Source: a virus
Lineage: Duplodnaviria > Caudoviricetes
Virus record (IMG/VR): IMGVR_UViG_3300033067_001009
Coordinates: 11,905 to 75,904 of that record
Reading direction: 5' to 3' (one strand)
DNA length: 64,000 nt
In this document: positions 1-64,000 of the stretch, in pieces
Position numbering within the stretch: position 1 is the stretch's first letter
Layout of the letters: each line of letters begins with the position of its first letter
Program-made: the position numbers and the translations under genes
Notes under the pieces: model-generated
The model's input: only the letters and a program-made list of their open reading frames with translations
What the model was told of the DNA's origin: nothing
Databases searched by the model: none

Positions 1-1
1 C

Positions 2-1291
2 GAGGTCATCAATAACTGCCTGTCACTGGATTACGCAGTGCTCAGAACCCACGGGTTCCCGCTCCGCATCCTCCGTGAGCGCTACCTGTCGGCGCTGCCG
101 CAAGCCTCCCAGACGCTGCTGGCAACCAAGATTCCGGATGACGTTCCGCTCGATGCTGTGATCCATACCGAACAGCCGTCGAACACGTCCGGTATGGTCG
201 GGATCATCCCCCAGATAATGCAGCAGCATATGAGTTTCATCGCCGGTACGTTCAACCCGATGGATGCCGGAAACGGCGCAGCGAGAGATATGCTTGGCTC
301 TGCCACTGGAGCAGCAGCACTTGAGGGGATGATGAACTCCCGTCAGGGTTTGAATCTCCAGATGCGTCTCGAAGCGGACATCGACACGATGTACTCGATC
401 CTGTACTTCTTGCAGCAGGACGACCGCAACCGTGAATTGTTCATCGAGGAGTTCGACGAAGCGACCGTCGATGCGTTCTTCAAGAGTACCGACCTCAGAA
501 GCTCGTTCTATTTCGAGCCGGTAAGAGGTACTGATGAACCCCAGTCCGAATCGGCCAACGCATTCAAGATGATTACGTTCGCCCAGAACATCGCTCCGCT
601 GACCGGTCTGCACGAGTACGATAAAGAGACGTTCTACGATCTGGTTGCCAAACTCGGAGACTCGCTCAACATCGATGTCGAAATCGGAGCAGGTCGCAAA
701 GAGCGCAATCTGGCCGACAACAAGATCACCAGAATCAAGGAACTGTACAAAGAGTACAAGAACGATCCGATGCTTGCACAGGCCACCCCAATCGACATCG
801 GCTGCAATCTGTACCAAGCAGTCACGATGAAAGATGTGATGGTTGTTTCATCGATTGCACAAGCTCTCGCGCAGAAAGAAAAAGTTGCCACGGCACCGAT
901 CATCAACGAAGTTCAGGCAATGGCCGCTTCGATGGTGCAAGCACCTCCGGTCGAGATTTATCTCTACGACTGGGACGCTCTCGTCGTCAGCTATTCGGAC
1001 TGGCTCCAATCCGATGAGGGGCAGAACGCAGCTATACCGGTACAACTCGCTGTCGGTATGCTTTTCGCCTACGCACAGGAGATGAAAGAGCAGAAAGAGT
1101 GGTACGAAAAATTGAAGATGGCCTCGATGATTCCTGCTCCGGAAGACCCTAACGCCCCTGCGGGTCAGGACTCCGGTACGTCATCCGGCAGCACGAAGAA
1201 AGACGGAAAAGCAGCGGGGTCTACCGGTCGCCCACGGCAGCCGTCAGCCAGCCGGTACGCCGAGGGAAAAACTCGGGAAACCGCTAAGTAA
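2..1291 (+). CDS. Probable portal protein, C-terminal part (5' truncated by the window)
   Basis: The frame is open from the window edge. The helical protein has a low-complexity C-tail and lies directly upstream of scaffold-like and capsid-like genes. The call rests mainly on synteny. Confidence 0.5.
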   Translation, partial: EVINNCLSLDYAVLRTHGFPLRILRERYLSALPQASQTLLATKIPDDVPLDAVIHTEQPSNTSGMVGIIPQIMQQHMSFIAGTFNPMDAGNGAARDMLGSATGAAALEGMMNSRQGLNLQMRLEADIDTMYSILYFLQQDDRNRELFIEEFDEATVDAFFKSTDLRSSFYFEPVRGTDEPQSESANAFKMITFAQNIAPLTGLHEYDKETFYDLVAKLGDSLNIDVEIGAGRKERNLADNKITRIKELYKEYKNDPMLAQATPIDIGCNLYQAVTMKDVMVVSSIAQALAQKEKVATAPIINEVQAMAASMVQAPPVEIYLYDWDALVVSYSDWLQSDEGQNAAIPVQLAVGMLFAYAQEMKEQKEWYEKLKMASMIPAPEDPNAPAGQDSGTSSGSTKKDGKAAGSTGRPRQPSASRYAEGKTRETAK

Positions 1292-1328
1292 CCTGTCGAT
1301 GTGGTAGAGGAGCATCTTCTACCCACTC

Positions 1329-1357
1329 TTGACAGAATTGAAAAATAGGTGTATTAA
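1329..1357 (+). promoter_or_regulatory. Possible sigma70-type promoter for the scaffold-capsid operon
   Basis: TTGACA-17bp-TATTAA in the AT-rich gap after the portal stop; the -10 is imperfect. Confidence 0.4.
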
Positions 1358-1368
1358 TCTAAAACTAG

Positions 1369-2946
1369 GTGACCGTCCCGTCACCTAACCCGATAGGAGT
1401 TAGAAACAAAAACAGTATGGCAGTAGAGTTAAAACCCAACTCGCAGTACGTATCAGATGCGGCTTTTTTTGCTAATCAAGGTCTCGGCTCGTCGTTACCT
1501 GTATCAAATCCGACCGAACCAGCCACTTCGCAAGAGCCTGTACAAGATGCACCTGCTAATCAAGGGCAACCAACCGCAGCACAACTACCGTTGAACCCAA
1601 TCGCCGCACCGTTTCCGGCCTCGGAATTGCCGCCGCCTCCGGCAGCAGAACCAACACCGGCACCGGTCGTCGAGGAACCGACCATCGATCCCAACGATCT
1701 GTTCTCAACGGAATTACCGAATACCGTTCCCGAACCGGCTCAAGACCCCTTGAGTGTCGACACTGGAACAGTTATTCCGGACGTTTCGACCACTGTTTTC
1801 GACGAGTTCAAACCGGCAGCAGACGCTCCGGACTGGCAGCGAGAGCAGTTTGCCAATATCGTCAACGACCCGAATTTCAGCGAGCAGGACAAACGCGACA
1901 TCCTCGCGCAGAATCCGCACTCGTGGGTCAAGCAACGTAAATGGCAGCGTGACTCCAGAACCCTCGGCAGATTCAGAGACCCGAACGTCCCGATCACGGA
2001 CATCCTCGGCGCTCTGAGAGAGCAGAACACCACTCGGGCTGAACAGCTTGAGATCGAGAGTGCTGCTTCTCTGCTATCGAACGCCGAGAAAATCGTACGT
2101 TTTGCGGAGAGCCAGCCGGAAGTATATTCCCAACTGATGCTCGCGTTAATCACGGAAGCTCCGGAACAGATGACGCAGGTACTGGGAAAGCAAGGTTACC
2201 TCGTAACCAAAGCTGAACCGGCGAACGCCGACGACATCTTGGCGAAGCTGATGGAGAATCCGTATTACGCATCGATTCGGGACACCGAGTTCGGTGACGA
2301 GGTCGTCAACACGATTCGTGATCTGGCGACAAAGGCAGGTTCCACGGAACCGACCGAGCCGACCGAGCCGAATCAACCGGCACCGACCGGCTTCCAGAAC
2401 CCTGAGTTCGTCTCACGGGTCACGGAGACCGTCGAAACCACCAAGACGCAGGTGTGGGACAAAGCGTTATCGGATGGACTTGCCCGTGAGGGGATCAAAC
2501 CGGCGACCAAGGAAGAGATCGCCGCCAACCCGCTCGCGTACTTCAAGACCATTATGCACAACATCGCTGTTCACGGGTTGGAGGGCGTAGTCCCCAGCTC
2601 GGACAAGCAGATCGACAAATTCGTTGGTGACAATCCGGACTATCTGGAGACCTTACAGGCTCTGGATCGGTATCTCAGCAGCGGAGAGTTGGACAAGTTC
2701 AAGGATGAAGCGAAGACGCTTGCTCCGGTGTACCACCAATTCGGTGCGGCACGAGCAGGAATCCCGTTCATCAAGGGGCTGTACAACCAAGTACAGAAAC
2801 TTCTCGGGGAGAAACCGGCTGTGACTCAGCCGCCGCCTCCCGAACCGACCGTACCGCAGACCCCGACCGGCAACCCGCCGATTACACCTCGTGACAACGG
2901 GTGGGCTTCTGACAGGTTGTTTTTCGAGAAGCAGAACCGACAATAA
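1369..2946 (+). CDS. Probable capsid scaffolding protein
   Basis: 525 aa with Pro/Glu/Thr-rich disordered ends and a helical core, between portal and capsid. An alternative ATG is at 1417. Confidence 0.5.
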   Translation: MTVPSPNPIGVRNKNSMAVELKPNSQYVSDAAFFANQGLGSSLPVSNPTEPATSQEPVQDAPANQGQPTAAQLPLNPIAAPFPASELPPPPAAEPTPAPVVEEPTIDPNDLFSTELPNTVPEPAQDPLSVDTGTVIPDVSTTVFDEFKPAADAPDWQREQFANIVNDPNFSEQDKRDILAQNPHSWVKQRKWQRDSRTLGRFRDPNVPITDILGALREQNTTRAEQLEIESAASLLSNAEKIVRFAESQPEVYSQLMLALITEAPEQMTQVLGKQGYLVTKAEPANADDILAKLMENPYYASIRDTEFGDEVVNTIRDLATKAGSTEPTEPTEPNQPAPTGFQNPEFVSRVTETVETTKTQVWDKALSDGLAREGIKPATKEEIAANPLAYFKTIMHNIAVHGLEGVVPSSDKQIDKFVGDNPDYLETLQALDRYLSSGELDKFKDEAKTLAPVYHQFGAARAGIPFIKGLYNQVQKLLGEKPAVTQPPPPEPTVPQTPTGNPPITPRDNGWASDRLFFEKQNRQ

Positions 2947-2982
2947 GTTTTTAATACAGGTAACGACACAGGAGACATAGAA

Positions 2983-4401
2983 GTGGCAAATAATACAACG
3001 ACACTCGAACTACCCAAGATGGTAGAAATCCTCGAAGACCTGCGTGTCCATCAAGTGTTGGAATGCAAGTTCGAGAGACGGATGCGGGAAGTCCAGACCA
3101 GTTTGAACTGGAACCCCCGTGGAATTTTAAGCCCGTACGAAACGGAAAGTGACTACAACCACTTTGCCGTCTCGGAAGCTGGTGTGATCCAGTCGGGCGG
3201 CACGTCGGAATACCAGATTCTCAAGCAGACGATGCGGAGCCTCTGGAAATCCGTGAACATCACTGGTGAACTTGCGCGTCTCAAGAGCGAGCAGTTCGTC
3301 GGCATCAAGGAAGAATACGGTCAGGAGATCGACGACACGATGGCGATGGGCTTGGCCTCGCACCGCGCCATCGAGACCATTCTCAAGCGGTCTTCCCAGA
3401 TTTACAAACGGCTCAAGAATTTCTACGCCATCAACGGCGTAGACAGCTCGCCCATCGGTTCGGTGACCGGCGCTCCGGCGGGTAACGTTGTTCCGTTCGC
3501 GTGGACGGGTGATGTCGGCAACCGGATGTTGTTCAAAGGGATGAAAATCCAGTTCTACGACATCTCGGCCACGACCCTCCGGAAGAACTCCGGCGACTAC
3601 GGCGCACCCCGCTCGGAGACGCAACAGTATTCGCAGGTGTCGGCCACGGTCGATCACCGGTATTCGATCAACGCCGCCAACAACGGTGCCGTGACGTTCG
3701 ACGTTCTGCCGACCGTCGCACTGGCCGCTGGCGATACGGCGCACATCCTGCAAGGCTACGGCGCGATGCCGCAGGGCTTCTTTTACTGGGTTAGCGACAC
3801 CGGTAACCTAAATGGTTCAGCCGGTAACATCGCTCGCTCGGTCTGTCCGGAAGTCTTCTGCTCGGTCGTTCAGGACAACTCGGCCAACACAGCCAACACA
3901 CCGGCACTGATGCTGGCGATGGAGTCGATGTTCCGTGGCAAGATGTCGGAAAACGAACCGATTGCAATGGAAATCTGGATGAACAAAGCGCAGGTCTACA
4001 AGTACCAGCTGTTCGGTATGAACAGCTCGGTCGCAGGTGGCGCGGCGTTCAACGTCAGCCGGTTCGGTGATTGGACGGCTCCGACTGCGATGGATGTCGG
4101 CATCCCGCACAAGGGACTGTCGTTCAACAACATCCGGATCGAGGAAGATCGGGACGTGCCGCCGTCGAAGAACATCTGGATCGACTGGCTCGGCTGGCAG
4201 ATTGACCAGCAAACGCCGGACACGATTTACGAATACCATCAGAACCAGCAGATGTTTCAGGCTCACTCGGCGTACGGCGAGCCAATCGACGCGAAACAGA
4301 TCACGATGTTCTCGCAATACAACTACCGTTGCACCAAGTTCAAAACCCAAGGGTTTCAGGACGACTTGGCGTTCGACGGCAACCAGATTGCCCAGCCGTA
4401 A
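2983..4401 (+). CDS. Probable major capsid protein
   Basis: 472 aa, strongly codon-biased, follows the scaffold, has an AGGAGA RBS and is followed by a terminator. Confidence 0.6.
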   Translation: MANNTTTLELPKMVEILEDLRVHQVLECKFERRMREVQTSLNWNPRGILSPYETESDYNHFAVSEAGVIQSGGTSEYQILKQTMRSLWKSVNITGELARLKSEQFVGIKEEYGQEIDDTMAMGLASHRAIETILKRSSQIYKRLKNFYAINGVDSSPIGSVTGAPAGNVVPFAWTGDVGNRMLFKGMKIQFYDISATTLRKNSGDYGAPRSETQQYSQVSATVDHRYSINAANNGAVTFDVLPTVALAAGDTAHILQGYGAMPQGFFYWVSDTGNLNGSAGNIARSVCPEVFCSVVQDNSANTANTPALMLAMESMFRGKMSENEPIAMEIWMNKAQVYKYQLFGMNSSVAGGAAFNVSRFGDWTAPTAMDVGIPHKGLSFNNIRIEEDRDVPPSKNIWIDWLGWQIDQQTPDTIYEYHQNQQMFQAHSAYGEPIDAKQITMFSQYNYRCTKFKTQGFQDDLAFDGNQIAQP

Positions 4402-4417
4402 GGTTGAGCAATAGCTC

Positions 4418-4450
4418 GGGGGAGCAGCAGAGGTTTGTGCTCCCCCTTTT
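4418..4450 (+). terminator. Rho-independent terminator after the capsid gene
   Basis: GGGGGAGCA-11nt-TGCTCCCCC followed by TTTT. Confidence 0.7.
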
Positions 4451-4511
4451 CAGGGTTTGTATCATTGACTAAAAGTCGAGCGCTAGGTGCGAACCCTGTT
4501 TTCAAATTTTA

Positions 4512-5345
4512 ATGATAGTTGCACCAACACAATCAAAACGATTATTTACGTTTGACGAACTGGCGACCGAGGATGGTCGTCGAGAATACTACCGTGTCGA
4601 TCTTAAAAATACCGACACGCTTCGTAACGGTCTCGTAGAGCCGTACCTGAACCCAGCCTTTAACGATGACTTGCTGGAACGGTACGGCTGTGATGTTCAC
4701 GGGGATCAGTTGGTCAAGATCAGCTGGGCAGCCGACATCCGAGCTACCCAGTTCAAAGATGCGGGTGCGATCACGATTCCGTACCTCGGTCGCAAGTACC
4801 CGTGGCGAGGGGGGTTCCGGTTGAAAGTGACAACCGGATACTCCTACACGGATACCGATGGTAACAAGGTAACCGTCCGCACCCTGGCAGATGTGCCACA
4901 AAGAACTGCATTCATCGAGGAGTTCGAGTACGATGACCTCGGCGCACGTAAGTTCGTGGTCGAGATGAAATACACGCTGGAGCAAATGGTCAAGATGGAG
5001 TGGTGCCCACCACCGGATACTCCGGAGGGCGAGCAGTGGTGTGTACGCAACGGTAAGCGGTACCGTGTCGCCCCCGACCCGAAAGGTGAGTACATCTTCG
5101 GGTTCTTTATCGAGGACAAAGACGGCGAGTATCGGGACGTGACCGCACTCGATGTTCAGGGCATCCACGACATTTTTAATCGCGCCCTCAACGAAACGGA
5201 CGAGGAGCGGGTAACGCGCAAGGTGGAAGAGTGGGAGCGCATCCAGAAACGGATGAAGCTGAAAGAGGCCGAGCAGGAGCTTATCTCGTGGGAGGAAGCG
5301 ATTGTTCGAGTAGAAAATAAGAGGAGAGGAGTTGTTTATGTCTAA
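4512..5345 (+). CDS. Hypothetical protein (virion block)
   Basis: 277-aa ORF with typical codon usage that overlaps the next start. Confidence 0.6.
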   Translation: MIVAPTQSKRLFTFDELATEDGRREYYRVDLKNTDTLRNGLVEPYLNPAFNDDLLERYGCDVHGDQLVKISWAADIRATQFKDAGAITIPYLGRKYPWRGGFRLKVTTGYSYTDTDGNKVTVRTLADVPQRTAFIEEFEYDDLGARKFVVEMKYTLEQMVKMEWCPPPDTPEGEQWCVRNGKRYRVAPDPKGEYIFGFFIEDKDGEYRDVTALDVQGIHDIFNRALNETDEERVTRKVEEWERIQKRMKLKEAEQELISWEEAIVRVENKRRGVVYV

Positions 5346-5802
5346 CAAAGCAAAAGACGAAGATAAGAAAGCGGAAGACACCACGAGTGTCGACACTCAA
5401 GAGGTATCGGCAGCCGGAGAACCGGCAGCGGATTTCAAACCGATTCCGGAACACGCAGTTGCCGCCGCGCCGGTAGACGTTCCGGTAGGTGAACCGGTCG
5501 CCAACGCGCCGGAAGAAGAGGGGGTCAATCTGGTTAGCGATCTGACGGCGCTCACCACGGCCGCAGCCGGTAAGGTCGACAGACTGATGGAGACAGGCTT
5601 GAAGTTCCAGCAGTTCGTCCGTGAAAACGAAACCAAATTTCGCCGGATCGAGAGCATCCAGCAGGGCTATAACACGCTTAAAGAGGTATCGGATGATCTG
5701 TCGAAAATTATCGACCTCGCCAAAATCGATGCCCTGACGAAGCAGCTGGAGGACGCTCTCGCCAGTATCCAGCGCAAGGAGGCAACCGGACAAGATGCCT
5801 AA
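5338..5802 (+). CDS. Hypothetical protein, acidic N-terminus plus coiled coil
   Basis: ATG preceded by GAGGAGGAG; contains a repeat copy read as SVDTQ. Confidence 0.6.
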   Translation: MSNKAKDEDKKAEDTTSVDTQEVSAAGEPAADFKPIPEHAVAAAPVDVPVGEPVANAPEEEGVNLVSDLTALTTAAAGKVDRLMETGLKFQQFVRENETKFRRIESIQQGYNTLKEVSDDLSKIIDLAKIDALTKQLEDALASIQRKEATGQDA

Positions 5803-6973
5803 GATGAACAAGGTCGTGTCGGGTGCTCTTGACAGCATCCGGCGCGTCATCCAACACCACGAGCAGTGCAAGTTCGTCATTCATTTCTGGATGCCGTTCT
5901 TCAACATTGCGATGGGGGGTTTCAGATTCCCACAGATTCCGGACGATTACATACCGTCCGGAGTTTTGATTCCGCTCGTCGACATTACACAGCGGCACAT
6001 CGATTCGTTCGCCCACCCGACCACGGGCAAGTTGACGGTCTTCGAGTCGCCGTTCACCCAAACCATCGTCCAAAGCTATCTCGACCTCCAGCGTCGGTAC
6101 GGCAGGTACGGACTAACGATGGTTGAGCCGCTCTCGTGCACGCTGGGTGAGGCTGAGGAGACCATCGAAGCGTTCGACTTGATGTACTCGGAGTTCAACG
6201 GGTATCTACAAGACCTTGCGGATTTCTTCCGCATCCAGTCGCCGGTCGCTCACCAGCTCGACAATCCGATCAAGCGCTGTAAGGTCACGTACGACCAAGC
6301 TCTCGACAACCTGCTGGCAAGCGGACGTATCTCCGAGGTTATGTACCAGCGGCTAATGGCTGCTGTCCACGACTTCCAGCGTTCGGTCGAGTTCGCTCAC
6401 CGGACAGCCTTGTCTCCTCAGGACGGCATCCTGCCGAACTCCATCAAGTACGTCAACGCCGGTACCAAGAAAGACGGACTGGATGAGGCCGATCTCTGGA
6501 TCGCTCGCCAGTTCCCCGACTTCAAGGTCAGCTCGCGTTTGCAGGGCAAGGAAGATACCAACAGCATCGACAAGCTCGTCGAGGTGTTGGCCGACCGTCT
6601 CGTCGGAACCCCGAAAGCCGCAGTCGTAAATCCGTCCGCAGCACCGACCGATCTCTGGGCGCTTCTGACGAACGCGACACCGGAAGAGAAAGCAGCGCTG
6701 CGAGCGATCCTCGGCATCGACACGCAGCCGTTGGGTACTCCCGCAGCTGTTCCGGCGACTTCGAGTGTCGACACTCAAGAGCCGGAGGCAGTCGATTACG
6801 AGGACGCTTACGACCCACCGGCATTCACGCAGCAGTGCAGCGGTACCACCCGCAACGACACCCGCTGCAAGCTGGATGCTCGGCAGGGTCATATGACTTG
6901 CACGGCACACGCCGATCAAGAGGAGTCGATCCTCGCAGCGATGCGGGGTTTAGCGGAGCAAGCAAGTGCATAA
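5795..6973 (+). CDS. Hypothetical protein with C-terminal Cys3-His zinc-knuckle-like motif
   Basis: CSGTTRNDTRCKLDARQGHMTCTAH resembles DUF5763-type motifs. Confidence 0.55.
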   Translation: MPKMNKVVSGALDSIRRVIQHHEQCKFVIHFWMPFFNIAMGGFRFPQIPDDYIPSGVLIPLVDITQRHIDSFAHPTTGKLTVFESPFTQTIVQSYLDLQRRYGRYGLTMVEPLSCTLGEAEETIEAFDLMYSEFNGYLQDLADFFRIQSPVAHQLDNPIKRCKVTYDQALDNLLASGRISEVMYQRLMAAVHDFQRSVEFAHRTALSPQDGILPNSIKYVNAGTKKDGLDEADLWIARQFPDFKVSSRLQGKEDTNSIDKLVEVLADRLVGTPKAAVVNPSAAPTDLWALLTNATPEEKAALRAILGIDTQPLGTPAAVPATSSVDTQEPEAVDYEDAYDPPAFTQQCSGTTRNDTRCKLDARQGHMTCTAHADQEESILAAMRGLAEQASA

Positions 6974-7745
6974 GACTGTCGAAAACGTAATCGCCGCAGC
7001 CCGTATCCTTATCCGTCGTCCGAGCGAGCAAAAACTCGCCTCGGACGATATGCGGTACTTGCTGCACAACGTTCTGGACGAGTTGAACGGGATGGCGCTC
7101 AAGCGCAACAGAGACTACTTCACCTCGTCCGAGCTGATTACGTTAGCGTACAGCGCTCCGTTGATCGCGTACACGATCACGTTGTCGGTGACGGGGGACA
7201 CTGAGTTCTATCCGATCCATCTGGTGTATCAGAACCTGAACCAGAACCCCGACACCGACCCTTGGTACAAGGTCAACCACGTCAAGATTTCACAGTACCC
7301 GACCGAGAGCAATAAGAATGCTCCGGTCTACGCCTTGCTGGAGACGGTGCTCGGGGCGACCAAGGCAGTCAAAATACGACTCAACCTCAAGGACGAGTTC
7401 GTCCAGCAGCAGCGCTGGAGACTTGATTATCGGGCGTTCCCGAAAGCCATCCTGCAATTTACGGACACCGTCCCGTTCCCGCAGGAGCACACAGTCCTGC
7501 TGGAGACGGCGCTGGCCGAGGAGTCCATCCAGCTTGTCAGCGACAACAGCGCCGACTGGGTCGCATTCAAACAATCAAGATACCCATCGCTCGGGATGAA
7601 GAAAATGGTATTGATAAAGGCTTTTAACGAGTGGCTCGACCGAGACATCGAGAACATTATAATTACTGACAAACCGTACCATTACATTCGCAATAACCCA
7701 CAGATGCAAGGCCGGTTGTTGAATCTAAGGACGGAACCGCAATAA
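6966..7745 (+). CDS. Probable head-tail adaptor
   Basis: The N-terminus (TVENVIAAARILIRR...LHNVLDELN) has the helical pattern of adaptor proteins; synteny supports it. Confidence 0.45.
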   Translation: MHKTVENVIAAARILIRRPSEQKLASDDMRYLLHNVLDELNGMALKRNRDYFTSSELITLAYSAPLIAYTITLSVTGDTEFYPIHLVYQNLNQNPDTDPWYKVNHVKISQYPTESNKNAPVYALLETVLGATKAVKIRLNLKDEFVQQQRWRLDYRAFPKAILQFTDTVPFPQEHTVLLETALAEESIQLVSDNSADWVAFKQSRYPSLGMKKMVLIKAFNEWLDRDIENIIITDKPYHYIRNNPQMQGRLLNLRTEPQ

Positions 7746-7751
7746 TGAGAT

Positions 7752-7970
7752 ATGAAGCAGCTATGCGAGCAATGTGAGAAGCGACCGGCCAAAATGATGC
7801 GCCGGTCTCACAAGTATCGTGGAGCTAAAAGCAACCTCATCATAAAAGCGGACAAGCGGCACTCGATGTGCTTACAGTGCTGTCGTAGCCTGTGCGAGCC
7901 GATCAGACAGCAGGAACAGTATGAGCGTTATATTTGCAAAACCGGAGACGATACAAGGGATGCTTCTTAG
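7752..7970 (+). CDS. Small Cys-rich hypothetical protein
   Basis: 72 aa with CxxC...CxxCC. Confidence 0.35.
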   Translation: MKQLCEQCEKRPAKMMRRSHKYRGAKSNLIIKADKRHSMCLQCCRSLCEPIRQQEQYERYICKTGDDTRDAS

Positions 7971-8943
7971 CATCATCAACGCTGCTCCTGTCGGGGACTT
8001 CTCGGACAGGGTGGCGATTGACGCGAGTGCCGATAAGCGCTATTCTGACGAGTTCGTCCGTACCGCTCGTCGAATGGCCGCAGCCCGTGTACTGGAAGCC
8101 ATCGGCAACAACCCGCAGCACCCGTACTGGGGATACTTGGCAACCAAGGTATCTGTCGTCAATGGTGACGCGATCCCTCCCTGCTTCGGGCAAATCGGCA
8201 TCCCTGAGATTCAACCGGCCAACGGCAGCTCGTGGATTCAAGGCGACGAAGCGGCGAGCGACGAAATCGACTCGTACCGTGGGGACTCGGTCGACAACGC
8301 AGGTCTCAACCTTTTCAGCAACCCGCTCGGTGAGGCTCGCTACTCGCATCTCCAGAAAGCAACGAGCGGGGTCAAGAACCCGATTTCTGCCAAGTACTCG
8401 ACCACGAATGGTTACATTACTTTTACAGGCTACGCTTGCCGGATGCCGATGCTCAAAGTTCCGGACGATGGCGGACGTACACTGGCAGGGACGGTCAGTA
8501 CAACGTCCGAAAGCAACAGCGTGGTCGGTACGCTGGCTTTTCAATTAACCGACATCGGAAAACGTCTCATCGTAACTTATGACAACACGCTGGTCTTTAC
8601 AGGTATTATTCAATCGCTTGCGACAACGAGCATTGCCAACGACACGGCAGTCACCGATACCCAGTCGGAGCTTACACAGGCCGGAGCGTCGGCGCGTACC
8701 GAGGACGTCTATCTGGCGATGGATGACACGCTCGACAACAAGATACCGGTAGAGCTGGCAGCCACGAACGTCCGGCTGGCAATCGGTTTGCTGGTCAAAG
8801 AGGGTGACAGCTTGCGCCAGATCGCCGCAGCGTACGCCGGTCAGGGAGAGGTCGATCTGATTAAGATCACGCAGGGAGCCACGGCTGTCAACGCATTAGA
8901 CGTGACCCGTGCTATTCAGTCGTTCCAGCGTTACAAACAGTAA
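7921..8943 (+). CDS. Putative virion (adaptor/tail) protein
   Basis: 340 aa, translationally coupled to the next gene; contains a beta-rich insert (GTVSTTSESNSVVG). Confidence 0.45.
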   Translation: MSVIFAKPETIQGMLLSIINAAPVGDFSDRVAIDASADKRYSDEFVRTARRMAAARVLEAIGNNPQHPYWGYLATKVSVVNGDAIPPCFGQIGIPEIQPANGSSWIQGDEAASDEIDSYRGDSVDNAGLNLFSNPLGEARYSHLQKATSGVKNPISAKYSTTNGYITFTGYACRMPMLKVPDDGGRTLAGTVSTTSESNSVVGTLAFQLTDIGKRLIVTYDNTLVFTGIIQSLATTSIANDTAVTDTQSELTQAGASARTEDVYLAMDDTLDNKIPVELAATNVRLAIGLLVKEGDSLRQIAAAYAGQGEVDLIKITQGATAVNALDVTRAIQSFQRYKQ

Positions 8944-11012
8944 TGAGCAAGTATATATTAGCACAATTCAGATTCCGAAATGGGTATGCCAGTTCTCTTC
9001 CGATCACGGAGGGGAACGGTTATCTGCGTCAGGGAACCATCAACGCTATGGTCACCGGAGCGGGTTTGATTGTGCCGTTCAAGGGACTCGGAGCACAGCT
9101 CGGACTGGTCGGCTCCAAGCAGTCCTTTATGACCGACAACTATTATGCGGGTCTAGGGTCTGGTTCCCAAACAGGACAAGGCTCGATGTTTCAAGCGATA
9201 AACTTGATGTTCTTTTGCGGTGAGGGTGCAGTAGCCGTCAAAGGGATTCAAATATCGGATGGAGTCGACCCGCTCCAAGCATCTACCAACTTGTCCTACC
9301 TGAAACGAGTCGACGGAGAGTTCACAGAGGGGACACTGGGGACTAACCAGTTTCAGGTAGGGCACCCCCGACCGGACAGCCCGAGCATCTACCTTAAGAC
9401 ACCCCCGTCGTCCGGCAAGTCCCCGATGAGTGCGGCGATCTCGGTCGTCGTCTGGAGAGCCGATTCTAACACTGGGCAGACCTCACTGCCGTCCGTCCCC
9501 AGCACGGTGCTGGAGCTGGCGAACGGTTCGTGCATCGTCCAGTTCGGATTGCCAGACGCGAACGGTCAGGATGTCTGGGGCATCGGAGTTCCGCTGCTGG
9601 GTCTCAGAGACTTAGGGAATTTCTATCAGTTACCTATCGACATAGGTGGAGAGGTTCTGGAGTCTACCCTCTCATATACACGCGCCATCGACAAGGCGAC
9701 GATCAATCTTGGGGACACGGTGCTGACGATCCACGGAACTACTCCGGTCGATAAACAATTCACGACAGCGGACATCGGTAGACGAGTATCCATCGGAGTC
9801 GGGGGTGCCGACCTCGATTCGTGGATTGTCTCAATCACGGATGCGTTTACCGCTGTTGTTCACGATGCTGCTCTCAATACAGTGGGAGATGTCCCACTAA
9901 CAATCACCCACGCCATCGACGGTATCACGAGAGCCGTCGAAATTTCTTGGGCTGACACTGACCTGTTCGGGCAGGAGTTGGCTCCGTATTTGGCGTTTGA
10001 ACCACCCGACTGCTTGTTCGCAGGGGTATTGAGGGATACGTTTTATGTGGAAGATTTGGAGGGTACCATCCTTTATTCAGTCCCTAATAGTTTGTCTTTT
10101 CCCCGTAGTCAGCGAATCTTCACCGAAGACCGAGCGACCTGTTGGATTTCCACCGGAAACGGGTACCATTGGCGAATCGCCCCGCAATCCGTGGGGAGAC
10201 TCTACTACATTGGAGGACTTCAACCGATTCAACTTGACATCCTTTCCAATAACATTGGATGCCAATTTGTCCAGAACGCTTGTGTAGGGTATGGCGGGAA
10301 CTTGATGCTGTGGTCTGGTAGACCGACACTCATCGGCATCGACGGCTCGATGAACTCGACATTCTACCTAATCGTCGAGCAGGACTTCGACGGTTGGGAA
10401 GACCAGACCGAGGATGAGCCTGTCGTCACTGCTTACGATCCGATAGGTCAGTATGAGGTCTGGGTTAAAGGCCGGACAGCTATTCCGCGCCACGCTCCAA
10501 CCGGTAACTGGTCGAGTCCGTGCGACCTGACTCCGTGGCTGGAGAGCGAGGAGTCGATCATCGTCGGACGGGTCGTGATCCACGAACGACTGCATCTGGT
10601 CGAGAAGACCGTGTCAGGAGACCTGCTGCTCAAAGAGTGGAACGCCAACCTCGGGTCGGTGATGACGCTCCAGTCCTACTACGAGGATACCCAGAGAGCA
10701 TTGGCAACCATCTCTCAGATCGATACTATTGTACAGGCCGCTGATAGGCAGACCAGCTTCAAGATGACGGTCATCAAAGACTTCGTCAAAGAGATCGAGA
10801 TGGAAACCGTCGACATCCCCAGCAACCCGCACCATCAAGTCCTGACCTCATTCCGACCGAACATCCGTGGAGGGCAGGTTCTCGGCGTTAAAGTTGAGGT
10901 CTCTGGCGGCGGGGGAGCACCGGCTGACGGCAGGGCTGCGGTAGATTACATTACTTTTTACGGAGAGATTTCCGAGACGTTCGCACAGGTTGGCACAGCC
11001 CAGCAGGTGTAG
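8943..11012 (+). CDS. Probable tail nozzle/tubular protein (P22 gp10-like role)
   Basis: 689-aa beta-rich protein in the post-adaptor position. Confidence 0.45.
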   Translation: MSKYILAQFRFRNGYASSLPITEGNGYLRQGTINAMVTGAGLIVPFKGLGAQLGLVGSKQSFMTDNYYAGLGSGSQTGQGSMFQAINLMFFCGEGAVAVKGIQISDGVDPLQASTNLSYLKRVDGEFTEGTLGTNQFQVGHPRPDSPSIYLKTPPSSGKSPMSAAISVVVWRADSNTGQTSLPSVPSTVLELANGSCIVQFGLPDANGQDVWGIGVPLLGLRDLGNFYQLPIDIGGEVLESTLSYTRAIDKATINLGDTVLTIHGTTPVDKQFTTADIGRRVSIGVGGADLDSWIVSITDAFTAVVHDAALNTVGDVPLTITHAIDGITRAVEISWADTDLFGQELAPYLAFEPPDCLFAGVLRDTFYVEDLEGTILYSVPNSLSFPRSQRIFTEDRATCWISTGNGYHWRIAPQSVGRLYYIGGLQPIQLDILSNNIGCQFVQNACVGYGGNLMLWSGRPTLIGIDGSMNSTFYLIVEQDFDGWEDQTEDEPVVTAYDPIGQYEVWVKGRTAIPRHAPTGNWSSPCDLTPWLESEESIIVGRVVIHERLHLVEKTVSGDLLLKEWNANLGSVMTLQSYYEDTQRALATISQIDTIVQAADRQTSFKMTVIKDFVKEIEMETVDIPSNPHHQVLTSFRPNIRGGQVLGVKVEVSGGGGAPADGRAAVDYITFYGEISETFAQVGTAQQV

Positions 11013-11037
11013 TTCGAGTGTCGACACTCAAAGCACT

Positions 11038-12738
11038 ATGACAATGACTCCGAGTGAGAGAGCCGAGATACTTCGGGAAGCAATGGGATTCCAAGACCCA
11101 GCCGGTCTGACCGCATTCATTCAACGGCAGAGCGCACTGGGTCGCCTTATCTACCCAGACTACCAGAGCACTCAGGCAATCACTGCCGGAGGAACCAACT
11201 TCTGCCCCAACTCCGATTTCGCGTGGTCTCATATGGCCGCAACCACCGCAGGTATCACCCCCGCCACAGCCGGAGACACCAATTACGAAATATACAGCGT
11301 GTTTCGGCAGGTTCAGGGAGCCAACATAGGTACCGACCGTGTCAGGTCTTCCGGTCACTCACTGTATGCGGCGAACGAGGGAGTCAGCACTTGGATTCCA
11401 ATCTGGGACAGGGTACAGGGCAACGTACATCTCGGTACAGGAACCATCGGAGCCGCCAACTACGACATCGCCGTCCAGATGACTAACTCGTGGTTGCAGA
11501 ACAACAGATTCAGGTACGTCCGTGTAGCGGTTGCGACGGACGGTACCACTCCACTTCCGGTCGGCGCAAAACTCTACGCCGGTTACTGGGCAAAGTTCAG
11601 CGGCGGCACCGAGGGCTGGGTGACAGGCGACGGGTTTACTATCTCGTACCGGAGACACGCTCCGGTCGGAACCCGCCACCTGCAATACCTTGTGATTGCC
11701 AAAACTTCGGTAGGCACTTCTCTGGAGAGTGCCGTGCTGGACGTACTAGACGCGCCGACCGACCTCGACTCCAACAACTACATCGAGCTGACATATTCAG
11801 ACGCTACCGGATTCATCCAGTTCGAGGTATACCGCAAAGACGTGGCGACCGGTCGTGTCGACTTAATCGCCAATGATGTCAACTCGTCCCAGCTCTGGGC
11901 GTATGACATCGGCCAGTCAATCCGCGTCGAGACAGCCGGATTCCCGTCCGGAGATATGACGGATCACCGAGCCTACTCAGAAGTGCTGCTGGATGCGGTG
12001 GATTACGCGCAGCAGCTCACGTTCCACGATCTCAAGGTTCGAGTACCGGCAACATTCGACACCTCTCACCTTGTGACTGTCTACCTGAGAATCGGCATCA
12101 AGGATTTGGTCGCCGCTGACAGGCAGATTATTTTAGACACTGTGTGGGAAAGCGACAGCTTCAATGTCTGGTCACCGTCAGCCTTTGACGTATACCCCAG
12201 CCCACGCTCAACGACTCTCGCTACGGCACCACCGAGCGGGGGGACTAACCCGACAGACCATCCTCCGGTCGGAGGAGGTGTCAGCTGTCTATGGACAGGT
12301 CACGACATCCTGACTTCCGGAGGGTGGTTAAAACTGGAGGAGTTACGGGAGGGTATGCGCGTAAAGACCGGAGCACCTCTCCCTAATCTGGTAGAGAGAA
12401 TCCGATGGGCTACCGTCAGCCAGTACTTTATACTGGAGTTCAGCAACGGGGCAGTCCTCATCGCTACCGGCAGCCACCGGTTTGCCAGATCGCTGTACGA
12501 TGGCTCCGGAGTTCAGGTAGCCAATATGGAAGCCGGTGACACCGTACTGGGCGGGGATACTTCGCAAGGGGACTACGACATTACCCTGTTGTCTAAAGAG
12601 CTGGTGTCAGCTTCCGCGCAGCTTCCAGTGGCGACACTCAAGCATACCGCTAACAGCCCGAATAAGCTATACAGAGTGGGGTGTAAACTCACGGGTGTGT
12701 ATGTCAATTCGCACAACCTAAAGTCACCTGACTTATAG
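11038..12738 (+). CDS. Tail-associated protein with C-terminal Hint (intein-like) domain
   Basis: Pro/Gly linker, then C(LWTGHDI), a TGSHRF block-B motif and terminal SHN followed by only LKSPDL*. The Hint domain spans 12286-12717. Confidence 0.75.
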   Translation: MTMTPSERAEILREAMGFQDPAGLTAFIQRQSALGRLIYPDYQSTQAITAGGTNFCPNSDFAWSHMAATTAGITPATAGDTNYEIYSVFRQVQGANIGTDRVRSSGHSLYAANEGVSTWIPIWDRVQGNVHLGTGTIGAANYDIAVQMTNSWLQNNRFRYVRVAVATDGTTPLPVGAKLYAGYWAKFSGGTEGWVTGDGFTISYRRHAPVGTRHLQYLVIAKTSVGTSLESAVLDVLDAPTDLDSNNYIELTYSDATGFIQFEVYRKDVATGRVDLIANDVNSSQLWAYDIGQSIRVETAGFPSGDMTDHRAYSEVLLDAVDYAQQLTFHDLKVRVPATFDTSHLVTVYLRIGIKDLVAADRQIILDTVWESDSFNVWSPSAFDVYPSPRSTTLATAPPSGGTNPTDHPPVGGGVSCLWTGHDILTSGGWLKLEELREGMRVKTGAPLPNLVERIRWATVSQYFILEFSNGAVLIATGSHRFARSLYDGSGVQVANMEAGDTVLGGDTSQGDYDITLLSKELVSASAQLPVATLKHTANSPNKLYRVGCKLTGVYVNSHNLKSPDL

Positions 12739-12742
12739 GCAC

Positions 12743-12771
12743 TTGCATTACTGCATAGTTTGTAGTAATAT
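12743..12771 (+). promoter_or_regulatory. Sigma70-type promoter
   Basis: TTGCAT-17bp-TAATAT in the intergenic gap; RBS AAGGAG precedes 12826. Confidence 0.55.
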
Positions 12772-12825
12772 TTTGTGAGTACCCAACCCAGCACCTAGCG
12801 CTCGACTCTTTAAGGAGTAACTCCA

Positions 12826-13449
12826 GTGGGCGCAAAGCAAAGACTACGAGACCAACTTGAGCAGATGATGATGGCACAGATTCAGCGCAATAACGCACCG
12901 AATCCGGAGCTGGAAATGCTCAAAGGTTACAACAAGAGCATCATCGACTGGCATCTCAACCCAAACAACACGGTCAAGGACATCGCCAAGCACCCAACCA
13001 TCGGCGGCAAGTTGCCGACATATCAGCTCGCCAAGTCATTCAGAGACAAAGGCCGGATCGGCAGGGGCATCGCCGGATTGGGAGGCAAAAACGATGCGGC
13101 GTATTCAAAAGACTTGGAGCAGCAGACCGACTTCGAGCGAGGGATCACAGCGTCAGGTATGCTGGAGACCGGCTTACAGAACGAGCTGGATCAGTCCGCA
13201 TCCAACCTCGCCCAGCTGGAGGCGCAGGACGAGCAGCGACGGAGCAGCTCTAATAGTTTAATCCAGTATTACCACTCGGACTTGAACCGGAGAATCGCTT
13301 CCGGTGGCTGGGGCGGGTTTTTACGTGGGCTGGCTAGTACCGTAATACCAATCGGCGCGTCAATACTTACTGGCGGGCTGAGCGGTATGCTGTCCGGAGG
13401 AGGAGCGTCAGCGCAACCAAGACAAAGTAGCGCAGGAGTGCAGGGATAA
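12826..13449 (+). CDS. Putative ejection/pilot protein
   Basis: Gln-rich helical region and a Gly-rich hydrophobic C-terminus (GGWGGFLRGLASTVIPIGASILTGG), as in podovirus ejection proteins. Confidence 0.45.
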   Translation: MGAKQRLRDQLEQMMMAQIQRNNAPNPELEMLKGYNKSIIDWHLNPNNTVKDIAKHPTIGGKLPTYQLAKSFRDKGRIGRGIAGLGGKNDAAYSKDLEQQTDFERGITASGMLETGLQNELDQSASNLAQLEAQDEQRRSSSNSLIQYYHSDLNRRIASGGWGGFLRGLASTVIPIGASILTGGLSGMLSGGGASAQPRQSSAGVQG

Positions 13450-14186
13450 TGGCAATTCAAAATCAATATTCGCAGGATCGACCGAGAGTCATTTTCAAGT
13501 ACACGTATCCAGCAGGTGCGGTGTACACGCTAAAGAGGTTTGTCGAGGTGGCTCTCAAGGCTGCGTCAGACCTCTTCATTAACCAAACCGTCGCCAATGC
13601 TGCCGCTCGACTGGCGCTGACCAATATTCTGAGCGGGTATCTGGTCTACCAGACCGATACGACTGCGTTCTGGAAGTTCACCGGCACGAACCCAGCGGTC
13701 GCCGGAGACTGGACGCTGCAAGCCCAGCAGGTAGCTAACCAAGCGGCGAGGCTGGCAATCGCCGCACCACCGATTGGCACCATCGTGTACCAAGTTGACA
13801 CGACCAGCTGGTACAACTACGTCGGCAACCCGAACAACACGGCTCTGAACAATCCAGCTGACAATACACAGTGGTTGATAGTCAACGCCGATATGAGTTT
13901 CACCCAGTACGTGATCGCTTTTCTTAAAGACTTGACGTGGGTTCTCGACGGGTATTCGTCCATAAAGAACGTCGACGGAGCAGCAGTGACGCTGAAAGTG
14001 CTGACCTCATTCGTCCGCAACAGCGACGGGGAGGCTCCGTACATTGCGACCCAGATGACTACCTACGGTACCGACATCGCCCAAAACGCAACCAAGCTAC
14101 TGTACGGTCGGCTTGAGCCGCAAAGACTTGTGCTCTATTGCGCGTCCAACTGTGCTTTGGAATTAGACCTTTGCTTCGGAACATAA
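13449..14186 (+). CDS. Putative virion protein with a tandem duplicated fibre-type module
   Basis: Two copies of VANxAARLA(L/I)...G..VYQ.DTT..(W/Y). Confidence 0.5.
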   Translation: MAIQNQYSQDRPRVIFKYTYPAGAVYTLKRFVEVALKAASDLFINQTVANAAARLALTNILSGYLVYQTDTTAFWKFTGTNPAVAGDWTLQAQQVANQAARLAIAAPPIGTIVYQVDTTSWYNYVGNPNNTALNNPADNTQWLIVNADMSFTQYVIAFLKDLTWVLDGYSSIKNVDGAAVTLKVLTSFVRNSDGEAPYIATQMTTYGTDIAQNATKLLYGRLEPQRLVLYCASNCALELDLCFGT

Positions 14187-16573
14187 TGAACAAGATTCTG
14201 TTTACAATTTTATTCGTGCTGCTGCTTTGCGTGTCGACACTCGCAAGCAGCATTACCGTTAATCCGATCACCGTCTCGTCGTGGCGCTATCCAATGGTTC
14301 AGGGTATCAAAGTTCGCATTTACCCGAACAATACATTCCTGACATCGGACGGTTCATTGGTTAAACGTGGGCAGGTAGGTGTGTCCCAGTGGTATAAAGA
14401 GTACAGCTGTACGGTGAGCGGCACCAACGTGACCCTCCCGACAATGACGTTGGATTCGACCACGGATTCAGACGTGCCATCAGCATCATACACAGCGATC
14501 TTCTTCGACTCTAAAGGCAACAAGATAGATACTTATTACAACGCTTTCAGAGTCCCGTCTACATACGGATCGACAGTTACTTGGAACGACATCCGAGCGT
14601 ACACCGAGTCCGTCAGCATCACGCTGCCGAGCGGGTATTATCCGGTTACCACGACCGATTCGAGACTGGAGAAAGACCTATCGCTGTACAGCAACTCTTT
14701 AACCACAGCAATCGCTGCTCTGGGCGTATCTGACACCACGCTGGGGTGTACCCGTGCTGTGACGGTCTCAGTCGATACCACGATACCCAAGAACCTCAAG
14801 CTCCGACCGAGCAGCGAGTGTTTGATTACGGTCGCCGCAGGTAAGACCCTGACTATTAACGCGATGGTCGAAGACCCTGTCAACTGGCGTATCTTCAACA
14901 CCACCGCAGCGGGAGCCAGCGTACGATTCGGAAAGGGCGCTGTACACCGGATGAATATCAACTGGTGGACTGGCAGCGCCACCGGCGCTGCGGTCGACGC
15001 TACCGACGCGATCTCGGAGGCACTGGCCTCGACCACTGCCAACGCCGGAGGGACAATCTATTTCCCCGAGGGCAACTACACGACGACCGGAGGACATCAA
15101 GGAGCGGACAACGTGATTGTCGAGGGGGACTCGAACTTCGTCAGCTACGGGTATGGAGGCACCAACCTCAAGCTGGTTTCACCGACGACCACGTATATGT
15201 TTAAGATCGGGGAGGGGGAGTTCGGAATCCGGTTCAAAAATATTTTACTTGACGGTACAGGTACGACCGGCAAGGATGCGATTCTTTTACAGGGTGCGTA
15301 CCCGAACACAAGTGGCGACCTCAAGTTCACGAACGTCACCATTCAGAACTTCGCCATCGGACTTCACTACAACTCAACCTCCGGAAGCTGGCAGTTCGCC
15401 CAGATCGGATTCGACTCGTGTATCTTTCAGACCAACACAGTCGCCGTCTCGGCCAACTCGTTGAACTCGCAGCTCACGTTCGAGAATACGAACTTCGCTG
15501 TACCAGCTTCCGGAAAGGCTTTCGATATGGCTGGCGGCGGGTTGCTGACAGTCAAAGGGTCGGAGTTCGCCGGAGGTGGTTCAACATCCAAGGTCATCGT
15601 CATCAGCGGGGCGCACGTACAGTACGACTTCATAGGTGTGCAGGACGAGAACTTCGGGACGTTCTTGCAGAACGATGCGAGCGATGTCTCCGGCATAACG
15701 AACATCATCGGGTCGCTGATCCAGTCGAAGATTCAGCTTAACCAGACGTGTACGCTGAACTCGTTCGGAAACAATTACCTATCTAAAGCATTCGTGTTCG
15801 GAGTCGGGGCAACTCCATTCGTCACCAGTCGTGGGGATCACATCCGAGGAGTGGATGTGGCAGACGGGGTAACCGTAGTGTCTCCACCCAGACTGGCGAG
15901 CGATGTAACTAAGCAGGACAACATCGTGATCGAAGAGAACGGTATCAATACCGAGCTGAGATACAGGCAGCCGGTTAAAGTGATCTCGCCTTTGATCTAC
16001 GACAGCACGTCGACCATACCGTTTTCGGTAGGCATCTACCAGCCGAGCGGCGTCGACAAGCCAGCGATCCGGTTCGGGAGACTGGACATCAACGGGGCAT
16101 TCGATTACTACTACGACATCACCCGTGAGTACAGCACCGGACGTGCTATATTCTCCGGCAATCAAACCGGATTCGTTGGTTACGAATTTCGCAACGGTGA
16201 CGTGTATGTCAGCGGTGCGATACGCGGTCAGTCCTACCAACTGACCGATGCCGCCACGATCACGTTAGACCCGAAAGCTGGTAATCACCAATACGTGACT
16301 CTGGGCGGCAACAGAACGCTGGCGATGCTGGCGTTGGGTGCAGCCGAGAAAACACGGTCGGACGGAATGAGACTCACAATCGAGATCATTCAAGACGCGA
16401 CCGGAACCCGTACCTGTTCCCTGTCGACCGGTTCGGCGGGACAGTTCGTATTCGGTACCGACATTGCAAGTATCACCTGCACGGTAACGGCGAACAAGAG
16501 AGACCTGCTCACTGTCGTCTATTCGGCTAGAATGGACAGGTGGATGGTCGTGGATTTCAAGAAAGGTTTTTAG
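14186..16573 (+). CDS. Tailspike/depolymerase-like protein with beta-helix and N-terminal signal peptide
   Basis: Starts MNKILFTILFVLLLCVSTLA. Contains a pectate-lyase-3-like motif (AISEALAST..AGGTIYFPEGNY) and a C-terminal phage fibre domain (LTIEIIQDATGTRT...DLLTVVY). Confidence 0.7.
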   Translation: MNKILFTILFVLLLCVSTLASSITVNPITVSSWRYPMVQGIKVRIYPNNTFLTSDGSLVKRGQVGVSQWYKEYSCTVSGTNVTLPTMTLDSTTDSDVPSASYTAIFFDSKGNKIDTYYNAFRVPSTYGSTVTWNDIRAYTESVSITLPSGYYPVTTTDSRLEKDLSLYSNSLTTAIAALGVSDTTLGCTRAVTVSVDTTIPKNLKLRPSSECLITVAAGKTLTINAMVEDPVNWRIFNTTAAGASVRFGKGAVHRMNINWWTGSATGAAVDATDAISEALASTTANAGGTIYFPEGNYTTTGGHQGADNVIVEGDSNFVSYGYGGTNLKLVSPTTTYMFKIGEGEFGIRFKNILLDGTGTTGKDAILLQGAYPNTSGDLKFTNVTIQNFAIGLHYNSTSGSWQFAQIGFDSCIFQTNTVAVSANSLNSQLTFENTNFAVPASGKAFDMAGGGLLTVKGSEFAGGGSTSKVIVISGAHVQYDFIGVQDENFGTFLQNDASDVSGITNIIGSLIQSKIQLNQTCTLNSFGNNYLSKAFVFGVGATPFVTSRGDHIRGVDVADGVTVVSPPRLASDVTKQDNIVIEENGINTELRYRQPVKVISPLIYDSTSTIPFSVGIYQPSGVDKPAIRFGRLDINGAFDYYYDITREYSTGRAIFSGNQTGFVGYEFRNGDVYVSGAIRGQSYQLTDAATITLDPKAGNHQYVTLGGNRTLAMLALGAAEKTRSDGMRLTIEIIQDATGTRTCSLSTGSAGQFVFGTDIASITCTVTANKRDLLTVVYSARMDRWMVVDFKKGF

Positions 16574-16575
16574 CT

Positions 16576-16593
16576 TTGAGTGTCGACACTCAA
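16576..16593. repeat. 18-bp perfect palindrome TTGAGTGTCGACACTCAA
   Basis: Intergenic; immediately followed by GAGGAGG and the GTG start at 16608. Confidence 0.95.
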
Positions 16594-16607
16594 GAGGAGG
16601 TTTAACC

Positions 16608-16919
16608 GTGCCAGTAAACAATGCCGTCTTGGCAACCTTGACGACCGAGATCACAGCCGGAGCACAGACGCTGGCGACACTGTTCGCCGCTATCCGCGCC
16701 GGTAAATATTCCAATTACACGTCGGTCGTATTCACGAATCGTGGCAGTACAACGCTGCGGTTCTTCATTACCGAGCTTGGCTACTCTGCCGTCAACGGCA
16801 ACTCGGTCACGCTTGAGGGAGGCGAGCAGCTCCCGATCAGCTCGCTTAACACCGGTACGGTTTACGTGCTGGGTGCAGGAGCCAACGATCTGTTGGAGTT
16901 CCGAGGAGAGATCGCATAA
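16608..16919 (+). CDS. Small beta-rich virion accessory protein
   Basis: 103 aa with a strong RBS; jelly-roll-like pattern (VVFTNRGSTTLRF...VTLEGGEQL). Confidence 0.5.
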   Translation: MPVNNAVLATLTTEITAGAQTLATLFAAIRAGKYSNYTSVVFTNRGSTTLRFFITELGYSAVNGNSVTLEGGEQLPISSLNTGTVYVLGAGANDLLEFRGEIA

Positions 16920-17864
16920 ATGAAACGATTCATATACATACTAATGCTGGCAGCCGTGCTGCTGACGACGACCGTTCTCGGACAGAAACCGATCCAGACG
17001 GACTTCATCGGATTCCGAAAGACCGATCCGGCCACGTGCGGCAGGGTCGGTCTGAGGTATTTCAACACCACTGCGTTGCAGGAGCGAATGTGCATATCTA
17101 CGACCGGCTCCGGAACGTGGGTGGCTGCCGCCGCTCCGGACGGCTCCGGTCTCGACGCGTTCGGATTACCGAACATCGGCGCTCTGGGTACACGTGTGCG
17201 GATCACCGGCCAGCTGGCTGTCGGCAATAACGATGTCTACACCGTACCGGCAGGGTACCAGCTACTAACCCGCTATATATTCTACTGGGGAGTGTCGACC
17301 GGCTACTCAGTCTACTCCGGAGTAAAGGAAGCGTCGAACTACCGACGACTCAGCACGATCACCGCTGTCGGCGCTAACGCTGCCCGAGGGGACGCATACG
17401 TATACGGAGCGGAGTCAGGTGAGGTGGTGTTCCTAAACAGCACGGTAATCAATGTCCGCTATCAGATTGACGGGTTTTTGATCCCGAACACCAGCCCTAT
17501 CAATGTCGTCAGAGCTTGGCAGACAACTCAGACCGCAGCGACGGATACGCTTCTGTACACCGTACCGGCAGGAAAGACGGCTTTCTTCGTTGCGTTCGGT
17601 TCCGGTCTCTGGGTAGCCGGTGCAGGGTCGGTAGTAATTACCAACGACTCGGGTGTGTCCGGAACCGCCCAAGTGGGGTTTGTGCCGTCAGGGGGAACCA
17701 TCGGGGCGAGTTACTACGGCCTTCTGGGCGTTGCCAATAACACAGCGAGCCAAGCCGTTATGTCCACGATACCACCGTTTGGGCAAGCTGGAGATAAACT
17801 CTATTACCAGACATCGATCGCCAATGCGGGTCAGACCGCTTGGATTACGTTACTGGAGTTTTAA
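16920..17864 (+). CDS. Signal-peptide-bearing fibre-like protein
   Basis: MKRFIYILMLAAVLLTTTVLG/QK; two internal LYTVPAG(Y/K)T-type repeats. Confidence 0.6.
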   Translation: MKRFIYILMLAAVLLTTTVLGQKPIQTDFIGFRKTDPATCGRVGLRYFNTTALQERMCISTTGSGTWVAAAAPDGSGLDAFGLPNIGALGTRVRITGQLAVGNNDVYTVPAGYQLLTRYIFYWGVSTGYSVYSGVKEASNYRRLSTITAVGANAARGDAYVYGAESGEVVFLNSTVINVRYQIDGFLIPNTSPINVVRAWQTTQTAATDTLLYTVPAGKTAFFVAFGSGLWVAGAGSVVITNDSGVSGTAQVGFVPSGGTIGASYYGLLGVANNTASQAVMSTIPPFGQAGDKLYYQTSIANAGQTAWITLLEF

Positions 17865-18961
17865 TGAAGACATTGCTTCTGACAATTTTACTACTCAGCG
17901 CTGCTCTGGTCTACGGGCAACGCCCTACCCAGTCTGACTTCTTAGGATTCAGGGCTGTCGATCCTGTGCGCTGCTCGCGCATAGGTCTGAGATACTTCAA
18001 CACGTTCACCGGAGTGACCAAGGTGTGCACCTCTGTCTCCGGCTCTGGTACTTGGTCACCTATATTGGTGAACGGAGCTAGTTACGGGCATCTGATAGAC
18101 CCCGCCTACGTACCGCTTGCTGGTGCCTTGAATGCGGATAACCTGTTCTCGGTTGCCAGCAACGACAACGTCCAGAACAATGCAGGGGTGATTACTACCT
18201 CGAATCACTTCGTCGGCTCGGCGTTCGATCTAAAGATAACAGCCAGCGGAGCGGATAAGTGGTACTACGGTATGTACAACGCCATCCGAGTAGGCGGCAG
18301 TTACACCGGAAGTAATGGGTATATCTACGGAATTTACAATTCGGTAAACAACCGGCTAAATGTGACGGCCACTCCGAGAGTGTACGGCATATCATCCTCT
18401 ATTAATTTGGAGGGCAGTGCGTTGGAAGCGGTTGCCGGAGACTTCGCGTCTTATCGTGGCAGCTCCAACACTAACCCGAAGTTCGTCGGTATTCGCTCTC
18501 AGGCAGCCAACGCTTATTCGGATGCGACAGAGATCACGGCAGGGGAGTTCTGGGCGAGAACCATCAACCCGTCATTCGCCCCTACCGCTACCTTGCTGAG
18601 ATCGATCTGGGCGCACCAATCGTACGTGGCCGGCACGGTCGTGACCGCACGTGGGTTAGACATCAGCGGCTGGACTACGACTAACACCACGGTCAACAAC
18701 ACAGCTGCGGTCTACATCGATAACTCCAGTAATATCGGGGTGACCAGTAATTACGCGATCCAGTCGGACTCAACCGCTCCCAGCTACTTTACCGGAAACG
18801 TCAGCGTATCCGGTACCGGAAAGTTCTACGTAACAACTCCGCAGACACCAGCCTCATCGTCAGCTGCGTGTACTACAGGTCAGCTCGCGTGGGACACAGG
18901 ATTCGTCTACGTTTGCGTAGGCACTAATACGTGGAAGCGATCAGCGCTGACCACTTGGTAA
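17864..18961 (+). CDS. Signal-peptide-bearing tail-fibre-like protein
   Basis: MKTLLLTILLLSAALVYG/QR; C-terminal PASSSAACTTGQLAWDTGFVYVCVGTNTWKR, a motif common in phage fibres. Confidence 0.65.
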   Translation: MKTLLLTILLLSAALVYGQRPTQSDFLGFRAVDPVRCSRIGLRYFNTFTGVTKVCTSVSGSGTWSPILVNGASYGHLIDPAYVPLAGALNADNLFSVASNDNVQNNAGVITTSNHFVGSAFDLKITASGADKWYYGMYNAIRVGGSYTGSNGYIYGIYNSVNNRLNVTATPRVYGISSSINLEGSALEAVAGDFASYRGSSNTNPKFVGIRSQAANAYSDATEITAGEFWARTINPSFAPTATLLRSIWAHQSYVAGTVVTARGLDISGWTTTNTTVNNTAAVYIDNSSNIGVTSNYAIQSDSTAPSYFTGNVSVSGTGKFYVTTPQTPASSSAACTTGQLAWDTGFVYVCVGTNTWKRSALTTW

Positions 18962-18966
18962 ACTTT

Positions 18967-19548
18967 ATGAACCACAAATACACAGACGATCAACTACTCA
19001 CTAGAGTAGAGACAAAGGCCGAGGGGTTCACCGGTTGGAAAGCCGGTGTTTATGACATTTGGGTTAGGTCGACTGCCGACCTGCCGGACAAATTCGATGA
19101 CGTGGTATACACGTTCCTGTGCAGTCGTGACGGGGATCGACCGATATTCGTTATGAAATGCACCGGTACATCGAACGCCGGTAGCTTCGGACTGTTGCAA
19201 TTCCGTACCTACAACAAGGACGGCTGCGCGGTGCTCAAGTCCGATTGCTTGGTCGAGCATTCCCACGCTTTCGGCTATCACAAGCAGAACCCGAAGAACC
19301 CAGCCTACGTTCAGGTCAAGGATTTCCCGTACTATCGGGACAACAATATGAACCTGAAAGCCGAGGAGATCGGTATCGAACGTCACGGACTGATCGGTGC
19401 CAACTGCCACAAGGCCGGTAAGTTCTCGACGATTATTTACAACTGGTCGGTCGCGTGTTTGGTTCGCAACGTACAGGCCGAGTTCGATGCGTGGTTGCTG
19501 TGGATGAACCACCGTCCGCTCTCGGTCTGCATCTTAAAAGAGTTCTAG
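18967..19548 (+). CDS. Putative endolysin of atypical family
   Basis: Motifs KFDD, YYRDNN, GANCHKA and WSVAC (His...Cys, reminiscent of YkuD-like catalytic residues); lies directly before a holin-like gene. Confidence 0.5.
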   Translation: MNHKYTDDQLLTRVETKAEGFTGWKAGVYDIWVRSTADLPDKFDDVVYTFLCSRDGDRPIFVMKCTGTSNAGSFGLLQFRTYNKDGCAVLKSDCLVEHSHAFGYHKQNPKNPAYVQVKDFPYYRDNNMNLKAEEIGIERHGLIGANCHKAGKFSTIIYNWSVACLVRNVQAEFDAWLLWMNHRPLSVCILKEF

Positions 19549-19551
19549 GAG

Positions 19552-19869
19552 GTGCCAGTGGCTTTTCTACAAACATTATTCGTACTGTCGGTATCGACAT
19601 TCGTACCATTATTGATTTATGCAATAACAAAATGCAAGGCCGAGTTTGATCCTGTATCATTCCTATGGTACAGCCGGACACGCCTTGTGTTGACCGTTAC
19701 CATCCTGCTGATACTGGCGGGAGCAATAACCTACGACGAGGCTTGGGTCAAGATGATCCTATCTTACGTCGGATTCGACGTTGGAACTACGACCACCGGA
19801 ATCGGTCTCGCTCTCAGCGGGTTGCTGATCTCCGGCATTCGTGGCAACAACGACAAGGAGGAACAATGA
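19552..19869 (+). CDS. Putative holin
   Basis: 105 aa with three hydrophobic segments and a charged C-tail. Confidence 0.55.
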   Translation: MPVAFLQTLFVLSVSTFVPLLIYAITKCKAEFDPVSFLWYSRTRLVLTVTILLILAGAITYDEAWVKMILSYVGFDVGTTTTGIGLALSGLLISGIRGNNDKEEQ

Positions 19870-20375
19870 GACAATTAATCTGTATTCTGCTGATCGCGTG
19901 TACACTGTTGTACGGGTCGGCGTGTAACTCAAAGTCGACCGTCGATTATGTCGCCAAGGCCAACGTCCGGTTATCGAACCTGACGTTTCGTTTCGGTCAG
20001 GCTCTGAACCAAGCAGCTGCGGAGGGACGACTGTCTCCGGCGACCAAGCTGGAGTACGCCAACGGGCTGCAAGCCGTGATCGACGGAGGCACACAGGTAA
20101 CGCTGGCGCTGGAGGGGCTGGTCGCCAAGTATCCGGACGGGAACATACCGTCAGCGGAGCTACGTAAGATTGACTTTCTTTTCAGCGATGTCGTCGTTAC
20201 ACCGGTACTGTCGCTGCTAACCAAAGTCCATCTCATTACGCAGGATACTCAGGACTATCTGCTGATCGCCATCACGGCAGTCAAAGTCCTCGTGTTGGAG
20301 GTGGCATCGAGACTCGGTAAGAACTCAGTAAGCTATTACCGAGTGTACGGAAAGGAGGCACTAACCAATGGCTGA
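19866..20375 (+). CDS. Lipoprotein, possibly spanin-like
   Basis: MRQLICILLIACTLLYGSAC lipobox followed by a helical body; lies in the lysis cassette. Confidence 0.5.
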   Translation: MRQLICILLIACTLLYGSACNSKSTVDYVAKANVRLSNLTFRFGQALNQAAAEGRLSPATKLEYANGLQAVIDGGTQVTLALEGLVAKYPDGNIPSAELRKIDFLFSDVVVTPVLSLLTKVHLITQDTQDYLLIAITAVKVLVLEVASRLGKNSVSYYRVYGKEALTNG

Positions 20376-20559
20376 CACACGAATAACCACGGCTGCAAGG
20401 GACGATCTCGTGTTCTGGCTCCGGCGACTCGCGTTGCTGGTCGAGCAGGATCGGGTACAGGCAGAGGAGATTAAAGGTCTTACTCTGCCGCAATTAGTCG
20501 AGCTGGCGAAAGGAAACTGGAACGCAGCTCAAGGCGAAGTTGACAAGTTGAAATCGTAG
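20368..20559 (+). CDS. Small helical hypothetical protein
   Basis: 63 aa with a GGAGG RBS; overlaps the previous stop. Confidence 0.5.
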   Translation: MADTRITTAARDDLVFWLRRLALLVEQDRVQAEEIKGLTLPQLVELAKGNWNAAQGEVDKLKS

Positions 20560-20601
20560 GAACGGTTTTTGCAACTCCCTCGGAGGAGGCTACAAACTAC
20601 A

Positions 20602-21018
20602 ATGAACAGATTAAACGAGAGAGAAGTATCGTTCTCGGGTTATAACGTACCGATTCCCGCTCCCGCTGCTGTAAATCCGAGTGTACATAAGCAAAAAGAA
20701 AAAGGACGGGCGTGGTTACGAAACAGGTTGCTGGATTTGAATTTCATAGGTATGACTACAACTAACAACAAACCTAGCGGTTTCTTCGTAAACTACACGA
20801 CCATCACGGTAGTCATCGCTATCGTAATGTCGCTCGGCACATTGATCGGTGGGCTGTACAAGTACACCTACGATGTTGCGTACCAAAAGGGTGTCACCGA
20901 TACCAAGCAGACTCAGCTGCAACAGGAGATCGAAGCGCTCAAATTGAAACAAGCGGAGACAGAGCAGCGGCTCCCGCAAGCTACTCCCGAACCGACCGTT
21001 GCGAAAACTAAAAAATAG
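20602..21018 (+). CDS. Single-pass membrane protein with coiled coil
   Basis: TM segment ITVVIAIVMSLGTLIGGLY, then a coiled coil. The start codon is uncertain. Confidence 0.45.
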   Translation: MNRLNEREVSFSGYNVPIPAPAAVNPSVHKQKEKGRAWLRNRLLDLNFIGMTTTNNKPSGFFVNYTTITVVIAIVMSLGTLIGGLYKYTYDVAYQKGVTDTKQTQLQQEIEALKLKQAETEQRLPQATPEPTVAKTKK

Positions 21019-21029
21019 GAGATAAGATC

Positions 21030-22568
21030 GTGGGCATCTTGAAAGACATCTTGAGTATGATACAGCCGAAAACTTCCCCCCTCGCACGGTGGCAGAACGG
21101 TACACCTCCGTCCGTCACCGGCAACCCTTTGGGGGATGAAGACCAAGACCCCAACGATGCCGACGATCAGACTCCGCTCCCGAGAATCAAAATTCCGGAT
21201 GACGAGCAGACCAATCCGGTCACGTGGCAGACGAAGTTGCCCCCCGTGAGTGTCGACACTCAAAGCACCGATCCGAGTAAAGCGTCAGGTGAGGCTGGTA
21301 TGGCTCCGACCGAGGATGTTCCGACCCCACTCGTGCCGCACCCGTTTCCGACGAATCTGATTCCGCAGGTACAGGGCAGAGCACAAACACCTGTACCGAT
21401 GCCATCACTGAATCAGAACGAGTACAGCACCAAGGCTCCGATAACCATTCCGGTACCGGCGCTCAATCCGAACCAGCAGACCGACAGCAAGCAGCGTCCG
21501 ACCAGATTGCCTGTTTATCGTAACCGTCTGGAGGAAGCGATCAATGCGCGGAACCAGCTGAACACAGTGAACCCGCGCGATCTCGACCGTAATCCTGACA
21601 GCAAGCTGACGAACATCGGCAAGGCTATCGCGTTGAATCTGCCGAATCTACAACAAGCGCTATTGAACCCTAACCTTACAGACAGGGAAGCGTTTATGAC
21701 TACCCTCGGGTCTCTTATCGGATCGACAGTCAGCGGACTGGTCAATCCGTACGGAGATGAGCGGCAACAGCTTGAGTACCAGAAGTCACAAGCCGAAAAG
21801 GACGTGACGGAAGCGCAGGGTATGTACGACAAGAATCTGGCGAACGAGCTGGGGGAAGCCAGAGTCGACGACATCTACACCAAGCAGGACGAACGGGAGC
21901 GCCGTCTCGACCAGCGGGATGTAGACCTGAAAAACAAGAAATTCGATTTCGCCACTCGCCGGATGAACGCATACACGAACCTGCTCAAGACAGGGCAGCT
22001 CGATGCCAAGGACAATCAAGAGCTGGTCGACTCGATGTCTGACTTGGTCGACGCGAAGATCGTTCTGAACGGATTCAATCCGGCGAAAGATAAGATCGTC
22101 GGTGTTAAGGTCGTGGCCGATGCCCAGAACAATCGGGCATACTTGGTGACGACCAACGCCGGAGGTGTCGTCAAGACCGACTACGTACGTGACGAGAACG
22201 GCAACATCGCGTACATCAAAGACCCGAGGGTCAAGGCCGAGGAGATCAGATCGCAGACCAGTCTCGAAACGACCAAGCAGCGGATTATGTCTTCCGAGAA
22301 GCTCAAGGCTATGGAGATCACCAGCCGTGAGAAGCTCGCGCAGATGGGTATCACTCAGAAAGAGATCGACGGTGTGCAGGATGATTTCTACATCGAGTAC
22401 AAGGCGACCGACGAGGATGCCGTCATCGAACGCTCAGCGAAAAAGGCCGGTAAAGACCCGCAGACCTTGACACAGGACGAGCGTGATGTAATACTCGAAT
22501 CGTACTACGACACTGTCCGTGAGCGGATCGCCAAGAACCGAGGTCTCAAAACAAAAGGAACTAAATAG
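21030..22568 (+). CDS. Putative internal virion/ejection protein
   Basis: 512 aa with a Pro-rich disordered N-terminus and coiled coils; coupled to the giant ORF. Confidence 0.5.
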   Translation: MGILKDILSMIQPKTSPLARWQNGTPPSVTGNPLGDEDQDPNDADDQTPLPRIKIPDDEQTNPVTWQTKLPPVSVDTQSTDPSKASGEAGMAPTEDVPTPLVPHPFPTNLIPQVQGRAQTPVPMPSLNQNEYSTKAPITIPVPALNPNQQTDSKQRPTRLPVYRNRLEEAINARNQLNTVNPRDLDRNPDSKLTNIGKAIALNLPNLQQALLNPNLTDREAFMTTLGSLIGSTVSGLVNPYGDERQQLEYQKSQAEKDVTEAQGMYDKNLANELGEARVDDIYTKQDERERRLDQRDVDLKNKKFDFATRRMNAYTNLLKTGQLDAKDNQELVDSMSDLVDAKIVLNGFNPAKDKIVGVKVVADAQNNRAYLVTTNAGGVVKTDYVRDENGNIAYIKDPRVKAEEIRSQTSLETTKQRIMSSEKLKAMEITSREKLAQMGITQKEIDGVQDDFYIEYKATDEDAVIERSAKKAGKDPQTLTQDERDVILESYYDTVRERIAKNRGLKTKGTK

Positions 22569-25500
22569 ATGTTCGATGAAGAAGCTGTAAACGCCGCTGC
22601 CAACGCACTCCTGAAAATGTCGCCACAAACCGAGGCGACATTTTCTGCACCTGACGTTGTCCCCGAACCTGTTCCGGAGCCGACCCCTGTTCCGCAGCCG
22701 GAGCCTATGCCGCCGATTCCCCAGAACAATGACGATGAGGAGGATGTACAGACCCGTACAAAACGAATCGCCAAGCGGGAGGGTGTCGACCCGAAGCTCA
22801 TTCTGGCGATGATGGCGAAAGAATCTTCCGGTAAAAAGAAAGCACGGTCTTGGGCTAACGCCAAGGGCTATATGCAGGTCACTCCTGACAAGATCAAGAC
22901 GTACTACAAAGAGAACCCCAACGCTGATCCATACGATGCGGAGGCGAACATCACGGCAGGTGTCCGGTATATGAAGCGGCTGCTCAAACGGTACGGGGGA
23001 GACGTACGTAAGGCTCTCGCTGCGTACAACGCCGGAGAGAAGCAAGCTCTCGACCGTCCGGACTGGGAGAAGTATGCCGAGACGTGGTCGAACGACAAAG
23101 AGGTGCAAGCCGGTCGTAAGCCCCGTGGCAAATCTGACCCGACCAACACGCTGAACTACGTCAACCATATTTACAGCAACTACAAGTCCGGAAAGACGTT
23201 CACGGATGTCGGATACCAGATCGACGACGAAGCGGTCAACGCAGCGGCTAATGCGCTGAAAAATATGCCGCCGCCCAAGGTCGACGAGGATGCTATAAAC
23301 GCAGCGGCAGCAGCACTGAGCAAGAGCCAACCTCCGGCGACTACCATCACACCGACCGAGGGTACGACCCCGACTCCGGAGACCTACCCCCGAACAGACG
23401 TTCAAGGGTTCGACAAACAAGGCAATCCGGCGACCGTCGCCAAGTTCGGTGATACCCCTATCCCACCAGTTACACCTACGAGTGTCGACACTCAAACGGA
23501 TGACGCACTGCCGGAAGTAGCGCAGAAGACTGAGGGTATTACGAACCCTCCCGAGTTCGAGTTCTGGGACAAGACCACCGGCCAACAGTTCTGGGTCGAT
23601 CCGGATCGCAAGGGTTTGAAAGATAGTCAGATACGGTTGCTGCCGGTTCCGAACGTAGTCAAGACTCCGGAGGATAAAGCCAAGCAGGACAACACTCCGC
23701 GCATTATCGAGAAAGACCCTGACGGTAACTACTACTTCGTACAGACCGGACAGGTTGCCACCAAGCAGCCGACAGTAGTTCAGAAAGTACGAAAGGTACC
23801 GACCAAAGTACCGGTATCTCAACCATCCGGCGACGGGCAGATACGCTCCCCTCTCGAAGAGTTGAAGACGACGGGACAGACCAAACTCGGCTCGGCAACC
23901 GTAAAAATGGTCGGGCAACCGGACGGGGATACCATCAAGGTCGAGGATGAAGACGGGGAGACCTATAAGATCGACGCGAAGACTGGTGATGTCGAGGACG
24001 AGTCGATGGCCGAGGTTGCCGATACGTTTAGTTTCAATCGAGTCCCGCTCAATCTGCGCCCGACTACTTCACTTGAGGATGCCAAGACACAGGCTACCTA
24101 TCAGATAGCCTCACAGATGAAGAGTAAGTACGGTATCGCCGTGCAGGACTTCGCTGCTTGGCAAGCCAATAAAGGGTTCATTGACTTCGATACCAAAGGC
24201 GAAGCAAACCCTGACTCGTTCTACCAGCCGTACACTACTGACGAGTCGACCCCCAGCACCGAGCTGGGCAAGTCCCTGCTGACGACCAACACGTACTCCA
24301 TCACCCGACGGGAGATGGCAGAGCTGCAACAGTTCTCAGCTCGACAATCTAAAGCACGTGAGGATGCCGTCTTACAGATGATCGCCAGCGGTCAGTTCCC
24401 GACCCCCGAAACACTCAATCGTCTGGAGGTCGATCTGGCGAAGATCGCCAACGACCGGCGTGACGATTATATGATGGCGCGAGAGAAGCAAGCCGTATCT
24501 CTGGAAGACTTCGACCGCTTCAAACGCGAGAGCTATATGCGCGGGATGGACGACTACGAGGCATCGATCACTGCCGGAACCAAGCTCGGATGGTACACCG
24601 ACAAGTTCGCCCAGACCGAGTTGGAGAACTGGAGAAAAGAAAAGCTGAATGCCCAGTCACGGGTCGACGCAGCTTACGGAGGAGACCAGAACCCCGACAA
24701 CGCAGTACGCATTCAGCTGGAGAAACGGGCAGCCGTGGGTGTGTTGCAGCAGCGAGCGCAGCAGTTCGGTACGATCACCAATCTGGTAAACATCCGTCTC
24801 AAAATGCAGCAGGAGGAAGCTGCCGCCAAGCAAGCCATCGAGGATCGGATGAATCAACTGTGGGGAGGAGGTACACTACCCAGTCTTGCTTATTTTGGAG
24901 AGGCTACCAAGAACGTAGTATTCAATTTCGGTAAGGGGCTGTACTCTACTGTCATCAGCGATATGGTGAAAGGCGCGGTCACTATCACCAAACCAATCGC
25001 AGACGGTGCAAGTATGCTGCTCGGTGTCGAGGGTACACGCAATCTAAACGTGTCCGACAACATCGTGTACAGGGCTATGCAGACCGTCGACGACTTTGTC
25101 GACAAGGCCAAACCCAGCACCAACGACGACTTCCGACAGACCGACAGCCCTGCCGGATTCTTCGTGTCCGACATTCCGCAGGGAGTAGCCTCCAGTCTCG
25201 GGTTCCTACTGCCGTCCGTGTCTAAGTATCCGAGGGTGGCTATTGCCTTGTACTCGACGGTCGGTATGGTTTCCAACGGGTACGAAGAAGCCAAGGCAGC
25301 CGGTGCGGACGAGATCGATGCCCAGCGCTACGGCATTGTCTCTGGTGGTCTACTCGGATGGACTGAGATATTCGGATCAAGCGAAGCTCTTATTAGATTG
25401 AACCGAGGAAGTGGCGGGGCGTTGTGGCGGCAGTTCCTTAAGAAAGCATTTGCCGAGGCTGCGAAAGAAGTTCCGGAGGAAATCTTTCAGGAGGGTGTGC

Positions 25501-28500
25501 AGACTATCGGGTCGAACGCTCTTGCGAGATTGACGTACGATCCTAATAGGGAATTAGACAGAGGGTTAGGCAGAGCTATGCTGGCTGCCGGATTCAGCGC
25601 AGGTTTGGTATCGACCGGAGTCACGCTACTCAACACTGTCAGGTATTCCAGACAGATCAAAACTGCGTTAGCGGCCGACCGTGCGAACGGTATCGAGACC
25701 TTGCGTAACTTCGGAAATGGTAACGTGTACCTGTACGGAAAGAAGATCACTGTCACCGACGAGATTCAGCCGCTGATCGACAAGCACACCGAGCTGCACG
25801 ACCGCATCACGACAGCGTACAAGCTGATGGATCGGTTGAAGACGGAAGCACAAACCGTGCCGCTCGAAAAACGAGCCGAGTTTTACAAGCTGATTCAGGA
25901 CATCGCCAAGAACACAGCCAAGGATGTTGTCGAACAACGCAACACGGCACAGGCTATCTTGGATCGCACCAACCCAACCAAACCGGACATCGTCGATACG
26001 ATGACTCCGGAGCAGGTAGCCGAGGTTCGTGAGGAACCGGTGCCGCCGCCCGTCGCTGCGGTCGAGGAAGAACAGAAGAAGTACATCGTTGTCGAGCCGA
26101 TCAACAAGCCCGAAGAGAAAGGGCAGGGTACGTTCGTAGACAATGCTGCCGACATCGAGCAGTCCGGTGTGCCGGAACCGATCTTCAAAGGGGCGTTGCC
26201 GACCGGTGCCGCTCCGGTCGATACGAACCCAGTTCAGGAAACCGCTCCGGAACCTGCGAGTGTCGACACTCAAGGCTACACGTACGATCCGAACAGCCCG
26301 ACACCGTGGCGTGATTTCGTGGAATCCAAAGGTCACAAGTTCAGGGACATCAAAGCAACCAGTCCCGAGTATCCGGCTCTGCGTGACGAGTTCAACAAAC
26401 TCAAGGAAGCGCACACGGACATAGCTCCGGCGACCGAGCCTGTTCAGGAAGACCCGAAACCGATGACTCCACGTCCGACCCAGACACAGACGGAGTATAT
26501 ACAGAAATACGTCGGACTACACGGTGATCTGTTTGCCGACGCTGCACAAGCCGCAGCAGACGAGCACTATGCTGTGGTTAAAGAACACGTAAAGAACGGG
26601 GGTACTATTACCAAAAAGGTGTACGACTCAATGCAGCCGCGACACCAACGTCATTTCGACCAGCATTACAACTCCCGAGGGGATAAGATCACTGCTAACG
26701 CTTCTATCAGTTCAACGACGGCGACCAAGCCGTACCACGTCAGTGTCGGAGATGTTATCCAAGTCGATCTTCCTCACGGAACCCACACTATGAAAGTGAC
26801 GGACGTGGACGGTCGAATGGTGCACGGTCTAAAGTCCGACGCAGACGGCAACACTGTGAAAGAGCGCATCAGTGTCGAGCTGGGCGAGCACAAGGTGACC
26901 AACCTGTCGGCTCCTGAGACCAAGCTCGGCGGGGTGGACAACGCTAGCATCGTCGACGACGGCAAACTGCCCAACTCGCAGTCGGTAAAAGCTGGGGACA
27001 GTATCACGTACGGCAATCAGAAAGCCACGGTCGTCAAGGTCACGAACAAGACCGTCGTTGTTCAGCACGATGGAGACACCAAGACACGCACCATCAAGAA
27101 AGATACGTTCGATGCTTTGCCGGTCGTCAACCACACGGGTCAAGCAGAGGCCGACCAACTGACGCACGGCCGAGAGTTCGGCACCAGCACAGCCACTCCG
27201 GAAGAGGCTGCCGACCGGCAGTGGGAACAGGTGCAGGAAGAGGAGGCCAAGTCACAGCCTGTCCAACCCAGACTGGACGGAGTCGAGACTAAAGAATCTC
27301 CGGAGAATATGGAACCGCACGCTAACGGGGCGACTCCTCTGGAGACGTGGGCAAAGGACAACCCTGACGCTGTACGCGACATCGACACGCAGTACCCAGC
27401 TCCGACCGAGGACGAGATGACAATCGTTAAGCTGTTTGATGATCCCGAGAGCGTCGAGAACTGGGAGAAGTCTCCGGCAGCGTTGTTGAAGATGTTGCAG
27501 AAGCACGATCTGTTGGACGGACTGACAATGTCTGAGGTATCCGACGATCTCAAAGAGGATTTGAAAGAGGCCGAGGATGCAGAAGAACGCCAGCAGATGA
27601 AGCTGGATTATATAACGGAGCAGCTCGGGTACGAGAGCAATCCGTTCGGGGACAAGTACGAAGCTCGCTGGCAAGCGTTGTACGACCGGTACACGGAGAT
27701 ATACAACCGCAACCAGCAGCAAGGTACGGCCACGGAAGTTGCCGCCGAGGAGGCACCGGTATCGGAAGAACCGGCAGCCAAGTTCTATGAGGGCGACGAG
27801 GTTACACTCAAGGACGGAACGGATGCGGTCGTCTCCTCGGTGCTGCCTGACGGCAAGCTGGAGGTCGAGATGCCGGACGGCACACTCGAAACGGTACCGA
27901 TCTCCTCCGTCAAGCCGCAGGTCGAAGAGAACACGGCACCCACGTCCGTCAGCCCCGAGGCATCGATCTACGATCACGACGAGCTGGAAGCCCGTATGGA
28001 TCAGCTGTACAAGGACACTTATCTGGACACTCAGGGTCTGGAGACGATGTACCGTCTGCTGATGTCCGGCCAGCACGACAAGCTCAACGAGTTGCTGACT
28101 CTGATCGAGACCGGCATCGCCCAGACCTCGTATATGGCGAGCGAAAAGCAGCTCAAGAATATCAAGGGCAAGGTCACGGCGAACATCAGAGCGCTGCTGC
28201 GCCTGATCGGTGAGCAGATGTACAAGGGCGACATCGTCGAGATCAACGTCAAGGAAGCGTTTCAGAACTCGTTCGATGCGGTCAAGGCTGCGGTCGAGAA
28301 AGGCTTGATTACCAATCCACAAATCAAGATTGCGCTCGACCAATCTAACCGCACTCTGACGGTGACCGACAACGGTATCGGGATGAACAAGAAAATCATT
28401 CTGGAATCGTTCTTGGTGATTGCCGGAAGCAGCAAGGAAAACACCGACCCGTCCGGAGGTTTCGGAATGGCGAAAGCCCCGCTGCTGTTCGGTAACGATT

Positions 28501-31500
28501 GGGTCGACGTGACGACTATCCGTGACGGTGTCAAGTACACCTTTAGGATTACACCCGAACACGCTGACGGTAACAACGTCGACATCAAGCAGGAGGCTAC
28601 CACGGAGCCGTCAGGAACCACATTGATTATGCGTATCCCTGAGAAAGTCCAGTCAACCAGCGGAGATGAGAAAGATGTGTGGCTGCCTTATGACCTCTCC
28701 CGAATCCAGACACTTAGCAAACCGCTGCTGGGAGACGTGGAGGTGTTGGCAGGTGATTCGTGGGGAGGCGAGACTACGTGGAAGCCGATCACGACGATGG
28801 GTAAACACTTCGACTATTCGCAGATACCGAAGTTCACATCCGTCAACTTCTCTTGGGGGTCTGCCGACATCTACATCGGTACTGAAAAGAAAGACAAGTA
28901 CGATGTCAAACACAACATTTTGTCGAACGGAATCTACCAATTCGACATTATGTTCGGTAAGTACGATAGCAGATTCCCACACGATGTAATGGTCGACGTG
29001 CATCCGAAAGCCAAGGCTGGAGATGCCGCGTACCCGTTCGACATCCGGCGCGAGGGGTTCAACCATCTCATCGAAAAAGACGTTGCCGCTCTGAAAGCGT
29101 ACATCGAGACTATCGGGTTGATAGAGCAGGTCGAGGACGAAGCCGAGACGTTCAAGTCTATGAAGCAGCTGCCGAGGGTCAAAGTCAACGGGCTGGCGAT
29201 GACGACCGAGCAGAAAGAAGCGGTCAAGGATACGGTCAAGAAAGAGAACGCTCCGGTCGAGAAGCCGCAGGTCAAGTACGACAACCTCCAAGTCAAGGAC
29301 GGTGTCATAAGCACGACCGATAAGACCACTGGCAAGACAGTCATTCTGATCGACACCAACGAGGGTAAAGACACCGATGAGGGTGACGGCGAGGGTGAGC
29401 GTAAAAAAGCATTCGACAAATCGTTCGATCCGGACAAGAAGCTCAAGACGGCAGCGGATATGCTGCACGACATCGGCATCGACCCCTCGCAGCCGGTGTT
29501 CCACAACAACACGAACATCGACTGGATGTCATTCCATCCGGACGCTCCGGAGTTCTTTTCGCAGATGGGTTCGCTGATGTCCGATCTGAAAGAGGAGATC
29601 GCCAAGCTCGGAGACTACGTCTCGAAAGCAGTCAAGCCGGATTTCTATTCTGGCATCTCCATCGACAAGAGCTACGCAGGTGTCAATATCAAGATACCTT
29701 TCAGCGGTATGTTCATCAACCCGTTCTACGTGGCAGCCGGTGTCGGGACGGACTTCAACGGTATCGTCAAGTCTCTGTACCACACGATGCTCCACGAAGC
29801 TGTACATTTCTATGTACGCGCACATAACGACTCGTTCGCGTCAGGACTGTGGACTATCGATTCCAATATGGCGACGACCGGCGCACACGCCAAGATGACT
29901 GTCAAGCTCGAAATGGTATTGAAGAAACATTTCGAGATGTACAAGGAGATGAAGAAAGAGTATGACAAATTCTCAACAAAAAATATTAGAGGCTCTCTGG
30001 AGGGGGAACGCAGCGAAAGCGATGAATCGTTTGAGCCAGAACTCAGCGACGAGCAAATCGAACAAAGGTCAGAACGGTTTTGGGGGAAACTCTGGAATCG
30101 ATACGCTAATGCTACAAGTGAACCAGTCGTTAGCGTTAGCAACGCAGAAGAGGGACGCAAGGACAGCGAACGACTTCCAAGCGATAAAAAACAAAATCAA
30201 ATCGTTCCCGACAAACAAAGCTCTGTTGACATATCTAAACTCTCTGTCGGTGACCAAGTAACTTTCCGGTCGGGAGCTAAAGGCTTCGTCGTCTCGGTAG
30301 AGGACGGCAAGGTCACGGCCGTATTGCAGGACGGCACGTTCAAGGAACTCAAGGCGATCAAGCCGAAGATCGAGAAGAATCCGAGTACGGATCAGAACAA
30401 GACCACCTTGAGTGTCGACACTGCAAGCGCTCCGGCAGAGCCGACCGATCCTGTCACGTCACCATACGAATCGCTGGAGGATGAGGAAGTCCACAATATG
30501 CTCATCAACGACATCAACCTGCCACTCCAGCAGCAGGTTCAGTCAGGATACGGGGGTACCAAAGTATCGAGCACCGATGTCATCAACAGCTTCCGTAAGG
30601 TATTGGAGCAAATCGGCAACACTGTTATCCGGATGGGGCGCACCGGCAACATACAAGCCGAGGGCATCTACAAGCCGAGGGTCGAGGTCATCCGGCTGGG
30701 CAGAGCCAACAAGATCACGGCTGCCGCGCACGAGGTCGGACACGCGATCCAGAAAGCCGTGTTCGGTGCTGTATCCGGCAGATCGTTGGGTGGGCTGTCT
30801 CCGATTGTCCGTCGCCAGCTGATCGATCTGGGTCGTGAGCTGTACGGGGATCGTGTACCGAAAGGCGGGTATGCCGCCGAGGGGTTTGCCGAGTTCATCC
30901 GGATGGCTCTGACCGGAGACACCACAACCGTCAACGTGTCGGCTGTCGAGGACTGGTACAACAACGAGTTCCTCCCTAACAACCCTGAACTTGAGACCGT
31001 ACTGTGGGATGCCAGATCGACGGTAGACGACTACATCAACCAAGGTGCCAAGAGCCGGTCGGATGCCAATATGCCGGTAAAGAAATCCGTCAAGGAACGA
31101 CTGGCCGGACTCAGGAACTTTTTTAGAAAGATTCCGACTTGGATGAACGAAGACCTGACACCGTTGCTGCGGCTGACCCGACGTGTCGAATCTATTACCG
31201 GACTCAAGCTGTCGTTCGGAGAAGACCCGTACTCGGTTGGCTCTGCCTTACGTGGCCTTGCTCCATCCCGAGTGGCCTATATGGCGTACGAGAATATGGT
31301 CGATGCGAACGGCAATATAGTAGGCAGACCTCTGATAGATGCAACCCAGCTCGTTCGTGACTCGGAGCGAGACTTCACGCATTATCTGTGGGCGCGGCGT
31401 ACTATCGAACTGCTCGACCGAACCAAGACGCTCGACGACGGAACCGTCGTACCCGATCCGAAAGCCAGCGGTATGTCGAGAGAGGATGCCGAGTTTCTGA

Positions 31501-34169
31501 TCTCCGAGTTCGACACTCAGTACCCGCAGTTCGAGATCGCCGCCCAGCAGGTGTACGACTGGAACCGTGGCGTTCTTGAGTATGTCCGTCAAATGGTTCC
31601 CGACCTCGACGAATCGATCCAGCGGGTCTTGGACAGTTCTCAGAACTACGTTCCTTTGATGCGTGTGTTTGATGACGTGGAAGAGGATGTGTTGGCGGGT
31701 AAGTACAGCGGGTTCGGGAGTAATTCTCTTAAGACTTTGAAAGGGTCTGACAGGAGGGTGAAGTCGATCTTTCCGCAGCTCTTGGCAAATGCCGAGCGGC
31801 TCATTCAGATGGCGCACAAGCGCAAGGTGCTGGACACCATCGTCAGTCTGGGCGAGATCGATGGCGTTGGTCAGCTGATCGAAGAGGTGCCGCAGTCCCA
31901 GCGTCCGAACAACGTGACCATCGAGCAGATCGCCAGAGGTCTGACGGATGCCGGTGTCGATCTGGACGGCATCGATCTGGATCAAGCGATCACGTATTTC
32001 ACACCAGCCCAGCGTCCGCAAGGTAAAGACCCGATTGTACCGCTCGTCAGGGACGGCGCGATTCGCTGGTACTACGTGAATGCCGAGCTGTACAACACAC
32101 TTTCCGGCCTGGACATACACAAACTCCATCCGATACTGGATTGGACGTTCGGCGTGTCGACACGTGCGTTCCGTCTAGGAACCACCGGACTCAAAGCATC
32201 GTTCTCTTTGTTCACTAATCCGATGCGCGACATCCCGACTCTGTATATGCAGACCCAGACTAATAATCCGGCACGGCTGGTGATGGAGTATTTCAGGGCT
32301 ATTGGTTCGGCGCTCAACCCTAAACGGTTGGTAGGAGAGAATACCACTGCACTTGATTTAGTGCACCGTCTCGGTGTCTCTATGTCACAGCCTCTCGGAA
32401 CTGATGAGGCAATCACGACCAAGGCATCCAAGGAACTATTCAAGTCCCCGTTCAAACGGGTCGTCACCCAGCCTATCACGATGCTGCGCGAACTGTTGAG
32501 CACACCGGAAATGATCCCACGTGAAGCAGAGGTGCGAGCTATCGCCAAAGAGATAGGTTACACTATCGGAACCCCGATGGATTTCAATACGATGGTACAG
32601 CTGAGTCTCGCCGGTCGTCGGGCGACTGTCGACTTTGCGGCGATGGGTACGGTGGGCAGAGTAATGAACCAGATGATTCCGTTTTTCAATGCGAATATTC
32701 AGGGATCACGGTCGTTCATCCGTGCTTACCAAGCACGTCCCGTGCGTACTACTTTAACCGGATTGGCGGTGATGACGTTGCCGACTTTATGGCTCTGGTG
32801 GAAGTACAAGGACGAGGATTGGTGGCGCAAGATGCCGACCCGCGAGAAGTTCCAGTACTGGCACTTTCGTGTCGGTGACGAGGTGATCCAGATTCCCAGA
32901 ACTCAGGATTGGGGAGGTGTGTTCGCGTCTGTCCCCGAAGCTCTGCTCGACGGGTGGTATCAACGTGACCCGAAAGGTGTGGAGAAATCAATGGGTTACC
33001 TCTTTGACAACGTCACTCCTGACATTCTCCCGACGATTGCCAGAGCCGCTGTCGAGCAGCTCGGCAACCGCATCGATTACTTCGACCGGCCTATCGTACC
33101 TACCGGCGATCTTAATAAACCGGCAGCGGAGCAGTACAGCCCGTACACCTCGGTGTTCGCTAAGTGGTTGGGTGCTCATCTTCCGAACTGGAAAGTCCTG
33201 AACATCCCGATCAACAGCCCTCGCCGGATCGATGCGCTCATCCGGACGATGGCTGGCGGGGTCGGTAGCGATCTGGCGCATCTTTTGGACATTAGTAAAA
33301 AGGATTTGACGTTAAGTGATCTGCCGGTTATCGGCAGAGCATTCAGGCAGGGTGGCGTGGAGGGTGTCGGCAGCACCGATGTCGAGAACTTCTACGATGC
33401 TTTGGATGAAGCTAAGACCAGAGCGGCGAGCGAGGCGAATCCCGAGTCCCCGCAGGAGCAGCAGCAGCGTCAGCTTCTCGAAGACACCAGCAAGACCATC
33501 GCTGTCGTCAGGAAGCTGGCTGTCGAAGCTCCGACCGTGAGAGAGCGGGAGCGGTACTCGCGTCTCGTCAACGCGCTGGCCGATTTGGCAGTCAACCGCA
33601 AGCTCGACTATACGACCGAGCAGAACCGGAAGCTGCTGCCGGAGGACATCGACCTGCTCAAGCAGACCGAATCCAAGATCGCAGAAGTGACTCAGGTGAC
33701 CGGCGCGTTCGATTCAGGAAAGGTCGAGGACATCAAGGAGCTGCCGAAGAGAGATCAGCGGGAGGTTTTGAAAGAGGGGCTGCTGACCGATCAGCAGCAG
33801 AAGTTCTCGTCTCTGACGAATGTGGAGAAGCTGTTCAAGTTTCGAGTGTCGACACTCGAAGACAAGGCACGGCAGTCGGCATTCATCACGAAAGCGATCA
33901 ACGATCTGAAAGCGAAGCGGGACAAGCAGCCGAACGAACAAGCATTGATTGGTGAATTGGAACGTGCTCAGTCGAACTTCGATGCGGAATTATCGAAGCA
34001 GCCGGAAGATGAGCGACGGAGGTTGGAACAGATCGACGACGAGACCGAGAAAGCTGTTTCTGTGGGAGGCAGAACTCGTCGCAGGAGTAGGCCAGCAAGA
34101 GAGGGTCGCCCCAATAAGAACGACCCTCTGAACAAACTGTTCAAGTTCTACGAGCAGAAACAGAACTAG
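22569..34169 (+). CDS. Giant polyvalent virion/ejection protein: lytic transglycosylase, SH3/KOW-like modules, GHKL ATPase, two HExxH motifs, LPD38-like C-terminal region
   Basis: SLT: AMMAKESSG..AKGYMQV..ANITAGVRY..ALAAYNAG. GHKL: KEAFQNSFDA, VTDNGIGM, GGFGMAK. Metallopeptidase-type motifs: LHEAVH and AHEVGH. LPD38-like: QMIPFFNANIQG..WHF..IPR. Confidence 0.85.
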   Translation: MFDEEAVNAAANALLKMSPQTEATFSAPDVVPEPVPEPTPVPQPEPMPPIPQNNDDEEDVQTRTKRIAKREGVDPKLILAMMAKESSGKKKARSWANAKGYMQVTPDKIKTYYKENPNADPYDAEANITAGVRYMKRLLKRYGGDVRKALAAYNAGEKQALDRPDWEKYAETWSNDKEVQAGRKPRGKSDPTNTLNYVNHIYSNYKSGKTFTDVGYQIDDEAVNAAANALKNMPPPKVDEDAINAAAAALSKSQPPATTITPTEGTTPTPETYPRTDVQGFDKQGNPATVAKFGDTPIPPVTPTSVDTQTDDALPEVAQKTEGITNPPEFEFWDKTTGQQFWVDPDRKGLKDSQIRLLPVPNVVKTPEDKAKQDNTPRIIEKDPDGNYYFVQTGQVATKQPTVVQKVRKVPTKVPVSQPSGDGQIRSPLEELKTTGQTKLGSATVKMVGQPDGDTIKVEDEDGETYKIDAKTGDVEDESMAEVADTFSFNRVPLNLRPTTSLEDAKTQATYQIASQMKSKYGIAVQDFAAWQANKGFIDFDTKGEANPDSFYQPYTTDESTPSTELGKSLLTTNTYSITRREMAELQQFSARQSKAREDAVLQMIASGQFPTPETLNRLEVDLAKIANDRRDDYMMAREKQAVSLEDFDRFKRESYMRGMDDYEASITAGTKLGWYTDKFAQTELENWRKEKLNAQSRVDAAYGGDQNPDNAVRIQLEKRAAVGVLQQRAQQFGTITNLVNIRLKMQQEEAAAKQAIEDRMNQLWGGGTLPSLAYFGEATKNVVFNFGKGLYSTVISDMVKGAVTITKPIADGASMLLGVEGTRNLNVSDNIVYRAMQTVDDFVDKAKPSTNDDFRQTDSPAGFFVSDIPQGVASSLGFLLPSVSKYPRVAIALYSTVGMVSNGYEEAKAAGADEIDAQRYGIVSGGLLGWTEIFGSSEALIRLNRGSGGALWRQFLKKAFAEAAKEVPEEIFQEGVQTIGSNALARLTYDPNRELDRGLGRAMLAAGFSAGLVSTGVTLLNTVRYSRQIKTALAADRANGIETLRNFGNGNVYLYGKKITVTDEIQPLIDKHTELHDRITTAYKLMDRLKTEAQTVPLEKRAEFYKLIQDIAKNTAKDVVEQRNTAQAILDRTNPTKPDIVDTMTPEQVAEVREEPVPPPVAAVEEEQKKYIVVEPINKPEEKGQGTFVDNAADIEQSGVPEPIFKGALPTGAAPVDTNPVQETAPEPASVDTQGYTYDPNSPTPWRDFVESKGHKFRDIKATSPEYPALRDEFNKLKEAHTDIAPATEPVQEDPKPMTPRPTQTQTEYIQKYVGLHGDLFADAAQAAADEHYAVVKEHVKNGGTITKKVYDSMQPRHQRHFDQHYNSRGDKITANASISSTTATKPYHVSVGDVIQVDLPHGTHTMKVTDVDGRMVHGLKSDADGNTVKERISVELGEHKVTNLSAPETKLGGVDNASIVDDGKLPNSQSVKAGDSITYGNQKATVVKVTNKTVVVQHDGDTKTRTIKKDTFDALPVVNHTGQAEADQLTHGREFGTSTATPEEAADRQWEQVQEEEAKSQPVQPRLDGVETKESPENMEPHANGATPLETWAKDNPDAVRDIDTQYPAPTEDEMTIVKLFDDPESVENWEKSPAALLKMLQKHDLLDGLTMSEVSDDLKEDLKEAEDAEERQQMKLDYITEQLGYESNPFGDKYEARWQALYDRYTEIYNRNQQQGTATEVAAEEAPVSEEPAAKFYEGDEVTLKDGTDAVVSSVLPDGKLEVEMPDGTLETVPISSVKPQVEENTAPTSVSPEASIYDHDELEARMDQLYKDTYLDTQGLETMYRLLMSGQHDKLNELLTLIETGIAQTSYMASEKQLKNIKGKVTANIRALLRLIGEQMYKGDIVEINVKEAFQNSFDAVKAAVEKGLITNPQIKIALDQSNRTLTVTDNGIGMNKKIILESFLVIAGSSKENTDPSGGFGMAKAPLLFGNDWVDVTTIRDGVKYTFRITPEHADGNNVDIKQEATTEPSGTTLIMRIPEKVQSTSGDEKDVWLPYDLSRIQTLSKPLLGDVEVLAGDSWGGETTWKPITTMGKHFDYSQIPKFTSVNFSWGSADIYIGTEKKDKYDVKHNILSNGIYQFDIMFGKYDSRFPHDVMVDVHPKAKAGDAAYPFDIRREGFNHLIEKDVAALKAYIETIGLIEQVEDEAETFKSMKQLPRVKVNGLAMTTEQKEAVKDTVKKENAPVEKPQVKYDNLQVKDGVISTTDKTTGKTVILIDTNEGKDTDEGDGEGERKKAFDKSFDPDKKLKTAADMLHDIGIDPSQPVFHNNTNIDWMSFHPDAPEFFSQMGSLMSDLKEEIAKLGDYVSKAVKPDFYSGISIDKSYAGVNIKIPFSGMFINPFYVAAGVGTDFNGIVKSLYHTMLHEAVHFYVRAHNDSFASGLWTIDSNMATTGAHAKMTVKLEMVLKKHFEMYKEMKKEYDKFSTKNIRGSLEGERSESDESFEPELSDEQIEQRSERFWGKLWNRYANATSEPVVSVSNAEEGRKDSERLPSDKKQNQIVPDKQSSVDISKLSVGDQVTFRSGAKGFVVSVEDGKVTAVLQDGTFKELKAIKPKIEKNPSTDQNKTTLSVDTASAPAEPTDPVTSPYESLEDEEVHNMLINDINLPLQQQVQSGYGGTKVSSTDVINSFRKVLEQIGNTVIRMGRTGNIQAEGIYKPRVEVIRLGRANKITAAAHEVGHAIQKAVFGAVSGRSLGGLSPIVRRQLIDLGRELYGDRVPKGGYAAEGFAEFIRMALTGDTTTVNVSAVEDWYNNEFLPNNPELETVLWDARSTVDDYINQGAKSRSDANMPVKKSVKERLAGLRNFFRKIPTWMNEDLTPLLRLTRRVESITGLKLSFGEDPYSVGSALRGLAPSRVAYMAYENMVDANGNIVGRPLIDATQLVRDSERDFTHYLWARRTIELLDRTKTLDDGTVVPDPKASGMSREDAEFLISEFDTQYPQFEIAAQQVYDWNRGVLEYVRQMVPDLDESIQRVLDSSQNYVPLMRVFDDVEEDVLAGKYSGFGSNSLKTLKGSDRRVKSIFPQLLANAERLIQMAHKRKVLDTIVSLGEIDGVGQLIEEVPQSQRPNNVTIEQIARGLTDAGVDLDGIDLDQAITYFTPAQRPQGKDPIVPLVRDGAIRWYYVNAELYNTLSGLDIHKLHPILDWTFGVSTRAFRLGTTGLKASFSLFTNPMRDIPTLYMQTQTNNPARLVMEYFRAIGSALNPKRLVGENTTALDLVHRLGVSMSQPLGTDEAITTKASKELFKSPFKRVVTQPITMLRELLSTPEMIPREAEVRAIAKEIGYTIGTPMDFNTMVQLSLAGRRATVDFAAMGTVGRVMNQMIPFFNANIQGSRSFIRAYQARPVRTTLTGLAVMTLPTLWLWWKYKDEDWWRKMPTREKFQYWHFRVGDEVIQIPRTQDWGGVFASVPEALLDGWYQRDPKGVEKSMGYLFDNVTPDILPTIARAAVEQLGNRIDYFDRPIVPTGDLNKPAAEQYSPYTSVFAKWLGAHLPNWKVLNIPINSPRRIDALIRTMAGGVGSDLAHLLDISKKDLTLSDLPVIGRAFRQGGVEGVGSTDVENFYDALDEAKTRAASEANPESPQEQQQRQLLEDTSKTIAVVRKLAVEAPTVRERERYSRLVNALADLAVNRKLDYTTEQNRKLLPEDIDLLKQTESKIAEVTQVTGAFDSGKVEDIKELPKRDQREVLKEGLLTDQQQKFSSLTNVEKLFKFRVSTLEDKARQSAFITKAINDLKAKRDKQPNEQALIGELERAQSNFDAELSKQPEDERRRLEQIDDETEKAVSVGGRTRRRSRPAREGRPNKNDPLNKLFKFYEQKQN
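33841..33860. repeat. 20-bp perfect palindrome TTCGAGTGTCGACACTCGAA
   Basis: Inside the giant ORF, read as FRVSTLE. Confidence 0.95.
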
Positions 34170-35191
34170 GCAGCGCCGGTGTCACCATCGGGAGCCGCAG
34201 TCGTAGTAACTTTCGGCGCGGCTTTCTTTTTGGGAGCGGCCTTGCCTTTGGCTTTCGATGCCGGTTTGGCTTTCGCCTTGGTGGTTTTCTTCGCCGCTTT
34301 CTTCGGCGCGGCTTTCTTCACGACGGGCTTCGGCGGCGGCAGGGGAGCGTCACCGAACTCCTGCTTGCCCATCTTGAGAATCCACGAAGACATCGAGCCG
34401 TACTTGCCCTGCACCTTGTCGACCACGTACTGCATCTGATCCGAGACGACGACCTGAATGTTCATCATCCGTTCCTTGACGGTTTTCTTCTTGCCGCTTT
34501 CGGCTTCCTTGAGAGCGGCTTCCCGTTCTTTCAAGTCGGCCTTGCGAACTTCGTCGATGTTCATCCCACCGTTGACCCGCTTGACATCGCGTCGGGCGAA
34601 GTCCTTGCCGTACGCCAGCGTCGACTGCCGCATTTCACGGAAGTAGTCGAGCATTTCGTCCGGCGTACACCACGTGGTGTCCTGCACCTGCAAGGCCAGC
34701 CGGTAATCTTCCCGTGCCAGCAGGGCTTCCGGCGAGTTGCCCAAGTCTTCGACGAGCTGCTTGCCGAACTGCTTGTAGATGCGGAAGTCTTCCTGTAAGG
34801 TCTGACGCTCCACCCCGACTTCCTTGCAGATGCCGCGCAGGACGGTGTCGACACCGTTACCGGCCTCGGTGTTAAATTCCTTACCGGCTTCCTGAACCCG
34901 CAGGACGATTTCGTAGGCCGCCGCGCCCCGCAGGACGAACGCCGCTTTCTCCGTTTCGACGACCGAGCCGAACAGCCGCTTGAGCTGGTCGTCGCTCATC
35001 AGCTTCTTGCCATCTTTGTCGGTACCGTGGATGACGTTCACCAGTGTCGCCGCACGACCTGACACCGACAGGCTGGTGCTGGCTGCGTTGTACTGGATAA
35101 GGTTCATATCTGTGGCTTCCGGCGTCTCGATGATCTCGGCATCCAAGACTTCGACTTCTTCATTTACTTTGTTGTTGATTTGTTCTGACAT
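34166..35191 (-). CDS. Hypothetical protein with Lys/Ala/Pro-rich histone-H1-like C-tail
   Basis: Ends PKPVVKKAAPKKAAKKTTKAKAKPASKAKGKAAPKKKAAPK. Confidence 0.65.
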   Translation of the reverse strand: MSEQINNKVNEEVEVLDAEIIETPEATDMNLIQYNAASTSLSVSGRAATLVNVIHGTDKDGKKLMSDDQLKRLFGSVVETEKAAFVLRGAAAYEIVLRVQEAGKEFNTEAGNGVDTVLRGICKEVGVERQTLQEDFRIYKQFGKQLVEDLGNSPEALLAREDYRLALQVQDTTWCTPDEMLDYFREMRQSTLAYGKDFARRDVKRVNGGMNIDEVRKADLKEREAALKEAESGKKKTVKERMMNIQVVVSDQMQYVVDKVQGKYGSMSSWILKMGKQEFGDAPLPPPKPVVKKAAPKKAAKKTTKAKAKPASKAKGKAAPKKKAAPKVTTTAAPDGDTGAA

Positions 35192-35257
35192 TTTTATTTC
35201 TCCTAACTTAAGTTAATTGTTGACTGTTGACTGTTGACTATGGCGATTCACGCCGAT

Positions 35258-35647
35258 TTATTTTCTGACCTTTGTTACGATATAGCCCGACCCGCTCACA
35301 CAGGTGGCCGACAGTAATGGCTGTGTATATTCGAGCGTGACCCGCTCGCCCTTGTCTGCCGCTTCGTTGATCTGGTTGACGATGTTCGGGTCGGCAACCG
35401 AGAAGTTCCACGTGGTCGGTACGACCGTGCCGGCACCGGTGTTGCTGGCAACACCGACGTTCATCTGACCCTCGTAGGTCTTGCAAAAGAACCCCTTGTA
35501 GGATACCTTGACCGGCACCCCGACACGTTCTCCGGAGCTGTACTCAATCGGCACACCACCGAATAACTTCACCAGTGCGATAATTACTATCACCCCCAGT
35601 ATGACCAAATAGGCACATCCCTCTGTGCGGTCGTCTGATTTACTCAT
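35258..35647 (-). CDS. Membrane-anchored conserved phage protein
   Basis: N-terminal TM, then YSSGERVG...KGFFCKTYEG...WNFSV. The ATG is at 35647. Confidence 0.6.
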   Translation of the reverse strand: MSKSDDRTEGCAYLVILGVIVIIALVKLFGGVPIEYSSGERVGVPVKVSYKGFFCKTYEGQMNVGVASNTGAGTVVPTTWNFSVADPNIVNQINEAADKGERVTLEYTQPLLSATCVSGSGYIVTKVRK

Positions 35648-36707
35648 CGTCTTCATCCTCCTCTTCGCTGTCTGGGGAAAATCCCCAGTCACAGAAATTG
35701 CACCTGAATCCGTCAGCTTCGGGAACCACCGCATCGTTATCGTCACAGATAGGGCAGTCCGGCATCTCGCCGTTTGCCGGAACCTGAACGGGTTCAGCCA
35801 GCGTATTCTGAACAAATTCCGCAACTCTGTCGTAGTTGCGCGAGATCGACCGCAACGTATTCTTGTGGCCGTTCTCCTCATCGATCACCTGCTGGTAGAT
35901 CGCGTCGTCACGGTACTCCGAGACGTACCGTCTGACCAGCTCCGAAAGCACTGCCGGTCGTAGTGCGTCGAGTTCCCACGAACTGTCTCCGTGAATCGCT
36001 CGGTATGCGTCGGCTCTGGGGTCGGTGACCTTGGTCGGATTCGGGGGAGGGTTATACTGCTCGATCTGATCGAAGTTGAGCGCCAATCTGCGGACGACCA
36101 CGCCGGTACGGCTGAGTAGACTGAGACGTTCCTGCACGTCTCGCGTCATATCGATGCCGCTCGGATCGTGATCTCCGAAGTGGAGAATCTCGGTCGATTG
36201 GCTATTGCTTCTCGACCGGTTCCGAATGCGCTGGGCAGCGGCGAACATCTCCGAGATCGACGTGTACCCACGGCAAGAGAAAAGTGGCACGTCGAACTCT
36301 TGGCAGACCCGCTCGAAGACACCGACGAGCGCATCTTTCTCGATCCAGATTTCAGGGACGACACGCTGACCTACCCACTTATCCATCCTGAAAGAATAGT
36401 ATGCCGAATCGATCACGCTGGCCGGAGTGCTCCAGTGCGTGAGTGCTCGGACTGCCCTTGTTCGATCACCGATATGTTCCCAGTCGATCAGACCCGCCAG
36501 CCGTGCGTTGTTCATCACGTCCGACAGCTTCGAGTATTCCCGCTGGTTATTGGCGATGATGTCACGTGACACCGACTGGTAATAGAGCTGCCTGAGAGTC
36601 AGGTAACCACCGCTCTCTTCGACGGACTCCTCAAGTATTGCATCGCATTGTTCGATTAAGTCGATTGTTTCAGGCTTGAACCTGAATGTCCTGAATGCTT
36701 GTTTCAT
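35640..36707 (-). CDS. Toprim-domain protein of TopoVI-A/Spo11/JetD-like type
   Basis: Winged-helix part (LTLRQLYYQ), EIWIEKDAL and HFGDHDPSG (DxD). Confidence 0.75.
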   Translation of the reverse strand: MKQAFRTFRFKPETIDLIEQCDAILEESVEESGGYLTLRQLYYQSVSRDIIANNQREYSKLSDVMNNARLAGLIDWEHIGDRTRAVRALTHWSTPASVIDSAYYSFRMDKWVGQRVVPEIWIEKDALVGVFERVCQEFDVPLFSCRGYTSISEMFAAAQRIRNRSRSNSQSTEILHFGDHDPSGIDMTRDVQERLSLLSRTGVVVRRLALNFDQIEQYNPPPNPTKVTDPRADAYRAIHGDSSWELDALRPAVLSELVRRYVSEYRDDAIYQQVIDEENGHKNTLRSISRNYDRVAEFVQNTLAEPVQVPANGEMPDCPICDDNDAVVPEADGFRCNFCDWGFSPDSEEEDEDDE

Positions 36708-36716
36708 AGTCTAGTC

Positions 36717-37001
36717 TCATCTGTTCAGGTTGCCTATGTACAAGTTCAACAAACTTTCCAGCTGCAACCTACCAAGGATGATAGCATCACAATATTTTTT
36801 ATTGCAAGTGACGCGACCATCTTTTATCACCCAGTACTCATTGTGTACAAGTCTCTCGAAAATCAAATGAGTGTCGACACTCGTGATACTGTACACGATA
36901 AGGTCTGGTTTTGCCTCGCTGTAAAGGCACTCGAACCCCAATTCCTTGAAGTCCGAATGTCTCAACGTCGGAGTTACGTTTTCGTACGATCCGTAGTTCA
37001 T
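36717..37001 (-). CDS. Hypothetical protein
   Basis: 94 aa, coupled to its neighbours; contains a repeat copy. Confidence 0.5.
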   Translation of the reverse strand: MNYGSYENVTPTLRHSDFKELGFECLYSEAKPDLIVYSITSVDTHLIFERLVHNEYWVIKDGRVTCNKKYCDAIILGRLQLESLLNLYIGNLNR

Positions 37002-37246
37002 ACTCCTGCCAGTTCCTCTAGCGAATCTTTGACCGACTCAAGCTCGGCCATTGCCGTACTAAGTATATCGACAGCGTCTCCGCTCTCGGTATACCTATCC
37101 GTTTCCTGTAAAGAGTCAGGCGTATTGTTATACGCCTCTTCCTCTTCTCCGTGAATCCGCTCCACGTCAACGATCACCACGTTGAGTATTGCTGCGGCTC
37201 GTTTTATTTCTTTACGTCGTTTATCGTTCAGACTCGTTACCCCCAT
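36998..37246 (-). CDS. Small helical phage protein
   Basis: NDKRRKEI...EEEEAYNNTPDSLQ pattern seen in many phage proteins. Confidence 0.55.
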   Translation of the reverse strand: MGVTSLNDKRRKEIKRAAAILNVVIVDVERIHGEEEEAYNNTPDSLQETDRYTESGDAVDILSTAMAELESVKDSLEELAGV

Positions 37247-37427
37247 TACTATCCCACATTAAGTATGCCCGTATCCCGTAGAACACTCCAGTCGGCGCAA
37301 TAACAAGCACCAACCAATATAATCCCGCACCGAGCAGGAACACGATTGATGCCGCCACAATGTACACTGCGGACGCTATCGCTACACCTATGTACGTGAA
37401 TAGCTCTCGTTCTTCGTTTTCGTTCAT
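37221..37427 (-). CDS. Small membrane protein
   Basis: Two hydrophobic segments. Confidence 0.45.
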   Translation of the reverse strand: MNENEERELFTYIGVAIASAVYIVAASIVFLLGAGLYWLVLVIAPTGVFYGIRAYLMWDSNGGNESER

Positions 37428-38821
37428 AATTTCATTTTCGGTGACATCGGAGGTATGTCTCTCGCGCCATACATCCCCGAGGCTTTACGCTGTTTGTCAA
37501 GCAGCGTGGACGAGAACGTCTGCAAGTTTTTATGAAACACCGTGGGTACCCGCCATCCGGCAGCACCGTTGCGTTGTTTCTCGCAGAGTATCTCCAAGTA
37601 CATATCGTGCTCGCCCAGCTTCTCATCGTCGGGTGGCTCGACTTCCTGCAAGTGGATCAGAAGATCAGCGTCCATCTTGATCTGACGGCTCCATCTCATC
37701 TTCTTGGGTTCTTGCCGTTGCGGTCTGGGATTGTTGCCGTTCCCGTTCCGTTGCTGGTTCGGGTTATCGGCGTACTGGGACAATGCGATGGAAGCCACCG
37801 GAGGTATGCCCCTCTTCCTGTCTCCGATGGTCAGGGACTTCCACGTCTTCGAGATCGTCGAGACACGTGTTACGTCCGAGTCTTTCGCATCCGTGTCGGC
37901 CATCTGCAAATAGTCGAGGATGGCGGCGACCACGTCACGCTTGACGGCGAGCGTCTGGACGATGCGCTTGATGGCGAAGATGTTCGAGACCCCCTCGATG
38001 ATGACGATGTTGTACTTCCGGCAGTAGTCGATGGCGAACTTGACATCGTCGAAGAACTTGGGATTTTTCAGATTCTCCTGAGTCAGTCGCTTGCCTGTCA
38101 GACGTGGGGACTCCATCGCCATCCGGTAGCACAGCATTTCCTTGGACATCTCAAGCGAGGCCACTGCCGTCTTGAGCCGTCCGATCTTCGAGTTCATCTT
38201 GGCGATGTGCATCATCATCGCCGTCTTGCCGCCACCGCTCTCACCACCGATCACGGTATATCCGGTCAGCTGGGACAGGAACAGCCAGTCGTCCAGCTCG
38301 GGGATATGGACACGGTACGGGTTCTCTCCGGCTCGCCAACCGGCGAGCATCGTCATTGCCGAGTCGGCAGTCTGTTCCATATCGAACGCATACTGCAAGT
38401 CCGACTCGCCCTCGTCGACACGGTCAAGCATTCCACGGACGGCATCTGCGATCTCGGCTGGCGGGGTGCCTCTCTTTTCGTGACGGTCGATATATTTCTT
38501 TAGCTCGCTGATACGGTTGCGAGCACCGCTCTCTTTGAACTGCTGAAATATCTCGTCCGTCAGCTCCGGTGTCTGGGAGTCGAACGCGACCGACACCATA
38601 ATACGGGTGGTCATATCGTCCGGCAGCGCAGCCGTCAGCGTCTCTCGTGTGATACGCTCGTTCGTCTGGTGCTTCTGCACGATGATATTGAATATCTTAT
38701 CGTGACCGGCAAAGACGAAATCACTCTTGGTCGTCCGGTGCAGATACTTGTCTCTCGCTTCCTTGGAACTGCAAAAGTTTTGAATCACAATTCCCTCGGA
38801 GCTGGTATCATTGTTTGCCAT
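37424..38821 (-). CDS. dnaB: Replicative DnaB-like helicase
   Basis: Walker A GGESGGGKT, SLEMS, ILDYLQ, MDAD and KQRNG motifs. Confidence 0.85.
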   Translation of the reverse strand: MANNDTSSEGIVIQNFCSSKEARDKYLHRTTKSDFVFAGHDKIFNIIVQKHQTNERITRETLTAALPDDMTTRIMVSVAFDSQTPELTDEIFQQFKESGARNRISELKKYIDRHEKRGTPPAEIADAVRGMLDRVDEGESDLQYAFDMEQTADSAMTMLAGWRAGENPYRVHIPELDDWLFLSQLTGYTVIGGESGGGKTAMMMHIAKMNSKIGRLKTAVASLEMSKEMLCYRMAMESPRLTGKRLTQENLKNPKFFDDVKFAIDYCRKYNIVIIEGVSNIFAIKRIVQTLAVKRDVVAAILDYLQMADTDAKDSDVTRVSTISKTWKSLTIGDRKRGIPPVASIALSQYADNPNQQRNGNGNNPRPQRQEPKKMRWSRQIKMDADLLIHLQEVEPPDDEKLGEHDMYLEILCEKQRNGAAGWRVPTVFHKNLQTFSSTLLDKQRKASGMYGARDIPPMSPKMKL

Positions 38822-39149
38822 TGATTGTATCTCTCTCCTGTAAGTACTGCTCTATCTCTCTATACAGAGCAGAGTTCCTGTGCTTGCCGTAGCTGGGTCT
38901 GTAAGGCGACTGGCCTATCTTGGCAGCTTCGGGCGCTGTACGGCCTCTATAACGCTGTACAGCCACAGATTCATACACTTCCTCAACCTTGTTTCTCAGG
39001 GCATCGGCAGCTTGTTTAAGAGATTGCACGTTATCTGCGGTGGCCTTTATGCGAATCTCTACTTTAGCGGCTCGGAGTTTCTCGACCAGCTGATCCATCC
39101 ACATCAGCGAATCGAACGCGACCTCAAGTGGGGATTTCGACTTCTTCAT
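38808..39149 (-). CDS. Hypothetical protein upstream of helicase
   Basis: 113 aa, overlaps the dnaB start. Confidence 0.45.
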   Translation of the reverse strand: MKKSKSPLEVAFDSLMWMDQLVEKLRAAKVEIRIKATADNVQSLKQAADALRNKVEEVYESVAVQRYRGRTAPEAAKIGQSPYRPSYGKHRNSALYREIEQYLQERDTINGKQ

Positions 39150-39393
39150 TTCTTTTCACCGCTTCTCTGTAACCGATGTGCAGCCGCTGGTCTCCGAGTA
39201 GGACGATCTCCTCGCCGTACATCGTCACTGCTCGCTCGTTTTTTCCCCAGCGGGATACGCGATAAGCGCTGTTTCCGAGCGGCTCCACAAAGAACTCGTA
39301 GTTCAAACTCGTTTTGAATTTGACCTTACGCTTCAACGTATCCGCAATGACCAGCGCATCGTGTACGCTGATCTGACTCATTAGCTTTGGCAT
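39124..39393 (-). CDS. Hypothetical protein
   Basis: ATG at 39393 with an AGGAG RBS. Confidence 0.4.
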   Translation of the reverse strand: MPKLMSQISVHDALVIADTLKRKVKFKTSLNYEFFVEPLGNSAYRVSRWGKNERAVTMYGEEIVLLGDQRLHIGYREAVKRNEEVEIPT

Positions 39394-39563
39394 TTGTTTA
39401 TCTCCTCTAGTTTCTTTTTGGCCACTATCAATTTCTCTCTCGCAGTCTTGACGTGCTCCGGCAACTCTTCGATCAGTGCCTCGTCGTAACAATGCACCGC
39501 ATTGAGCAGACCATCTATCTCTTCTTTTCTCAAACGTAACGCTATGCTTTTTGCTTCTGCCAT
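39381..39563 (-). CDS. Small hypothetical protein
   Basis: 60 aa; the GGAGA RBS directly follows the repeat copy at 39576. Confidence 0.45.
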   Translation of the reverse strand: MAEAKSIALRLRKEEIDGLLNAVHCYDEALIEELPEHVKTAREKLIVAKKKLEEINKCQS

Positions 39564-39816
39564 AATTTTATCTCCAGTGTCGACACTCGTGACTTGGGGA
39601 AAACCTACGGAAAGGGGTTCTTGGGGTGGACAAGAGTGATACCTGCTTGGAAGCGTAAACTTCGCTGCATCTCTTAACCCAAGAAAAAAATCTTTCGATT
39701 CTCATAAGTTCGCAAGTGTGACGTTCTTGTTATTTTTAAGGGTAAGATTCATTATACTTGATACTTCTCACCCTTGTTACTTCTAATGTCGGTCTCCTAA
39801 AGCAGCGGATGCCTAG

Positions 39817-39861
39817 GGAGACCTGTGGTGACCAGTTCACCCCTTAGGAGACCTGTGGTGA
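39817..39861. repeat. Two 15-bp direct repeats GGAGACCTGTGGTGA, period 30 bp (iteron-like)
   Basis: Copies at 39817-39831 and 39847-39861 straddle the rep stop codon; AT-rich DNA follows on the - strand. Confidence 0.7.
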
Positions 39862-40143
39862 ATCGTTGACTATCCACTCCCAGTATGCGAACATACCTTT
39901 CTTGCGAACAGCCTCGATTCGCAGGTACCCGCACTCTTTCAAGTTAGCTGTGATCCGGTCGATGCGCTTGCGCCCGATGTCGAACCGCTCCATCAGCGTG
40001 TCTCTGCTGATCTTGAAGTTGTCGTCGTGGCTGCTGAGATACACGAGCATACCCAGTTCATCCAGCGCCAGACGTTTATCACGCATAGCCGCATTACTGA
40101 GCACCGTGTAGTTCTTTTTGTACTGGTTACGTACTCTAATCAT
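39844..40143 (-). CDS. Short winged-helix replication-initiator-like protein
   Basis: KNYTVLSNAAMRDKRL...GMLVYLSSH..F.IS...L..RF..G...I......L...GYL, typical of phage replisome-organiser N-termini. Confidence 0.65.
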   Translation of the reverse strand: MIRVRNQYKKNYTVLSNAAMRDKRLALDELGMLVYLSSHDDNFKISRDTLMERFDIGRKRIDRITANLKECGYLRIEAVRKKGMFAYWEWIVNDSPQVS

Positions 40144-40159
40144 TTTGGTTTTATTCGAT

Positions 40160-40188
40160 TTGACTTGTGGAAACTTTCGTGGTAGCTT
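40160..40188 (+). promoter_or_regulatory. Antisense promoter convergent with the rep promoter
   Basis: TTGACT-17bp-TAGCTT with an extended TGn. Confidence 0.6.
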
Positions 40189-40194
40189 TATAGA

Positions 40195-40276
40195 CGTGAA
40201 CGATAGTTTCCATCACGGAACAAATTGAATTTAAGTTGTTTTAACAGGTGCAGACCATAATCTGCACCTGTTTTTT
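40195..40276 (+). ncRNA. Predicted ~80-nt countertranscript RNA antisense to the rep leader
   Basis: Bounded by a + strand promoter and a + strand intrinsic terminator; no ORF; lies wholly inside the predicted rep 5' leader. Confidence 0.5.
40243..40276 (+). terminator. Intrinsic terminator
   Basis: AACAGGTGCAGA-ccataa-TCTGCACCTGTT followed by TTTT. Confidence 0.75.
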
Positions 40277-40291
40277 CTTTCTGTTTTTCGG

Positions 40292-40314
40292 AGTACTCAA
40301 TCGGGATGAGTACT
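40292..40314. promoter_or_regulatory. Inverted repeat (operator or hairpin) at the rep transcription start
   Basis: AGTACTCA-7bp-TGAGTACT. Confidence 0.5.
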
Positions 40315-40318
40315 TAAC

Positions 40319-40347
40319 ATATTACTCCGGCTAATAACCAATGTCAA
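40319..40347 (-). promoter_or_regulatory. Sigma70-type promoter for rep and downstream replication genes
   Basis: TTGACA-17bp-TAATAT on the - strand. Confidence 0.7.
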
Positions 40348-40354
40348 CTGTACA

Positions 40355-41980
40355 CTAACCTCCTGACGATAAGTCCTTTAGATGGTGGTAGATAGCCCAC
40401 GTCTTCGGAAAGCACTGCTCGACGATCTTGTCGACAGCCTTGGCGTACTGCTGGATTTCCCACTGGGCAGCCGGATCATCACGGAGCGACAGGAACGCCA
40501 ACCAGTTCCTGAGAACGGCAGACGCTCGCATCTGCGAATATCTGCCGACCGGAATCACGACCCTCGCCAGCTCTTTCGGAATACCGCAGGTCAGACCGTA
40601 CTGGTATAACTGCTCCGCATCATTGTAGAACGCAGCCAGAGCGTTCTCCCAGTGGGTAGCGTTGTTGTCGTTCAGCTCGGCAGCACCGATAGCGACACCG
40701 GCTTGCTTGTTCGTCGTACTTGTCAGGTACAGTCGCTCGCGTGTCGGCTCATAGTTGACATCCGGCAGCGGCGCGTACCGTGCAGACATCTCGTTGTATG
40801 AATTATGAATCAACAAGTTATCTGCCGCAAACCAGTTGTTTCCAGTTACCGAAATGTCGAAAGTGTCTTTCAAACCCAGAGCGTTAATGGATAGTATCTT
40901 AACCGGAACTTCTCTTAATCGCTTTCTACCACCGTTAAGTTGACTATCATCTGCGTTGTCTTGAGCAGTGCCGAGTTTCAGATTCAGCAATCTGTTATCT
41001 AAAGGGTTGTCGTTCTTATGTAGAACCCATTCGCTAGACCTGCCTAAGAATGCGTTAGCAACCAGCACCGAGACCTGTACCGTCTTGTTGTTAATTGAAA
41101 CTACCGCTCTGTGGTCGGTGTTCACTGTTTGAGTTTTGAGGTAGGGCTGCCTCTGCTTTCTGACTCCTCTGGTTGACCAGTAAGAACGTACCCTGCCGAG
41201 ATTAGATACTTCGTATCCTTCGGATACTTCTCGCCACTCTTCGTTCATTATTTCTTCATTACTGATAGCAGGGAACACCGATGCCGCACCTCTGTCACCA
41301 TTTTGTATCATCGCCATCACTTCCGTAATACCGTCCTTTAGCCTACCCGAACCGTAAGGAGTCTTGAACAAATGGTCTTCTGACACCTCTACCTCTCCGT
41401 ACTTGGTACGAACCAAGTACACCTGTTTTTGCCCTGTGTGCCAAGCGCCGGTTACATTAACAAACCCGTCATTGTTTCGTAACTGCATTGCGGAAATCCT
41501 TGCTTTGGTTTTAGGGTTTAAGAACCCAGAAACCACGTCCAGCATAGATTTTCTGTAAGCCTTTCCGTCAACAGGTCTGTTAAATACCAACGGTGTACTA
41601 CCTGAAACGCACTGTGTCCGATGACGGTGCCATTCCCTGAACACGAAGATCGGGGCGCGAACTTCGATAATCATTCCGGCGAACTCGAACGGTGTCGAGT
41701 GTCGATTCTTAAACATAAAGTTCAGCAGATTTGTGTCGTTGGCTAGTTTGCCGAAGCACTGCGCCCCAGTACGGTCATTGTGGGCTGCTATCTTAGCTAT
41801 GAACTGCTTATCGCAGTCAGGACAGTAACACACGTCCCACCCACGGAAGTTCCCCTGTGTCGATTGCCTCGCAGCCTCGATGATTCCGGCCTCGTCGACT
41901 CCGGCATCACCCCCGCCCCAGTACTCGACCAGCCTGACGAACCCGTGGTCAAGCACCGGTATGTTGATTTCTTTCTTCAT
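40355..41980 (-). CDS. thyX: Flavin-dependent thymidylate synthase, intein-interrupted
   Basis: HGFVRLV, HSTPFE and REWHRHRTQ|intein|SYNEMSARY (RHRxxSxxxxSxR motif). Confidence 0.92.
   Translation of the reverse strand: MKKEINIPVLDHGFVRLVEYWGGGDAGVDEAGIIEAARQSTQGNFRGWDVCYCPDCDKQFIAKIAAHNDRTGAQCFGKLANDTNLLNFMFKNRHSTPFEFAGMIIEVRAPIFVFREWHRHRTQCVSGSTPLVFNRPVDGKAYRKSMLDVVSGFLNPKTKARISAMQLRNNDGFVNVTGAWHTGQKQVYLVRTKYGEVEVSEDHLFKTPYGSGRLKDGITEVMAMIQNGDRGAASVFPAISNEEIMNEEWREVSEGYEVSNLGRVRSYWSTRGVRKQRQPYLKTQTVNTDHRAVVSINNKTVQVSVLVANAFLGRSSEWVLHKNDNPLDNRLLNLKLGTAQDNADDSQLNGGRKRLREVPVKILSINALGLKDTFDISVTGNNWFAADNLLIHNSYNEMSARYAPLPDVNYEPTRERLYLTSTTNKQAGVAIGAAELNDNNATHWENALAAFYNDAEQLYQYGLTCGIPKELARVVIPVGRYSQMRASAVLRNWLAFLSLRDDPAAQWEIQQYAKAVDKIVEQCFPKTWAIYHHLKDLSSGG
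40802..41611 (-). mobile_element. Intein (270 aa) with NUMOD4/HNH-type homing endonuclease
   Basis: Cys1 (CVSGSTP), VSEDHLF block B, terminal HN then Ser+1. Inner YEVSNLGRVRS and VLHKNDNPLDNRLLNL. Visibly more AT-rich than the flanks. Confidence 0.9.
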
Positions 41981-42422
41981 TTTTAATCTCCTCCTCGATT
42001 TGTTCGACTGCCACATCGAGCGGCAGTGCTATGGTTCCGCACACGATTCCGAGCGCATTACTCAGCAACGTGTCCAGCTCGAATACAGCACCGGCCTTTT
42101 CCCACATCTCGATCCGCGCCGGACGCATATCGCTGAACCGATTTTTGTTTACCCGTTCTTGGTAGCGCCGGATGTAGGTCGATGCTTTCTTAAGATCGTC
42201 GATCTTGTTGTCGTGCTTCCGACCGGCGCGGCAGATGTACTTTGCCGCATTACCAAGCCGGAAGTCCAAACGAAAGAACTCGATCACCTCGTCGACGAAC
42301 CACCCGTGGTAGTAGTTCCGACCGCTATGAGTGTCGACACTCGAAGCAGCCGCAGTACCTGCTGCGTTCTTCCAGCAGTAACCCTCGTCCTTTCCGCATT
42401 CTTCACATATTAACTTTCCCAT
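41949..42422 (-). CDS. DUF3310-like (T7 gp1.7-like nucleotide kinase family) protein
   Basis: HSGRNYY...FRLGNAAKYICRAGRK...DDLKKASTYI. Confidence 0.7.
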   Translation of the reverse strand: MGKLICEECGKDEGYCWKNAAGTAAASSVDTHSGRNYYHGWFVDEVIEFFRLDFRLGNAAKYICRAGRKHDNKIDDLKKASTYIRRYQERVNKNRFSDMRPARIEMWEKAGAVFELDTLLSNALGIVCGTIALPLDVAVEQIEEEIKNEERNQHTGA

Positions 42423-42424
42423 CT

Positions 42425-42694
42425 CTATTCTCCTGACGGTTTTCCGTACACCTTGGCGATGACTGCCAGCACCAGATAGGTCGCTTTGCTTTCTTTCGCC
42501 AGCCGTACGGCTTCTTTCTCGGCAGCCTCCTTGGTCTCGTGCTGCTTCTTGAATCGTTTGTACCCTTGAGACCCACGGGCAACGGCATAGGTGACTTTGT
42601 CACCCTGCAACTCTTTGACCTGCGGGTATCGACCCAGCAGGTGTTTGTCTTTGGCCTTGACGACCCTGACTTTCGGTTTCGGCTTTTCAGCCAT
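42425..42694 (-). CDS. Small basic hypothetical protein
   Basis: 89 aa with a GGAGG RBS. Confidence 0.5.
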   Translation of the reverse strand: MAEKPKPKVRVVKAKDKHLLGRYPQVKELQGDKVTYAVARGSQGYKRFKKQHETKEAAEKEAVRLAKESKATYLVLAVIAKVYGKPSGE

Positions 42695-43376
42695 CGATTA
42701 TTTCCTCCCACTCGTCGCCGTCTAAAGCGACCTCACCGCTTTCCTGACCGACGATCACGATGTTCCCGTCATCGGTCAGCTCGAATCCGGCGTTAGCAAA
42801 GTCTTGGTCGAAGAACGATCCGTCCCGAATCGACTGCTTGATGAACTCCGAGAACTTGGTTATGTAGCTCTTTCTCAGATTGAGAGAGACCATCACGTCC
42901 CCGTCCCCGTCCTCATTCTGAAACTGGTTCTGGATAGCGGTCGAGACACGGTAATCCACGAATGTCTTGGCGGCATAGTTGACCGTCGACTCCTCGACTG
43001 TCGACCTGCTCGCCATTTGCGCGGCGAACTGCTTGACCTTGTCGGACACATTGAGCGTACGCGACATCTCACACAGCTCGTACGTCACCGTCCAGATCAG
43101 ATTGATAATCAGATCGAAGTCCTGCTTGGCTCCGATATGCGGGACGAAACTTTGCAGTGTCGACCAGTAGTCGAGGGAGATAAGCGCTCGCTTCTCCCCC
43201 TCGACCACACCATCGTCCGTATGTTTGCTGATGATGTTGACGTAGTCCGTCGCCATCTCCACCGGCAGTAGTTCCGGCAGAGCTGAGACCAGCTCGTGCC
43301 GGAGGAACGGAAGCAGCGCCGAATGCAGTACCGCTCCCGTCCCGAATGCGTGTTGTTCCAAGTATGTTCTAATCAT
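42687..43376 (-). CDS. Hypothetical protein
   Basis: 229 aa, in the operon after the annealase. Confidence 0.55.
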   Translation of the reverse strand: MIRTYLEQHAFGTGAVLHSALLPFLRHELVSALPELLPVEMATDYVNIISKHTDDGVVEGEKRALISLDYWSTLQSFVPHIGAKQDFDLIINLIWTVTYELCEMSRTLNVSDKVKQFAAQMASRSTVEESTVNYAAKTFVDYRVSTAIQNQFQNEDGDGDVMVSLNLRKSYITKFSEFIKQSIRDGSFFDQDFANAGFELTDDGNIVIVGQESGEVALDGDEWEEIIDG

Positions 43377-43379
43377 CGA

Positions 43380-44537
43380 TTAGCTCCGTTCCCAAGGCAC
43401 GTCATTACCTGACTTGGCTTGGTTTTTCTGCATATCCTGCAAGTGTTTAATTAGCTCAGAAGCAGCTCTCTTGGAAAGATTATCTGTGCCGCACAGGAAT
43501 ACCTTTTGACACTCCTCGTCCGGATCGACTCCGACTTCACGGGCGATGGCTCTGACCATCCCGAGCTGTTTTGCAGTTACCAAATCCGACAGACTTCTGG
43601 CAACCGGACTCGCCGGAGTGCCGCCCCCGCCGCCATAGTTGCCGCCGCTGTCTTGGCCTCCCGCGAATCCGCCGGTCGCTGCCGCATCCTTTTCGTACAG
43701 GTCACGACCGATACCGAACAGCACGGCTGCCCGTTTGAGAGCGTCGGACGCTGCCCCTTTGACTGCCAGTTCCCACGCATCGTCGCCAATAGTCCCGTCG
43801 CGTTTGCGAACGAGCGAGCTGGCACCGACACCGTCACGCTCGGTACGGAACCCGTCCTCCATCGTGATCGTCAGACGGCCACGGCAGATCGCCGTCGTGT
43901 CGGTGAAGTTGATGTCCACGACCGTGAAGCTCCACGCCGAACCGACGACCGAATCGAGAATGTCGGTGACCGTGTTCCACTCGATGTACGGCACATCTCC
44001 CCAGCTCATCGAGCGGGTCTTGACGAGCTGCTTCGGTACCGGCGCTCTGAGCTGTGCCAGCCATCCCAGCTTGGTGACGGGAATGATCGACACGACCGGT
44101 TCGACCGTGTCGTCCTGAATTTGTTGTTGACTCACTTGTTGTTTCTCCTGTTGTTTCGGAGGAGCTGCCGTTGGCCGCGCCTCTTTTACTGTGCTATGTG
44201 TCCTGCGCTCGGCAGCCGCTGGGGCTGCTTGCGTACCTTGATCCTTGTTGGCGAAATGGATCGCCGCCCAAATGTGTTCGCATCGGAAATGCCGATCCGT
44301 ATTTGCGTCCTTGTTCTCCTCGAACTCCGGACAGTTACAGATAACCGCATTCGTATGCGGGTGTCTGCCGACGAAGTAAATTTTCTGCTTACCGGCCACG
44401 CTCGCCGTCTTGACCTCGAACTCGCTGCCGTTGCGGCTGACGTTGCCGAGCGCGACTAGCGCTTTGCCTCGCTTCTCGGGGTCTTTGTGCCAGCTCTCCT
44501 CCTGAACCGGAGTAGCTGCTTGTTTTTTAGCTGCCAT
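43380..44537 (-). CDS. Rad52/Sak-like single-strand annealing protein with N-terminal SWIM-type Zn finger
   Basis: VPYIEWNTV..ILDSVVG..WSF and KGAASDALKRAAVLFGIGRDLY; CNC...CEH finger. Confidence 0.8.
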   Translation of the reverse strand: MAAKKQAATPVQEESWHKDPEKRGKALVALGNVSRNGSEFEVKTASVAGKQKIYFVGRHPHTNAVICNCPEFEENKDANTDRHFRCEHIWAAIHFANKDQGTQAAPAAAERRTHSTVKEARPTAAPPKQQEKQQVSQQQIQDDTVEPVVSIIPVTKLGWLAQLRAPVPKQLVKTRSMSWGDVPYIEWNTVTDILDSVVGSAWSFTVVDINFTDTTAICRGRLTITMEDGFRTERDGVGASSLVRKRDGTIGDDAWELAVKGAASDALKRAAVLFGIGRDLYEKDAAATGGFAGGQDSGGNYGGGGGTPASPVARSLSDLVTAKQLGMVRAIAREVGVDPDEECQKVFLCGTDNLSKRAASELIKHLQDMQKNQAKSGNDVPWERS

Positions 44538-44538
44538 A

Positions 44539-44811
44539 CTATTTTCCTCCCAACCATTTGTATAGGGAGATTATCTTCGACGCGATGGTGGGATCGCCAT
44601 ACGTGTACTTCGTGAACCACCGACAGATAACGTCCGGTGTCGCTGCGTTGATTCGTGCATTTACCTTGGCTTGCTCGTCGGGCGGCACTTCGTCCCAGTC
44701 GTACCACGCTGTATTGTCCATCAAGAACTCCTGAAACGTGTACAGTATTCCCATCTCTTCGAGCAGCTCGACATTCGGTTTCTTTTCATCAACCATCTGA
44801 TTCACCTCCAT
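44539..44811 (-). CDS. Hypothetical protein
   Basis: 90-aa ORF in a tightly packed operon. Confidence 0.45.
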   Translation of the reverse strand: MEVNQMVDEKKPNVELLEEMGILYTFQEFLMDNTAWYDWDEVPPDEQAKVNARINAATPDVICRWFTKYTYGDPTIASKIISLYKWLGGK

Positions 44812-45031
44812 TCACGAATACTCCCTCGACAGCAAACAATTCCGTAGCTTCCGGATAGTTAGAGAACCATTCGGCAGCAACTTTCTCGGCCTCTTGGTAA
44901 GAGCCGAATTGCGCGGCTTCCCGTGGGTTTGTTGTGTGCTTCATAACTACCGGAACAACTCCAGTAACAAATACCGTGCCGACGTAGTAGCGGTTGCTGA
45001 CTACATCTTTCAGTAGAAATTTCTTTATCAT
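44789..45031 (-). CDS. Hypothetical protein
   Basis: 80 aa with an AGGAG RBS. Confidence 0.45.
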   Translation of the reverse strand: MIKKFLLKDVVSNRYYVGTVFVTGVVPVVMKHTTNPREAAQFGSYQEAEKVAAEWFSNYPEATELFAVEGVFVNGGESDG

Positions 45032-45039
45032 ATTGTCTC

Positions 45040-45345
45040 CTATTTGTTTCCGACACCATCGATAGCCAGCGCTTCCGTCAGTGTCTCTTTACACTGCCAA
45101 ACCTCAACCTCGATAGTATCCCCGACTTTGTAGTAGTCTAACTGCTTACTGAATAACTGGCAGTACTGCCGCCGGTCGGAACCCCAGTTACTCCTCTGGA
45201 CTACCTGAACTATGTGGCGTTCCTTATCTCGTACGTCACGCAGCTCGACGGAGTAGTGCCGGTTACAGCTACCTAGCAACGATGCCATCACCAGCATCAC
45301 ACCCACGCTGGCCGCAAGGCACAGCATAATATCTATTAACTTCAT
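45040..45345 (-). CDS. Secreted or lipoprotein-like hypothetical protein
   Basis: Hydrophobic N-terminus ending LLGSC. Confidence 0.45.
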   Translation of the reverse strand: MKLIDIMLCLAASVGVMLVMASLLGSCNRHYSVELRDVRDKERHIVQVVQRSNWGSDRRQYCQLFSKQLDYYKVGDTIEVEVWQCKETLTEALAIDGVGNK

Positions 45346-45656
45346 ATCATCCCCTTTATTATTTCCCAGCAGTCGTCCAGATCGTATAGGTAATAACTGC
45401 CACGTTGACCCCTACCTACTCGGGTTACCTTGTCTCCGAAAACTCCGGAGATCGTCCAAGCCTTGAGTGTCGACACTGGAATCTCGGCCACAGCAGCCAT
45501 CGTATCAGTGTCCACCTTAATCATCGTTATTGGAATATAGCGCTCATAAGTACGGTACTTTGCCGATATAAGCTGCTCTACCGGTATTTCACAATTACGT
45601 TTCATCCTCCTCCACCCAGATACTGACGGCGACTCTGGGATTAGCCTTGTCGTCAT
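45342..45656 (-). CDS. MerR/excisionase-like HTH protein
   Basis: TDTMAAVAEIPVSTLKAW...GVF....RVGRG....YLY. Confidence 0.5.
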   Translation of the reverse strand: MTTRLIPESPSVSGWRRMKRNCEIPVEQLISAKYRTYERYIPITMIKVDTDTMAAVAEIPVSTLKAWTISGVFGDKVTRVGRGQRGSYYLYDLDDCWEIIKGMI

Positions 45657-46128
45657 ACCTGTAAATATGCAGCTCCTCGATCTGGGAGTCGTTGTTGTAA
45701 CACTGGTGCTGCATCACGTCGAGCAACACCTTGAGAGTGTTGTCGACATCACCCTGCCTCCTCGGTCGGTACAGCTCGACGGTCACGGTTATGTTCCCAC
45801 TGAGCGGTGTCACGCCATAGAGCGCTAAGTACTGGCGAACACTGTTTTTGTAGTCGCGTCCGGCCTGACTGATTGTCAGACGCTTTCCCGATACACGATA
45901 CATCTTGTTGAGAGTGATCGGATACGGCAGTACGATACGGTAGACCGGAGGCTGCCCGTCGTCGTACTCGACCGGATGCGGAATCAGCTCCACATCGTTC
46001 CGGTAGATCGGTTTGGGTTCCTCCCGTACAGCCCGTCTTTCGACCGCTGGCTGCTTGGAAGCTACCAGTCCGGTGTCTGATCTCACTTTGAGTTTCGGAT
46101 TGTCGTGGAGAAACTTCTTAAGCTCCAT
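45595..46128 (-). CDS. rusA: RusA-like Holliday junction resolvase
   Basis: PITLNKMYR and GDVDNTLKVLLD...NDSQI. Confidence 0.8.
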   Translation of the reverse strand: MELKKFLHDNPKLKVRSDTGLVASKQPAVERRAVREEPKPIYRNDVELIPHPVEYDDGQPPVYRIVLPYPITLNKMYRVSGKRLTISQAGRDYKNSVRQYLALYGVTPLSGNITVTVELYRPRRQGDVDNTLKVLLDVMQHQCYNNDSQIEELHIYRYDDKANPRVAVSIWVEEDET

Positions 46129-46153
46129 CTCACCGCCCAGTCTCAGCGCCATA

Positions 46154-46441
46154 TTATCCTCTTAACTTTACCAGCAACGCTTTCGCGTCACCGAATGCTT
46201 TTAATACCGCAGTGTCCAGCGCCGACTCGACACTGTCGAATGCGGGTACTACCCGTACAGTGGAGCACCCGATAGCGTCTACCAGCGCCTTGAGTGTCGA
46301 CACTAGAGCGCTGTAATTGTTGATTGCCTCTTCAAGAAAGAGAGCCTCGCCTTTCGGCAGCTCCGAGCAATCGACGATGATCTTGTTTGTGGCATCCTCG
46401 ATTGTTTCGCAGCTACCGTAGTATTTAACCGGAAGTATCAT
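46154..46441 (-). CDS. Hypothetical protein
   Basis: 95 aa; contains a repeat copy read as VSTL. Confidence 0.45.
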   Translation of the reverse strand: MILPVKYYGSCETIEDATNKIIVDCSELPKGEALFLEEAINNYSALVSTLKALVDAIGCSTVRVVPAFDSVESALDTAVLKAFGDAKALLVKLRG

Positions 46442-46899
46442 ACATCCTCCTCATCGAACAGTTTGAGCTGTACGTTCGGCTGGAGCTTTAGCACATCCTC
46501 GTTGTCCGTCTCTATCGTGTACTCGACGTCGACGAATACACGGGGTACGTTTGTCCAGACGACATCTTCGTAATCCAGCCGATTGAGCGGGTACTGGAAA
46601 AGAATCTGGATGCGCTCCATATCCTCGGGAGTAGGTTCCTTATGGTAGCATTTCATCATCTCGCCCATCTTGGAAGCCCAGACCAATTCATAGGCCAGAC
46701 CTCTCAGCCGGTCGAGATTCTCTCGGGACTGGGTGGCTGCGGTGATCTGGCACATTTCCCAGACCGCAATCAGCAGATCACGATTCGCTAGGCTCTCGTC
46801 GAGCGAGTACCTGAACTTGTGCTCGTCTGCCACTCTGTCCATAAATTCGATGACCCGTTTGTGCATCGGGTCTGATTCAGGTTTGAACAGTGTCATCAC
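46438..46899 (-). CDS. Hypothetical protein
   Basis: 153 aa with a GGAGG RBS. Confidence 0.5.
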   Translation of the reverse strand: MMTLFKPESDPMHKRVIEFMDRVADEHKFRYSLDESLANRDLLIAVWEMCQITAATQSRENLDRLRGLAYELVWASKMGEMMKCYHKEPTPEDMERIQILFQYPLNRLDYEDVVWTNVPRVFVDVEYTIETDNEDVLKLQPNVQLKLFDEEDV

Positions 46900-47104
46900 T
46901 CACCTCCCGTATAGCGCACTTGAAACATTCTGCGCGTATTGGGTACAGCGACTCAGACCCGAGTGTAGTTCCGACGAACGTTACTACACACAGGAACCTA
47001 GTGCCGTTGAAAATCATATCACCAGCCTCGACGTATTCGGTCGGCATCAGCATACGATAACCCTCCGGTATTTCCACCTCGCCTGTCAGTCGAAATATTG
47101 TCAT
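46877..47104 (-). CDS. Small hypothetical protein
   Basis: 75 aa with a GAGGTGAG RBS. Confidence 0.4.
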   Translation of the reverse strand: MTIFRLTGEVEIPEGYRMLMPTEYVEAGDMIFNGTRFLCVVTFVGTTLGSESLYPIRAECFKCAIREVSDDTVQT

Positions 47105-47119
47105 AGCTACTCACCTCAC

Positions 47120-47896
47120 TTATCCATCATACTTTAGGCTTACTTTGTGCTTGTTGTAGTAATTGAAGATGTCCTCGATCAGTGCTAGATACTGATCCAC
47201 CGACGCGCACTTGCAAATAGCTGCCGGACGGGTCTGCAACTTCTGCACGAACTTCCGGTGATTGAACTTTTTATTGCCCATAACTTTCAGGTAGGCCGAT
47301 ACGAAGTTACGGTCACGGTATCCCTTGAAGTACGGCGCGATCTCCTCGATCAAACGTGCCTTGCGCTCTGCTTCGGCCAGATCGGCAACCACCAGCTGAC
47401 CTCCGATGAACAAGTCACTCAGCTTGCCGTGACCACGCTCCGTCGAATGCAGCAGCTCGACCGTAATAACGTGCGGGAATTTGTACCGCGCTTTGAAATC
47501 TCGATAAATAACGTAGTTGTTATTTCCGCTGTCGATGTATGAGCTGGCGTAATCGTCCGATGTCCATTTACGCTTAATGACGTTGAACCGTTGGATGTGC
47601 TCAAGCGTATAGTCCGGCTCAACGTAGTAGAACACTATTTCGTTGAGCCGCTTGCGAGCTTCGAGTGTGTGCTGCCCGTCGATCACCTCATTATCCTTAT
47701 TGATAACGATGGGGATGCACAAATCGTTTGCCTGAATAGCTGCCATAATGCTTTTGATATGCTTCTCTACTAAGGCTCTGTTGCCTTTAACGTGTTTGAA
47801 CATATCGTAATCCGTGGTCATCTCTATCGTCCTGTTGATAACCGGCTCGGTCGCCGGTTTTTTGGTATTTTTCTTTGTCATATAGTCTAGCCTCAC
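47120..47896 (-). CDS. ParB/Srx-fold protein
   Basis: NRALVEKHIKSI...IPIVINKDNEVIDGQHTLEA. Confidence 0.65.
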   Translation of the reverse strand: MRLDYMTKKNTKKPATEPVINRTIEMTTDYDMFKHVKGNRALVEKHIKSIMAAIQANDLCIPIVINKDNEVIDGQHTLEARKRLNEIVFYYVEPDYTLEHIQRFNVIKRKWTSDDYASSYIDSGNNNYVIYRDFKARYKFPHVITVELLHSTERGHGKLSDLFIGGQLVVADLAEAERKARLIEEIAPYFKGYRDRNFVSAYLKVMGNKKFNHRKFVQKLQTRPAAICKCASVDQYLALIEDIFNYYNKHKVSLKYDG

Positions 47897-49677
47897 TTCA
47901 TCCAGCAGTCGTGGATGCCTCCCTCCAGTGTGATCGGTATATTCGGAACGACTTCCTCTGCGGCCAGTCGTCCCTCTTCTTTAATCAGCGGACTCAGTTC
48001 TTCCGCTACTGCTTCCGGCACTTCCCACAAGCCCTCATCGTGGACGGTGTTGACCAAGGCAGCCTCCGGATATTTATGGAACACACGTGTGATCCACAGC
48101 TTCATTGCGTCGGCGTTCGTCGACTGGATCGGGAAGTTCTTGGATGCTTGCATCGCTTTGAACTCCTCGGTGTCGTTACGCTTCCAGTGCGGAAGCGCCC
48201 GAACCCGCCCTGACGGTGTGCGTACACAGTTGTACGTCTTGAAGTAACGGAACTGGCCGTTATGCCAGCGGACGATGTCCGGATGGTCGGCGTAGTATTT
48301 CTTTAACCTGCGCTTCGCATCATCGCGCTCGATCCCCAGCTTGGCAGCCAGCCCGTCAGCGCCCAGCCCGTACGGCACACCGAAGTTGACCGGCTTGATG
48401 TCCTGCCGCATCTGAGCGGTCACTTCCTCGAACGGTACACCGTACTGGAGAGCAGCGTTGACTGCGTGTACGTCTACCTTGTTGGCGAACGCATCGCAGA
48501 AGTACCGGTCGTTGGTGAACTGGGCAAGGATACGCAGCTCAAACTGGGAGTAATCGTACCCGATGAATTTGTGACCATCGGCAGGGATGAATGCCGCTCG
48601 CCTTTCCGAATCCCGTGGGATGTTTTGCAGGTTCGGCTGGCTCGACGAGAACCGTTGGGTGTTGGTGTCGTTCTGGTTGAAGTTGGAGTGTATTCGTCCG
48701 GTCACCGGATGGATGTGCTCCAAGAACGAGAACCCGTAGGTCGAGACATCCTTGGCGTAGTCCGAGTATTCGAGATACTTGAGCAGCGCCGGTCGGTAAT
48801 CCCTGCGGACACCGAACAGGTCGATCGTCTCTTCGTAGTTCTCTATCAGCTCGGCTATCATTCCTTTCGCTCGGCTCTTGATGTTGAGGCCGGTCATATC
48901 CGACAGCAGCTTCCACATCTGGGGATCGGAGTTCAGGTTGACATCTCCGAATCCGAACTCGTGTCGGAGTGAGTGCTCGATCAGATGGAGTTGATCCTTG
49001 TCACGCTCGGCCATATCCATCCACTTCTGCCGGTCGACTCGGATACCGTTCAGTTCAAGCTGGGCGACAGCCGGTAGGCAGTCCATCTCCAGTATTCCGA
49101 CCCGCTGCAAGTTGTTGGCGTTGATCGCTTCGCAGAGCTGACGGTACGAGGGGATCAGAGCGGCAGCGTCGAGAGCTGCGTATATCAGCTGCTCTTTGTA
49201 GAAAGGCTTTCCCCAGTCATAGGTCTGCTCGGACTTGTCCATCTCCAGTGTACAGCAATCGTACGCTACATCCTTGAGCTTGGAACCAACTGGTAACCCA
49301 CCCTTGACCAGCTTGTGCGCGACTCGGGTACAGAACAGAGCGCGTACGGTTCTCAGGTCGAGTCCGAAGTAGGTCGCCATAAACTCCAGATCGAACTTGC
49401 CGTTGTGCATTACCTTGACCAGTCTCGGACTGGCGAGCATCGGCAGCAGGAACTCGGCCACTGGAGCTTTCGGCAGGTGCTGCATATCCAGTACGAACGT
49501 CCGCTCGACGTTGGATATTTGGACGAGCCGAATCTTCCCGACCAGCGGGTCGAGACCATCGTTCTTCTTGGCACCGTACGTCTCGGTATCAATTCCGAAC
49601 AGCGTGTACTTATCGAGCGACTCACGAACCCTGCCGAGGTTCTGCCAGTCACTGACGTACGTTATTGTTGTCTTCAT
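47893..49677 (-). CDS. polA: Family A DNA polymerase with 3'-5' exonuclease and no 5'-3' exonuclease
   Basis: GIDTET, HNGKFD, YAALDA; motif A DYSQFELR, motif B KPVNFGVPYG, motif C VHDE. Confidence 0.93.
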   Translation of the reverse strand: MKTTITYVSDWQNLGRVRESLDKYTLFGIDTETYGAKKNDGLDPLVGKIRLVQISNVERTFVLDMQHLPKAPVAEFLLPMLASPRLVKVMHNGKFDLEFMATYFGLDLRTVRALFCTRVAHKLVKGGLPVGSKLKDVAYDCCTLEMDKSEQTYDWGKPFYKEQLIYAALDAAALIPSYRQLCEAINANNLQRVGILEMDCLPAVAQLELNGIRVDRQKWMDMAERDKDQLHLIEHSLRHEFGFGDVNLNSDPQMWKLLSDMTGLNIKSRAKGMIAELIENYEETIDLFGVRRDYRPALLKYLEYSDYAKDVSTYGFSFLEHIHPVTGRIHSNFNQNDTNTQRFSSSQPNLQNIPRDSERRAAFIPADGHKFIGYDYSQFELRILAQFTNDRYFCDAFANKVDVHAVNAALQYGVPFEEVTAQMRQDIKPVNFGVPYGLGADGLAAKLGIERDDAKRRLKKYYADHPDIVRWHNGQFRYFKTYNCVRTPSGRVRALPHWKRNDTEEFKAMQASKNFPIQSTNADAMKLWITRVFHKYPEAALVNTVHDEGLWEVPEAVAEELSPLIKEEGRLAAEEVVPNIPITLEGGIHDCWMK

Positions 49678-49721
49678 TAATTGACCTCCTCACAATATCT
49701 TATCTGAGATTCCCAGATGAG

Positions 49722-50003
49722 TCAACTCTTCTTACGGTCGTTCTTGGCTATCGAGTCCGTCATAATCAAGTACTTCTCCAGCTCGGAGTCCAAGACCGCG
49801 CCCTCGTACTTGGTGAAATCTCCCTGCTCGTTGATCTCGAACAGCCCGTTCACCTTTGTATCGAAGACGATCACACGGATGTAGTCCTTGTTGAAATGGT
49901 TTACTTTCTTCTGAAACGAGTCGATTGCGATCTTGGCATCGTTGCTGTACATCCGCGCTATCGAAGCGATTCGACCTATTTGAATTTTATTTAGTGTTTT
50001 CAT
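49722..50003 (-). CDS. Hypothetical protein
   Basis: AGGAGG RBS immediately downstream of the repeat copy at 50019. Confidence 0.5.
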   Translation of the reverse strand: MKTLNKIQIGRIASIARMYSNDAKIAIDSFQKKVNHFNKDYIRVIVFDTKVNGLFEINEQGDFTKYEGAVLDSELEKYLIMTDSIAKNDRKKS

Positions 50004-50102
50004 AATCCTCCTGCCTTGAGTGTCGACACTGAAAGAGGGTGGGGCATCACCCCCACCCTCACTTTGGAGACAAGCGTATGTCAAACGCTCAAGGGAAACT
50101 TT

Positions 50103-50453
50103 TTATAAATTGACCGGCCTCGGGGCGATGCTAATACCGTGCTTGCTGGCACTGATCGCAACCTTGCCGCTGAAACATTCCGCAAACTTTTTCTGGAACT
50201 CGGAATCCGACAGCCGTGATTTCTTATCACCACCGTCGATCCAGTTCAGATGCCGTCCCGTCGTACTGCGCCAATCGTTCTCGTGAACGTACGTACTGCC
50301 GTGGTATCTGAACGCGACGAGCGTACTGTACGAGAACCAGAACGTGAACCCCATCGTCTGAATCTTTAGGGTATGCCGACCGTAGCCCGCACCCGAGTAA
50401 TCTCCGTAGCTTTCGATGCTGGTCACACCCAGCACATCTTCCGGACTGCTCAT
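50103..50453 (-). CDS. Hypothetical phage protein
   Basis: FSYSTLVAF...STTGRHLNWIDG pattern seen in small phage early proteins. Confidence 0.55.
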   Translation of the reverse strand: MSSPEDVLGVTSIESYGDYSGAGYGRHTLKIQTMGFTFWFSYSTLVAFRYHGSTYVHENDWRSTTGRHLNWIDGGDKKSRLSDSEFQKKFAECFSGKVAISASKHGISIAPRPVNL

Positions 50454-50570
50454 TATTTTTTCCTCCTGAAATTCAAGATGGCAGTTATCACGAAGATAAC
50501 TGCCACGATAACGAATGCGTACACCTCGAACAGATGGTGCCGCAGCCACTGTGAAAACATTTGAACCCCC

Positions 50571-51539
50571 TTATAATTTGACGGGACGAGCCTTGACTTC
50601 GACCCAGTTCGAGATCGAGCTGGTGATCTCGGACAACCCACGTTCGATGGCGACCTTGGTTTCGAGGTTGTTGCGGATCGCGTCGGGCGACACGCCGGAG
50701 AGAAGTTGCTGCGCCTTGGTCACCGCTTCCCGCATCTCGGTGTCGTTCGTCAGGTCTTTCGCCGGAAACGTGGCGAGGAAGTCACGGACGGTTTCGACGT
50801 AGCCGGACTTGAACGTCTTGCGTTCTCCACGTCCGATCCCTCTGATCTTGTCGAGCATCGTCTCGACGATCTCGACGAACCCGACCCGCAGAGCGCCTCT
50901 GATCTGTGCCATATCTTCCTGTACACGTGCTCTGTCCTCTTCGACCAGCTTGGCGTGGAGCTTCGGGTCAATGTCCTTGAGTTTGTCCGGCACGGAGACG
51001 GATAGCAGCCGGTATGAGATCGAGAACTTGGAGCGGATCGCTTCCTTGCTCGGGTAGTCGGACTGCTTGAACACGGACGGGTTCCGCATCTCGACCTCAC
51101 GCACCGCACGATCCCAGTTGTCGATCAAGTCGTTGACCAGTCGACCCCGCTCTTTCTCGTACAGTTCGATCATCTTGAGAGCGTGACCGACCAGCATATT
51201 CGGCAGCAGCACCATCCCGTTACCGGCGAATGCGCTGCGGAGGGAGAGAGCGTTGAGTCGTCGCTTCATATGAGAGTCGTGCTTCGAGATCGCTTCGACG
51301 TACGTCTTGTCGATCAGTCTGGTGGTAGTCGAGATCAGATTGGTGTCGATACCCTCGTCGTTGATAAGCTCGTCGGAGTTGACGGTCTTCTTGAACTCCG
51401 TCCCGTTGATGGTAAATTTTAACAGCATCGTGTTGTTCGGGATGACCTCACGATCTGCGGTGTTGATAACCTCGGTCGGTGTTTCTGCGAATGATTGGAA
51501 CGAATCGAAAAATAAGTTGTCATTAGCTTCGGTAGCCAT
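50571..51539 (-). CDS. DUF3150-like protein
   Basis: Helical 322 aa; FKQSDYPSKEAIRSKF and LTNDTEM...AQQLLSGVSPDAIR pattern. Confidence 0.5.
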   Translation of the reverse strand: MATEANDNLFFDSFQSFAETPTEVINTADREVIPNNTMLLKFTINGTEFKKTVNSDELINDEGIDTNLISTTTRLIDKTYVEAISKHDSHMKRRLNALSLRSAFAGNGMVLLPNMLVGHALKMIELYEKERGRLVNDLIDNWDRAVREVEMRNPSVFKQSDYPSKEAIRSKFSISYRLLSVSVPDKLKDIDPKLHAKLVEEDRARVQEDMAQIRGALRVGFVEIVETMLDKIRGIGRGERKTFKSGYVETVRDFLATFPAKDLTNDTEMREAVTKAQQLLSGVSPDAIRNNLETKVAIERGLSEITSSISNWVEVKARPVKL

Positions 51540-51556
51540 AATTGTAATCTCCTAGT

Positions 51557-51823
51557 TTAGCACTCTTGAAATACTGCCGCTAACGCCGCAGCGATCTCGT
51601 CGGCAGCCTTGACCACGTCCGTATCTCCGAATATCTCGGCATACCCTCCGACAGAGTATCCGAGGAGCTGGTAGAATTGCTCACGGTCTTCCTGCGGGAA
51701 CGGTATGGCCTCAATCATATTTAGGTCAACACGGCTGTGGGTAGCCAATAAGAACCGGACAATCTTGTTGACCTTGAACCGAGCGGTTCCGTGCTCGTCC
51801 AAGTACACATCCTGCATAGGCAT
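51557..51823 (-). CDS. Hypothetical phage protein
   Basis: PMQDVYLDEHGTARFKVNKIV...QLLGYS pattern. Confidence 0.5.
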   Translation of the reverse strand: MPMQDVYLDEHGTARFKVNKIVRFLLATHSRVDLNMIEAIPFPQEDREQFYQLLGYSVGGYAEIFGDTDVVKAADEIAAALAAVFQEC

Positions 51824-51825
51824 AG

Positions 51826-52203
51826 TTATTCGCCCTCCTCTTGGCCTTGAGTGTCGCCACTCAAAGCAAGCCTGTTAAAGAATCTCTTACGGCGCTCACG
51901 GTCTCCGTCGTTGACCTCCGACCAGCCGCATCTTACCTTGGAGATCGGCTCCTCGCCATCTTCCAAGAACAGTTTATTGCGCCACCAGATCAACCCCAGC
52001 TCCCGTTCGAGCGACGGTAGGTTCATCCGGCCATAGTATTCGGCAGACGTGGGGTTCTGCGGAAAGCGACGGAGGCAGATGACGGCCAGCAGCGCACGGT
52101 CGACAGTTATGTCGAACTGCTTGCGGACATCTTCCATCTCACGAAAGGGGACACTCTCCGTCTCCGTCCCCCGTTCGCTGAACAGTACGACTTCGTACCT
52201 CAT
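51826..52203 (-). CDS. Hypothetical protein
   Basis: 125 aa; contains a one-mismatch repeat copy at 51847. Confidence 0.4.
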   Translation of the reverse strand: MRYEVVLFSERGTETESVPFREMEDVRKQFDITVDRALLAVICLRRFPQNPTSAEYYGRMNLPSLERELGLIWWRNKLFLEDGEEPISKVRCGWSEVNDGDRERRKRFFNRLALSGDTQGQEEGE

Positions 52204-52478
52204 AACACGTTGTCCTCCAGATATTTCTTTTCCGCAGCAAGCGCTTCGCTGCGGAGCTTGAATCCGCTGAGTACGACATCGTGACCGGACGGGGACATAT
52301 CAGCTTCCCAGCATCCTGCATCATTGTTGAACTCGACGTTAGAGGCTCGGCGTGTAACCGAGCCTCCAAGTTCCATCAAACCGACCAGCCGGTCGTCGTG
52401 GATGAATTTAAGATCGCCGTCGCCGGTCACCGTCAGTATGTGGTTACTGCCGAAGCCGGAGTTGTTCGTGCTGTTCAC
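52200..52478 (-). CDS. Small protein of the AAA/DUF1257/DUF2997 cluster type
   Basis: RRASNVE...WEADMSP...FKLRSEALAAE. Confidence 0.55.
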   Translation of the reverse strand: MNSTNNSGFGSNHILTVTGDGDLKFIHDDRLVGLMELGGSVTRRASNVEFNNDAGCWEADMSPSGHDVVLSGFKLRSEALAAEKKYLEDNVL

Positions 52479-52632
52479 TTTGCTTCATCTCCCCTGTTTC
52501 CACCCGCTTCTCGACGGTGCCGAGAGCGTCCTCGATGTCTTTCGTCAGATCGAGACACCGCTTACCTTTGACCCCTTTGACCTCAATCGAGAGATCACCT
52601 TTGGGCGACACATCCATAATCATTTCAGCCAT
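52444..52632 (-). CDS. DUF2997-like protein
   Basis: 62 aa: IMDVSPKGDLSIEVKGVKGKRCLDLTKDIEDALG. Confidence 0.75.
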   Translation of the reverse strand: MAEMIMDVSPKGDLSIEVKGVKGKRCLDLTKDIEDALGTVEKRVETGEMKQSEQHEQLRLRQ

Positions 52633-52645
52633 TGCGTTTATCCTC

Positions 52646-53032
52646 CTACGATCTCGCAAACAGACGGACGGTGCCGTCGTTCTGCTTCTCACGAACGACT
52701 CGGAATCCCTTTCGTTCGGCCTGTGCCGTGGCTCCGGCGATGGTGTACTCCTGACGGAGCTTGTTGCAGTTCTGCCCGACGACGGGAAGCAACCCGCCGC
52801 TCGACCAGTAGTCGAGCTTGAGCGAGTAGGTCTCACCGTCCTTGCTCTTGACGATACCGATCCCGTACTGGGCGTTGGGGAATGTGATCGAATGCTCGCA
52901 CTTCGCCAGCTTGCCGCCGAACGTGACAAACTTTTTCGCGTCACGGTTTAAGACCCCGCCTAATTGCTTGGCGGCATCTTCCAAGTAGTCCAGCGATTTG
53001 AACTCCGTCTTGACATTTGTAATGTGACTCAT
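52646..53032 (-). CDS. DUF1257 (Ycf35-like) protein
   Basis: MSHITNVKTE...L..A...LG; IGIV...YSLKLDYW; LRQEY....GFRV...Q.DGTVRL. Confidence 0.75.
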   Translation of the reverse strand: MSHITNVKTEFKSLDYLEDAAKQLGGVLNRDAKKFVTFGGKLAKCEHSITFPNAQYGIGIVKSKDGETYSLKLDYWSSGGLLPVVGQNCNKLRQEYTIAGATAQAERKGFRVVREKQNDGTVRLFARS

Positions 53033-53241
53033 TGTTTACCTCCGAAAGCTGCCGCCGCAGTCACGATGACCACGATCAGCAGAATGATGTAGGGGAGACG
53101 CGACTTGTCTCTCCCCCGCTTGTTACGTGGGTCAGCGGAAAGCTGACGGGTCGCCCACGTCTTAAGAACTAATTGTTTCTTGTGATCCGGAACCTTGTCC
53201 CAGTCCCAATCCTTTTTAATCATAACCACTCCCACCGGCAT
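53029..53241 (-). CDS. Small membrane protein
   Basis: C-terminal TM segment. Confidence 0.4.
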   Translation of the reverse strand: MPVGVVMIKKDWDWDKVPDHKKQLVLKTWATRQLSADPRNKRGRDKSRLPYIILLIVVIVTAAAAFGGKQ

Positions 53242-53385
53242 CCGTTACGCTCCAAGCGGAGCGGTATGTCTTTCACACTGCTGCCGGATATTATCTTTCT
53301 TAAAATAGGGGCGCAAGACCATATCGACCACACCCCGTTCGATTTAAGAAAGACTATGTGGGCGCAGAAGTTACGTCCGTACACC

Positions 53386-53625
53386 CTAAGAGACTTCATC
53401 ATACTTGACGAACTCCGGTTCGATAGACCAGTAAGCGCCACGCTCCTCGAAGAACACGACCGGCGTACCACCGCTGGAGAGAAACGCCACACTCCGCACC
53501 GTCATATATTCATACTCGGCACTGGGGTGGTTGATGCTTCTCCAGTAGACACCGGAACCAGGGGGAAATTGTTTGTTGAACTTGTCGACCAAGGCTTGCG
53601 CCTGTTTAGTTGATAGTCTCGGCAT
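53386..53625 (-). CDS. Small SH3-like hypothetical protein
   Basis: FNKQFPPGSGVYW...TVRSVA..LSSGGTPVVFF. Confidence 0.5.
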   Translation of the reverse strand: MPRLSTKQAQALVDKFNKQFPPGSGVYWRSINHPSAEYEYMTVRSVAFLSSGGTPVVFFEERGAYWSIEPEFVKYDEVS

Positions 53626-53633
53626 CGTATCTC

Positions 53634-55319
53634 CTATAAGATCAGCTTGGTCTTAGCCGAGCTGTCGGTACCAGCCGTCTTTCTGGTCGGCTCGATCCTG
53701 TTCATACGGTACACGCCTTTGTGGGTAGCGTCAAGGAACCGTCCGTCTGCTTCCTTGCACAGTAATTGTATCTCATCACGAGCCGTCACGGCAACCGGAG
53801 TGATGCGTGTTGCGGTCTCCTCGATCCCGCAGTTGAGCAGGTCGGCAAGACGGCAGCACGTTTCGATCTCTGCCCCTGTCCAGCCCTCGTCGTTGAGACC
53901 GGCGTTCTTACGCAGCTCATCCACATACACCCGTTCGTTCCCTGCCGAGACCAGCTCGTACTTGCGGAGGTAGATGTCCCAGATCGCATCACGCTCGGCC
54001 TTGCTCGGCAGGGCAAAGAAGTAGGTGCCGAGATTGTACCGGCGTTTGAGTTCGGGCGGGAGCTGCTCGATGCGGTTGCACGTGGCGATCCACATAATAC
54101 CGCCGTCGTCCCCGCCGATTGACCGGATGGTCTTGAGTGCGTTGCGGAGATTGGTCTCGCTCGAACCGACGAGCGAGTCTTTCATACCGGACAGGTCGAG
54201 GTGAATCGTGATCGCGTCCAGCTCCTCACCGAATGCCTTGGCGAGAGCCGACTTGCCGCACCCGTACACACCGGTCAGCATCAGTCCGTACGATCTGGTT
54301 TCCTGCATCTCGGTCAGCAGACTGCCGAGCATATTGCCGGAGACTCCCGACGTGTCGGTACCCTGTGATCCTGCCGTCGCCTTTTCGATCTCATCCACGA
54401 ACAGCAGCGTCTTGACTTTGAACTTGGGACTGTTCTTGAGACGCAGCAGGTATTCCTTGAGGGAATCGAGACCTCCCAGTGCGCTGAATCCTTGCCCTGT
54501 GCTGGGCTGTACAGACAGGCCACGCTGTTGATTCAGTGTCTGGATGGCGTTCTCCCGTAACCGGTCGAGATGAATGCCCCGATTGTCCATCGCAAGGAAC
54601 AGAATCTGCCGGACTTGAAAGAGCGGGACACCCCGCAGCGCTTCGCGCATCGAGAGGATAAGACTATCGGTCAGCACGAACTTCTCGTCGCCACGGTTCG
54701 CGTCGAAGTTTTCCTCGTACGACTGGTATGCCTGTTGTATCTCGTGTACGATCTCGTCCTCGACTGGGAGCGGTGCCGTGATCCGCTGGACGTGTTCCTT
54801 GAGTTCGGGTGGCACGTTGAAGTCGATGCCGACGAAGATCAGCGTGATCCGCGCAAGGCCGAGCGCATCACGGCTGTTCATCAGCAGCTGGACGGTCGAC
54901 AGGTAGTCCTCGTTCTTCTCTGATAAGAACCGGTCGCCGGTAAAGAACACGACCGCAGTACCCAGACCCTGCGGGTTGCCGCCACGGGTATCGTCGAGCA
55001 GGTGGTCAGCAATGTCGGTGATCGCTTTGATTGCGAGCAGAGAGTTGCGCGTATCCAGCTTATCCTTGGTCGCCTTGACCGTGACCAGCAGACGTTCGGC
55101 CTCTCCGAAGTTGGCCGTCAGACCATTGATCTCCAGACCCCCGACGCAGTCCCACGTGTAGATCAGTTCCTTGACCGGCGATGTCCCCTCTCTGATCCCG
55201 ATGGTTTGCAGAATGCTGGCGACCGTCGCCGGTTCGTCGACCGCACCGTCGACCAAAATCATCGGTACGTTCCGATCACACATCAGCGTGATCGCACTGC
55301 TAAATGGTAGTTTACTCAT
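53634..55319 (-). CDS. Ycf46-like AAA+ ATPase with permuted motif order
   Basis: Degenerate N-terminal AAA-like domain; GGLDSLK; LLFVDEIEK (Walker B) precedes LTGVYGCGKS (Walker A); IATCN, LPPEL and WTGAEIE follow. Confidence 0.85.
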   Translation of the reverse strand: MSKLPFSSAITLMCDRNVPMILVDGAVDEPATVASILQTIGIREGTSPVKELIYTWDCVGGLEINGLTANFGEAERLLVTVKATKDKLDTRNSLLAIKAITDIADHLLDDTRGGNPQGLGTAVVFFTGDRFLSEKNEDYLSTVQLLMNSRDALGLARITLIFVGIDFNVPPELKEHVQRITAPLPVEDEIVHEIQQAYQSYEENFDANRGDEKFVLTDSLILSMREALRGVPLFQVRQILFLAMDNRGIHLDRLRENAIQTLNQQRGLSVQPSTGQGFSALGGLDSLKEYLLRLKNSPKFKVKTLLFVDEIEKATAGSQGTDTSGVSGNMLGSLLTEMQETRSYGLMLTGVYGCGKSALAKAFGEELDAITIHLDLSGMKDSLVGSSETNLRNALKTIRSIGGDDGGIMWIATCNRIEQLPPELKRRYNLGTYFFALPSKAERDAIWDIYLRKYELVSAGNERVYVDELRKNAGLNDEGWTGAEIETCCRLADLLNCGIEETATRITPVAVTARDEIQLLCKEADGRFLDATHKGVYRMNRIEPTRKTAGTDSSAKTKLIL

Positions 55320-55666
55320 CTCCTAATTCCTCCATTAATTCCGGACGATACAGCTTAAGGTATCTCCGGAGTCCGTCCTTGAATGGTTTCAGCTGACGCG
55401 CACGTCTCCGTGCCGCAAACTCAGCCCACTTTGATTTCGGTTGATCGCTTGCGCGTATCCGTCTTACCACGTTGCCGCGCCGCAACATATCGATCATAGC
55501 CTCTTCGACTACATCGATCAGCTCCGGTACTTTCATACCGGCAGCCGACCGCTCGTTGAGAGTCACGGTCTTACCCAGCTGTAACTGGCGCTCCCATAGT
55601 CGGAGCGCCACACAGGCAGCCAGCCGTTTGTTGTACTTTTCGAGGGAGTACTTAAATGTTTCAGCC
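55312..55666 (-). CDS. Hypothetical basic protein
   Basis: GTG start with a GGAGG RBS. Confidence 0.45.
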
Positions 55667-55877
55667 ACTGTTACCTCCTGCCAACTCGTAAGCCGTGACA
55701 TTCGACACCACGTCCCTGTCCTCCAGCTCATCGAGCATACCCGCTATATACGTCGCCGCATCCTCGGCACCGTACGCTGCCTCCACCTCAGTCACTTCTA
55801 ACTCAAGAGTGACTAAGAACTGTTTAATCATAACACCTCCAAGTGAACAAAAGCCGAACGTTATTTCTTAGCTCGGC

Positions 55878-55906
55878 TTGACAAGTACCCTAGCCCTAGC
55901 TACAAT
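55878..55906 (+). promoter_or_regulatory. Near-consensus sigma70 promoter antisense to the early genes
   Basis: TTGACA-17bp-TACAAT. Confidence 0.6.
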
Positions 55907-55942
55907 CTAATTGTCTTCGGTTGCTTGGGCGAGGGGAATGCT

Positions 55943-56152
55943 TTACTTGAGGAAAGCGTCGATGCCACGCTTAATAAACGCATCCTCATCTTCGATCACC
56001 AGCTTTGCATCTTCGGCGCTGGCGTAGAACACCGGATCGCTGACGGGTACACCCTCAGACTCGAACAGTTCTTCTGCTTCCTCTTTCGAGTCAGCATCCA
56101 CCGCATACGTTGTTTTCCACAGCTCGATTGCTGTCACATAATACTTTGACAT
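55943..56152 (-). CDS. Small acidic early protein
   Basis: 69 aa with an AGGAGG RBS. Confidence 0.5.
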   Translation of the reverse strand: MSKYYVTAIELWKTTYAVDADSKEEAEELFESEGVPVSDPVFYASAEDAKLVIEDEDAFIKRGIDAFLK

Positions 56153-56210
56153 TTTAATTTACCTCCTCTTTAACTTCCCAACCTTACTGATCGACTTATG
56201 ATTAGCTTAA

Positions 56211-56576
56211 TTAATCACAGTCACGGTAATCAATGTGAGCCAGATTGACTCGCTCACAATACTCGAACTCTAACCGAACCTCGATACCAGACTCGCCAGT
56301 TATCACGAGTTGTAACTCATCGTCGGACGGTTTCGCATCAAGCCAAGCATCCTTGGTAAAGCAGTACGAGTACGACAATCCGCTTTCTCCGTCGATGGCG
56401 CACACTTTCAGTACCGTATCGTCGTCGTCGGCGTCGTCCAAGTCACCTTTGTTATACCATACCGTACACAGTTCCGATCCCAGTAACACATTTATGTCAC
56501 CGCACTTAAATAACCGATTAAAATCTTTCTTATTCATAACTCCTACTTTGAGTGCCCACCCAATAATATTTTGCCA
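56211..56576 (-). CDS. Acidic hypothetical protein
   Basis: The AAGGAGG RBS directly abuts the repeat at 56588-56603. The start codon is uncertain. Confidence 0.4.
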   Translation of the reverse strand, partial: WQNIIGWALKVGVMNKKDFNRLFKCGDINVLLGSELCTVWYNKGDLDDADDDDTVLKVCAIDGESGLSYSYCFTKDAWLDAKPSDDELQLVITGESGIEVRLEFEYCERVNLAHIDYRDCD

Positions 56577-56600
56577 TAGTTCCTCCTTGAGTGTCGACAC

Positions 56601-56954
56601 TCATAACGACCACAGTGATTTATAATCTTGGATCACCAGCTTCTTGCACTGCTCGGGAAGCTGGTCGAACGGGATGCGTTTACCGAGGTGGTTCTTGCGC
56701 CCCATCGCCGGAGCGTAGCCCCACTTATTCGTATCGATACTGCCCTGATTCTCACCGTGCTGACCGAAACCTTGCGGGTGGAACGGATTGCTGCTCATCC
56801 CGACATACCAGCAGCTGCCTCCGGTACTGCGTCGATAGTTGCCGGTGTACACCACCGTGTACCTGTCCCAAGTCTCGCCGCCGTTATCATAACACCGGAC
56901 GTACTTGGGCACACCGTCCGGCATCAGTCTTTGTTCACGATTGTTTGCCATCAT
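56601..56954 (-). CDS. Conserved phage early protein
   Basis: YDNGGETWDRYTVV...MSSNPFHPQGFGQ...HLGKRI; the stop TGA is part of the repeat. Confidence 0.6.
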   Translation of the reverse strand: MMANNREQRLMPDGVPKYVRCYDNGGETWDRYTVVYTGNYRRSTGGSCWYVGMSSNPFHPQGFGQHGENQGSIDTNKWGYAPAMGRKNHLGKRIPFDQLPEQCKKLVIQDYKSLWSL

Positions 56955-57208
56955 TAACCTCCGTAGTTTTGCACAAGAACTTGCCGTCCTTGTATTCGTG
57001 GGCGATAAGTCCTTTCGCTGTTAAAGCCAAGACCTGCCCTTTGTACTCACCGTGGATCACGACCGGAGAGTCCCTAAGATAAATCTCACCGTGCCGACGA
57101 CGGACGCACTCACTCAGGATGAACACCTCCAGCGCCGACAACTGCTTGATTACTTTCTCCGGATACTCGTGATGCTTTATCAGCACATCTCTGCACTGAG
57201 CAGCCATA

Positions 57209-57856
57209 CTAGACATACGCTCTCTCCTCCTCCTCCTCCTCCTGCTTGGTCGGCTCGAATAGAAAATTGAGCGTCTTGCTACCGCCCTCGACAAAGAAAG
57301 CGGCAAGGTCTCCCCGCATATGGCAGACGTTTAACATCCGGTCGATGACTACCAGTTTCTCTTCGGGGGTGCGAGCGCACAGCATCGGTGTCACCAATGC
57401 CTTTAACTGCGGCAACCCGTAGTCACTGATGATGTCGCCCTCGGTATCGTGAACCCCAAAGTCCGACTCGTAGTATAGTTGTTCGTCCTCCTCGGAGATG
57501 GTAATCTCCTCCAGATCTGCGATCTCTCTGAACCCGCAGTGGGTAGCGTGGCCGGAGAGAGCGTTATGCACTTCGAGTTGAGCCAGATTGATAACCATCT
57601 GCGTCTCGAACTGATCGACCATATCTTTGTCGGCCTTGCCGAACGCGGCGTAGTCGTTCCACGTCTTGACTAAGTCCTTAGCAGGGATTACCTCGAACTT
57701 AAAACGCTTGGTACGGTCGGTCTTGTACTCGCAGAACAGCTGCCAGATGTACAGCTGCTGCGCGTCGTACTCGTTATGGTACATATACCACGCAGTCTCT
57801 TGGTCGGGAGCATCGCCGGAGTACCATTCACCGAACTTGTAGTTTTCGCCCGTCAT
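57209..57856 (-). CDS. Hypothetical phage protein
   Basis: 215 aa with a GGAGG RBS. Confidence 0.55.
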   Translation of the reverse strand: MTGENYKFGEWYSGDAPDQETAWYMYHNEYDAQQLYIWQLFCEYKTDRTKRFKFEVIPAKDLVKTWNDYAAFGKADKDMVDQFETQMVINLAQLEVHNALSGHATHCGFREIADLEEITISEEDEQLYYESDFGVHDTEGDIISDYGLPQLKALVTPMLCARTPEEKLVVIDRMLNVCHMRGDLAAFFVEGGSKTLNFLFEPTKQEEEEEERAYV

Positions 57857-58154
57857 TATGTAACCTCCAGCCCTTTAAGGCTATCGAAAATCCCCCGAAC
57901 CATTTCATAGCTCGGGGTTTGAACACGGAGAAGTCTGCCCACTGGGTCATATAGACAGCACCATCGTCCACAACAGCGACCATCCATCCGTCGTACGGCA
58001 GGATATAACCCTCGTCACGGCAACCCATACCATCGTCCCACCAGACCCAGTAGACCTCTTTTACGCTGGCCTTGCGTTCAAGTACCCAGCGCAGGTTCTT
58101 GACGTGTCTCGCTTTCAGAGACCCGTCCTTACGTTTGCTAATTACTACCGGCAT
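57828..58154 (-). CDS. Hypothetical protein
   Basis: 108 aa with an AGGAGG RBS. Confidence 0.5.
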   Translation of the reverse strand: MPVVISKRKDGSLKARHVKNLRWVLERKASVKEVYWVWWDDGMGCRDEGYILPYDGWMVAVVDDGAVYMTQWADFSVFKPRAMKWFGGFSIALKGWRLHNDGRKLQVR

Positions 58155-58162
58155 AAGACCTC

Positions 58163-58399
58163 CTAGTAGATCACGTACGCCAACAGCTCCAGCGCTTCTG
58201 TGGGGTTCTTGCTCCGGATACAGTACTCGATGAACTCTTTCCGGTCAGCGATCCGCATTTCGTGAAACATCTTCTTGGATTGCTTCTGCTGGCCGACGTT
58301 GTACACGTCGAAGATGTGCTCGTAGAAGTCTCCCGTGTCGTCAGCTTCGTAGTACCGGACGAGAGCGCCGATACTTCTGGTTCTTATTCCTTTTGACAT
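58163..58399 (-). CDS. Small hypothetical protein
   Basis: 78 aa with an AGGAG RBS. Confidence 0.5.
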   Translation of the reverse strand: MSKGIRTRSIGALVRYYEADDTGDFYEHIFDVYNVGQQKQSKKMFHEMRIADRKEFIEYCIRSKNPTEALELLAYVIY

Positions 58400-58426
58400 A
58401 GCTTTTTGTCTCCTGTTGTTTTGATT

Positions 58427-59371
58427 TTAGTCTCTCGGAAATAACGGCAGCTCGACTGCTTCCGCCATCCATTTAATGTCTGCGTCGATCCACAACTTAG
58501 CTTCGTCGATGACGTATTGCCACTCGTTGCGTCCTGTACGCAGGTGAACCGTACCCTCTCCGGTGTCAAAGTCATCACCGTGGTCAGGGCAGAACCCGTA
58601 CACCGAAGCGACCACCTCACCCTCACCGTTTCGGATGACATAGCAAGCGACGTTGCCGGTCAAGTAATCGTCGAACACCCTGACCTCAGAGCGAAGTATT
58701 GCCTCCGCTCTGTTAGACAGCACCTGTGATACGTGGTGGTAGTTAAGAGTCACGGTCTTGGTCTGGTCTTTGTGCTCGCCGCTCCGGTGCGGGTCGAAGT
58801 CGACCACCAAGTGTACTCGACCGGCCTTAAGCACCCGCCCCCAGTCTCTGTCAAAACCGCGCCACCGCACGTAGTCGCCTTTCTTCGGCTTACGCTTCGA
58901 GTCGGTACTGAACAAAGTCTGCTTGTTGTAGCCGGTCTCTTTCAAGAATCGCTCTCGGGTACAGAATATCACACCCACCTGTCCCGAGTCCCACGGACAG
59001 GAGAACCCGTCCGTGTTGATCGTGATACCAGAGTGGTCGTACATATACACCGGCAGTATGACAGCGTTCTCGTGCGCCTTTTTGTGTATGTATTCCTTGA
59101 CGAACCGCTCGCTGCGCCAACGCCCTTTCAGTTTGTACACGTCCTCCCAGTTACGTTGTTCGAGGTCGTCGAAGCTGACACCTGCCAGATGCTCCAGCAG
59201 CTCCTCGTAATCCGAGAACTCGTTCTCGTCCGGACTGGTGTAGTGCTTGTGCCACCAGATGAGCGTCCCAAGATTGTCTTGATCCCTGCGGGGGTGGTGG
59301 AACGCTTCGTCCTCACCCTCGATTGTTATCGAGTATCCTTTGTACTCGATCTTCTCTATTTCGTAGGCCAT
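58427..59371 (-). CDS. Mobile-element early protein with SH3-like insertion
   Basis: LPVYMYDHSG...CPWDSGQVGVI...EV..FDDYLTG motif, plus a KKGDYVRW insert. Confidence 0.6.
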   Translation of the reverse strand: MAYEIEKIEYKGYSITIEGEDEAFHHPRRDQDNLGTLIWWHKHYTSPDENEFSDYEELLEHLAGVSFDDLEQRNWEDVYKLKGRWRSERFVKEYIHKKAHENAVILPVYMYDHSGITINTDGFSCPWDSGQVGVIFCTRERFLKETGYNKQTLFSTDSKRKPKKGDYVRWRGFDRDWGRVLKAGRVHLVVDFDPHRSGEHKDQTKTVTLNYHHVSQVLSNRAEAILRSEVRVFDDYLTGNVACYVIRNGEGEVVASVYGFCPDHGDDFDTGEGTVHLRTGRNEWQYVIDEAKLWIDADIKWMAEAVELPLFPRD

Positions 59372-59380
59372 TTGAACCTC

Positions 59381-59695
59381 CTAAATTCTGGGGAGATAGG
59401 TTGTCAGCGGGTAGTCCAGCTTCGACTGGATTTCTTTCGCTAATTCGTGAGTCGCTTGGTTGCGACCGTCGTAGCCGTACTCGTCGGAAGCGCAGAACGC
59501 CAACCATTCCACCATCATCCGTGTCACATCCTGCTGGTGTGTACGGTGCTGTACGCGCATCTTTTCGATGAACTCCGGATGACTCCGATCATACGTACCG
59601 GCCACCTTGACCAGATCGTTGACCAATGCCTCCGCTTGTCTCAGCTTTTCCTGTTGGTTTTCCCACTGCTCGATTGTCATATTGTCGTCTTTCAT
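59381..59695 (-). CDS. Hypothetical protein
   Basis: 104 aa with an AAGGA RBS. Confidence 0.5.
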   Translation of the reverse strand: MKDDNMTIEQWENQQEKLRQAEALVNDLVKVAGTYDRSHPEFIEKMRVQHRTHQQDVTRMMVEWLAFCASDEYGYDGRNQATHELAKEIQSKLDYPLTTYLPRI

Positions 59696-59753
59696 AGTTT
59701 AATCCTTTACTTTTCTTTCAAGTATGAAAGTTTTTAACACCTGTTGTCTCGGC

Positions 59754-59781
59754 TTGACAGGGTGTTACCCTGTGCTACCAT
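59754..59781 (+). promoter_or_regulatory. Second antisense sigma70-like promoter, homologous to the 55878 element
   Basis: TTGACA-16bp-TACCAT; shares CTCGGCTTGACA and GCTACxATxTAATTGT with the 55872-55914 site. Confidence 0.5.
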
Positions 59782-60020
59782 TTAATTGTATCCAGTTGCT
59801 CGGTCGAGGAAGTTGCTTTAGCGTAGGCGTACATCGCCAGCTCTAAAAACGATACTTCAACCTCTTCCTTGTAGTAACCGGATTCACCAGTTCTGATTCT
59901 AATCAGTAACCGGTTGTTGAGCCTGTCCTCTTCCAGACTACCGACGGTGTAGAAGTTATTCCCCACCTTGGCTGTTATCAAGCCTCGAAGAAACGCAGCC
60001 TTATCCTCATCAGTGAACAT
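59775..60020 (-). CDS. Hypothetical protein
   Basis: 81 aa with a GGAGG RBS. Confidence 0.45.
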   Translation of the reverse strand: MFTDEDKAAFLRGLITAKVGNNFYTVGSLEEDRLNNRLLIRIRTGESGYYKEEVEVSFLELAMYAYAKATSSTEQLDTIKW

Positions 60021-60024
60021 TACG

Positions 60025-60369
60025 CTACCTCCATCCTATCGAGTACTTGTTTCGTACGTTGATTCGTCCACCATCCCCGACATACCACAGATCACCATCG
60101 ATCAGCACTTCCTCCAGCACCCGTCGCAGCTCTGCCATCGAGCGCTCTTTCGTTTGGTGTCCGAAAAATTCAACCAGTGTAGGCACTGTGTCACGGACGC
60201 TTGAGGCTCTGCCGAAGTAGATTTTGTACCGACCGTCTGTAAATTTGTGGAAGTCGGCTTGCGTCTTTAACTTTCCGACGTGTATCTTATTACCGTCCCA
60301 GATACCCAGCTCTCCGAGTATTGCAACGATACGATCACGCACTGCTTGTCGTTTCTCACGCTCCTCCAT
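60025..60369 (-). CDS. Hypothetical protein
   Basis: ATG at 60369 with an AGGAGG RBS. Confidence 0.45.
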   Translation of the reverse strand: MEEREKRQAVRDRIVAILGELGIWDGNKIHVGKLKTQADFHKFTDGRYKIYFGRASSVRDTVPTLVEFFGHQTKERSMAELRRVLEEVLIDGDLWYVGDGGRINVRNKYSIGWR

Positions 60370-60850
60370 TATCGTCACCTCCTGAAATAACTTCCGGATG
60401 GCAGACCGGACACATATCGTCCAGTATGATGCCGCACGGTTCGGGCGGGGCAATGTTCATTTCCTTACGGACATCTTTCGCCAGCTCGGACTCGGCGCGT
60501 AACGCCCCGAAGTGTCCCTTGCCGCATTTCCACGCGATGCCTCCGGCCTTGATTACTTCATCGATCTCGCGCAAGCTGGTCTCCATCGACTCTTTGCATT
60601 TGTCGCACGGTTCGTTCGACGGGATACGCTCGAACTCGTCCAGCTCTACCTTGTTGTCAAACCCGACGTGGCCGCAACTCGGGCATTTGTCGTTGGCCGA
60701 CATTCCATAGCCTACCGTATTGCAGCTCCCGCAGCTGCTCTTCCAGTTACGGTTACCGATCATTGCGATCCCGTTGTAATCCCCACCGCAGATTTGGCAG
60801 AACATCATACGGGGATTGATCCCACGTTTAGGATGTAAGTAAAGAGTCAT
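60356..60850 (-). CDS. Cys-rich zinc-finger protein
   Basis: Several CxxC pairs; the GGAGGAG RBS follows the repeat at 60862. Confidence 0.55.
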   Translation of the reverse strand: MTLYLHPKRGINPRMMFCQICGGDYNGIAMIGNRNWKSSCGSCNTVGYGMSANDKCPSCGHVGFDNKVELDEFERIPSNEPCDKCKESMETSLREIDEVIKAGGIAWKCGKGHFGALRAESELAKDVRKEMNIAPPEPCGIILDDMCPVCHPEVISGGDDNGGA

Positions 60851-61235
60851 AACTCCTCCCTTGAGTGTCGACACTCATAGCGTTGGCGGCAGCGACAGCC
60901 ACCGTCTTTACCAGTTCCCACGTCAGGTCTTCGTTCGACAGACCGAGCGGCGGGTTGACGATTTGTTCAGTGGCTTGGAAGTTACCGCAGAGACCGCAGT
61001 GACAATCTACCAAGTCGATGACAGTGACAGAGACTGGGGACAGTTCCCCAGTCTTAATAAGTTGATTCCGAGTGAGCTGGTATGCGGGTTTGGGGACAGC
61101 TCGTTTAACACGGTCTTTTGCGAATCCGATCACCGGCAAACCGTGGCCGTTCATTCTTACGTTGTACATAGCTTGAACTCCTATTATTAAGTTGTATTTG
61201 CACCTGACGGTACACGGACAGGTTCGAGCCTCCAC
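60828..61235 (-). CDS. Hypothetical protein with CxCxxC
   Basis: Ends with the repeat-encoded SVDTQ. The true start is probably the ATG at 61169. Confidence 0.4.
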   Translation of the reverse strand: MEARTCPCTVRCKYNLIIGVQAMYNVRMNGHGLPVIGFAKDRVKRAVPKPAYQLTRNQLIKTGELSPVSVTVIDLVDCHCGLCGNFQATEQIVNPPLGLSNEDLTWELVKTVAVAAANAMSVDTQGRSYDSLLTS

Positions 61236-61405
61236 ATCGAACCTGCTAGTCTATCGTCAGTTATCCGTCTTTGAACAAGCGGTCAGTTCGCGCATCGCTG
61301 GTAAGGTAGCCCAGCGACACGACTTCCAGTATGCTTTGCAGCAGAGTTATGACGGCAACTATCCAGAACTCCCGCAGCTCCCGCTTGTCTTGGTACCGTG
61401 TCTTT

Positions 61406-61939
61406 CTAATCAGCGCCATTGTTTTCCTCCTCGTACAGCGCCTCGTCGGGTAAGGTGTATGCCCAGTAGCCCTTGTCGGCCTCGACCTCTCCCGAATCGG
61501 CATCCACTTGGTTCGGGTAGCACGGGGAGCACATCGAGCGGAAGCATTTCTTCCACTTCGACCAGACCACCTGAATCACATCCTCTCGGGAGATGGCCGC
61601 ATACCCGTGTTTCCCCTGTTCGTTCGGTTTGTAATCGTGAAAGCCGAAGTCGTCCTCGGGAGTCGCCTCGACCCAATCCCCCAGCAGATAAGTGGCATTG
61701 TCCGACTCGAATCCCTCGGTGAAAGCAGCGTGATCCGTACCGTCCTCGCATCCCCACTCTTTGCAGTCGTGGTCGGCCAGTGCGTCTTCAAAGGCGATGT
61801 TGATAGCATCCCCGTACATCTCCTCGTCGACGATCCAGTCCAAGTCTACCTGACGATTGTATTTCTGGTAGACACCAGTGTGCATTTGAGTCACGTCGAT
61901 CCCGTAAGGCACGGTCTCGGATTTACGTTCTTGTGACAT
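61406..61939 (-). CDS. Acidic phage early protein
   Basis: SMCSPCYPNQ motif; AGGAGG RBS. Confidence 0.6.
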   Translation of the reverse strand: MSQERKSETVPYGIDVTQMHTGVYQKYNRQVDLDWIVDEEMYGDAINIAFEDALADHDCKEWGCEDGTDHAAFTEGFESDNATYLLGDWVEATPEDDFGFHDYKPNEQGKHGYAAISREDVIQVVWSKWKKCFRSMCSPCYPNQVDADSGEVEADKGYWAYTLPDEALYEEENNGAD

Positions 61940-62009
61940 AGTTTAATCCTCCTTTACCGAATTTTTGGCTTCCGCAAGTGCGTTGATAGCGTCACGGCTT
62001 CGCCTGTAT

Positions 62010-62573
62010 TCAAACTCGGTAATCCTCCTCGGGGACAATGCACACGTGACAGTAATCTGAATCCGTGGTTGCCACCGTCCATTCGCAGACCTTGCACCCC
62101 TTTCGGGGCGGCAGGTCTAACTTGACCTCGTAAGCACGTTCTGACTGGGTGAATGTTTCCCCGTCTATGACAGGGTACACCCAGACCACGAACGTACCGT
62201 TATTCTCCTCACTGTCGGAGATGCTGACATCGTGGAAGTCATCGAGCTGATGCCACTCGTCGATCAGCATATCCAACGGATGCTCGTTCAATACTCGGAG
62301 CGCCAGTGCCTTGGCGGCATCCTGAGTCTCCGGACTGTTAGAAAACATAGCTAATCCTCCTCCCCCGTCGAGTTTGACCTCGATAGCGTCGATCATCGGG
62401 GTGTCACTGAACGTCACTACCACCGGACGAATCTTGTAGATAGCATTCGGCAGTACTTTGCTTAACTCCACAGAGCGACGAATCGCTTCATCCTCTGTGT
62501 GGTACGCCTGTCTCAGTAGCACCCATCCGAGGCCGTTGTCCTCCTGTATCGTCCAAAACTGTTTAGAAGACAT
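62010..62573 (-). CDS. Hypothetical protein
   Basis: ATG at 62573 with a GAGGA RBS; C-terminal CxxC...CxxC. Confidence 0.5.
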   Translation of the reverse strand: MSSKQFWTIQEDNGLGWVLLRQAYHTEDEAIRRSVELSKVLPNAIYKIRPVVVTFSDTPMIDAIEVKLDGGGGLAMFSNSPETQDAAKALALRVLNEHPLDMLIDEWHQLDDFHDVSISDSEENNGTFVVWVYPVIDGETFTQSERAYEVKLDLPPRKGCKVCEWTVATTDSDYCHVCIVPEEDYRV

Positions 62574-62781
62574 CGATCTTTCCTCCTTGAAGTACCTCGA
62601 TAGCTTTGCGCCGGTCGGCTTCTTTGATGTCGAAGTACTCCTTAACCCAGCCCGAAACCGCTCGTTCGGCTGCCCGCGCGACTGTACGCAGCGTTTCGTG
62701 GGTCGGGAGGGCTTCCGCTTGCTCCTCGACTTTGGAAACGGCCACAGAATCACGCTTGATAACTTTGATTCGTTGTTTCAT
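62563..62781 (-). CDS. Small hypothetical protein
   Basis: 72 aa, first gene downstream of the 28-bp palindrome. Confidence 0.45.
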   Translation of the reverse strand: MKQRIKVIKRDSVAVSKVEEQAEALPTHETLRTVARAAERAVSGWVKEYFDIKEADRRKAIEVLQGGKIDVF

Positions 62782-62826
62782 AGTTTTTAAGTTGTATCTT
62801 GGATTTGCACCTTGACGATGCAGATA

Positions 62827-62854
62827 ATGGTACGAGTGTCGACACTCGTACCAT
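62827..62854. repeat. 28-bp perfect palindrome ATGGTACGAGTGTCGACACTCGTACCAT
   Basis: Intergenic; arms checked base by base. Confidence 0.97.
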
Positions 62855-62873
62855 CCTCGGCATATTCAAAATG

Positions 62874-63065
62874 TTAGCCTTTGGCCGCACGGGTGACCGC
62901 AGATTTGACGTTGGAGGCAGTCGGCGCGACCATCAGTGGGACTACGGCACCGTCGCCTTTTCTAAAGAACCACGTCCGGCTGTTGCCGGAGTACGTAGCG
63001 GAAACCTGTTTGATCGCCGCCAGTCGACGGACTTCCTGTTTGTCGATGATGTTACTTTTTCTCAT
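62874..63065 (-). CDS. Small basic protein
   Basis: 63 aa with an AGGAG RBS. Confidence 0.45.
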   Translation of the reverse strand: MRKSNIIDKQEVRRLAAIKQVSATYSGNSRTWFFRKGDGAVVPLMVAPTASNVKSAVTRAAKG

Positions 63066-63172
63066 AGTTTGATTTCTCCTCTATTCGTTTGATTAATTGT
63101 TGCCTAACTTCGTCGACTTTGTCAACGATGTTCCATTTATAGCGCTGACACCCGATGTGGAATGTCTTGGCC

Positions 63173-63454
63173 TTACTCTCCGGTCTGGTGCTGTAATACC
63201 GTGGTGTGTTCGTCGAGTATTTCCTGTAACGTCTGGATGAGCATCGGCAGGGACTCTGCCTCGACAGCGATGGTTGCCCGACCGATAACACCTTTGCCGG
63301 TGATCGGTTCGAGCAGTACGATGCCGCCATTATCGCCGTGCGACCGGATCATTGATAATACCGGCAACACGGAGATGCCGGAGCACTTGAAAGTACCGTT
63401 ACGACCTAAGAACCAAGTGTTCTCACCTTTCCATAATATTTCAGTTATCGCCAT
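63173..63454 (-). CDS. Hypothetical protein
   Basis: 93 aa with an AGGAGG RBS. Confidence 0.5.
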   Translation of the reverse strand: MAITEILWKGENTWFLGRNGTFKCSGISVLPVLSMIRSHGDNGGIVLLEPITGKGVIGRATIAVEAESLPMLIQTLQEILDEHTTVLQHQTGE

Positions 63455-63463
63455 AACGACCTC

Positions 63464-63715
63464 CTAGTTTTGAGTCTGGTGCTGCCAGCAGTAGCCCTCG
63501 CCTTTGACCTTACGGGTACAAGTGCCTCCCGATTTGGTCTTCGCTCCGCAAATATGCGACGGAGCTTCGACGGGTTCTACCGACTGGTTCTTGACCGGAC
63601 GGTTGATCGACACGACCCGCACCGGTTCGCACGGTTGCGGTGTCGAAGTTGCTTGCGTCGAGGCACAGGCCGAAGCCAATGCCCCGATTACGATGATCGC
63701 GTAAACACGTTTCAC
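63464..63715 (-). CDS. Secreted/lipoprotein with C-terminal Cys3-His knuckle
   Basis: MKRVYAIIVIGALASAC...CGAKTKSGGTCTRKVKGEGYCWQH. Confidence 0.6.
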   Translation of the reverse strand: MKRVYAIIVIGALASACASTQATSTPQPCEPVRVVSINRPVKNQSVEPVEAPSHICGAKTKSGGTCTRKVKGEGYCWQHQTQN

Positions 63716-63915
63716 GGTGTAACCTCCTCGTTCGCCTCGCTGTCGGGACGAACATCCTGAATGTAGCGGTTATCCTCGCAATCGAGACAATAACCGTATT
63801 CGTACTCCTCGATGCCGCCCAAAGACACATCGAAGTCGGTTTCTGCCGGAGCATTCACGTCAACCCAGAGTTTGATCTGGACACGGTTGCCACGACAAGT
63901 TTCGCATTCCCACAT
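63712..63915 (-). CDS. Small Cys-rich protein
   Basis: CxxC...CxxC with a GAGGAGG RBS. Confidence 0.5.
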   Translation of the reverse strand: MWECETCRGNRVQIKLWVDVNAPAETDFDVSLGGIEEYEYGYCLDCEDNRYIQDVRPDSEANEEVTP

Positions 63916-63961
63916 ATAGGAACCTCCTCTATCTTGGATTTATGCTCTGATGAACATAATA

Positions 63962-63991
63962 CAAGGCTTGAGTGTCGACACTCAAGCCTTG
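63962..63991. repeat. 30-bp perfect palindrome CAAGGCTTGAGTGTCGACACTCAAGCCTTG
   Basis: Intergenic; arms checked base by base. Confidence 0.97.
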
Positions 63992-64000
63992 GTTTACATC

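Follow-up and report, generated by a model that had tools for sequence, protein, structure and literature searches.

A dispersed palindromic word and a co-varying winged-helix protein in a clade of phages: putative docking sites of a phage-encoded DNA-binding protein

Why would a phage genome carry one short perfect palindrome again and again, within its genes as well as between them? The genome is a single 75,904-bp contig of an uncultured freshwater phage; the window—the whole 64-kb stretch of DNA analysed—comprises its bases 11905-75904. An initial annotation had counted 20 exact copies of AGTGTCGACACT in the window, and our recount returned the same 20 at the same positions, whereas 100 dinucleotide-preserving shuffles yielded 0.02 on average and never more than 1 (Table 1). 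The whole genome holds 21 copies, about one per 3.6 kb across both transcription arms, and six copies with one mismatch (0.16 expected). Eight copies with one or two mismatches lie in the window; some of those with two may be chance, because about 4.2 matches at ≤2 mismatches are expected.

The copies are spaced more evenly than random placement allows (CV of the gaps 0.476 vs. 0.94, P = 2.6e-4); no gap exceeds 7.2 kb, where 13.2 kb is expected for the largest. The palindrome is spacerless, with a central TCGA that is self-complementary in all copies. Conservation extends to a 14-bp word, G-AGTGTCGACACT-C, found in 15 of 21 copies, and the usual form is YG...CR. The ±1 flank is G..C in this phage and C..G in its relative L090, so that the symmetry of the palindrome is retained. 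Very probably, these words are selected double-stranded DNA sites of a dimeric protein.

Table 1. Copies of the palindromic word in the window, with the candidate reader gene and the Rad52-type gene; L numbers denote loci of related phages.
Feature	Position	Strand	Context	Counterpart in relatives or other contigs
Perfect copy	1753-1764		525-aa ORF 1369-2946, aa 129, PLSVDTG linker	
Perfect copy	5386-5397		Disordered N-terminal part of ORF 5332-5802, TTSVDTQ	
Perfect copy	6764-6775		392-aa ORF 5795-6973, TSSVDTQ linker	
Perfect copy	11017-11028		Intergenic; upstream ORF ends at 11012 (4 nt), ATG 11038 (9 nt)	L099 1669, one mismatch
One-mismatch copy AGTGGCGACACT	12627-12638		Within the 11017-16579 gap	
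One-mismatch copy CGTGTCGACACT	14230-14241		Signal-peptide region of 811-aa gene	L099 4858, one mismatch
Perfect copy	16579-16590		Between 811-aa and 103-aa genes; then SD and GTG start 16608	L099 7201, perfect
Perfect copy	21249-21260		512-aa ORF, PVSVDTQ	L099, one mismatch (SVNT)
Perfect copy	23481-23492		3866-aa virion protein gene, aa 305, PTSVDTQ linker	
Perfect copy	26259-26270		3866-aa gene, aa 1231, PASVDTQ linker	
Perfect copy	30411-30422		3866-aa gene, aa 2615, TLSVDTA	L099, one mismatch (SVVT)
Symmetric variant CGTGTCGACACG	32153-32164		10-bp core retained	
Perfect copy	33845-33856		3866-aa gene, aa 3759, read RVSTL	
Symmetric variant GGTGTCGACACC	34844-34855		10-bp core retained	
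Perfect copy	36870-36881		Small minus-strand ORF 36717-37001	Unchanged in independent river-metagenome contig
Perfect copy	39576-39587		Follows ~250-nt intergenic region; 12 nt ahead of minus-strand ATG 39563	L090 17697, perfect
Perfect copy	42330-42341		DUF3310 ORF 41949-42422 (minus)	Unchanged in independent river-metagenome contig
Rad52/Erf-type annealing protein gene	43380-44537	-		
Small MerR/RacA-like winged-helix protein gene (candidate reader)	45342-45656	-	Longest ORF 104 aa; 87 aa from ATG 45605	
Perfect copy	45466-45477		In winged-helix gene; encodes VSTL of recognition helix	L090 13997 and L101 239, occupied likewise
Perfect copy	46293-46304		95-aa minus-strand ORF 46154-46441, read LVSTL	
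Perfect copy	50019-50030		Between DUF8033-like gene and next gene; terminator-like hairpin, site, then SD and ATG (18 nt)	L090 9232, perfect
One-mismatch copy AGTGTCGCCACT	51850-51861		Near C-terminus of ORF 51826-52203	L090 5592, perfect
Perfect copy	56590-56601		Fills intergenic gap; overlaps TGA of upstream minus-strand gene; 14 nt before next ATG	
Perfect copy	60864-60875		3' end of ORF 60828-61235; 16 nt before next minus-strand start	
28-bp perfect palindrome	62827-62854		Around perfect copy 62835-62846; intergenic, early region	
30-bp perfect palindrome	63962-63991		Around perfect copy 63971-63982; overlaps sigma-70-like promoter match (TTGAGT-18-TATTAT, minus strand)	

Placement of the copies follows the reading frame and the gene boundaries. 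The annotated frames held on checking: In genes the word is translated as SVDT, mostly within linkers rich in Pro/Thr/Ala/Glu, or as VSTL, and the third frame (Cys-Arg-His) is never used. Four copies fall within one 11.6-kb gene. Non-coding DNA is touched by 7 of 21 copies (9% expected, P = 0.002), and intergenic copies stand immediately ahead of ribosome-binding sites. A systematic association of copies with sigma-70-like promoters was sought and not found.

This placement could mean that the word functions at the RNA level, folding into a short hairpin (GAGUG-UCGA-CACUC) just before ribosome-binding sites that serves as a processing site, a 5' or 3' stabiliser or a translation insulator in long polycistronic transcripts. 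A start codon lies 9–18 nt downstream of 6 of 21 copies, and the order of site then SD recurs with differing words in L090, L097, L103, and L096. The copies at 62835 and 63971, extended to perfect palindromes of 28 and 30 bp with different arms, favour a folded hairpin over a plain protein site, as do the copies abutting ribosome-binding sites in four lineages. The flank is also asymmetric along transcription, CAA following 13–14 of 21 copies in the sense direction vs. 4 of 21 in the antisense, but codon choice can explain this (NCG Thr/Ser/Ala before the word, CAA Gln after), and gaps between genes are too short for an intergenic site to lie anywhere but against the SD. Half of the copies are intragenic, and at such places processing would do harm and an insulator would serve no purpose; the loop's four bases are palindromic in all copies and lineages, which a hairpin does not need; the word co-varies with a DNA-binding protein (below); and no RNase or RNA-binding candidate was found. 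We regard action in RNA as improbable.

Related phages were searched for the same or an equivalent word, and both were found. L090 (PolA identity 60%) has seven copies of AGTGTCGACACT in 21.8 kb, several at orthologous places, and in farther relatives different palindromes occur about as densely: TTGCTA-S-TAGCAA, TTGTCGGA-S-TCCGACAA, and AATGTGCACATT. The perfect 12-mer persists at orthologous sites (L090 9232, 13997, and 17697; L099 7201) although the proteins there are only 35–63% identical. At other orthologous places the copies have decayed by one letter, and the SVNT and SVVT forms in L099 support the earlier view that the proteins accommodate the DNA word. L093 has a sparse array with two perfect copies and no winged-helix gene at the syntenic place, and its array is possibly decaying; the evidence of decay is weak (4 perfect and 5 one-mismatch copies vs. 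21 and 6 in the study phage, P = 0.096) and takes L093 and L099 as the same phage. No repeated palindrome array occurs in L094 or L095, both of which keep Rad52, PolA, and DnaB.

Contigs from a separate river-metagenome study cover the copies at 36870 and 42330 with zero differences, which excludes an assembly or adapter origin. Host-wide enrichment was not found in 185,579 species genomes (18-mer four times, about nine expected), and IMG/VR and metagenome scans outside the clade returned single chance copies only. The study phage and L090 share one word at very different CATG counts (0 vs. 293 expected and 66 vs. 85, respectively), and L097 (GC 43%) and L103 (GC 54%) share a second. On these comparisons, the array is a trait of the phage clade and the word is not host-imposed; the relatives support, and extend, the proposal of a phage-wide protein–DNA system. 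It is extremely improbable that the copies are selfish, as mini-palindromes spread by a REP/RAYT-like mobile-element enzyme, or imposed by a host in the manner of HIP1, Chi, or uptake sequences. Flanks common to all copies in a genome could reflect copying, in-frame tolerance resembles that of Rickettsia palindromic elements, and the genome is under extreme restriction-site pressure. Against this, besides the genome-collection and clade scans, one word spans phages that differ in restriction regime and GC content, orthologous positions are kept, loss proceeds by point mutation and not excision, and non-exhaustive Pfam and PHROG scans detected no transposase-like gene.

Which protein would read the word? 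Three readers had been proposed, and comparison across relatives favours only the MerR-like helix-turn-helix protein at 45342, and not the ParB-fold protein (47120) or the basic-tail protein (34166). The winged-helix family numbers 16 members among 1.84 billion proteins, and matches to its HMM are confined to array-bearing loci. Arrays are present in six of six loci of at least 10 kb that carry the protein; L094 and L095 lack both. The recognition helix varies together with the word, in a comparison of a few partial contigs of related phages that is confounded by phylogeny. A forward test on contigs found via three further family members—L103 and L104 being reached through the winged-helix protein itself—showed that L103 carries the word expected from the recognition helix, L104 a new palindrome, and L101 the word within its own winged-helix gene. 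Every lineage has a site within the reader gene or ≤200 nt past its end. Helix classes A and C both read VSTLR, yet the half-site spacing of their words differs.

The predicted fold is beta-alpha-alpha-wing-alpha, with pLDDT above 90 across most of residues 50–100. The nearest structures by Foldseek, at weak E values of 0.02–0.25, are MerR-type DNA complexes, RacA-DNA, BldC, excisionase, and TerS N-domains. The protein models as a symmetric homodimer with a score of 0.71 (best control 0.02); among solved homodimers 20 of 30 attained the mark, and among single chains 1 of 23. At least 92% of contacts are shared between runs, the partner's pLDDT is no lower than 80, and pairing is predicted to run through the N-terminal extension. 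The winged-helix protein is probably the reader of the word.

It is very improbable that the ParB-like protein (47120-47896) reads the copies as a centromere or silencing array of the KorB/ParB type. It matches PHROG 12305, ParB-like partition protein (E 2.5e-20), and KorB on plasmid RK2 binds 12 dispersed palindromes; however, Pfam ParB gives no match at E ≤ 0.01, no ParA was seen, its sole homologue among relatives belongs to L094 (40% identity), where no palindrome is repeated, and the L090 and L093 stretches analysed, syntenic place included, contain no homologue. The basic-tail protein occurs in array-less relatives too and so does not track the arrays.

The same winged-helix dimer, or the palindromes as single-strand hairpins, might instead mark evenly spaced places for recombination or replication machinery—a Rad52-type annealing protein, RusA, or primase—with the sites as seeds of recombination-dependent replication or as module-exchange hotspots at gene and domain boundaries. 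The winged-helix gene directly precedes the Rad52-type gene in L096, L097, L103, and L104, overlapping it in L096 and L104, and two or three small genes separate the pair in the study phage and L090. Four lineages have a site in the disordered Rad52 N-terminus, copies lie exactly at gene and domain boundaries, and coverage, not promoters, requires even spacing; recombination between repeats produced insertions and deletions in Cluster O phages (PMC4351075). But adjacency by itself is weak evidence, palindromes of 12–14 bp are too short for cruciform extrusion, annealing proteins are not known to be recruited by sequence-specific partners, and the array-less L094 and L095 keep Rad52, PolA, and DnaB. 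We judge action through this machinery, rather than through transcription, unlikely.

Cluster O mycobacteriophages carry an invariant 17-bp palindromic repeat, TGTTCGG-NNN-CCGAACA, more than 30 times over a ~70-kb genome—within genes, close to gene starts, and in the narrow spaces between genes—in a host without the word; positions are mostly conserved among relatives and lost via single base changes, and the authors proposed a dimeric DNA-binding protein and identified no reader (PMC4351075). Phages, word, and hosts are unrelated to ours; here, unlike in Cluster O, the word changes from lineage to lineage together with a candidate reader family, and copies in genes keep to one reading frame in disordered linkers. 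RacA of Bacillus subtilis, a MerR-like winged helix, shows that the same fold can read a spacerless 14-bp perfect palindrome, the ram site TGACGCCGGCGTCA with central CG, present in ~25 dispersed regions (PMC4914108). The RacA–DNA complex is among the structures nearest to the phage model, but RacA is cellular, has a long coiled coil, binds DivIVA, and anchors the chromosome, whereas the phage protein has 87–104 residues and no coiled coil, and no sequence relationship between the two was detected. KorB with its OB operators on plasmid RK2, like ParB–parS, pairs a dispersed 13-bp palindrome on a ~60-kb replicon with one dimeric protein acting at a distance; our ParB-like gene, in contrast, does not track arrays among relatives.

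Dispersed phage repressor sites offer a further parallel. L5/Bxb1 stoperators, phiC31 conserved inverted repeats, and P1 C1 operators resemble our array in their many copies of one word (theirs about one per 2 kb) on both arms and often in short intergenic gaps, and one phage protein reads them and damps transcription. Stoperators and C1 operators lack symmetry and follow the direction of transcription. Except for gp36 of lytic D29, the proteins that read such dispersed sites are the immunity repressors of temperate phages. Neither an integrase nor a classic immunity repressor was seen here, so stoperator-type prophage silencing is without support. That a small MerR-like protein of a lytic phage can damp transcription is shown by the D29 repressor gp36, which binds GC-rich direct repeats and not, as here, palindromes (PMC12266134).

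Since the words and a small DNA-binding protein change together across relatives, the words most likely serve as docking sites for that protein. The best overall explanation, to which we assign a probability of roughly 0.55, is that they are putative docking sites of a phage-encoded protein that would bind as a symmetric pair, the best candidate being the winged-helix protein (gene 45342-45605, minus strand). We suggest tentatively that binding achieves genome-wide transcription control: The two early-region sites that overlap promoter-like matches would act as operators and sites elsewhere as a roadblock or timer of transcription, by analogy with D29 gp36, mycobacteriophage stoperators, and the conserved inverted repeats of phiC31. 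Next in rank comes genome organisation, or a role in recruiting the Rad52-type recombinase encoded nearby. The phage keeps about one site per 3.6 kb over both arms and would place sites where they are cheapest, either in the short non-coding stretch that separates a stop codon from the following ribosome-binding site or, read in frame as Ser-Val-Asp-Thr, within the disordered linkers of large proteins. Relatives maintain the same arrangement, each with its own palindrome for its own variant of the protein.

A direct count returned 20 copies of the 12-bp palindrome AGTGTCGACACT in the window, exactly where the initial annotation had placed them, vs. 0.02 in dinucleotide-preserving shuffles. The phage genome is a single 75,904-bp contig, of which the window covers bases 11905–75904, and has 21 copies in total; the word is thus dispersed, multicopy, and far above chance (21 vs. 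0.02), as phage operator arrays are. Near copies had also been claimed, and six with one mismatch occur (0.16 expected), together with two variants that remain symmetric and preserve the 10-bp core; both kinds lie mostly within the larger gaps between perfect copies. Gap lengths vary less than under random placement (CV 0.476 vs. 0.94, P = 2.6e-4), and the largest measures 7.2 kb (13.2 kb expected). Symmetry usually extends to 14 bp—G-core-C in most copies, mostly YG...CR. Two copies are embedded in perfect palindromes of 28 and 30 bp that do not share the sequence of their outer arms (ATGGTACG and AAGGCTTG); both sit in the early block, within its larger intergenic regions, adjoining or overlapping sigma-70-like promoter matches.

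Coordinates of features in the window (unless another contig is named)
Feature	Coordinates	Strand	Detail
Topoisomerase IB gene	35640-36707	minus	poxvirus type; PHROG 6247, E 6e-100
Basic-tail protein	34166		proposed reader
Word copies	36870, 42330		covered by contigs of a different study
ThyX-like thymidylate synthase ORF	40355-42016	minus
HNH-endonuclease insert in thyX	40798-41612
Rad52-type gene	43380-44537	minus
Small MerR/RacA-like HTH gene	45342-45605	minus	proposed reader
ParB-like protein	47120-47896		proposed reader
Word copy	50019		next to hairpin
Hairpin	50031-50060		G+C-rich, then TCTTTC (terminator-like)
ORF with C-terminal near copy	51826		copy has one mismatch
28-bp palindrome	62827-62854		contains a perfect copy
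30-bp palindrome	63962-63991		contains a perfect copy
PolA gene with intein insertion, L094	6084-8675		863 aa
PolA gene with intein insertion, L097	5659-8502		947 aa

Placement is skewed toward gene boundaries and tolerant protein segments. Noncoding DNA makes up 8.6% of the genome and is touched by 7 of the 21 copies (P = 0.002). Six copies lie 9–18 nt upstream of a start codon, so that the entire intergenic gap consists of stop codon, site, ribosome-binding site, and start. A frame check of the coding copies agreed with the earlier observation that in-gene copies read SVDT or VSTL. The SVDT ones lie in disordered Pro/Thr/Ala/Glu-rich segments; three of the four copies in the 3866-aa gene are of this kind, and no coding copy uses the Cys-Arg-His frame. 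These patterns show that a symmetric double-stranded word is under strong selection, with even coverage and tolerance-driven placement.

Several motif-level readings of the sites were set aside. A directional flank asymmetry that might mark transcription orientation is weak and can be accounted for by codon choice. The inner TCGACA is similar to a −35 box, but most copies directly precede a Shine–Dalgarno sequence and start codon; the CCTT flanks that recall topoisomerase IB sites are the complement of the ribosome-binding site; and neither sigma-70 promoters nor terminators are systematically associated with the copies. One terminator-like hairpin immediately precedes the copy at 50019 in the direction of transcription (see table); in L090, a contig of a related phage, a run of Ts occupies that position at the orthologous place.

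An assembly or adapter origin is ruled out: near-identical contigs from river-metagenome runs of a different study cover two of the copies, unchanged. One freshwater run contains a relative at 90–97%. Nor does the word appear to be host-imposed in the manner of HIP1, uptake, or Chi sequences, as an 18-mer gave 4 single matches against ~9 expected in 185,579 species genomes—a scan covering sequenced species and this flank variant only. In an IMG/VR scan for a 14-mer, every match was an isolated chance copy on an unrelated contig; a metagenome scan with a 16-mer yielded 66 contigs, none related to the phage, and literature matches to the word were limited to cloning primers. Among short metagenome sequences unrelated to the phage, the ~2-kb contigs L029/L068 have two 12-mer copies 468 bp apart in apparently noncoding DNA, one of them extended to a 26-bp palindrome (GTACCCG-core-CGGGTAC), and the noncoding L036/L053 sequence also has two; L029/L068 suggest that the core may also be used by other elements.

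Same-lineage metagenome contigs reached via PolA homologues placed the array in a comparative frame. Looking in related phages for the same or an equivalent word had been proposed as a check, and arrays were present in L090, L096, L097, L103, and L104. L090, a segment of a 77.8-kb contig whose PolA is 60% identical to ours, carries seven perfect 12-mers in 21.8 kb, matching our density, with flanks (C)TC-core-GAG in which the ±1 pair is swapped relative to ours and symmetry is retained. Four or five of these seven sites are orthologous to ours, and the surrounding proteins are just 35–63% identical. Orthologous places lie after the DUF8033 gene, within the small HTH gene, and after a ~250-nt intergenic region; the L090 ortholog of the 51826 ORF carries a C-terminal copy whose counterpart here is the one-mismatch copy. 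In the 31.6 kb of L093 and L099, which are probably one phage, four copies are perfect and five differ by one mismatch. Their decayed copies coincide with our perfect sites, and the orthologous linkers read SVNT and SVVT, supporting the proposal that the proteins adapt to the DNA word.

A mobile repeat of the REP/RAYT type, which spreads by insertion with a cognate Y1 transposase, was also considered. No transposase was found among the ORFs scanned, which included only part of the small ORFs, and the orthologous conservation and point-mutational decay of sites argue against mobility. In a Rad52 alignment addressing origin by insertion vs. point mutation, the sites in the Rad52-type genes sit in unalignable disordered regions.

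More distant relatives have palindromes of similar density and different words: L096 carries ACCT-TGTCGGA-S-TCCGACA-AGGT (5 copies in 17 kb) and L097 T-TGCTA-S-TAGCA-A (11 copies in 18.5 kb), each with PolA ~44% identical. Placement follows the same rules as ours: copies either immediately precede AGGAGG and a start codon or are read in a single frame (xATS) within disordered tails. L094 and L095 showed no repeated palindrome.

Megablast against phages and protein comparisons found no close relatives of the genome among cultured phages. The 632-aa protein has no close relative in IMG/VR or the protein collection, and the structural genes gave no Pfam or PHROG match. The plus-strand block ends with a 3866-aa polyvalent protein; this ORF was considered as a virion RNA polymerase, but it has no polymerase match and instead has an SLT–GHKL–LPD38 organization. 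The minus-strand block encodes topoisomerase IB, DnaB, ThyX with an HNH insert, a Rad52/Erf-type annealing protein, RusA, the ParB-like protein, and PolA, along with an AAA/DUF1257/DUF2997/DUF3150-like module. No phage RNA polymerase was found in the genome, and the reading of the word as an N4- or T7-type hairpin promoter was therefore dropped. Dispersed operator arrays of the stoperator or phiC31 CIR type are bound by the immunity repressor of a temperate phage; among the larger ORFs here, neither Pfam nor PHROG showed an integrase or CI-like repressor. Stoperators are asymmetric sites oriented with transcription; our word, a perfect palindrome, differs from them in this.

Other features of the genome were recorded alongside. 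Short palindromes are strongly avoided (window 1–64000 and L016): CATG is absent (293 expected), and of the six-base palindromes 25 of 64 are wholly missing and ~10 others occur once or twice; enriched words are GTCGAC (80 vs. 21), TCCGGA (72 vs. 21), and TCGA (2.5-fold). CATG is also absent from L093, L099, L097, and L103 and is not depleted in L090, L094, or L096. Such avoidance suggests that the hosts possess a very large number of restriction systems. In two public runs, contigs connect the two ends of the thyX insert, leaving out 813 bases and having three other letters (GCT) in their place, so the insert resembles a mobile element of intein or intron type that related thyX genes lack. 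Topoisomerase IB has homologues in Pseudomonas, Xanthomonas, and Listeria phages (44% identity), and its gene is missing at the syntenic place in L090. PolA carries intein insertions, with a weak Pfam Intein_splicing match, in L094 and L097; ours is without one. The Rad52-type proteins of our phage, L090, L095, and L097, not those of L094 and L096, have an N-terminal CxC...CxH domain resembling a SWIM zinc finger.

Three proteins had been proposed as readers of the word, and the small HTH alone tracks the arrays. The ParB-like protein is unlikely, with a homologue only in array-less L094 and none in the examined stretches of L090 and L093; the basic-tail protein occurs in array-less relatives as well, and both thus fail the phyletic comparison. 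An HMM of the small HTH matched only our phage, L090, L096, and L097, with none in L093, L094, L095, or L099. The family is rare—16 matches in 1.84 billion representative proteins—with no PHROG above noise and no member among cultured phages.

Additional family members served to fetch further contigs as a forward test. The L097-type recognition helix recurs in L103 along with eight copies of the L097 word, even though GC content is 54% there vs. 43% in L097. A different helix in L104 goes with a fourth word, (T)AATGTGCACATT(A), present three times in 11.8 kb, and L101 has a helix like ours and the word within its own reader gene. Combined with the first relatives, arrays occur in all six protein-bearing loci of at least 10 kb, and the word follows the helix class. 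Every lineage keeps one copy inside the reader gene or at most 200 nt past its end. The word codons in this gene are identical between our phage and L090, as are half of all identical-residue codons there. In four relatives the reader gene directly precedes the Rad52-type gene, and in two of these the genes overlap. From these sequence comparisons, the small MerR-like HTH is the likely candidate reader.

In the AF2 model of this protein, a strand is followed by two helices, a β-hairpin wing, and another helix, and pLDDT exceeds 90 across most of residues 50–100; this is the predicted fold of a MerR-like winged helix-turn-helix domain as in RacA and related proteins. Foldseek neighbors are MerR-type DNA complexes, the RacA–DNA complex, BldC, excisionase, and TerS N-domains; for MerR–DNA, RacA–DNA, and BldC, probabilities are 0.92–1.0 but E values weak (0.02–0.25). 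Pfam matches to MerR_1, HTH_17, and Nu1 are weak. The homodimer model scored 0.71 (best control, 0.02); of 30 solved homodimers, 20 reached the scoring mark, as did 1 of 23 single chains; at least 92% of contacts agree between runs and partner pLDDT is at least 80. The model supports pairing as a homodimer through an N-terminal extension that would leave both winged helices free. RacA, in contrast, has a C-terminal coiled coil that binds the polar anchor DivIVA, whereas the phage protein ends ~10 residues after the wing and its predicted interface is N-terminal. It also lacks the long antiparallel coiled-coil dimerization helix and C-terminal effector-binding region of the MerR family, having 87–104 residues and a post-wing helix of just 10.

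The proposed protein–DNA system therefore stands in part, with the MerR-like HTH as likely reader and ParB an unlikely one. The reader would bind the word, and its effects would follow from that binding. Because the palindrome is spacerless with a self-complementary center and many copies lie inside genes, a dimer on duplex DNA is preferred over an RNA hairpin. One extended early-region palindrome overlaps a promoter-like match in operator fashion. Taking together the duplex-dimer argument, the codon-explained flank, and the extended early-region palindromes, we infer a ranking led by transcription control, followed by recombination or replication recruitment or genome organization, and then by an RNA-level role. 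In the leading option, the array would control transcription genome-wide as operator or roadblock, like stoperators, phiC31 repeats, and D29 gp36 (PMC12266134); genome organization would be RacA-like (PMC4914108). The closest published parallel is Cluster O mycobacteriophages, with 34 copies of a 17-bp palindrome and no reader or function assigned (PMC4351075).

Beyond these, we entertain as a long shot an undescribed genome-marking system, in which a small winged-helix dimer, whose gene in most relatives immediately precedes that of a Rad52-type recombinase, would read evenly spaced, lineage-specific palindromes at gene and domain boundaries. Such sites would seed recombination-dependent replication or direct module and domain exchange between coinfecting relatives; if true, this would put the old "linker sequence" view of phage mosaicism on a physical footing.

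Dispersed palindromes are already known, and poorly understood, in a few phage groups; the new elements here are a candidate reader and a clade-wide set of four words that vary along with it. In these uncultured freshwater phages, four words change together with one tiny protein family, and this co-variation is a ready-made specificity code relating recognition helix to half-site. A DNA-level signal also strongly molds protein sequence: disordered linkers of the virion proteins carry a fixed insert, Ser-Val-Asp-Thr or Ala-Thr-Ser. Should the array govern transcription or recombination across the genome, it would represent a compact regulatory principle, and perhaps a common one among phages.

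Follow-up and report, generated by a model that had tools for sequence, protein, structure and literature searches.

The genome considered here is that of an uncultured river phage (76 kb), known from a virus record of 75,904 bp that encodes a large terminase; the window, the whole stretch of DNA that was analysed, covers 64,000 nucleotides of this record. Three plus-strand genes of the phage's late operon, named here gA (14186-16573), gC (16920-17864) and gD (17864-18961), are translationally coupled to their neighbors. The ATG of gA overlaps the stop codon of the gene upstream (TAATG), that of gC directly follows the stop codon of gB, and that of gD overlaps the stop codon of gC. Together the three genes occupy 4.8 kb, or 6% of the genome, within the structural operon. 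This coupling, the normal GC content of the region and the absence of any excess of promoters or terminators in it argue that the genes are not moron-like. The gene preceding gA, g13449 (13449-14186, plus strand), encodes a 245-aa fiber-like protein without a signal peptide. The protein contains an internal repeat (..AARLA...G..VYQ.DT..W..), and its leads in the protein atlas are weak (scores 0.77-0.87), pointing to viral clusters some of which carry Phage_tail_C, DUF2793 or Mtd_N. Another signal-less gene, g10990, ends in Hint. One copy of a palindrome found genome-wide, GAGTGTCGACACTC (16578-16591), lies in the gap that separates gA from gB, immediately ahead of the gB Shine-Dalgarno site. 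The gB product (16608-16919, plus strand; 103 aa, no signal peptide) belongs to a family of small viral proteins that is widespread, with an atlas feature score of 0.96 to three viral clusters of ~100-aa proteins and no match in Pfam or PHROG.

A preliminary description had placed these genes between the tail genes and the lysis cassette. The position is plausible, but the putative lysis genes match no named family. The putative lysis block (18967-21018, plus strand) is delineated by sequence features only and comprises a 193-aa cytoplasmic protein (phrog_3000), a 105-aa holin-like ORF with three transmembrane segments, a 169-aa lipoprotein (LYGSAC), a 63-aa ORF and a 149-aa ORF with a transmembrane segment and a coiled coil (i-spanin-like). 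No named family was found for the block in Pfam, NCBIfam or PDB, nor did the supposed endolysin (18967-19548, the 193-aa protein) match any. The gene block runs on into internal-virion-protein genes, a 512-aa ORF and a gene for a 3866-aa SLT/LPD38 protein.

The gA protein consists of a signal peptide, a β-sandwich, a β-helix and a C-terminal region. Residues 21-125 (14246-14560) are modeled by AF2 with a pLDDT of 93 as a β-sandwich plus helix resembling the virion-anchor domains of fibers. When this domain was compared with 48,161 PDB chains using VIA-align, the best four matches were the neck fiber of cyanophage A-1(L) (residues 1-96, Z 8.7), gpStfN of Ur-lambda (residues 1-93, Z 8.7), the XM1 neck (Z 8.3) and the Bxb1 tail tip (Z 7.3), with the next at Z 6.0; scores of 8.3-8.7 barely exceed the usual background of the aligner, and the similarity is moderate and structural only. 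All four are N-terminal virion-anchor domains of phage fibers, and the BFVD matches of the domain include named tail fiber proteins. StfN forms a collar on gpV/gpM (PMC12617516). A right-handed β-helix follows at approximately residues 181-550 (14726-15835; AF2 pLDDT 80-95). Pfam PF12708 (pectate-lyase-like) matches residues 269-449 (E 1.4e-6), and a Foldseek search with the gA model returned the full-length P22 tailspike first (5gai/2xc1, E 8e-6), followed by the LKA1, HK620, Acinetobacter and Klebsiella tailspikes and then by glycanases. As modeled, the helix is the probable glycan-binding or glycan-cleaving body of the protein. The C-terminal region (residues 551-795; 15836-16573) has a low-confidence model and a cysteine pair at 744/765; within it, a tblastn match to the minor tail protein of Streptomyces phage Kromp covers residues 682-795 at 40% identity. 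In its predicted architecture, gA is a true tailspike.

The gC and gD proteins are fiber-like, and an enzymatic domain was detected in neither. gC (314 aa) has a signal at residues 1-21, an N-terminal module with a cysteine pair (C40, C58) and a C-terminal domain. Its body aligns with the C-terminus, that is the distal end or tip, of a signal-less fiber (P0006); homologs near its own length were not found. gD (365 aa) has a signal at residues 1-18, a cysteine-pair module (C37, C55) paralogous to that of gC, a fiber core (77-316) and a C-terminal cysteine knob (320-365). It matches phrog_17312 ("tail protein"). A 667-aa protein from a Pyrinomonadaceae MAG, the signal-less terminal fiber of a siphovirus-like tail module, shares 50% identity with the core, while the knob has its matches in Klebsiella phages and cyanophages, among tail fiber or structural proteins. 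The fiber or spike character ascribed to these genes in the preliminary description is thus borne out by the PF12708 match and P22-like β-helix of gA and the PHROG match of gD. Its proposal that the cysteines are paired holds for gC (two cysteines) and gD (four), but not for mature gA, whose seven are an odd number.

The three proteins begin with MNKILFTILFVLLLCVSTLA followed by SS (gA), MKRFIYILMLAAVLLTTTVLG followed by QK (gC) and MKTLLLTILLLSAALVYG followed by QR (gD). The signal peptides originally read in these N-termini are present and conform to the canonical pattern. In gA the tripartite n/h/c arrangement spans residues 1-20 (14186-14245, plus strand), and the AF2 model renders the signal as a detached low-confidence helix (residues 2-13). 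The n-regions (MNK- in gA, MKR- in gC, MK- in gD) are positively charged through K/R and free of acidic residues. They are followed by uncharged hydrophobic cores of 12-14 residues, whose Kyte-Doolittle maxima over 12 residues (2.8-3.3) are the highest among the signal-like N-termini of the genome. Small residues occupy positions -3 and -1 of the predicted cleavage sites, TLA/SS in gA, VLG/Q in gC and VYG/Q in gD; gC and gD carry Gln at +1 (the Q-rule), gA carries Ser. Neither a lipobox ([LVI][ASTVI][GAS]C) nor a twin arginine (RR) occurs at the N-terminus of any of the three, while a neighboring ORF (19866-20375) does carry a lipobox. A strict signal rule passes gD; the signals of gA and gC were read directly from the sequence. 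Among the ~90 ORFs of the genome, signal-like N-termini are otherwise confined to two lipoprotein-like ORFs and a few membrane proteins. By these features the signals of gA, gC and gD are of the textbook Sec/signal-peptidase-I type.

Signals are also conserved among relatives, a point that the preliminary description had left to be checked. The strict rule finds a signal in 53 of the 164 gD relatives, and 45 of these 53 have Gln at +1 ([AGS]/Q; 34 flagged by script and 11 added by eye from the printed list). Conservation of the +1 Gln makes sense only if the signal peptide is cut. At least two cysteines fall within the first 75 mature residues in 39/53 signal-bearing relatives as against 11/111 signal-less ones; the latter have different, longer N-terminal modules and a median length of 544 aa, as against 385 aa for the signal-bearing forms. 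Six full-length gA relatives have a signal: five close ones (P0024, P0026, P0027, P0029 and P0033) carry the full signal, and in the sixth (P0030) it precedes a different N-terminal module. Two signal-less relatives (P0031 and P0032, as called) begin exactly at the predicted cleavage site, and so do the stand-alone 130-aa proteins of loci L018 and L019, suggesting that the mature form of gA equals the signal-less form. Signal sequences drift freely among homologs, and only the physicochemical pattern is kept. The genomic settings of signal-bearing relatives vary. One is the last gene before an endolysin (PG-binding; L015), one precedes putative lysis-like genes (L016), and at least one, a gD relative, has an ordinary chromosomal setting, with glycan-related membrane genes next to it (L017). 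A 400-kb portion of a Pyrinomonadaceae MAG with gD relatives yielded 55 signal-like N-termini; 45 type-I-like signals were read by eye among them, with Gln at +1 in roughly 30. As the phage relies on Shine-Dalgarno sites, its host probably lies outside the Bacteroidota; an acidobacterium would be a compatible host.

The signals and their conservation make export and cleavage of all three proteins likely, so that the proteins probably fold outside the cytoplasm, the compartment in which phage particles are built. We propose, with a probability of roughly 0.45, that gA, gC and gD are tailspike- and fiber-type proteins of the phage itself, made late as pre-proteins, matured in the periplasm and docked onto particles after the holin has acted. 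SecYEG would carry the three proteins across the inner membrane and signal peptidase I would cut after TLA, VLG and VYG. The new N-terminal Gln of gC and gD, usual in exported proteins of the likely host group, may cyclise to pyroglutamate. Folding, trimerisation and disulfide formation would take place in the periplasm, where the β-helix of gA may already act on envelope glycans. On opening of the inner membrane by the holin, DNA-filled particles and periplasmic spikes would mix while the outer membrane is still closed; the pairing of a candidate lysin without a signal (the 193-aa protein) with a holin-like ORF of three transmembrane segments fits a large-hole holin that would let the compartments mix. 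gA would then dock by its Stf-like N-terminal anchor, and gC and gD by their shared N-terminal module. Once export is granted, we give this docking step an even chance. Tailspikes and fibers normally join particles last and on their own, and those of P22 and T4, respectively, attach in vitro to finished particles. Docking after the onset of lysis would match this late and independent joining.

The preliminary description had left open whether the exported proteins dock on virions or remodel the host surface. The evidence gathered here leans towards docking, because an anchor fold like that of lambda Stf lies directly behind the gA signal, because P0031 and P0032 (as called) start at the predicted cut, because inspection of the phage ORFs turned up no signal-less paralog of the three proteins, and because the genes are coupled within the late operon. 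Several observations count against docking: the chromosomal location of the signal-bearing gD relative at L017, the odd number of cysteines in mature gA, and the closeness of the anchor Z scores to background. By analogy, the persistence of virion-anchor-like N-domains in exported look-alikes that are not virion parts (WceF and the MAT fibers, described below) weighs on the same side, as does the presence of the signal-less g13449 and of g10990 with its Hint end, which may be what the virion actually adsorbs with.

The main rival to docking, which we consider rather unlikely, is that the proteins are exported and never enter the particle. They would be enzymes or lectins derived from receptor-binding proteins that act, while in the periplasm or following type II secretion, on the envelope glycans of the infected cell itself. 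By trimming or masking EPS or LPS, they would keep progeny from being trapped and block late superinfection, while the virion would adsorb by other proteins, for which the signal-less fiber-like genes g13449 and g10990 are at hand. The evidence for export (the gD-family signals, the +1 Gln and the gA relatives starting at the cleavage point) serves this explanation equally, and WceF, the Bdellovibrio MAT fibers and the Q-rule genes of Porphyromonas phages (PMC10367356) provide precedents. The glycan-related membrane genes adjoining the L017 homolog point the same way, as do the longer N-modules of the signal-less gD relatives, which imply that the signal-bearing forms lack the usual anchor of the family. 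What this explanation accommodates poorly is the placement of three coupled genes (4.8 kb) in the structural operon, the fiber-anchor fold retained by gA and the architecture that P0031 and P0032 (as called) share with it; it also fits poorly with the finding that inspection of the phage ORFs showed no signal-less counterpart of any of the three genes. Moreover, late stoichiometric masking by gC and gD, which have no enzymatic domain, seems costly, and to meet surface receptors periplasmic proteins would still have to get past the outer membrane.

A less probable explanation is that the hydrophobic N-termini stay uncleaved and serve as a membrane tether or as an assembly or trimerisation element, with the spikes assembling from the cytoplasmic side. 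This would keep the textbook cytoplasmic route, and the Ser at +1 of gA is in line with it. However, the positive n-regions predict an N-in/C-out topology that leaves the body outside, and cores of 12-14 residues followed by small residues at -3 and -1 are too short for stable anchors. Nor would an uncleaved element account for a +1 Gln in 45/53 family members that mirrors host signals, for cysteine-pair modules tied to the signal in the gD family, for signal-less gA homologs that begin exactly at the predicted cut, or for signal sequences that drift while keeping their physicochemical pattern alone. That the true starts lie downstream, as the preliminary description had envisaged, or that the ORFs are unexpressed is highly improbable: although gene callers cut the gA homologs P0023, P0025 and P0028 short inside the signal, the ATGs are fixed by their contacts with upstream stop codons, no usable start was found just behind any of the three signals, the only downstream in-frame starts with a Shine-Dalgarno-like motif (gC codon 57, gD codon 54) would each split the conserved N-terminal cysteine module, and the signal is kept in divergent homologs.

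Secretion signals on proteins that by sequence are of the tailspike and fiber type would represent a route that we found described for no tailed phage; in keeping with the initial view that the arrangement is unusual, no account of exported virion parts in tailed phages was found in the literature searched. We know of no tailed phage that adds exported parts to its particles. Somewhat more tentatively than for this phage by itself, we suggest for it and a large uncultured group around it that the parts of the virion which recognise the host leave the cytoplasm by Sec, lose their signals to signal peptidase I, undergo oxidation in the periplasm (gC and gD also being capped at the N-terminus) and are joined to DNA-filled particles only once the holin has merged cytoplasm and periplasm. 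If so, virion assembly would be divided between two compartments, with lysis setting its timing.

Among known systems, tailspikes of the P22 gp9 type share with gA a right-handed parallel β-helix, a C-terminal domain and an N-terminal domain that in gA is putatively of the particle-binding type, and they join particles last. In known tailspikes, however, the signal peptide is absent and folding is cytoplasmic, whereas gA has a conserved Sec-type signal ahead of its anchor-like domain; sequence similarity between gA and the P22 tailspike was not detectable. The anchors of lambda gpStfN (PDB 9e7m; PMC12617516), A-1(L), XM1 and Bxb1 are, like the anchor-like domain of gA, N-terminal domains of ~95 residues made of a β-sheet and a helix. 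They start at residue 1, whereas that of gA starts after a 20-residue signal, and the likeness is structural only and moderate (Z 7.3-8.7).

Exported proteins of comparable build are also known from cells. WceF of Pantoea stewartii (PMC7949094) is an exported trimeric tailspike-like β-helix with a P22-like N-terminal head domain that cleaves the producer's own exopolysaccharide. It differs in being encoded by a cellular gene of an EPS cluster and in having a Tat signal, whereas the gA gene belongs to a phage late operon and its signal is of the Sec type, lacking a twin arginine. In all 21 MAT fibers of Bdellovibrio bacteriovorus, the signal peptide is followed immediately by a conserved domain of ~130 aa (PMC10769870). 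Both they and gA have a signal followed by a β-rich N-domain, a likeness of architecture; the MAT fibers are products of a predator's chromosomal genes and are used by the cell. The S74 chaperone domain of some MAT fibers was not found here by Pfam.

In phages of Porphyromonas gingivalis, genes with predicted +1 Gln signals have been read as envelope modifiers, their function being unknown (Matrishin et al. 2023, PMC10367356), and have been taken as an adaptation to the host Sec/SPI pathway (PMC10367356; Q-rule, PMC5837995). No tail parts were named among them, whereas the carriers here are tailspike- and fiber-type proteins; the present phage also differs in using Shine-Dalgarno sites and in its host, which is probably outside the Bacteroidota. 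Cor of phi80 and N15 is an exported superinfection-exclusion lipoprotein that is encoded beside adsorption genes and acts on the receptor of the cell producing it. Similarly, Llp of T5 is an exported superinfection-exclusion lipoprotein encoded beside the receptor-binding gene, and acts on the receptor of the producing cell (PMC9586334). Llp and Cor are small lipoproteins unrelated to fibers, whereas gA, gC and gD lack a lipobox and are homologous to fibers and spikes.

The gA, gC and gD genes belong to the rightward late block of a virus record of 75,904 bp that encodes a large terminase and carries its replication genes on the opposite strand. Along this block, all on the plus strand, a 689-aa ORF (8943-11012) is followed by g10990 (10990-12738; 582 aa, with a Hint domain at its end), an ORF at 12826-13449 and the fibre-like, signal-less g13449 (13449-14186). 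Next lie the tailspike-type gene gA (14186-16573), the signal-less gB (16608-16919; 103 aa) and the fibre-like genes gC (16920-17864) and gD (17864-18961), and then, in this order, a 193-aa ORF, an ORF for a holin-like protein with three transmembrane segments, a lipoprotein gene, an ORF with a transmembrane segment and a coiled coil, a 512-aa ORF and the gene of a 3866-aa SLT/LPD38 protein. Compared with the rest, the gA-gD cluster shows no excess of promoters or terminators and no shift in GC content. Most neighbouring structural genes had no match in Pfam, PHROG and NCBIfam searches.

The Hint-like domain (C..TxxH..) occupies positions 12286-12738, at the end of the 582-aa tail-module protein; in a Pyrinomonadaceae contig (L003, 5221-6372), too, the protein after the tape measure ends in a Hint domain. 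gB, flanked by signal-bearing genes, falls into a large viral protein family without known function, whose members are about 100 aa long (atlas score 0.96). A 14-bp palindrome, GAGTGTCGACACTC, is present in about 22 copies on the 76-kb genome (for example at 16578-16591 and 11016-11029), both between genes and within them, where it is read as SVDT(Q); several copies stand immediately 5' of Shine-Dalgarno (SD) sites. The ORF in the endolysin position (18967-19548) matches phrog_3000, of unknown function, and none of the known peptidoglycan hydrolase families, and a PDB sequence search with it gave no matches; it is a candidate for a new lysin type, or is not a lysin at all. On the minus strand, a small ORF of the early region (45040-45345) with a lipoprotein-type signal (..SLLGSC/N) may encode a superinfection-exclusion or envelope protein, and the thymidylate-synthase matches of a 553-aa ORF (40355-42016) are interrupted in mid-protein by a match to an HNH endonuclease, perhaps a homing endonuclease or intein-like element that has been inserted.

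The preliminary description had gA, gC and gD opening with signal peptides, and this is borne out by the tripartite pattern of their N-termini (MNKILFTILFVLLLCVSTLA/SS, MKRFIYILMLAAVLLTTTVLG/QK and MKTLLLTILLLSAALVYG/QR, respectively, the slash marking predicted cleavage) and by ATG codons held in place by the preceding stops: the g13449 stop overlaps the gA ATG (TAATG), the gB stop lies directly 5' of the gC ATG and the gC stop overlaps the gD ATG. True starts further downstream, which would have undone that claim, were rejected, as the sole in-frame candidates with an SD-like motif would split a conserved N-terminal Cys module. The sequences likewise ruled out a lipobox and a Tat motif. Among some 90 ORFs, N-termini like those of gA, gC and gD recur only in two ORFs of lipoprotein type and in a few membrane proteins. 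The N-terminal module that follows the signal is common to gC and gD.

Conservation of the signals in homologs could also be confirmed. Close homologs of gD begin with MKTLTILIILLFAVVGFG/Q, MRNYFLILLILLLVIVTVSG/Q, MRKASILFLISAALSFG/Q and similar sequences; other members of the family (P0006, P0007, P0009 and P0011) have long and different N-termini. An exhaustive profile search returned 4565 gD relatives at E<=1e-3. When 164 sequences of the family were examined, 53 passed a strict signal rule, and 45 of these 53 have Gln after [AGS] at the cleavage point (34 flagged by script and 11 added by eye from the printed list). At least two Cys occur within the first 75 mature residues of 39/53 signal-bearing relatives, as against 11/111 signal-less ones, and median lengths are 385 and 544 aa, respectively. 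For gC, there was no homolog of near length. PDB sequence searches with the gA and gD families gave no matches. The idea that the N-terminal Cys module of gC and gD was copied from the fibre knob at the C-terminus was dropped as unsupported: an HMM built from 23 C-terminal knobs matched a few signal-bearing relatives at their N-termini (among them P0015, E 2e-4) but scored gC and gD at E ~9.

In the gA family, a full signal precedes the same N-domain in five relatives (P0024, P0026, P0027, P0029 and P0033) and a sixth, P0030, has a signal before a different, Cys-knob module; the gene calls of P0023, P0025 and P0028 begin inside the signal. The starts of P0031 (M+LVTI..) and P0032 (M+ITIS..), as called, coincide exactly with the predicted cleavage point. 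Two siphovirus contigs from IMG/VR (L018 and L019) encode the gA N-domain on its own, as a protein of 130 aa whose start follows the tape-measure gene directly and leaves no space for a signal; the next gene encodes a protein of about 1020 aa that does bear a signal and has, in L018 only, a weak beta-helix match. Set against the signal-bearing forms, these signal-less ones suggest that the signal is a module placed before an otherwise complete protein. In both contigs, an insertion separates the tape measure from lambda/GTA-like distal tail genes (L018, 9998-13443; L019, 10016-14659); its three genes are the two just described and, in L019, one for a further signal-bearing protein of 390 aa. 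A scheme of conserved anchor and variable distal parts was dropped for the gA family, the N-domain being no better conserved than the beta-helix. Metagenome scans and single-protein scans of viral contigs gave no matches, and the fibre slot could not be compared with that of the sole related viral contig (L001/L004), which has diverged too far.

Host clues come from related contigs. The gD core shares 50% identity with a 667-aa signal-less terminal fibre on L003, a contig of a Pyrinomonadaceae (Acidobacteriota) MAG that also encodes a tape measure, the Hint-ending protein, holin-like ORFs and an endolysin-like ORF (named from sequence only). On L015, from the same MAG, two consecutive signal-bearing fibre-like genes lie immediately 5' of a PG-binding endolysin, and in a third genome (L016) a 495-aa signal-bearing relative is the last gene before putative lysis-like genes. 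L015 (G001 contig C80, 24 kb) is phage-like and, besides its fibre-like genes and endolysin, encodes four consecutive small proteins each with a C-terminal transmembrane segment; it may stem from a membrane-containing virus. A 400-kb sample of this MAG (G001; L020-L039) contains 55 ORFs with signal-like N-termini, and roughly 30 of some 45 type-I-like signals end in ..A/Q by eye. A +1 Gln "Q-rule" has been described for Bacteroidetes (PMC5837995); because about two-thirds of its type-I-like signals end in this way, the rule apparently extends to this acidobacterium. SD-like motifs precede 34 of 63 phage genes, against a background of 13%. Use of such motifs speaks against a Bacteroidota host and thus argues against one for this phage; together, the +1 Gln habit and SD use make a cheap host clue. 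The phage DNA is present in riverine and freshwater metagenomes, and the sequencing runs listed as containing it include no RNA datasets.

Because of the tripartite pattern, the host-like +1 Gln, the tie to Cys-pair modules and the signal-less homologs starting at the cut, export and cleavage of gA, gC and gD are well supported in silico, and export itself is likely.

The folds of the proteins bear on what they would do after export. gA has a pectate-lyase-like Pfam match; its AF2 model (pLDDT 71) comprises a detached N-terminal helix, a beta-sandwich (residues 20-122) and a long beta-helix, and full-length P22 tailspike was the top Foldseek match, followed by other tailspikes and glycanases. 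Residues 20-140 modelled alone reached pLDDT 93. Searched against 48,161 PDB representatives, this N-domain gave as its top four matches N-terminal virion-anchor domains: A-1(L) neck fibre (Z 8.7), Ur-lambda gpStfN (8.7), XM1 neck (8.3) and Bxb1 tail tip (7.3); generic Ig folds came below, at Z 6.0 or lower. Residues 1-94 of Ur-lambda StfN are described as a beta-sheet and helix that make a collar on the tail (PMC12617516). Among the BFVD matches of the gA N-domain are proteins named as tail fibres. For gD there is a match to a PHROG tail family, and the Cys knob at its C-terminus matches fibres of Klebsiella phages and cyanophages; the gC body corresponds to the distal part of P0006, a signal-less fibre.

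We favour, at a probability of about 0.45, docking of the exported proteins on particles, with or without an earlier periplasmic role. The fibre-anchor-like fold behind the gA signal speaks for it, as do the architecture shared with gA by the two signal-less relatives as called, the translational coupling of gA, gC and gD within a structural operon and the fact that no signal-less paralog of the three was seen, by inspection, among the phage ORFs. Spikes and fibres are the last parts to be added to particles, a step that can also take place in vitro. With a cytoplasmic candidate lysin and the 3-TM holin-like protein, the compartments could mix before the outer membrane breaks. That the proteins only act freely on the host envelope, never entering the particle, is less probable; the adsorption device could then be g13449 and g10990 instead, and one signal-bearing relative (L017) is chromosomal. 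Retention of the hydrophobic N-terminal helix is less probable still, since without cutting the host-like +1 Gln would be pointless.

Assembly of tailed phages is taught as entirely cytoplasmic. If docking is true, a final assembly step follows the breach of the inner membrane and morphogenesis is coupled to lysis; if free action is true, phages regularly export copies of the proteins by which they recognise hosts, to reshape the host surface. Either outcome touches host-range prediction, phage gene annotation, where a signal peptide is often taken to exclude a virion protein, and the expression of soil and freshwater phage tailspikes and depolymerases, which may require a periplasmic location, disulfide bonds and an N-terminal pyroglutamate. 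A literature search found no paper on signal peptides of tail fibres or tailspikes. Docking has no known precedent, which speaks against it, as do two known systems: WceF, the exported tailspike-like EPS hydrolase of Pantoea stewartii, and the exported MAT fibres of Bdellovibrio are non-virion proteins that retain such N-domains.

Follow-up and report, generated by a model that had tools for sequence, protein, structure and literature searches.

A possible cis-antisense RNA opposite the leader of a DnaD-like replication initiator gene in an uncultured phage

The 211-nt spacer between thyX and rep in the genome of an uncultured phage is tentatively assigned as the control region of a replication-initiator operon, in which a cis-antisense RNA of ~85 nt opposite the rep leader would lower expression of the initiator. 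A probability of about 0.4 is given to this reading taken as a whole. The spacer carries a strong minus strand promoter for rep and, facing it, an intrinsic terminator that is directed against the surrounding genes. The sequence window is a 64-kb stretch (bases 11905-75904) of a linear IMG/VR viral contig of 75.9 kb, whose completeness is estimated by CheckV at 62%.

The rep gene and the replication module

The window is organized in two gene blocks of opposite direction, the structural genes on the plus strand being followed by a second block on the minus strand (Table 1). The direction of the latter is borne out by codon-usage scoring for every ORF tested near rep. Read along the minus strand, the replication module codes for a Rad52-like recombinase, a DUF3310/kinase-like protein and ThyX, and continues after the spacer with rep, a non-coding stretch of 280 nt, four small genes, DnaB and a topoisomerase-like gene; RusA, ParB-like and PolA genes are found further upstream in the module. 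The AT-rich non-coding stretches that flank rep are the two largest in the module, and three repeat families are private to the rep locus. Two features of the neighbourhood are recorded here. The thyX product (553 aa) has a Thy1 domain interrupted in frame by a NUMOD4/HNH endonuclease segment (~residues 236-414), an arrangement resembling an intein or a homing endonuclease inserted in frame. The heptamer AGTCAAC occurs three times in tandem (35219-35239) within a 66-nt AT-rich spacer that precedes a gene coding for a 341-aa protein (34166-35191).

Table 1. Features of the rep locus and of other regions discussed in the text. Positions are those of the window except where contig numbering is indicated.
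Feature	Position	Strand	Description
Structural genes	up to 34169	+	
Second gene block	34166 to window end	-	
DnaB gene	37424-38821	-	
Non-coding stretch	39564-39843		280 nt, directly after the repeats; with promoter-like site
Second promoter-like site	39751-39780	-	GTAACA-18-TATAAT; would serve genes between rep and dnaB
Iteron-like repeats	39791-39870		3' end of rep; GGTCTCC-Y-TA-R-G, two direct copies and one inverted copy
rep	39844-40143	-	99-aa winged-helix protein
thyX/rep spacer	40144-40354		211 nt
Upstream ORF in leader	40151-40213	-	20 codons; read from sequence
Convergent promoter, candidate	40160-40188	+	TTGACT (40160-65), 17-nt spacer ending TGG, TAGCTT (40183-88)
IR-B	40168-40212		13-nt arms (40168-80, 40200-12), 12/13 complementary, 19 nt apart
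cis-antisense RNA, putative	40195-40282	+	~85-88 nt if from the 40160 promoter; inferred
Intrinsic terminator	40243-40282	+	stem-loop 40243-40272, then T-rich tract
IR-A	40292-40314		8-bp arms AGTACTCA / TGAGTACT, 7-nt spacer; over +1 of the minus strand transcript
rep-operon promoter	40319-40347	-	sigma-70-type TTGACA-17-TAATAT, 10/12 match
thyX	40355-42016	-	Thy1 domain; gene upstream of the rep spacer
ParB-like gene	47120-47896	-	phrog_12305, E 2.5e-20; directly downstream of PolA
Other terminator	2471-2492 (contig numbering)	-	tail with run of eight T, TTTTTTTTGT

The rep protein is homologous to the DNA-binding domain found at the amino terminus of DnaD-like helicase loaders and of replication initiation proteins from phages. 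It matches phrog_186, phrog_4221, phrog_428 and other PHROG families with E values of 1e-11 to 1e-8, Pfam returned a sub-threshold HTH_36 match only, and neither PDB sequences nor NCBIfam added useful matches. Among 1.84 billion representative sequences, a full HMMER scan identified 2907 relatives. Most of them are proteins of 200-400 aa with the match at the amino terminus, and a few, P0011 and P0012 among them, are stand-alone proteins of ~100 aa; gp44 of Gordonia phage VanLee is another stand-alone form. The closest relative is 45% identical to rep, which remains a singleton at 90% clustering. The protein does not have the carboxyl terminal helicase-loading/oligomerisation domain, its ORF coming to an end at 99 aa, where the first iteron-like repeat is reached. 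From this homology and from the position of the gene, rep may fairly be called the origin-binding or initiator-like component of the module. The same initiator-plus-DnaB logic is found in phage VanLee, whose gp44 is a stand-alone "RepA-like" protein of 101 aa.

As had been predicted, the ATG at 40143 lacks a Shine-Dalgarno sequence: no GGAG-like motif is found in the preceding 25 nt, and such motifs are present before most ATG-started genes of the phage. This absence would suit a gene held at low, regulated expression. Translation of rep from a leaderless mRNA was rejected, as no usable -10/-35 pair lies directly ahead of the ATG. The leader carries a small ORF whose AUG falls within the segment opposed by the putative antisense RNA and whose stop precedes the rep AUG by 7 nt; this ORF, too, lacks a Shine-Dalgarno sequence, its length does not exceed what chance would give, and it is weak evidence. 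At its other end rep stops at a 29-nt repeat, the first of a direct pair whose GGTCTCC core recurs once more in inverted form. The 280-nt non-coding stretch that follows also holds one copy of a palindrome, GAGTGTCGACAC, present genome-wide. Together with the GGTCTCC repeats this stretch is a candidate replication origin, and the likeliest one. DnaA boxes were rejected as an origin mark, since they show no enrichment (52 found against 64 expected).

Opposing transcription signals in the thyX-rep spacer

Promoters were scored with a simple sigma-70 weight matrix, whose consensus frequencies follow published compilations only approximately. The minus strand promoter proposed originally for rep is present and ranks 5 among the ~152,000 positions of the contig; a score as high is reached in only 0.3% of the dinucleotide shuffles of its 88-nt surroundings (p ~0.003). 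Its -35 hexamer is preceded by the thyX TAG stop at a distance of 8 nt. Transcription is predicted to start near 40312, which gives a leader of ~169 nt up to the rep ATG and agrees with the ~170 nt first proposed. Other high-ranking minus strand sites precede the topoisomerase-like gene, the gene cluster that follows rep and PolA, and host sigma-70 promoters therefore seem to drive the minus strand block. A search for a T7-type RNA polymerase domain found no match, but as control genomes likewise gave none with the model used, this negative is uninformative.

The minus strand leader is strongly structured, with z = -5.6 for its whole length and z = -5.2 for the segment 40144-40243. Two inverted repeats are found in this region, each of them single-copy in the window. 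IR-A, over the transcription start, may be either operator-like DNA or a hairpin that stabilises the 5' end of the mRNA. IR-B forms a long hairpin in the leader RNA and, at the DNA level, brackets the -10 hexamer and the start point of the candidate plus strand promoter.

The terminator with a 12-bp stem that had been predicted in the spacer is confirmed. Its 12 pairs are perfect (6 of them GC), the loop has 6 nt, and 8 of the 10 nt that follow on the plus strand are T. A scan of the contig for stems of at least 9 pairs with at least 7 T in the next 10 nt retained only two sites in 75.9 kb, namely this one, on the plus strand, and one near the left end, on the minus strand. At the second site T occupies 9 of the 10 positions that follow the stem, and the signals occur in the ordinary order: the stop of a gene, the terminator and, 35-40 nt further on, a TTGACA-16-(TG)TATTCT promoter. 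Such signals are therefore evidently used by the host polymerase, and the reversed orientation at rep stands out. The plus strand ORFs in the vicinity all score negative for coding, whereas rep and its minus strand neighbours score positive. The terminator thus closes no plus strand mRNA, and a plus strand protein gene ending at it was rejected on the same scores. Because the element is directed against the genes and serves none on its own strand, any RNA that ends there is antisense to the rep leader.

Intrinsic terminators require a U tract. On the minus strand the hairpin is followed by TTAAAAC, which has two U only and forms no such tract; it qualifies as a terminator on the plus strand only and should terminate poorly in the other direction. 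This bears on the reading of the hairpin as a weak minus strand terminator that ends the thyX operon, a role which the original prediction had itself set against antisense control, or as an attenuator that stops transcripts from the rep promoter early. Its location between thyX and rep, ~40 nt after the minus strand transcription start, is compatible with such a function, and an A tract lies upstream of the hairpin, as it does in bidirectional terminators. Apart from the composition of the tail, the function is contradicted by the genuine minus strand terminator of the phage, which has a run of eight T, and by the position of the hairpin after the rep promoter and not before it. It is retained as a very unlikely explanation.

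The convergent promoter predicted on the plus strand has a less secure basis. The sequence is there, 55 nt upstream of the hairpin, with a 5/6 match in the -35 hexamer, a 3/6 match in the -10 hexamer, an extended TG and a T-rich upstream flank, and it ranks 28 genome-wide. However, shuffles of the local AT-rich 143 nt yield an equal or better site 9% of the time (p ~0.09). The site is plausible as a promoter, but it is not above chance and is not evidence on its own. For this reason the predicted antisense unit is only partly confirmed: its architecture is plausible and its terminator is real, but its promoter is statistically unsecured. Two further plus strand promoter-like sites of similar score occur at ~39752-39787 and 39866-39894.

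An RNA that starts from the 40160 promoter would have a weakly structured 5' segment of 48 nt (z = -0.75) and the terminator hairpin as its 3' end. It would be complementary to positions ~+33 to +118 of the leader, leaving 52 nt up to the rep start codon, a gap that excludes direct occlusion of the start site by this RNA. A longer RNA, started from the promoter-like sites within rep or past it, would span the start codon. In 28 viral loci with distant rep homologues, none of the upstream regions showed a convincing antisense terminator.

Elsewhere in the minus strand gene block, two paralogous plus strand elements of ~63 nt are found (55872-55934 and 59748-59809). They are composed of CTCGGC-TTGACA, a spacer of 17 or 16 nt, TACAAT or TACCAT, and a conserved stretch of 27 nt, for which 2 matches are observed and 0.00 expected; their promoters rank 1st and 6th of ~152,000 positions. 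The hexamers appear to have been kept while the spacer diverged, as expected for real promoters, and transcription from both would oppose small minus strand genes at their 3' ends. The presence of two consensus plus strand promoters within this block suggests that counter-directional transcription is used by the phage.

The doubt about the 40160 promoter leaves room for a reading in which no plus strand RNA is made and the hairpin acts in the minus strand leader RNA, or in the DNA, as an mRNA stabiliser, a binding site for RNase III or another protein, or an origin structure. The T tract would then be a by-product of the A-rich minus strand, which has 39% A in the spacer. The strong structure of the leader is consistent with this possibility, and so are the slightly higher stability of the hairpin on the minus strand (-20.4 vs -19.1 kcal/mol on the plus strand) and the density of inverted and direct repeats at the locus, as in origins. 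Nevertheless, at least 8 A in the 10 nt beside the hairpin on the minus strand side have p ~0.011 even when the local A content is taken into account, and the combination of a GC-rich stem of 10-12 bp with a loop of 6 nt and a U8-type tract corresponds exactly to the terminator consensus and occurs only twice in the contig. The lack of DnaA box enrichment also speaks against the origin variant. A hairpin that acts without a plus strand RNA is possible but rather unlikely.

If plus strand transcripts do reach the hairpin, the terminator could be a mere insulator that shields the rep promoter and thyX from transcription coming from the AT-rich rep/origin region. Several plus strand promoter-like sites of similar score lie at most 500 nt upstream and the terminator stands immediately ahead of the minus strand promoter; antisense-oriented terminators make up 9% of those mapped in virulent Pseudomonas phages (PMC10914365). 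Yet any RNA ending at this position would be antisense to the leader of rep, and to the gene itself if it started further upstream, and a complete lack of effect would be surprising. Insulation as the sole function is considered unlikely; it differs from antisense control in degree and not in kind.

The preferred explanation, antisense control of rep, would proceed as follows. Host sigma-70 RNA polymerase would start at the strong minus strand promoter and produce the leader, with three hairpins and an A-rich end around a start codon devoid of a ribosome-binding site. Against it, a short plus strand RNA would be made, of ~85 nt from TTGACT/TGgTAGCTT or longer from the sites inside and beyond rep, and end at the strong plus strand terminator. 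Being fully complementary to the leader, this RNA would anneal to the rep mRNA and reduce expression of the initiator. Likely routes are cleavage of the duplex, refolding of the leader at the IR-B hairpin and blocking of the small upstream ORF; decay triggered by the duplex would resemble the action of oop with RNase III (PMC3985674). Interference between convergent polymerases is a further remaining route. Placed between the two start points, the terminator would halt plus strand polymerases before they reach the minus strand promoter, so that an effect of the RNA is favoured over promoter occlusion. The RNA would in this way meter or time synthesis of the initiator during ordinary phage development.

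Comparison with known antisense systems

The closest functional analogue among phages is the pO/oop unit of lambda. There, a short terminated leftward transcript is made beside the initiator gene O and opposes pR, and promoter interplay at pO/oop tunes replication (PMC3985674). The rep locus fits it in sequence layout and would share with it a short, terminated antisense transcript that starts beside the initiator gene and runs against the initiator operon; as in lambda, host sigma-70 promoters would face each other in a phage replication region. The targets differ. While oop overlaps the cII 3' end and acts on the cII mRNA via RNase III (PMC3985674), the putative RNA would overlap only the rep leader and end 75 nt before the thyX stop; the terminator, whose T tract reaches ~40282, does not overlap thyX, whose stop lies at 40355. 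The initiators differ as well, the one found here being a 99-aa DnaD-like winged-helix protein unlike lambda O, and there is no sequence similarity to pO/oop. Terminators and promoters that face against a co-directional gene block are also known from virulent Pseudomonas phages, in which 20 antisense RNAs have mapped starts (PMC10914365). These units were mapped experimentally, are mostly of unknown function, and none is described in the leader of an initiator gene (PMC10914365).

The original prediction had assigned the unit to the antisense copy-number control of R1, pT181 and repABC replicons. This assignment is not upheld, because Rfam searches were negative, the Rep protein is unrelated and no attenuator is found. 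In the whole window no Rfam family was matched at gathering thresholds, CopA, ctRNA_pT181, ctRNA_p42d, ctRNA_pGA1, ctRNA_pND324 and RNAI included, and a search of 38500-41500 that admitted E values up to 1 gave nothing relevant. The readings as a tRNA or as another known RNA family were rejected. What survives is that the unit would work like plasmid countertranscripts, and not that it is a member of one of their families.

With pT181, pIP501 and pMV158 the unit would have in common a pair of promoters that converge within the rep leader and an intrinsic terminator at which the antisense RNA ends (PMC5703833, PMC4981023, PMC4485353). In addition, the weakly structured 5' tail of the putative RNA could begin pairing, as in pMV158 RNAII. 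However, pT181 and pIP501 act by attenuation, and no minus strand hairpin with a U tract is found between 40243 and 40143, that is, between the antisense target and the rep AUG. The pT181/pIP501 mechanism is therefore unsupported, and a pT181-type attenuator was rejected for this leader. RNAII of pMV158 spans the start region of repB, unlike the putative RNA with its 52-nt gap. No plasmid of this group has an Rfam match at the locus. The repABC ctRNAs resemble the putative RNA in being small antisense RNAs, with a rho-independent terminator, encoded in the spacer just before the initiator gene. Here, in contrast, thyX takes the upstream place of the repA/repB partition genes, RepC is unrelated to rep and ctRNA_p42d has no match.

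The parallel with R1 CopA/CopT extends further. It comprises a putative antisense RNA of ~85-90 nt directed to the rep leader well upstream of the start codon, a poor ribosome-binding site of rep, and a small leader ORF, which is tap in R1 and which here starts within the antisense target and ends near the rep AUG. In the R1 mechanism the antisense RNA would block translation of the leader ORF needed for the rep start, and the sole hint of it, a weak one, is the 20-codon ORF without ribosome-binding site. This ORF is statistically unsupported, the Rep proteins are unrelated, CopA finds no match through Rfam, and the replicon is a phage of at least 76 kb with its own polymerase and helicase. 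A control of this kind, coupled to an episomal or carrier state in which the orphan ParB-like protein takes part, is judged quite improbable. If true, it would allow a large phage that encodes a polymerase and a helicase to persist unintegrated while its copy number is kept under control.

Many antisense RNAs directed to rep leaders have already been described, as have phage terminators of antisense orientation, and the finding opens no long-standing question. If the RNA exists, it would provide compact antisense control of an initiator in an uncultured phage lineage without described relatives and a second phage example beside lambda pO/oop. It would also indicate that the layout of plasmid countertranscripts can arise on an unrelated initiator family.

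Relatives and lifestyle of the phage

The phage lineage is isolated, with no cultured phage or plasmid matching it at the DNA level. The rep region has no blastn match in phages or plasmids, and the only plasmid matches to rep are DnaD-domain genes of ~30% identity on Bacillus phage-like plasmids. The nearest DnaB, P0003, is 64% identical and is encoded on a 77.8 kb JGI contig; PolA has no close relative among viral contigs. Queries with DnaB, a DnaB alignment, P0003 and PolA identified no related locus in viral, metagenome or genome collections.

It had also been proposed that the phage persists as a low-copy plasmid-like prophage whose copy number is set by the rep unit in the manner of plasmids. 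This proposal drew on the resemblance of the layout to the R1, pT181 and repABC countertranscript units, on a ParB-fold gene and on the absence of an integrase from the window. The last two points hold in part. The ParB-like protein has a PHROG match but, with E values up to 0.01 admitted, none to Pfam ParB_N. The contig, which represents ~62% of the genome, gave no match to Phage_integrase, ParB_N, ParA-type AAA_31 or HTH_3 when searched in six frames, so that an integrase is absent from the whole contig as well as from the window; since 38% of the genome is unseen, this absence proves nothing and neither lifestyle is proven. In the left 12 kb of the contig the terminase is the only PHROG match. 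The distant rep homologues on Bacillus phage-like plasmids are compatible with the proposal. It is opposed by the lack of ParA and of an HTH_3-type repressor in the contig, and the searches run found no relative among 72,556 plasmids or 185,579 species genomes. Antisense RNAs and terminators of antisense orientation are, in addition, frequent in strictly virulent phages (PMC10914365). Furthermore, the phage has its own PolA, DnaB, Rad52-like, RusA and ThyX proteins, and its replication module looks like the lytic type of ordinary phages such as VanLee. A plasmid-prophage lifestyle thus has no positive support, and the proposal as a whole is highly improbable. Note that a terminator-like hairpin of plus strand orientation (47840-47859) is found within the 5' end of the ParB-like gene.

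Follow-up and report, generated by a model that had tools for sequence, protein, structure and literature searches.

The window analyzed here, a 64,000-nucleotide stretch of viral DNA taken as a whole, carries on its minus strand an ORF at 53634..55319 whose ORF-list entry and translation give an uninterrupted reading frame of 561 aa. The gene product is a Ycf46-like tandem AAA+ ATPase whose N-terminal domain (D1) is degenerate and whose C-terminal domain (D2) is permuted, as indicated by a Pfam PF00004 match that falls in two stretches (E 3e-13), an AF2 model and structural alignment with VIA-align. D1 (residues 1-262; 54534..55319) is an AAA-like domain with a lid and without a P-loop: it contains no G.GK[ST] motif, and positions 84-274 of a profile HMM built from normal-order relatives map to residues 90-292.

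Inspection of D2, encoded on the same strand, reveals an unusual succession of motifs. The domain begins with a linker and helix 0 (residues 277-299; 54423..54491), placed by alignments and a DSSP helix at 285-296, which carry GGLDSLK (residues 282-288) and lead through a new junction into a moved strand. This strand opens a unit of residues 303-343 (54291..54413), delimited by HMM matches, shuffled-sequence comparisons and DSSP, where strand 3' with the Walker B segment LLFVDEIEK (305-313; D309 and E310 at 54390-54395) is followed by a loop resembling pore loop 2 (GSQGTDTSG) and by helix 3', which closes with MQE and reaches residue 340. Strand 1, the Walker A P-loop GVYGCGKS (350-357; 54249-54272), helix 1, strand 2, pore loop 1 (SLVG, within SLVGSSE at 382-388) and helix 2 come only afterwards, in residues 344-403 (54111..54290), as located by the HMM and by Pfam AAA. 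Strand 4, with the sensor-1 asparagine at the end of IMWIATCN (408-415; 54075-54098), and the arginine-finger helix LPPELKRRYN (420-429, of which LPPELKRR is 420-427) occupy 54033..54098, supported by the HMM and by the invariant residues N415 and R427. The helical lid (residues 455-545; 53685..53957) contains WTGAEI and has A483 at the sensor-2 position, as judged from DSSP helices at 466-524 and the coupling of R426 to A483.

The same strand carries the genes of a module. Downstream of the ATPase gene lie a DUF1257 gene (Ycf35-like; 52646..53032; Pfam PF06868, E 5e-7, above the gathering score) and a DUF2997 gene (52444..52635; PF11211, E 8e-14). A 92-aa ORF without a family (52200..52478) is conserved in part of the module according to an iterated HMM, and a 322-aa DUF3150-like gene (50571..51539) matches PF11348 with E 3e-5 and 23.8 bits, just under the cut-off of 24.9. 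We also considered a 3866-aa ORF as an N4-type virion RNA polymerase and rejected this reading, as PHROGs gives only N-terminal transglycosylase and internal-virion-protein matches; the idea of an N4-like phage, which rested on it, was dropped.

Two internal blocks of D2 are exchanged

The collinear AAA+ order is Walker A, pore loop 1, Walker B and sensor 1, whereas in D2 helix 0 is followed by Walker B and its helix, then by the segment from Walker A to helix 2, and then by sensor 1, with Walker B 40 residues before the P-loop. No second Walker B is present downstream of the P-loop, where helix 2 passes directly into the sensor-1 strand.

Sequence comparisons confirm the identity of the moved unit. 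Residues 300-344 align to the Walker B and helix segment of the normal-order Rhizobium phage protein L338C_050 (residues 357-395) with a score of 78, as against 26.5 +/- 4.0 for shuffled versions of the same residues (z = 12.9). When the exchanged blocks are restored to the usual order in silico, the local alignment scores 256 instead of 138, and against a second relative 274 instead of 173. The normal-order profile HMM, built from 119 relatives, matches the protein in four pieces of which the middle two are exchanged. That is to say, the stretch at HMM positions 84-274 (i-E 3e-7) is followed along the protein by positions 354-392 at residues 305-342 (i-E 1.4e-9), positions 293-349 at residues 344-400 (i-E 3e-15) and positions 394-474 at residues 407-492 (i-E 1e-15). 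BLASTP against L338C_050 gives two reciprocal gaps of ~40 residues in an alignment that is otherwise collinear over residues 160-525, and the best stretch of the split Pfam AAA match places residues 346-400 on profile positions 1-55. The arrangement is distinct from a circular permutation in that helix 0 still comes first and the segment from strand 4 to the lid still comes last, with two internal blocks exchanged between them.

The original prediction, made from the letters of this locus, had placed Walker B before Walker A at about 54410-54300 in an uninterrupted frame and had read the arrangement as a beta-alpha unit transposed within the AAA+ fold. The order of the motifs, the out-of-order HMM pieces, the position of D309 and E310 and the frame, open throughout, bear out this description, and coevolution and conservation (below) further support the transposition. 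We therefore regard it as confirmed that a Walker B strand-plus-helix unit of ~40 residues is encoded ahead of the P-loop and that the rewiring is real.

On normal-order relatives, the Pfam AAA profile matches in a single stretch (positions 1-129 of 131, 103 bits), whereas on the permuted protein it matches in two stretches with 51 bits. Because collinear profiles under-score in this manner, permuted proteins have been left as 'hypothetical' or as a bare 'ATPase'.

The permuted order across a large phage-borne family

A search for homologues with Walker B ahead of the P-loop, proposed as a check in the original prediction, returned the same order throughout: hhhhDE lies ~48 residues before the P-loop position in 120 of 120 word-search homologues. 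With representative clusters defined at 50% identity, 4742 match at E<1e-3, of which 861 also pass E<1e-30; this sets the family size at no fewer than 861 clusters at the stricter threshold. Among the best 150 of the 4742 relatives, nearly all align as one collinear stretch, with exceptions that include intein-bearing members. Relatives are encoded on at least 480 viral contigs, 549 bacterial genome or MAG contig stretches and 575 metagenome stretches. In 80 loci of each of these three kinds, which come from unrelated samples, members of the same family are encoded. A strict motif-order test was passed by 434 of the 488 collected sequences, and only two of the 488 have the normal order, namely the canonical ATPases of loci L247 and L248. 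Apparent second 'P-loops' in the collected sequences proved to be the helix-0 motif GGLxx(A/I)K(S/T). Scans of viral contigs with the single proteins P0113 and P0090 gave five loci, two of them normal-order relatives.

The permuted order is thus common to a very large, mostly phage-borne family, and this bears directly on whether the order at our locus could be a local misassembly or a chimeric contig artefact. Such an artefact would have to recur in all of the word-search homologues, in nearly all of the best 150 clusters and in hundreds of independent assemblies from viral, genome and metagenome loci, while leaving the frame open and the catalytic residues invariant. The isolated and fully sequenced Tunturiibacter phage Tunturi_3 has the same order in gp103. 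Misassembly, which the original prediction had named as one way in which it might fail, is excluded on these grounds, and we assign it a negligible probability.

The neighborhood is shared along with the order. In the 80 viral loci, the permuted ATPase is accompanied by DUF3150 in 74, DUF1257 in 68 and DUF2997 in 51, and the 92-aa ORF is found in 40, always adjoining DUF2997; DUF3150 is also present in 38 of the 43 genome loci of at least 9 kb. Normal-order ATPases have DUF1257 neighbors in L002, L003 and L248 and a DUF3150 neighbor in L247. It is most likely that the ATPase would work on a substrate during early or middle infection in concert with the products of the co-inherited DUF1257, DUF2997 and DUF3150 genes.

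Predicted fold and catalytic residues of D2

To compare the protein with known folds, we turned to the AF2 model, which has a pLDDT of 93.1 and a pTM of 0.87 at full length and a pLDDT of 92.6 for D2 alone. Structure comparison, which had likewise been suggested at the outset, matches this confident model to p97/Cdc48-type tandem AAA ATPases: VIA-align superposes it on p97/Cdc48 D1-D2 with Z 18.3 (408 residues aligned, 4.7 Å), and the best Foldseek matches are to type II classical-clade AAA ATPases at E about 1e-11. D1 of the model aligns to D1 of p97, Cdc48 and Rix7. D2 aligns to Rix7 D2, Vps4 and spastin with a VIA Z of 15.6 and an rmsd of 2.9-3.2 Å over 204-218 of ~265 residues, and to p97 D2 with Z 16, an rmsd of 2.7-3.0 Å and 26-28% identity. 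In every structural match ~50-60 D2 residues stay unaligned, a number in keeping with an alignment that passes over the out-of-order unit, and none of 48,161 representative solved chains aligns over the whole of D2. The predicted secondary structure of D2 has the order β-α-α-β-α-β-α-β, where the moved unit contributes a strand at 304-308 and helices at 311-318 and 326-340 by DSSP.

The placement of the moved strand was addressed through coevolution by mean-field DCA (483 sequences, Meff 316). Among the 34 top couplings made by residues 303-341, 27 lead to strand 2, pore loop 1, helix 2, the linker between helix 2 and strand 4, strand 4 or helix 4 (random expectation 27%; p = 2e-10), where the list of neighbors was drawn from the known AAA+ fold rather than from a measured contact map. 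The moved strand couples to strand 2 in a constant register (304-370, 307-373) and to strand 4 (303-408, 306-410). Coupling 304-404, at rank 3, sets the start of the moved strand beside the end of helix 2; in normal-order proteins these two points are covalently joined. A medium coupling of 307 to 432 in strand 5 is at odds with the canonical sheet. In the AAA+ sheet the strands are ordered 5-1-4-3-2, which puts the Walker B strand (strand 3) next to strand 4 on one side and strand 2 on the other. Judged by coevolution, secondary-structure order and partial superposition, the moved strand appears to occupy this normal position between strands 2 and 4, and the permuted D2 appears to keep the normal three-dimensional fold.

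DCA couplings look the same for contacts within a subunit and between subunits, so that they would also fit a DEIEK block that lies outside the P-loop domain following it, either because it serves as Walker B in a separate AAA domain upstream or because it is donated in trans to the sheet of the adjacent subunit in a domain-swapped ring. The upstream-domain version had been named in the original prediction as a second way to fail. D1, however, has its own strand-3-like (AVVFFTGD) and strand-4-like (TLIFVGID) remnants as well as its own lid, and therefore the block is not D1's; it coevolves, moreover, with D2 elements, and this version is excluded. Donation in trans is opposed by the ~3 residues between the end of helix 3' (340) and the start of strand 1 (344), where G345 is invariant, which tie the block tightly to the same domain. 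AF2 also folds the unit within a single chain, with pLDDT 97-98 over residues 331-380, and D2 alone gives the same secondary structure. Taken together, the two versions are very unlikely, and a unit integral to its own D2 is preferred.

The catalytic residues are retained throughout the family. Walker A (GxxxxGK[ST]), Walker B (hhhhDE) and a polar sensor-1 residue at the end of strand 4 are all present, and E310, K356, N415 and R427 are conserved in 100% of 486 sequences, in agreement with the original view that these residues are intact. Position 309 is D in 478 of the 486 and E in 8, position 357 never departs from S or T, G282 and G283 are invariant or nearly so, and R426 is R in 460 (95%). 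The region of the arginine finger had been described as atypical, which holds in part: where the classical R-x-G-R-(F/L)-D has its second arginine, at position 429, the family has T, K, S or N, while R426 and R427 are kept. Arginine exchanges reciprocally between position 426 and the sensor-2 position 483 (R/A in 442 sequences, S/R in 19), and R426-A483 is the rank 1 coupling. This exchange is also the only hint of a ring (hexamer) with an inter-subunit ATP site.

Several of these features could be read as signs that the rewiring cost D2 its motor activity and left a catalytically dead, nucleotide-binding scaffold or switch in a family that is maintained for some other function. Among them are the missing second arginine finger, the A rather than G that precedes the P-loop lysine in many members (278 versus 179) and a pore loop 1 (SLVG) without an aromatic residue, although normal-order relatives are alike in the last respect. 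Against this, E310, N415 and R427 are needed for hydrolysis rather than binding and yet are invariant among sequences of ~31% mean identity, and the compensatory exchange at 426/483 argues for selection on the gamma-phosphate site. Two homologues carry inteins at the P-loop and just past sensor 1, which also speaks against a dead domain. We consider a dead scaffold very unlikely; D2 most likely still binds and hydrolyses ATP at an inter-subunit site, like classical AAA rings.

Proposed origin and comparison with known systems

The observations as a whole are best explained by a fold-keeping internal, non-circular permutation in a Ycf46-like (COG0464 SpoVK/Ycf46/Vps4) branch with the D2 ATPase likely retained, a reading to which we assign a probability of roughly 0.88. 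Under this proposal, D1 would be free of nucleotide and D2 would be the catalytic domain, in which a block B of ~40 residues (the Walker B strand 3, pore loop 2 and helix 3) would now precede a block A of ~60 residues (running from strand 1 and the P-loop through helix 1 and strand 2 to pore loop 1 and helix 2). Only three connections would be rerouted, so that strand 3 is entered from helix 0, strand 1 from helix 3 and strand 4 from helix 2. The Walker B acids would still face the P-loop. From known AAA+ topology, each new connection would span one or two strand places at the same sheet edge, with right-handed crossovers and helices on their original face, and the swap may be tolerated because the reroutes are short and leave crossover handedness and helix faces as they were.

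The likeliest origin would be a tandem duplication that turned A-B into A-B-A-B, from which the two outer blocks were then lost, with the result fixed once; no duplication intermediates (B-A-B or A-B-A) were found among the 488 sequences. In an unrooted tree that samples four normal-order lineages, and from which the L247 normal-order row mislabelled as permuted was left out, one branch splits the permuted (46 rows) from the normal-order (14 rows) proteins with an SH-aLRT of 99. On this phylogeny, the permuted family could have one origin from normal-order Ycf46-like ATPases. The fuller claim, that this is a natural and anciently fixed non-circular permutation of the AAA+ core, undescribed so far, in an active family of very large size (861 clusters or more) with a single origin from Ycf46-like ATPases, is in our judgment probable.

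Few motor modules have been studied as thoroughly as the AAA+ domain, and to our knowledge the succession of Walker A, Walker B and sensor 1 in it has been treated as universal. In the literature accessible without subscription on permuted or reordered Walker motifs in AAA+, on Ycf46 and on DUF1257, DUF2997 and DUF3150, as well as in the paper on the Tunturi phages, we did not find this arrangement. A natural family that keeps its fold and catalytic residues despite three rerouted connections would imply that the order of beta-alpha units is not essential. If the proposal holds, this would be the first AAA+ lineage with altered chain topology and a ready system in which to ask what connectivity, folding order and the coupling between pore loop 2 and the ATP site contribute in these motors. 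Matched permuted and normal-order homologues with the same partner genes could serve in studies of folding, allostery and design.

The closest known systems are the normal-order Ycf46-like ATPases of phages and mobile elements (JGI 'SpoVK/Ycf46/Vps4 family'), exemplified by L338C_050 of Rhizobium phage vB_RleS_L338C and gp65 of Aeromonas phage HJ05. Like the permuted protein, these have ~550 aa, a degenerate N-terminal AAA-like domain and a DUF1257 neighbor, and they share with it the motifs GGLxxLK, SLVGxSE, DE(I/V)(D/E)K...DSGVS...MQE and a sensor-1 N followed by LPxE(L/F). In contrast to the permuted protein, their Walker A block precedes the Walker B block and the full R-R-G-R-L-D is kept, and they fall on the other side of the SH-aLRT 99 branch.

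Ycf46 has a tandem degenerate-plus-active architecture with normal motif order. The permuted protein matches this architecture, with a homologous degenerate N-terminal domain and one AAA domain in ~500-560 aa, and the linkage of cyanobacterial and plastid Ycf46 to DUF1257 (Ycf35) and DUF2997 is also seen at this locus. The widespread phage module flagged here (ATPase, DUF3150, DUF1257, DUF2997) has common ground with the unexplained cyanobacterial/plastid ycf46/ycf35 pair. The type II proteins p97/Cdc48, Rix7/NVL and Drg1/AFG2 also place two stacked AAA-like domains in each chain; unlike these, the permuted protein has no N domain, a D1 without a P-loop and permuted D2 connectivity. A non-standard motif order in a preserved P-loop NTPase fold is known from the circularly permuted GTPases YlqF/RsgA (G4-G5-G1-G2-G3). 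Those are TRAFAC proteins in which circular permutation created new termini, which contrasts the ATPase described here, an ASCE/AAA+ protein whose ends are unchanged and whose internal blocks are exchanged.

Order of motifs and blocks in the permuted domain

The tandem AAA+ ATPase of the window is encoded on the minus strand by a single ORF of 561 aa (53634..55319), which contains the permuted region without interruption. Inspection of its translation reveals GGLDSLK in helix 0 (residues 282-288) followed by LLFVDEIEK (305-313), a Gly/Ser/Thr-rich loop and a helix with an MQE end (to residue 340), the P-loop GVYGCGKS (350-357), SLVGSSE (382-388), IMWIATCN (408-415) and LPPELKRR (420-427). The Walker B-first order of the protein is confirmed, and the original prediction was correct in this order, in its coordinates and in describing an uninterrupted frame. 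A second Walker B after the P-loop, the alternative raised with that prediction, is absent: no hhhhDE motif follows the P-loop in the window protein, where helix 2 leads through a short Gly-rich linker directly into the sensor-1 strand.

Normal-order relatives, with Walker A before Walker B, occur among annotated phage proteins as L338C_050 of Rhizobium phage vB_RleS_L338C and gp65 of Aeromonas phage HJ05. By BLASTP, the window protein is collinear with L338C_050 over residues 160 to 525 except for two reciprocal gaps of ~40 residues, where the window protein carries extra residues ahead of the P-loop and L338C_050 carries them between helix 2 and sensor 1. When aligned to each other, these two "insertions" score 78 versus 26.5 +/- 4.0 for shuffles (z = 12.9), and restoring the normal block order in silico lifts the local score against L338C_050 from 138 to 256 and that against HJ05 from 173 to 274. 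Four significant pieces of the window protein match a profile HMM derived from 119 normal-order relatives, and along the chain their HMM positions run 84-274, 354-392, 293-349 and 394-474. As read from sequence, two adjacent blocks of the C-terminal domain (D2) are cleanly exchanged, and the permutation is internal rather than circular because the domain ends are unchanged.

Fold and position of the moved unit

The AlphaFold2 model of the window protein (pLDDT 93.1, pTM 0.87; 137-row alignment) was compared with solved structures using Foldseek and VIA-align, and this yielded an AAA fold. The whole predicted chain resembles the type II AAA ATPases p97/Cdc48, Rix7 and Drg1 (VIA-align Z 18.3, 408 residues aligned at 4.7 A), and residues 1-262 are therefore assigned to a D1-like domain. 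This domain lacks a P-loop and retains strands 3 and 4 as remnants only, as it does in normal-order relatives. D2 (residues about 277-545) is predicted to comprise helix 0 (285-296), a strand (304-308), helices (311-318, 326-340), strand 1 (344-350), helix 1, strand 2 (370-374), helix 2 (386-402), strand 4 (408-414), strand 5 (432-435) and then the lid, and identical elements appear when D2 is modelled alone (pLDDT 92.6). Among 48,161 representative chains, its best solved matches are Rix7 D2, Vps4, spastin, Pex1/6, NVL and FtsH, with Z of 14-15.6 and rmsd of 2.7-3.5 A against classical-clade AAA domains. Alignments to solved AAA domains cover 193-218 of the ~265 residues spanned, and none of the 48,161 chains aligns over the full D2 span; the constant shortfall of ~50-60 residues is the size that would be expected if a sequential aligner skips the out-of-order unit of the model.

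Mean-field DCA of 483 family sequences (Meff 316, residues 270-545) recovers the expected controls, namely strand 1-strand 5 (348-435), strand 2-helix 2 and helix 0-helix 1. Residues 303-341 are linked to the remainder of D2 by 34 of the top L/2 couplings, of which 27 reach elements flanking the normal strand 3/helix 3 (strand 2, pore loop 1, helix 2, the helix 2-strand 4 linker, strand 4 and helix 4) in a neighbour list derived from textbook AAA+ topology, against a random expectation of 27% (binomial p = 2e-10). The moved strand couples with strand 2 in a single register (304-370, 307-373) and with strand 4 (303-408, 306-410; 311-412), while helix 3' couples with helix 2 (329-388, 337-399, 341-399) and pore loop 1 (327-380, 329-377), intra- and inter-subunit contacts being indistinguishable by DCA. 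Very strong couplings between the start of the moved strand and the end of helix 2 (304-404, rank 3; 303-405) mark the exact point of chain continuity in normal-order proteins. One coupling of medium strength, 307-432, is at odds with the expected placement. From the flanking-element, strand and helix couplings, we conclude that the moved unit keeps its ancestral position and that wiring alone has changed. The originally proposed transposition of a beta-alpha unit within the fold is thus supported by coevolution together with the four-piece HMM match and the swap-back scores.

Within the AAA+ sheet order 5-1-4-3-2, the new junctions would all start at one sheet edge and reach strands near their original targets. 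Helix 3 to strand 1 (originally strand 4) and helix 2 to strand 4 (originally strand 3) would each shift by one position, and helix 0 to strand 3 (originally strand 1) by two. All crossovers would remain right-handed, with every helix on its original face, and near targets combined with right-handed crossovers may be what makes the block swap tolerable. Before strand 1 the conserved junction spans just 3-5 residues or so, including the invariant G345, and the one before strand 4 is a short, conserved Gly-rich linker of 4-7 residues.

Distribution and origin of the permuted order

An hhhhDE motif lies ~48 residues ahead of the P-loop position in all 120 of the best word-search homologues, so homologues with an upstream Walker B, sought in the original prediction, do exist. 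When 1.84 billion representatives were searched exhaustively with HMMER, 4742 matched at E<1e-3 and 861 at E<1e-30; among the best 150 of the 4742, nearly all match the query in one collinear stretch, and the few two-stretch matches include intein-bearing members. Relatives are encoded on at least 480 viral contigs, in at least 549 stretches of contigs from bacterial genomes or MAGs, many of them Acidobacteriota, and in at least 575 metagenome stretches. A strict motif-order test was passed by 434 of 488 collected sequences; 52 fail solely through a degenerate motif or truncation, and the remaining two, canonical ATPases encoded at loci L247 and L248, have the normal order. The permuted order is also found in gp103 of the isolated Tunturiibacter phage Tunturi_3 (PP885686.1), annotated "ATPase". 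Local misassembly is ruled out by an order common to the family across viral, genome and metagenome sets and this isolated phage.

The genome-contig loci (L084-L163) come mostly from Acidobacteriota MAGs (Bryobacterales, Terriglobia). Some of these copies lie on contigs of 1-4.7 Mb, and many bacterial-genome copies therefore probably sit in prophages or integrated elements.

In an unrooted IQ-TREE phylogeny with few normal-order lineages, the blocks re-ordered for alignment purposes only, one branch (SH-aLRT 99) splits 46 permuted from 14 normal-order proteins, which is compatible with a single origin. Duplication followed by loss could have produced the permuted order; it is a model rather than an observation, since none of the 488 collected sequences is an intermediate of the A-B-A-B or B-A-B type (A and B being the Walker A and Walker B blocks).

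Catalytic residues, gene neighbourhood and relation to known ATPases

The catalytic residues are intact, as predicted: E310, K356, N415 and R427 are invariant in 486 sequences, in which D or E occupies position 309 and S or T position 357. K313 is replaced in a single aligned sequence, by R. The description of the arginine-finger region as atypical is partly right because the family as a whole lacks the second arginine of the classical R-x-G-R motif, whereas R427 is invariant. The strongest DCA coupling in D2 joins R426, at the arginine-finger position, to A483, at the sensor-2 position in the lid motif TGAEI. This pair is R/A in 442 sequences, and 24 of 25 aligned sequences with non-arginine 426 carry arginine at 483 (S/R in 19; A/R, E/R or Q/R in 5). 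The arginine thus appears relocated between the two positions in a subclade (window 53685-54062), and this reciprocity suggests selection on a gamma-phosphate contact. Inteins favour functionally critical sites such as the P-loop and sensor 1. In the homologue P0236 (896 aa), a LAGLIDADG intein begins directly after the sensor-1 Asn position, and P0252 (810 aa) has an HNH-containing intein at or adjoining the P-loop. For the permuted ATPase, ATP hydrolysis, ring formation and a substrate are all putative.

The window is a phage-like contig, and the longest contig recorded for the ATPase measures 75.9 kb. It encodes, on the same strand, a DnaB-type helicase, family A DNA polymerase, Erf, ParB and thymidylate synthase. 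The module adjoining the ATPase spans 50571-53625 (minus): two small ORFs directly downstream, DUF1257/Ycf35 (52646..53032), DUF2997 (52444..52635), a conserved 92-aa ORF without a family, two more ORFs and lastly a DUF3150-like protein (50571..51539), the three named genes all on the minus strand. With iterated HMMs, DUF3150 adjoins the permuted ATPase in 74 of 80 viral loci, DUF1257 in 68, DUF2997 in 51 and the 92-aa ORF in 40, almost always on the same strand. The ATPase/DUF module extends to genome loci and is present in most of the 80 viral and 80 genome loci. DUF1257 or DUF3150 also neighbours normal-order phage ATPases, where the module is partial, so the rewired protein kept ancestral partners.

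Elsewhere in the window, a 3866-aa ORF (22569-34169, plus) carries a lytic transglycosylase domain at its N-terminus and weakly resembles internal virion and tail lysin proteins; it probably encodes an internal virion protein that is ejected, and these matches argue against an N4-type virion RNA polymerase. A 553-aa ORF (40355-42016, minus) matches thymidylate synthase on either side of an HNH endonuclease region (residues ~236-414), as though an HNH element had interrupted the synthase or been fused to it. Five plus-strand ORFs (525, 472, 689, 582 and 811 aa; 1369-16573) lack PHROG matches at E<1e-5 and are presumably structural.

Neither this family nor an AAA+ domain whose Walker B precedes Walker A is described in the full-text literature searched, which covers papers outside subscription-only access; that literature also held nothing on the module DUFs in phages and no defined mechanism for Ycf46, and the Tunturi phage paper contains nothing on a permuted AAA+ arrangement. 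The combined evidence supports a genuine internal permutation of the AAA+ core that is ancient, extends across the family and keeps both the fold and the catalytic residues.
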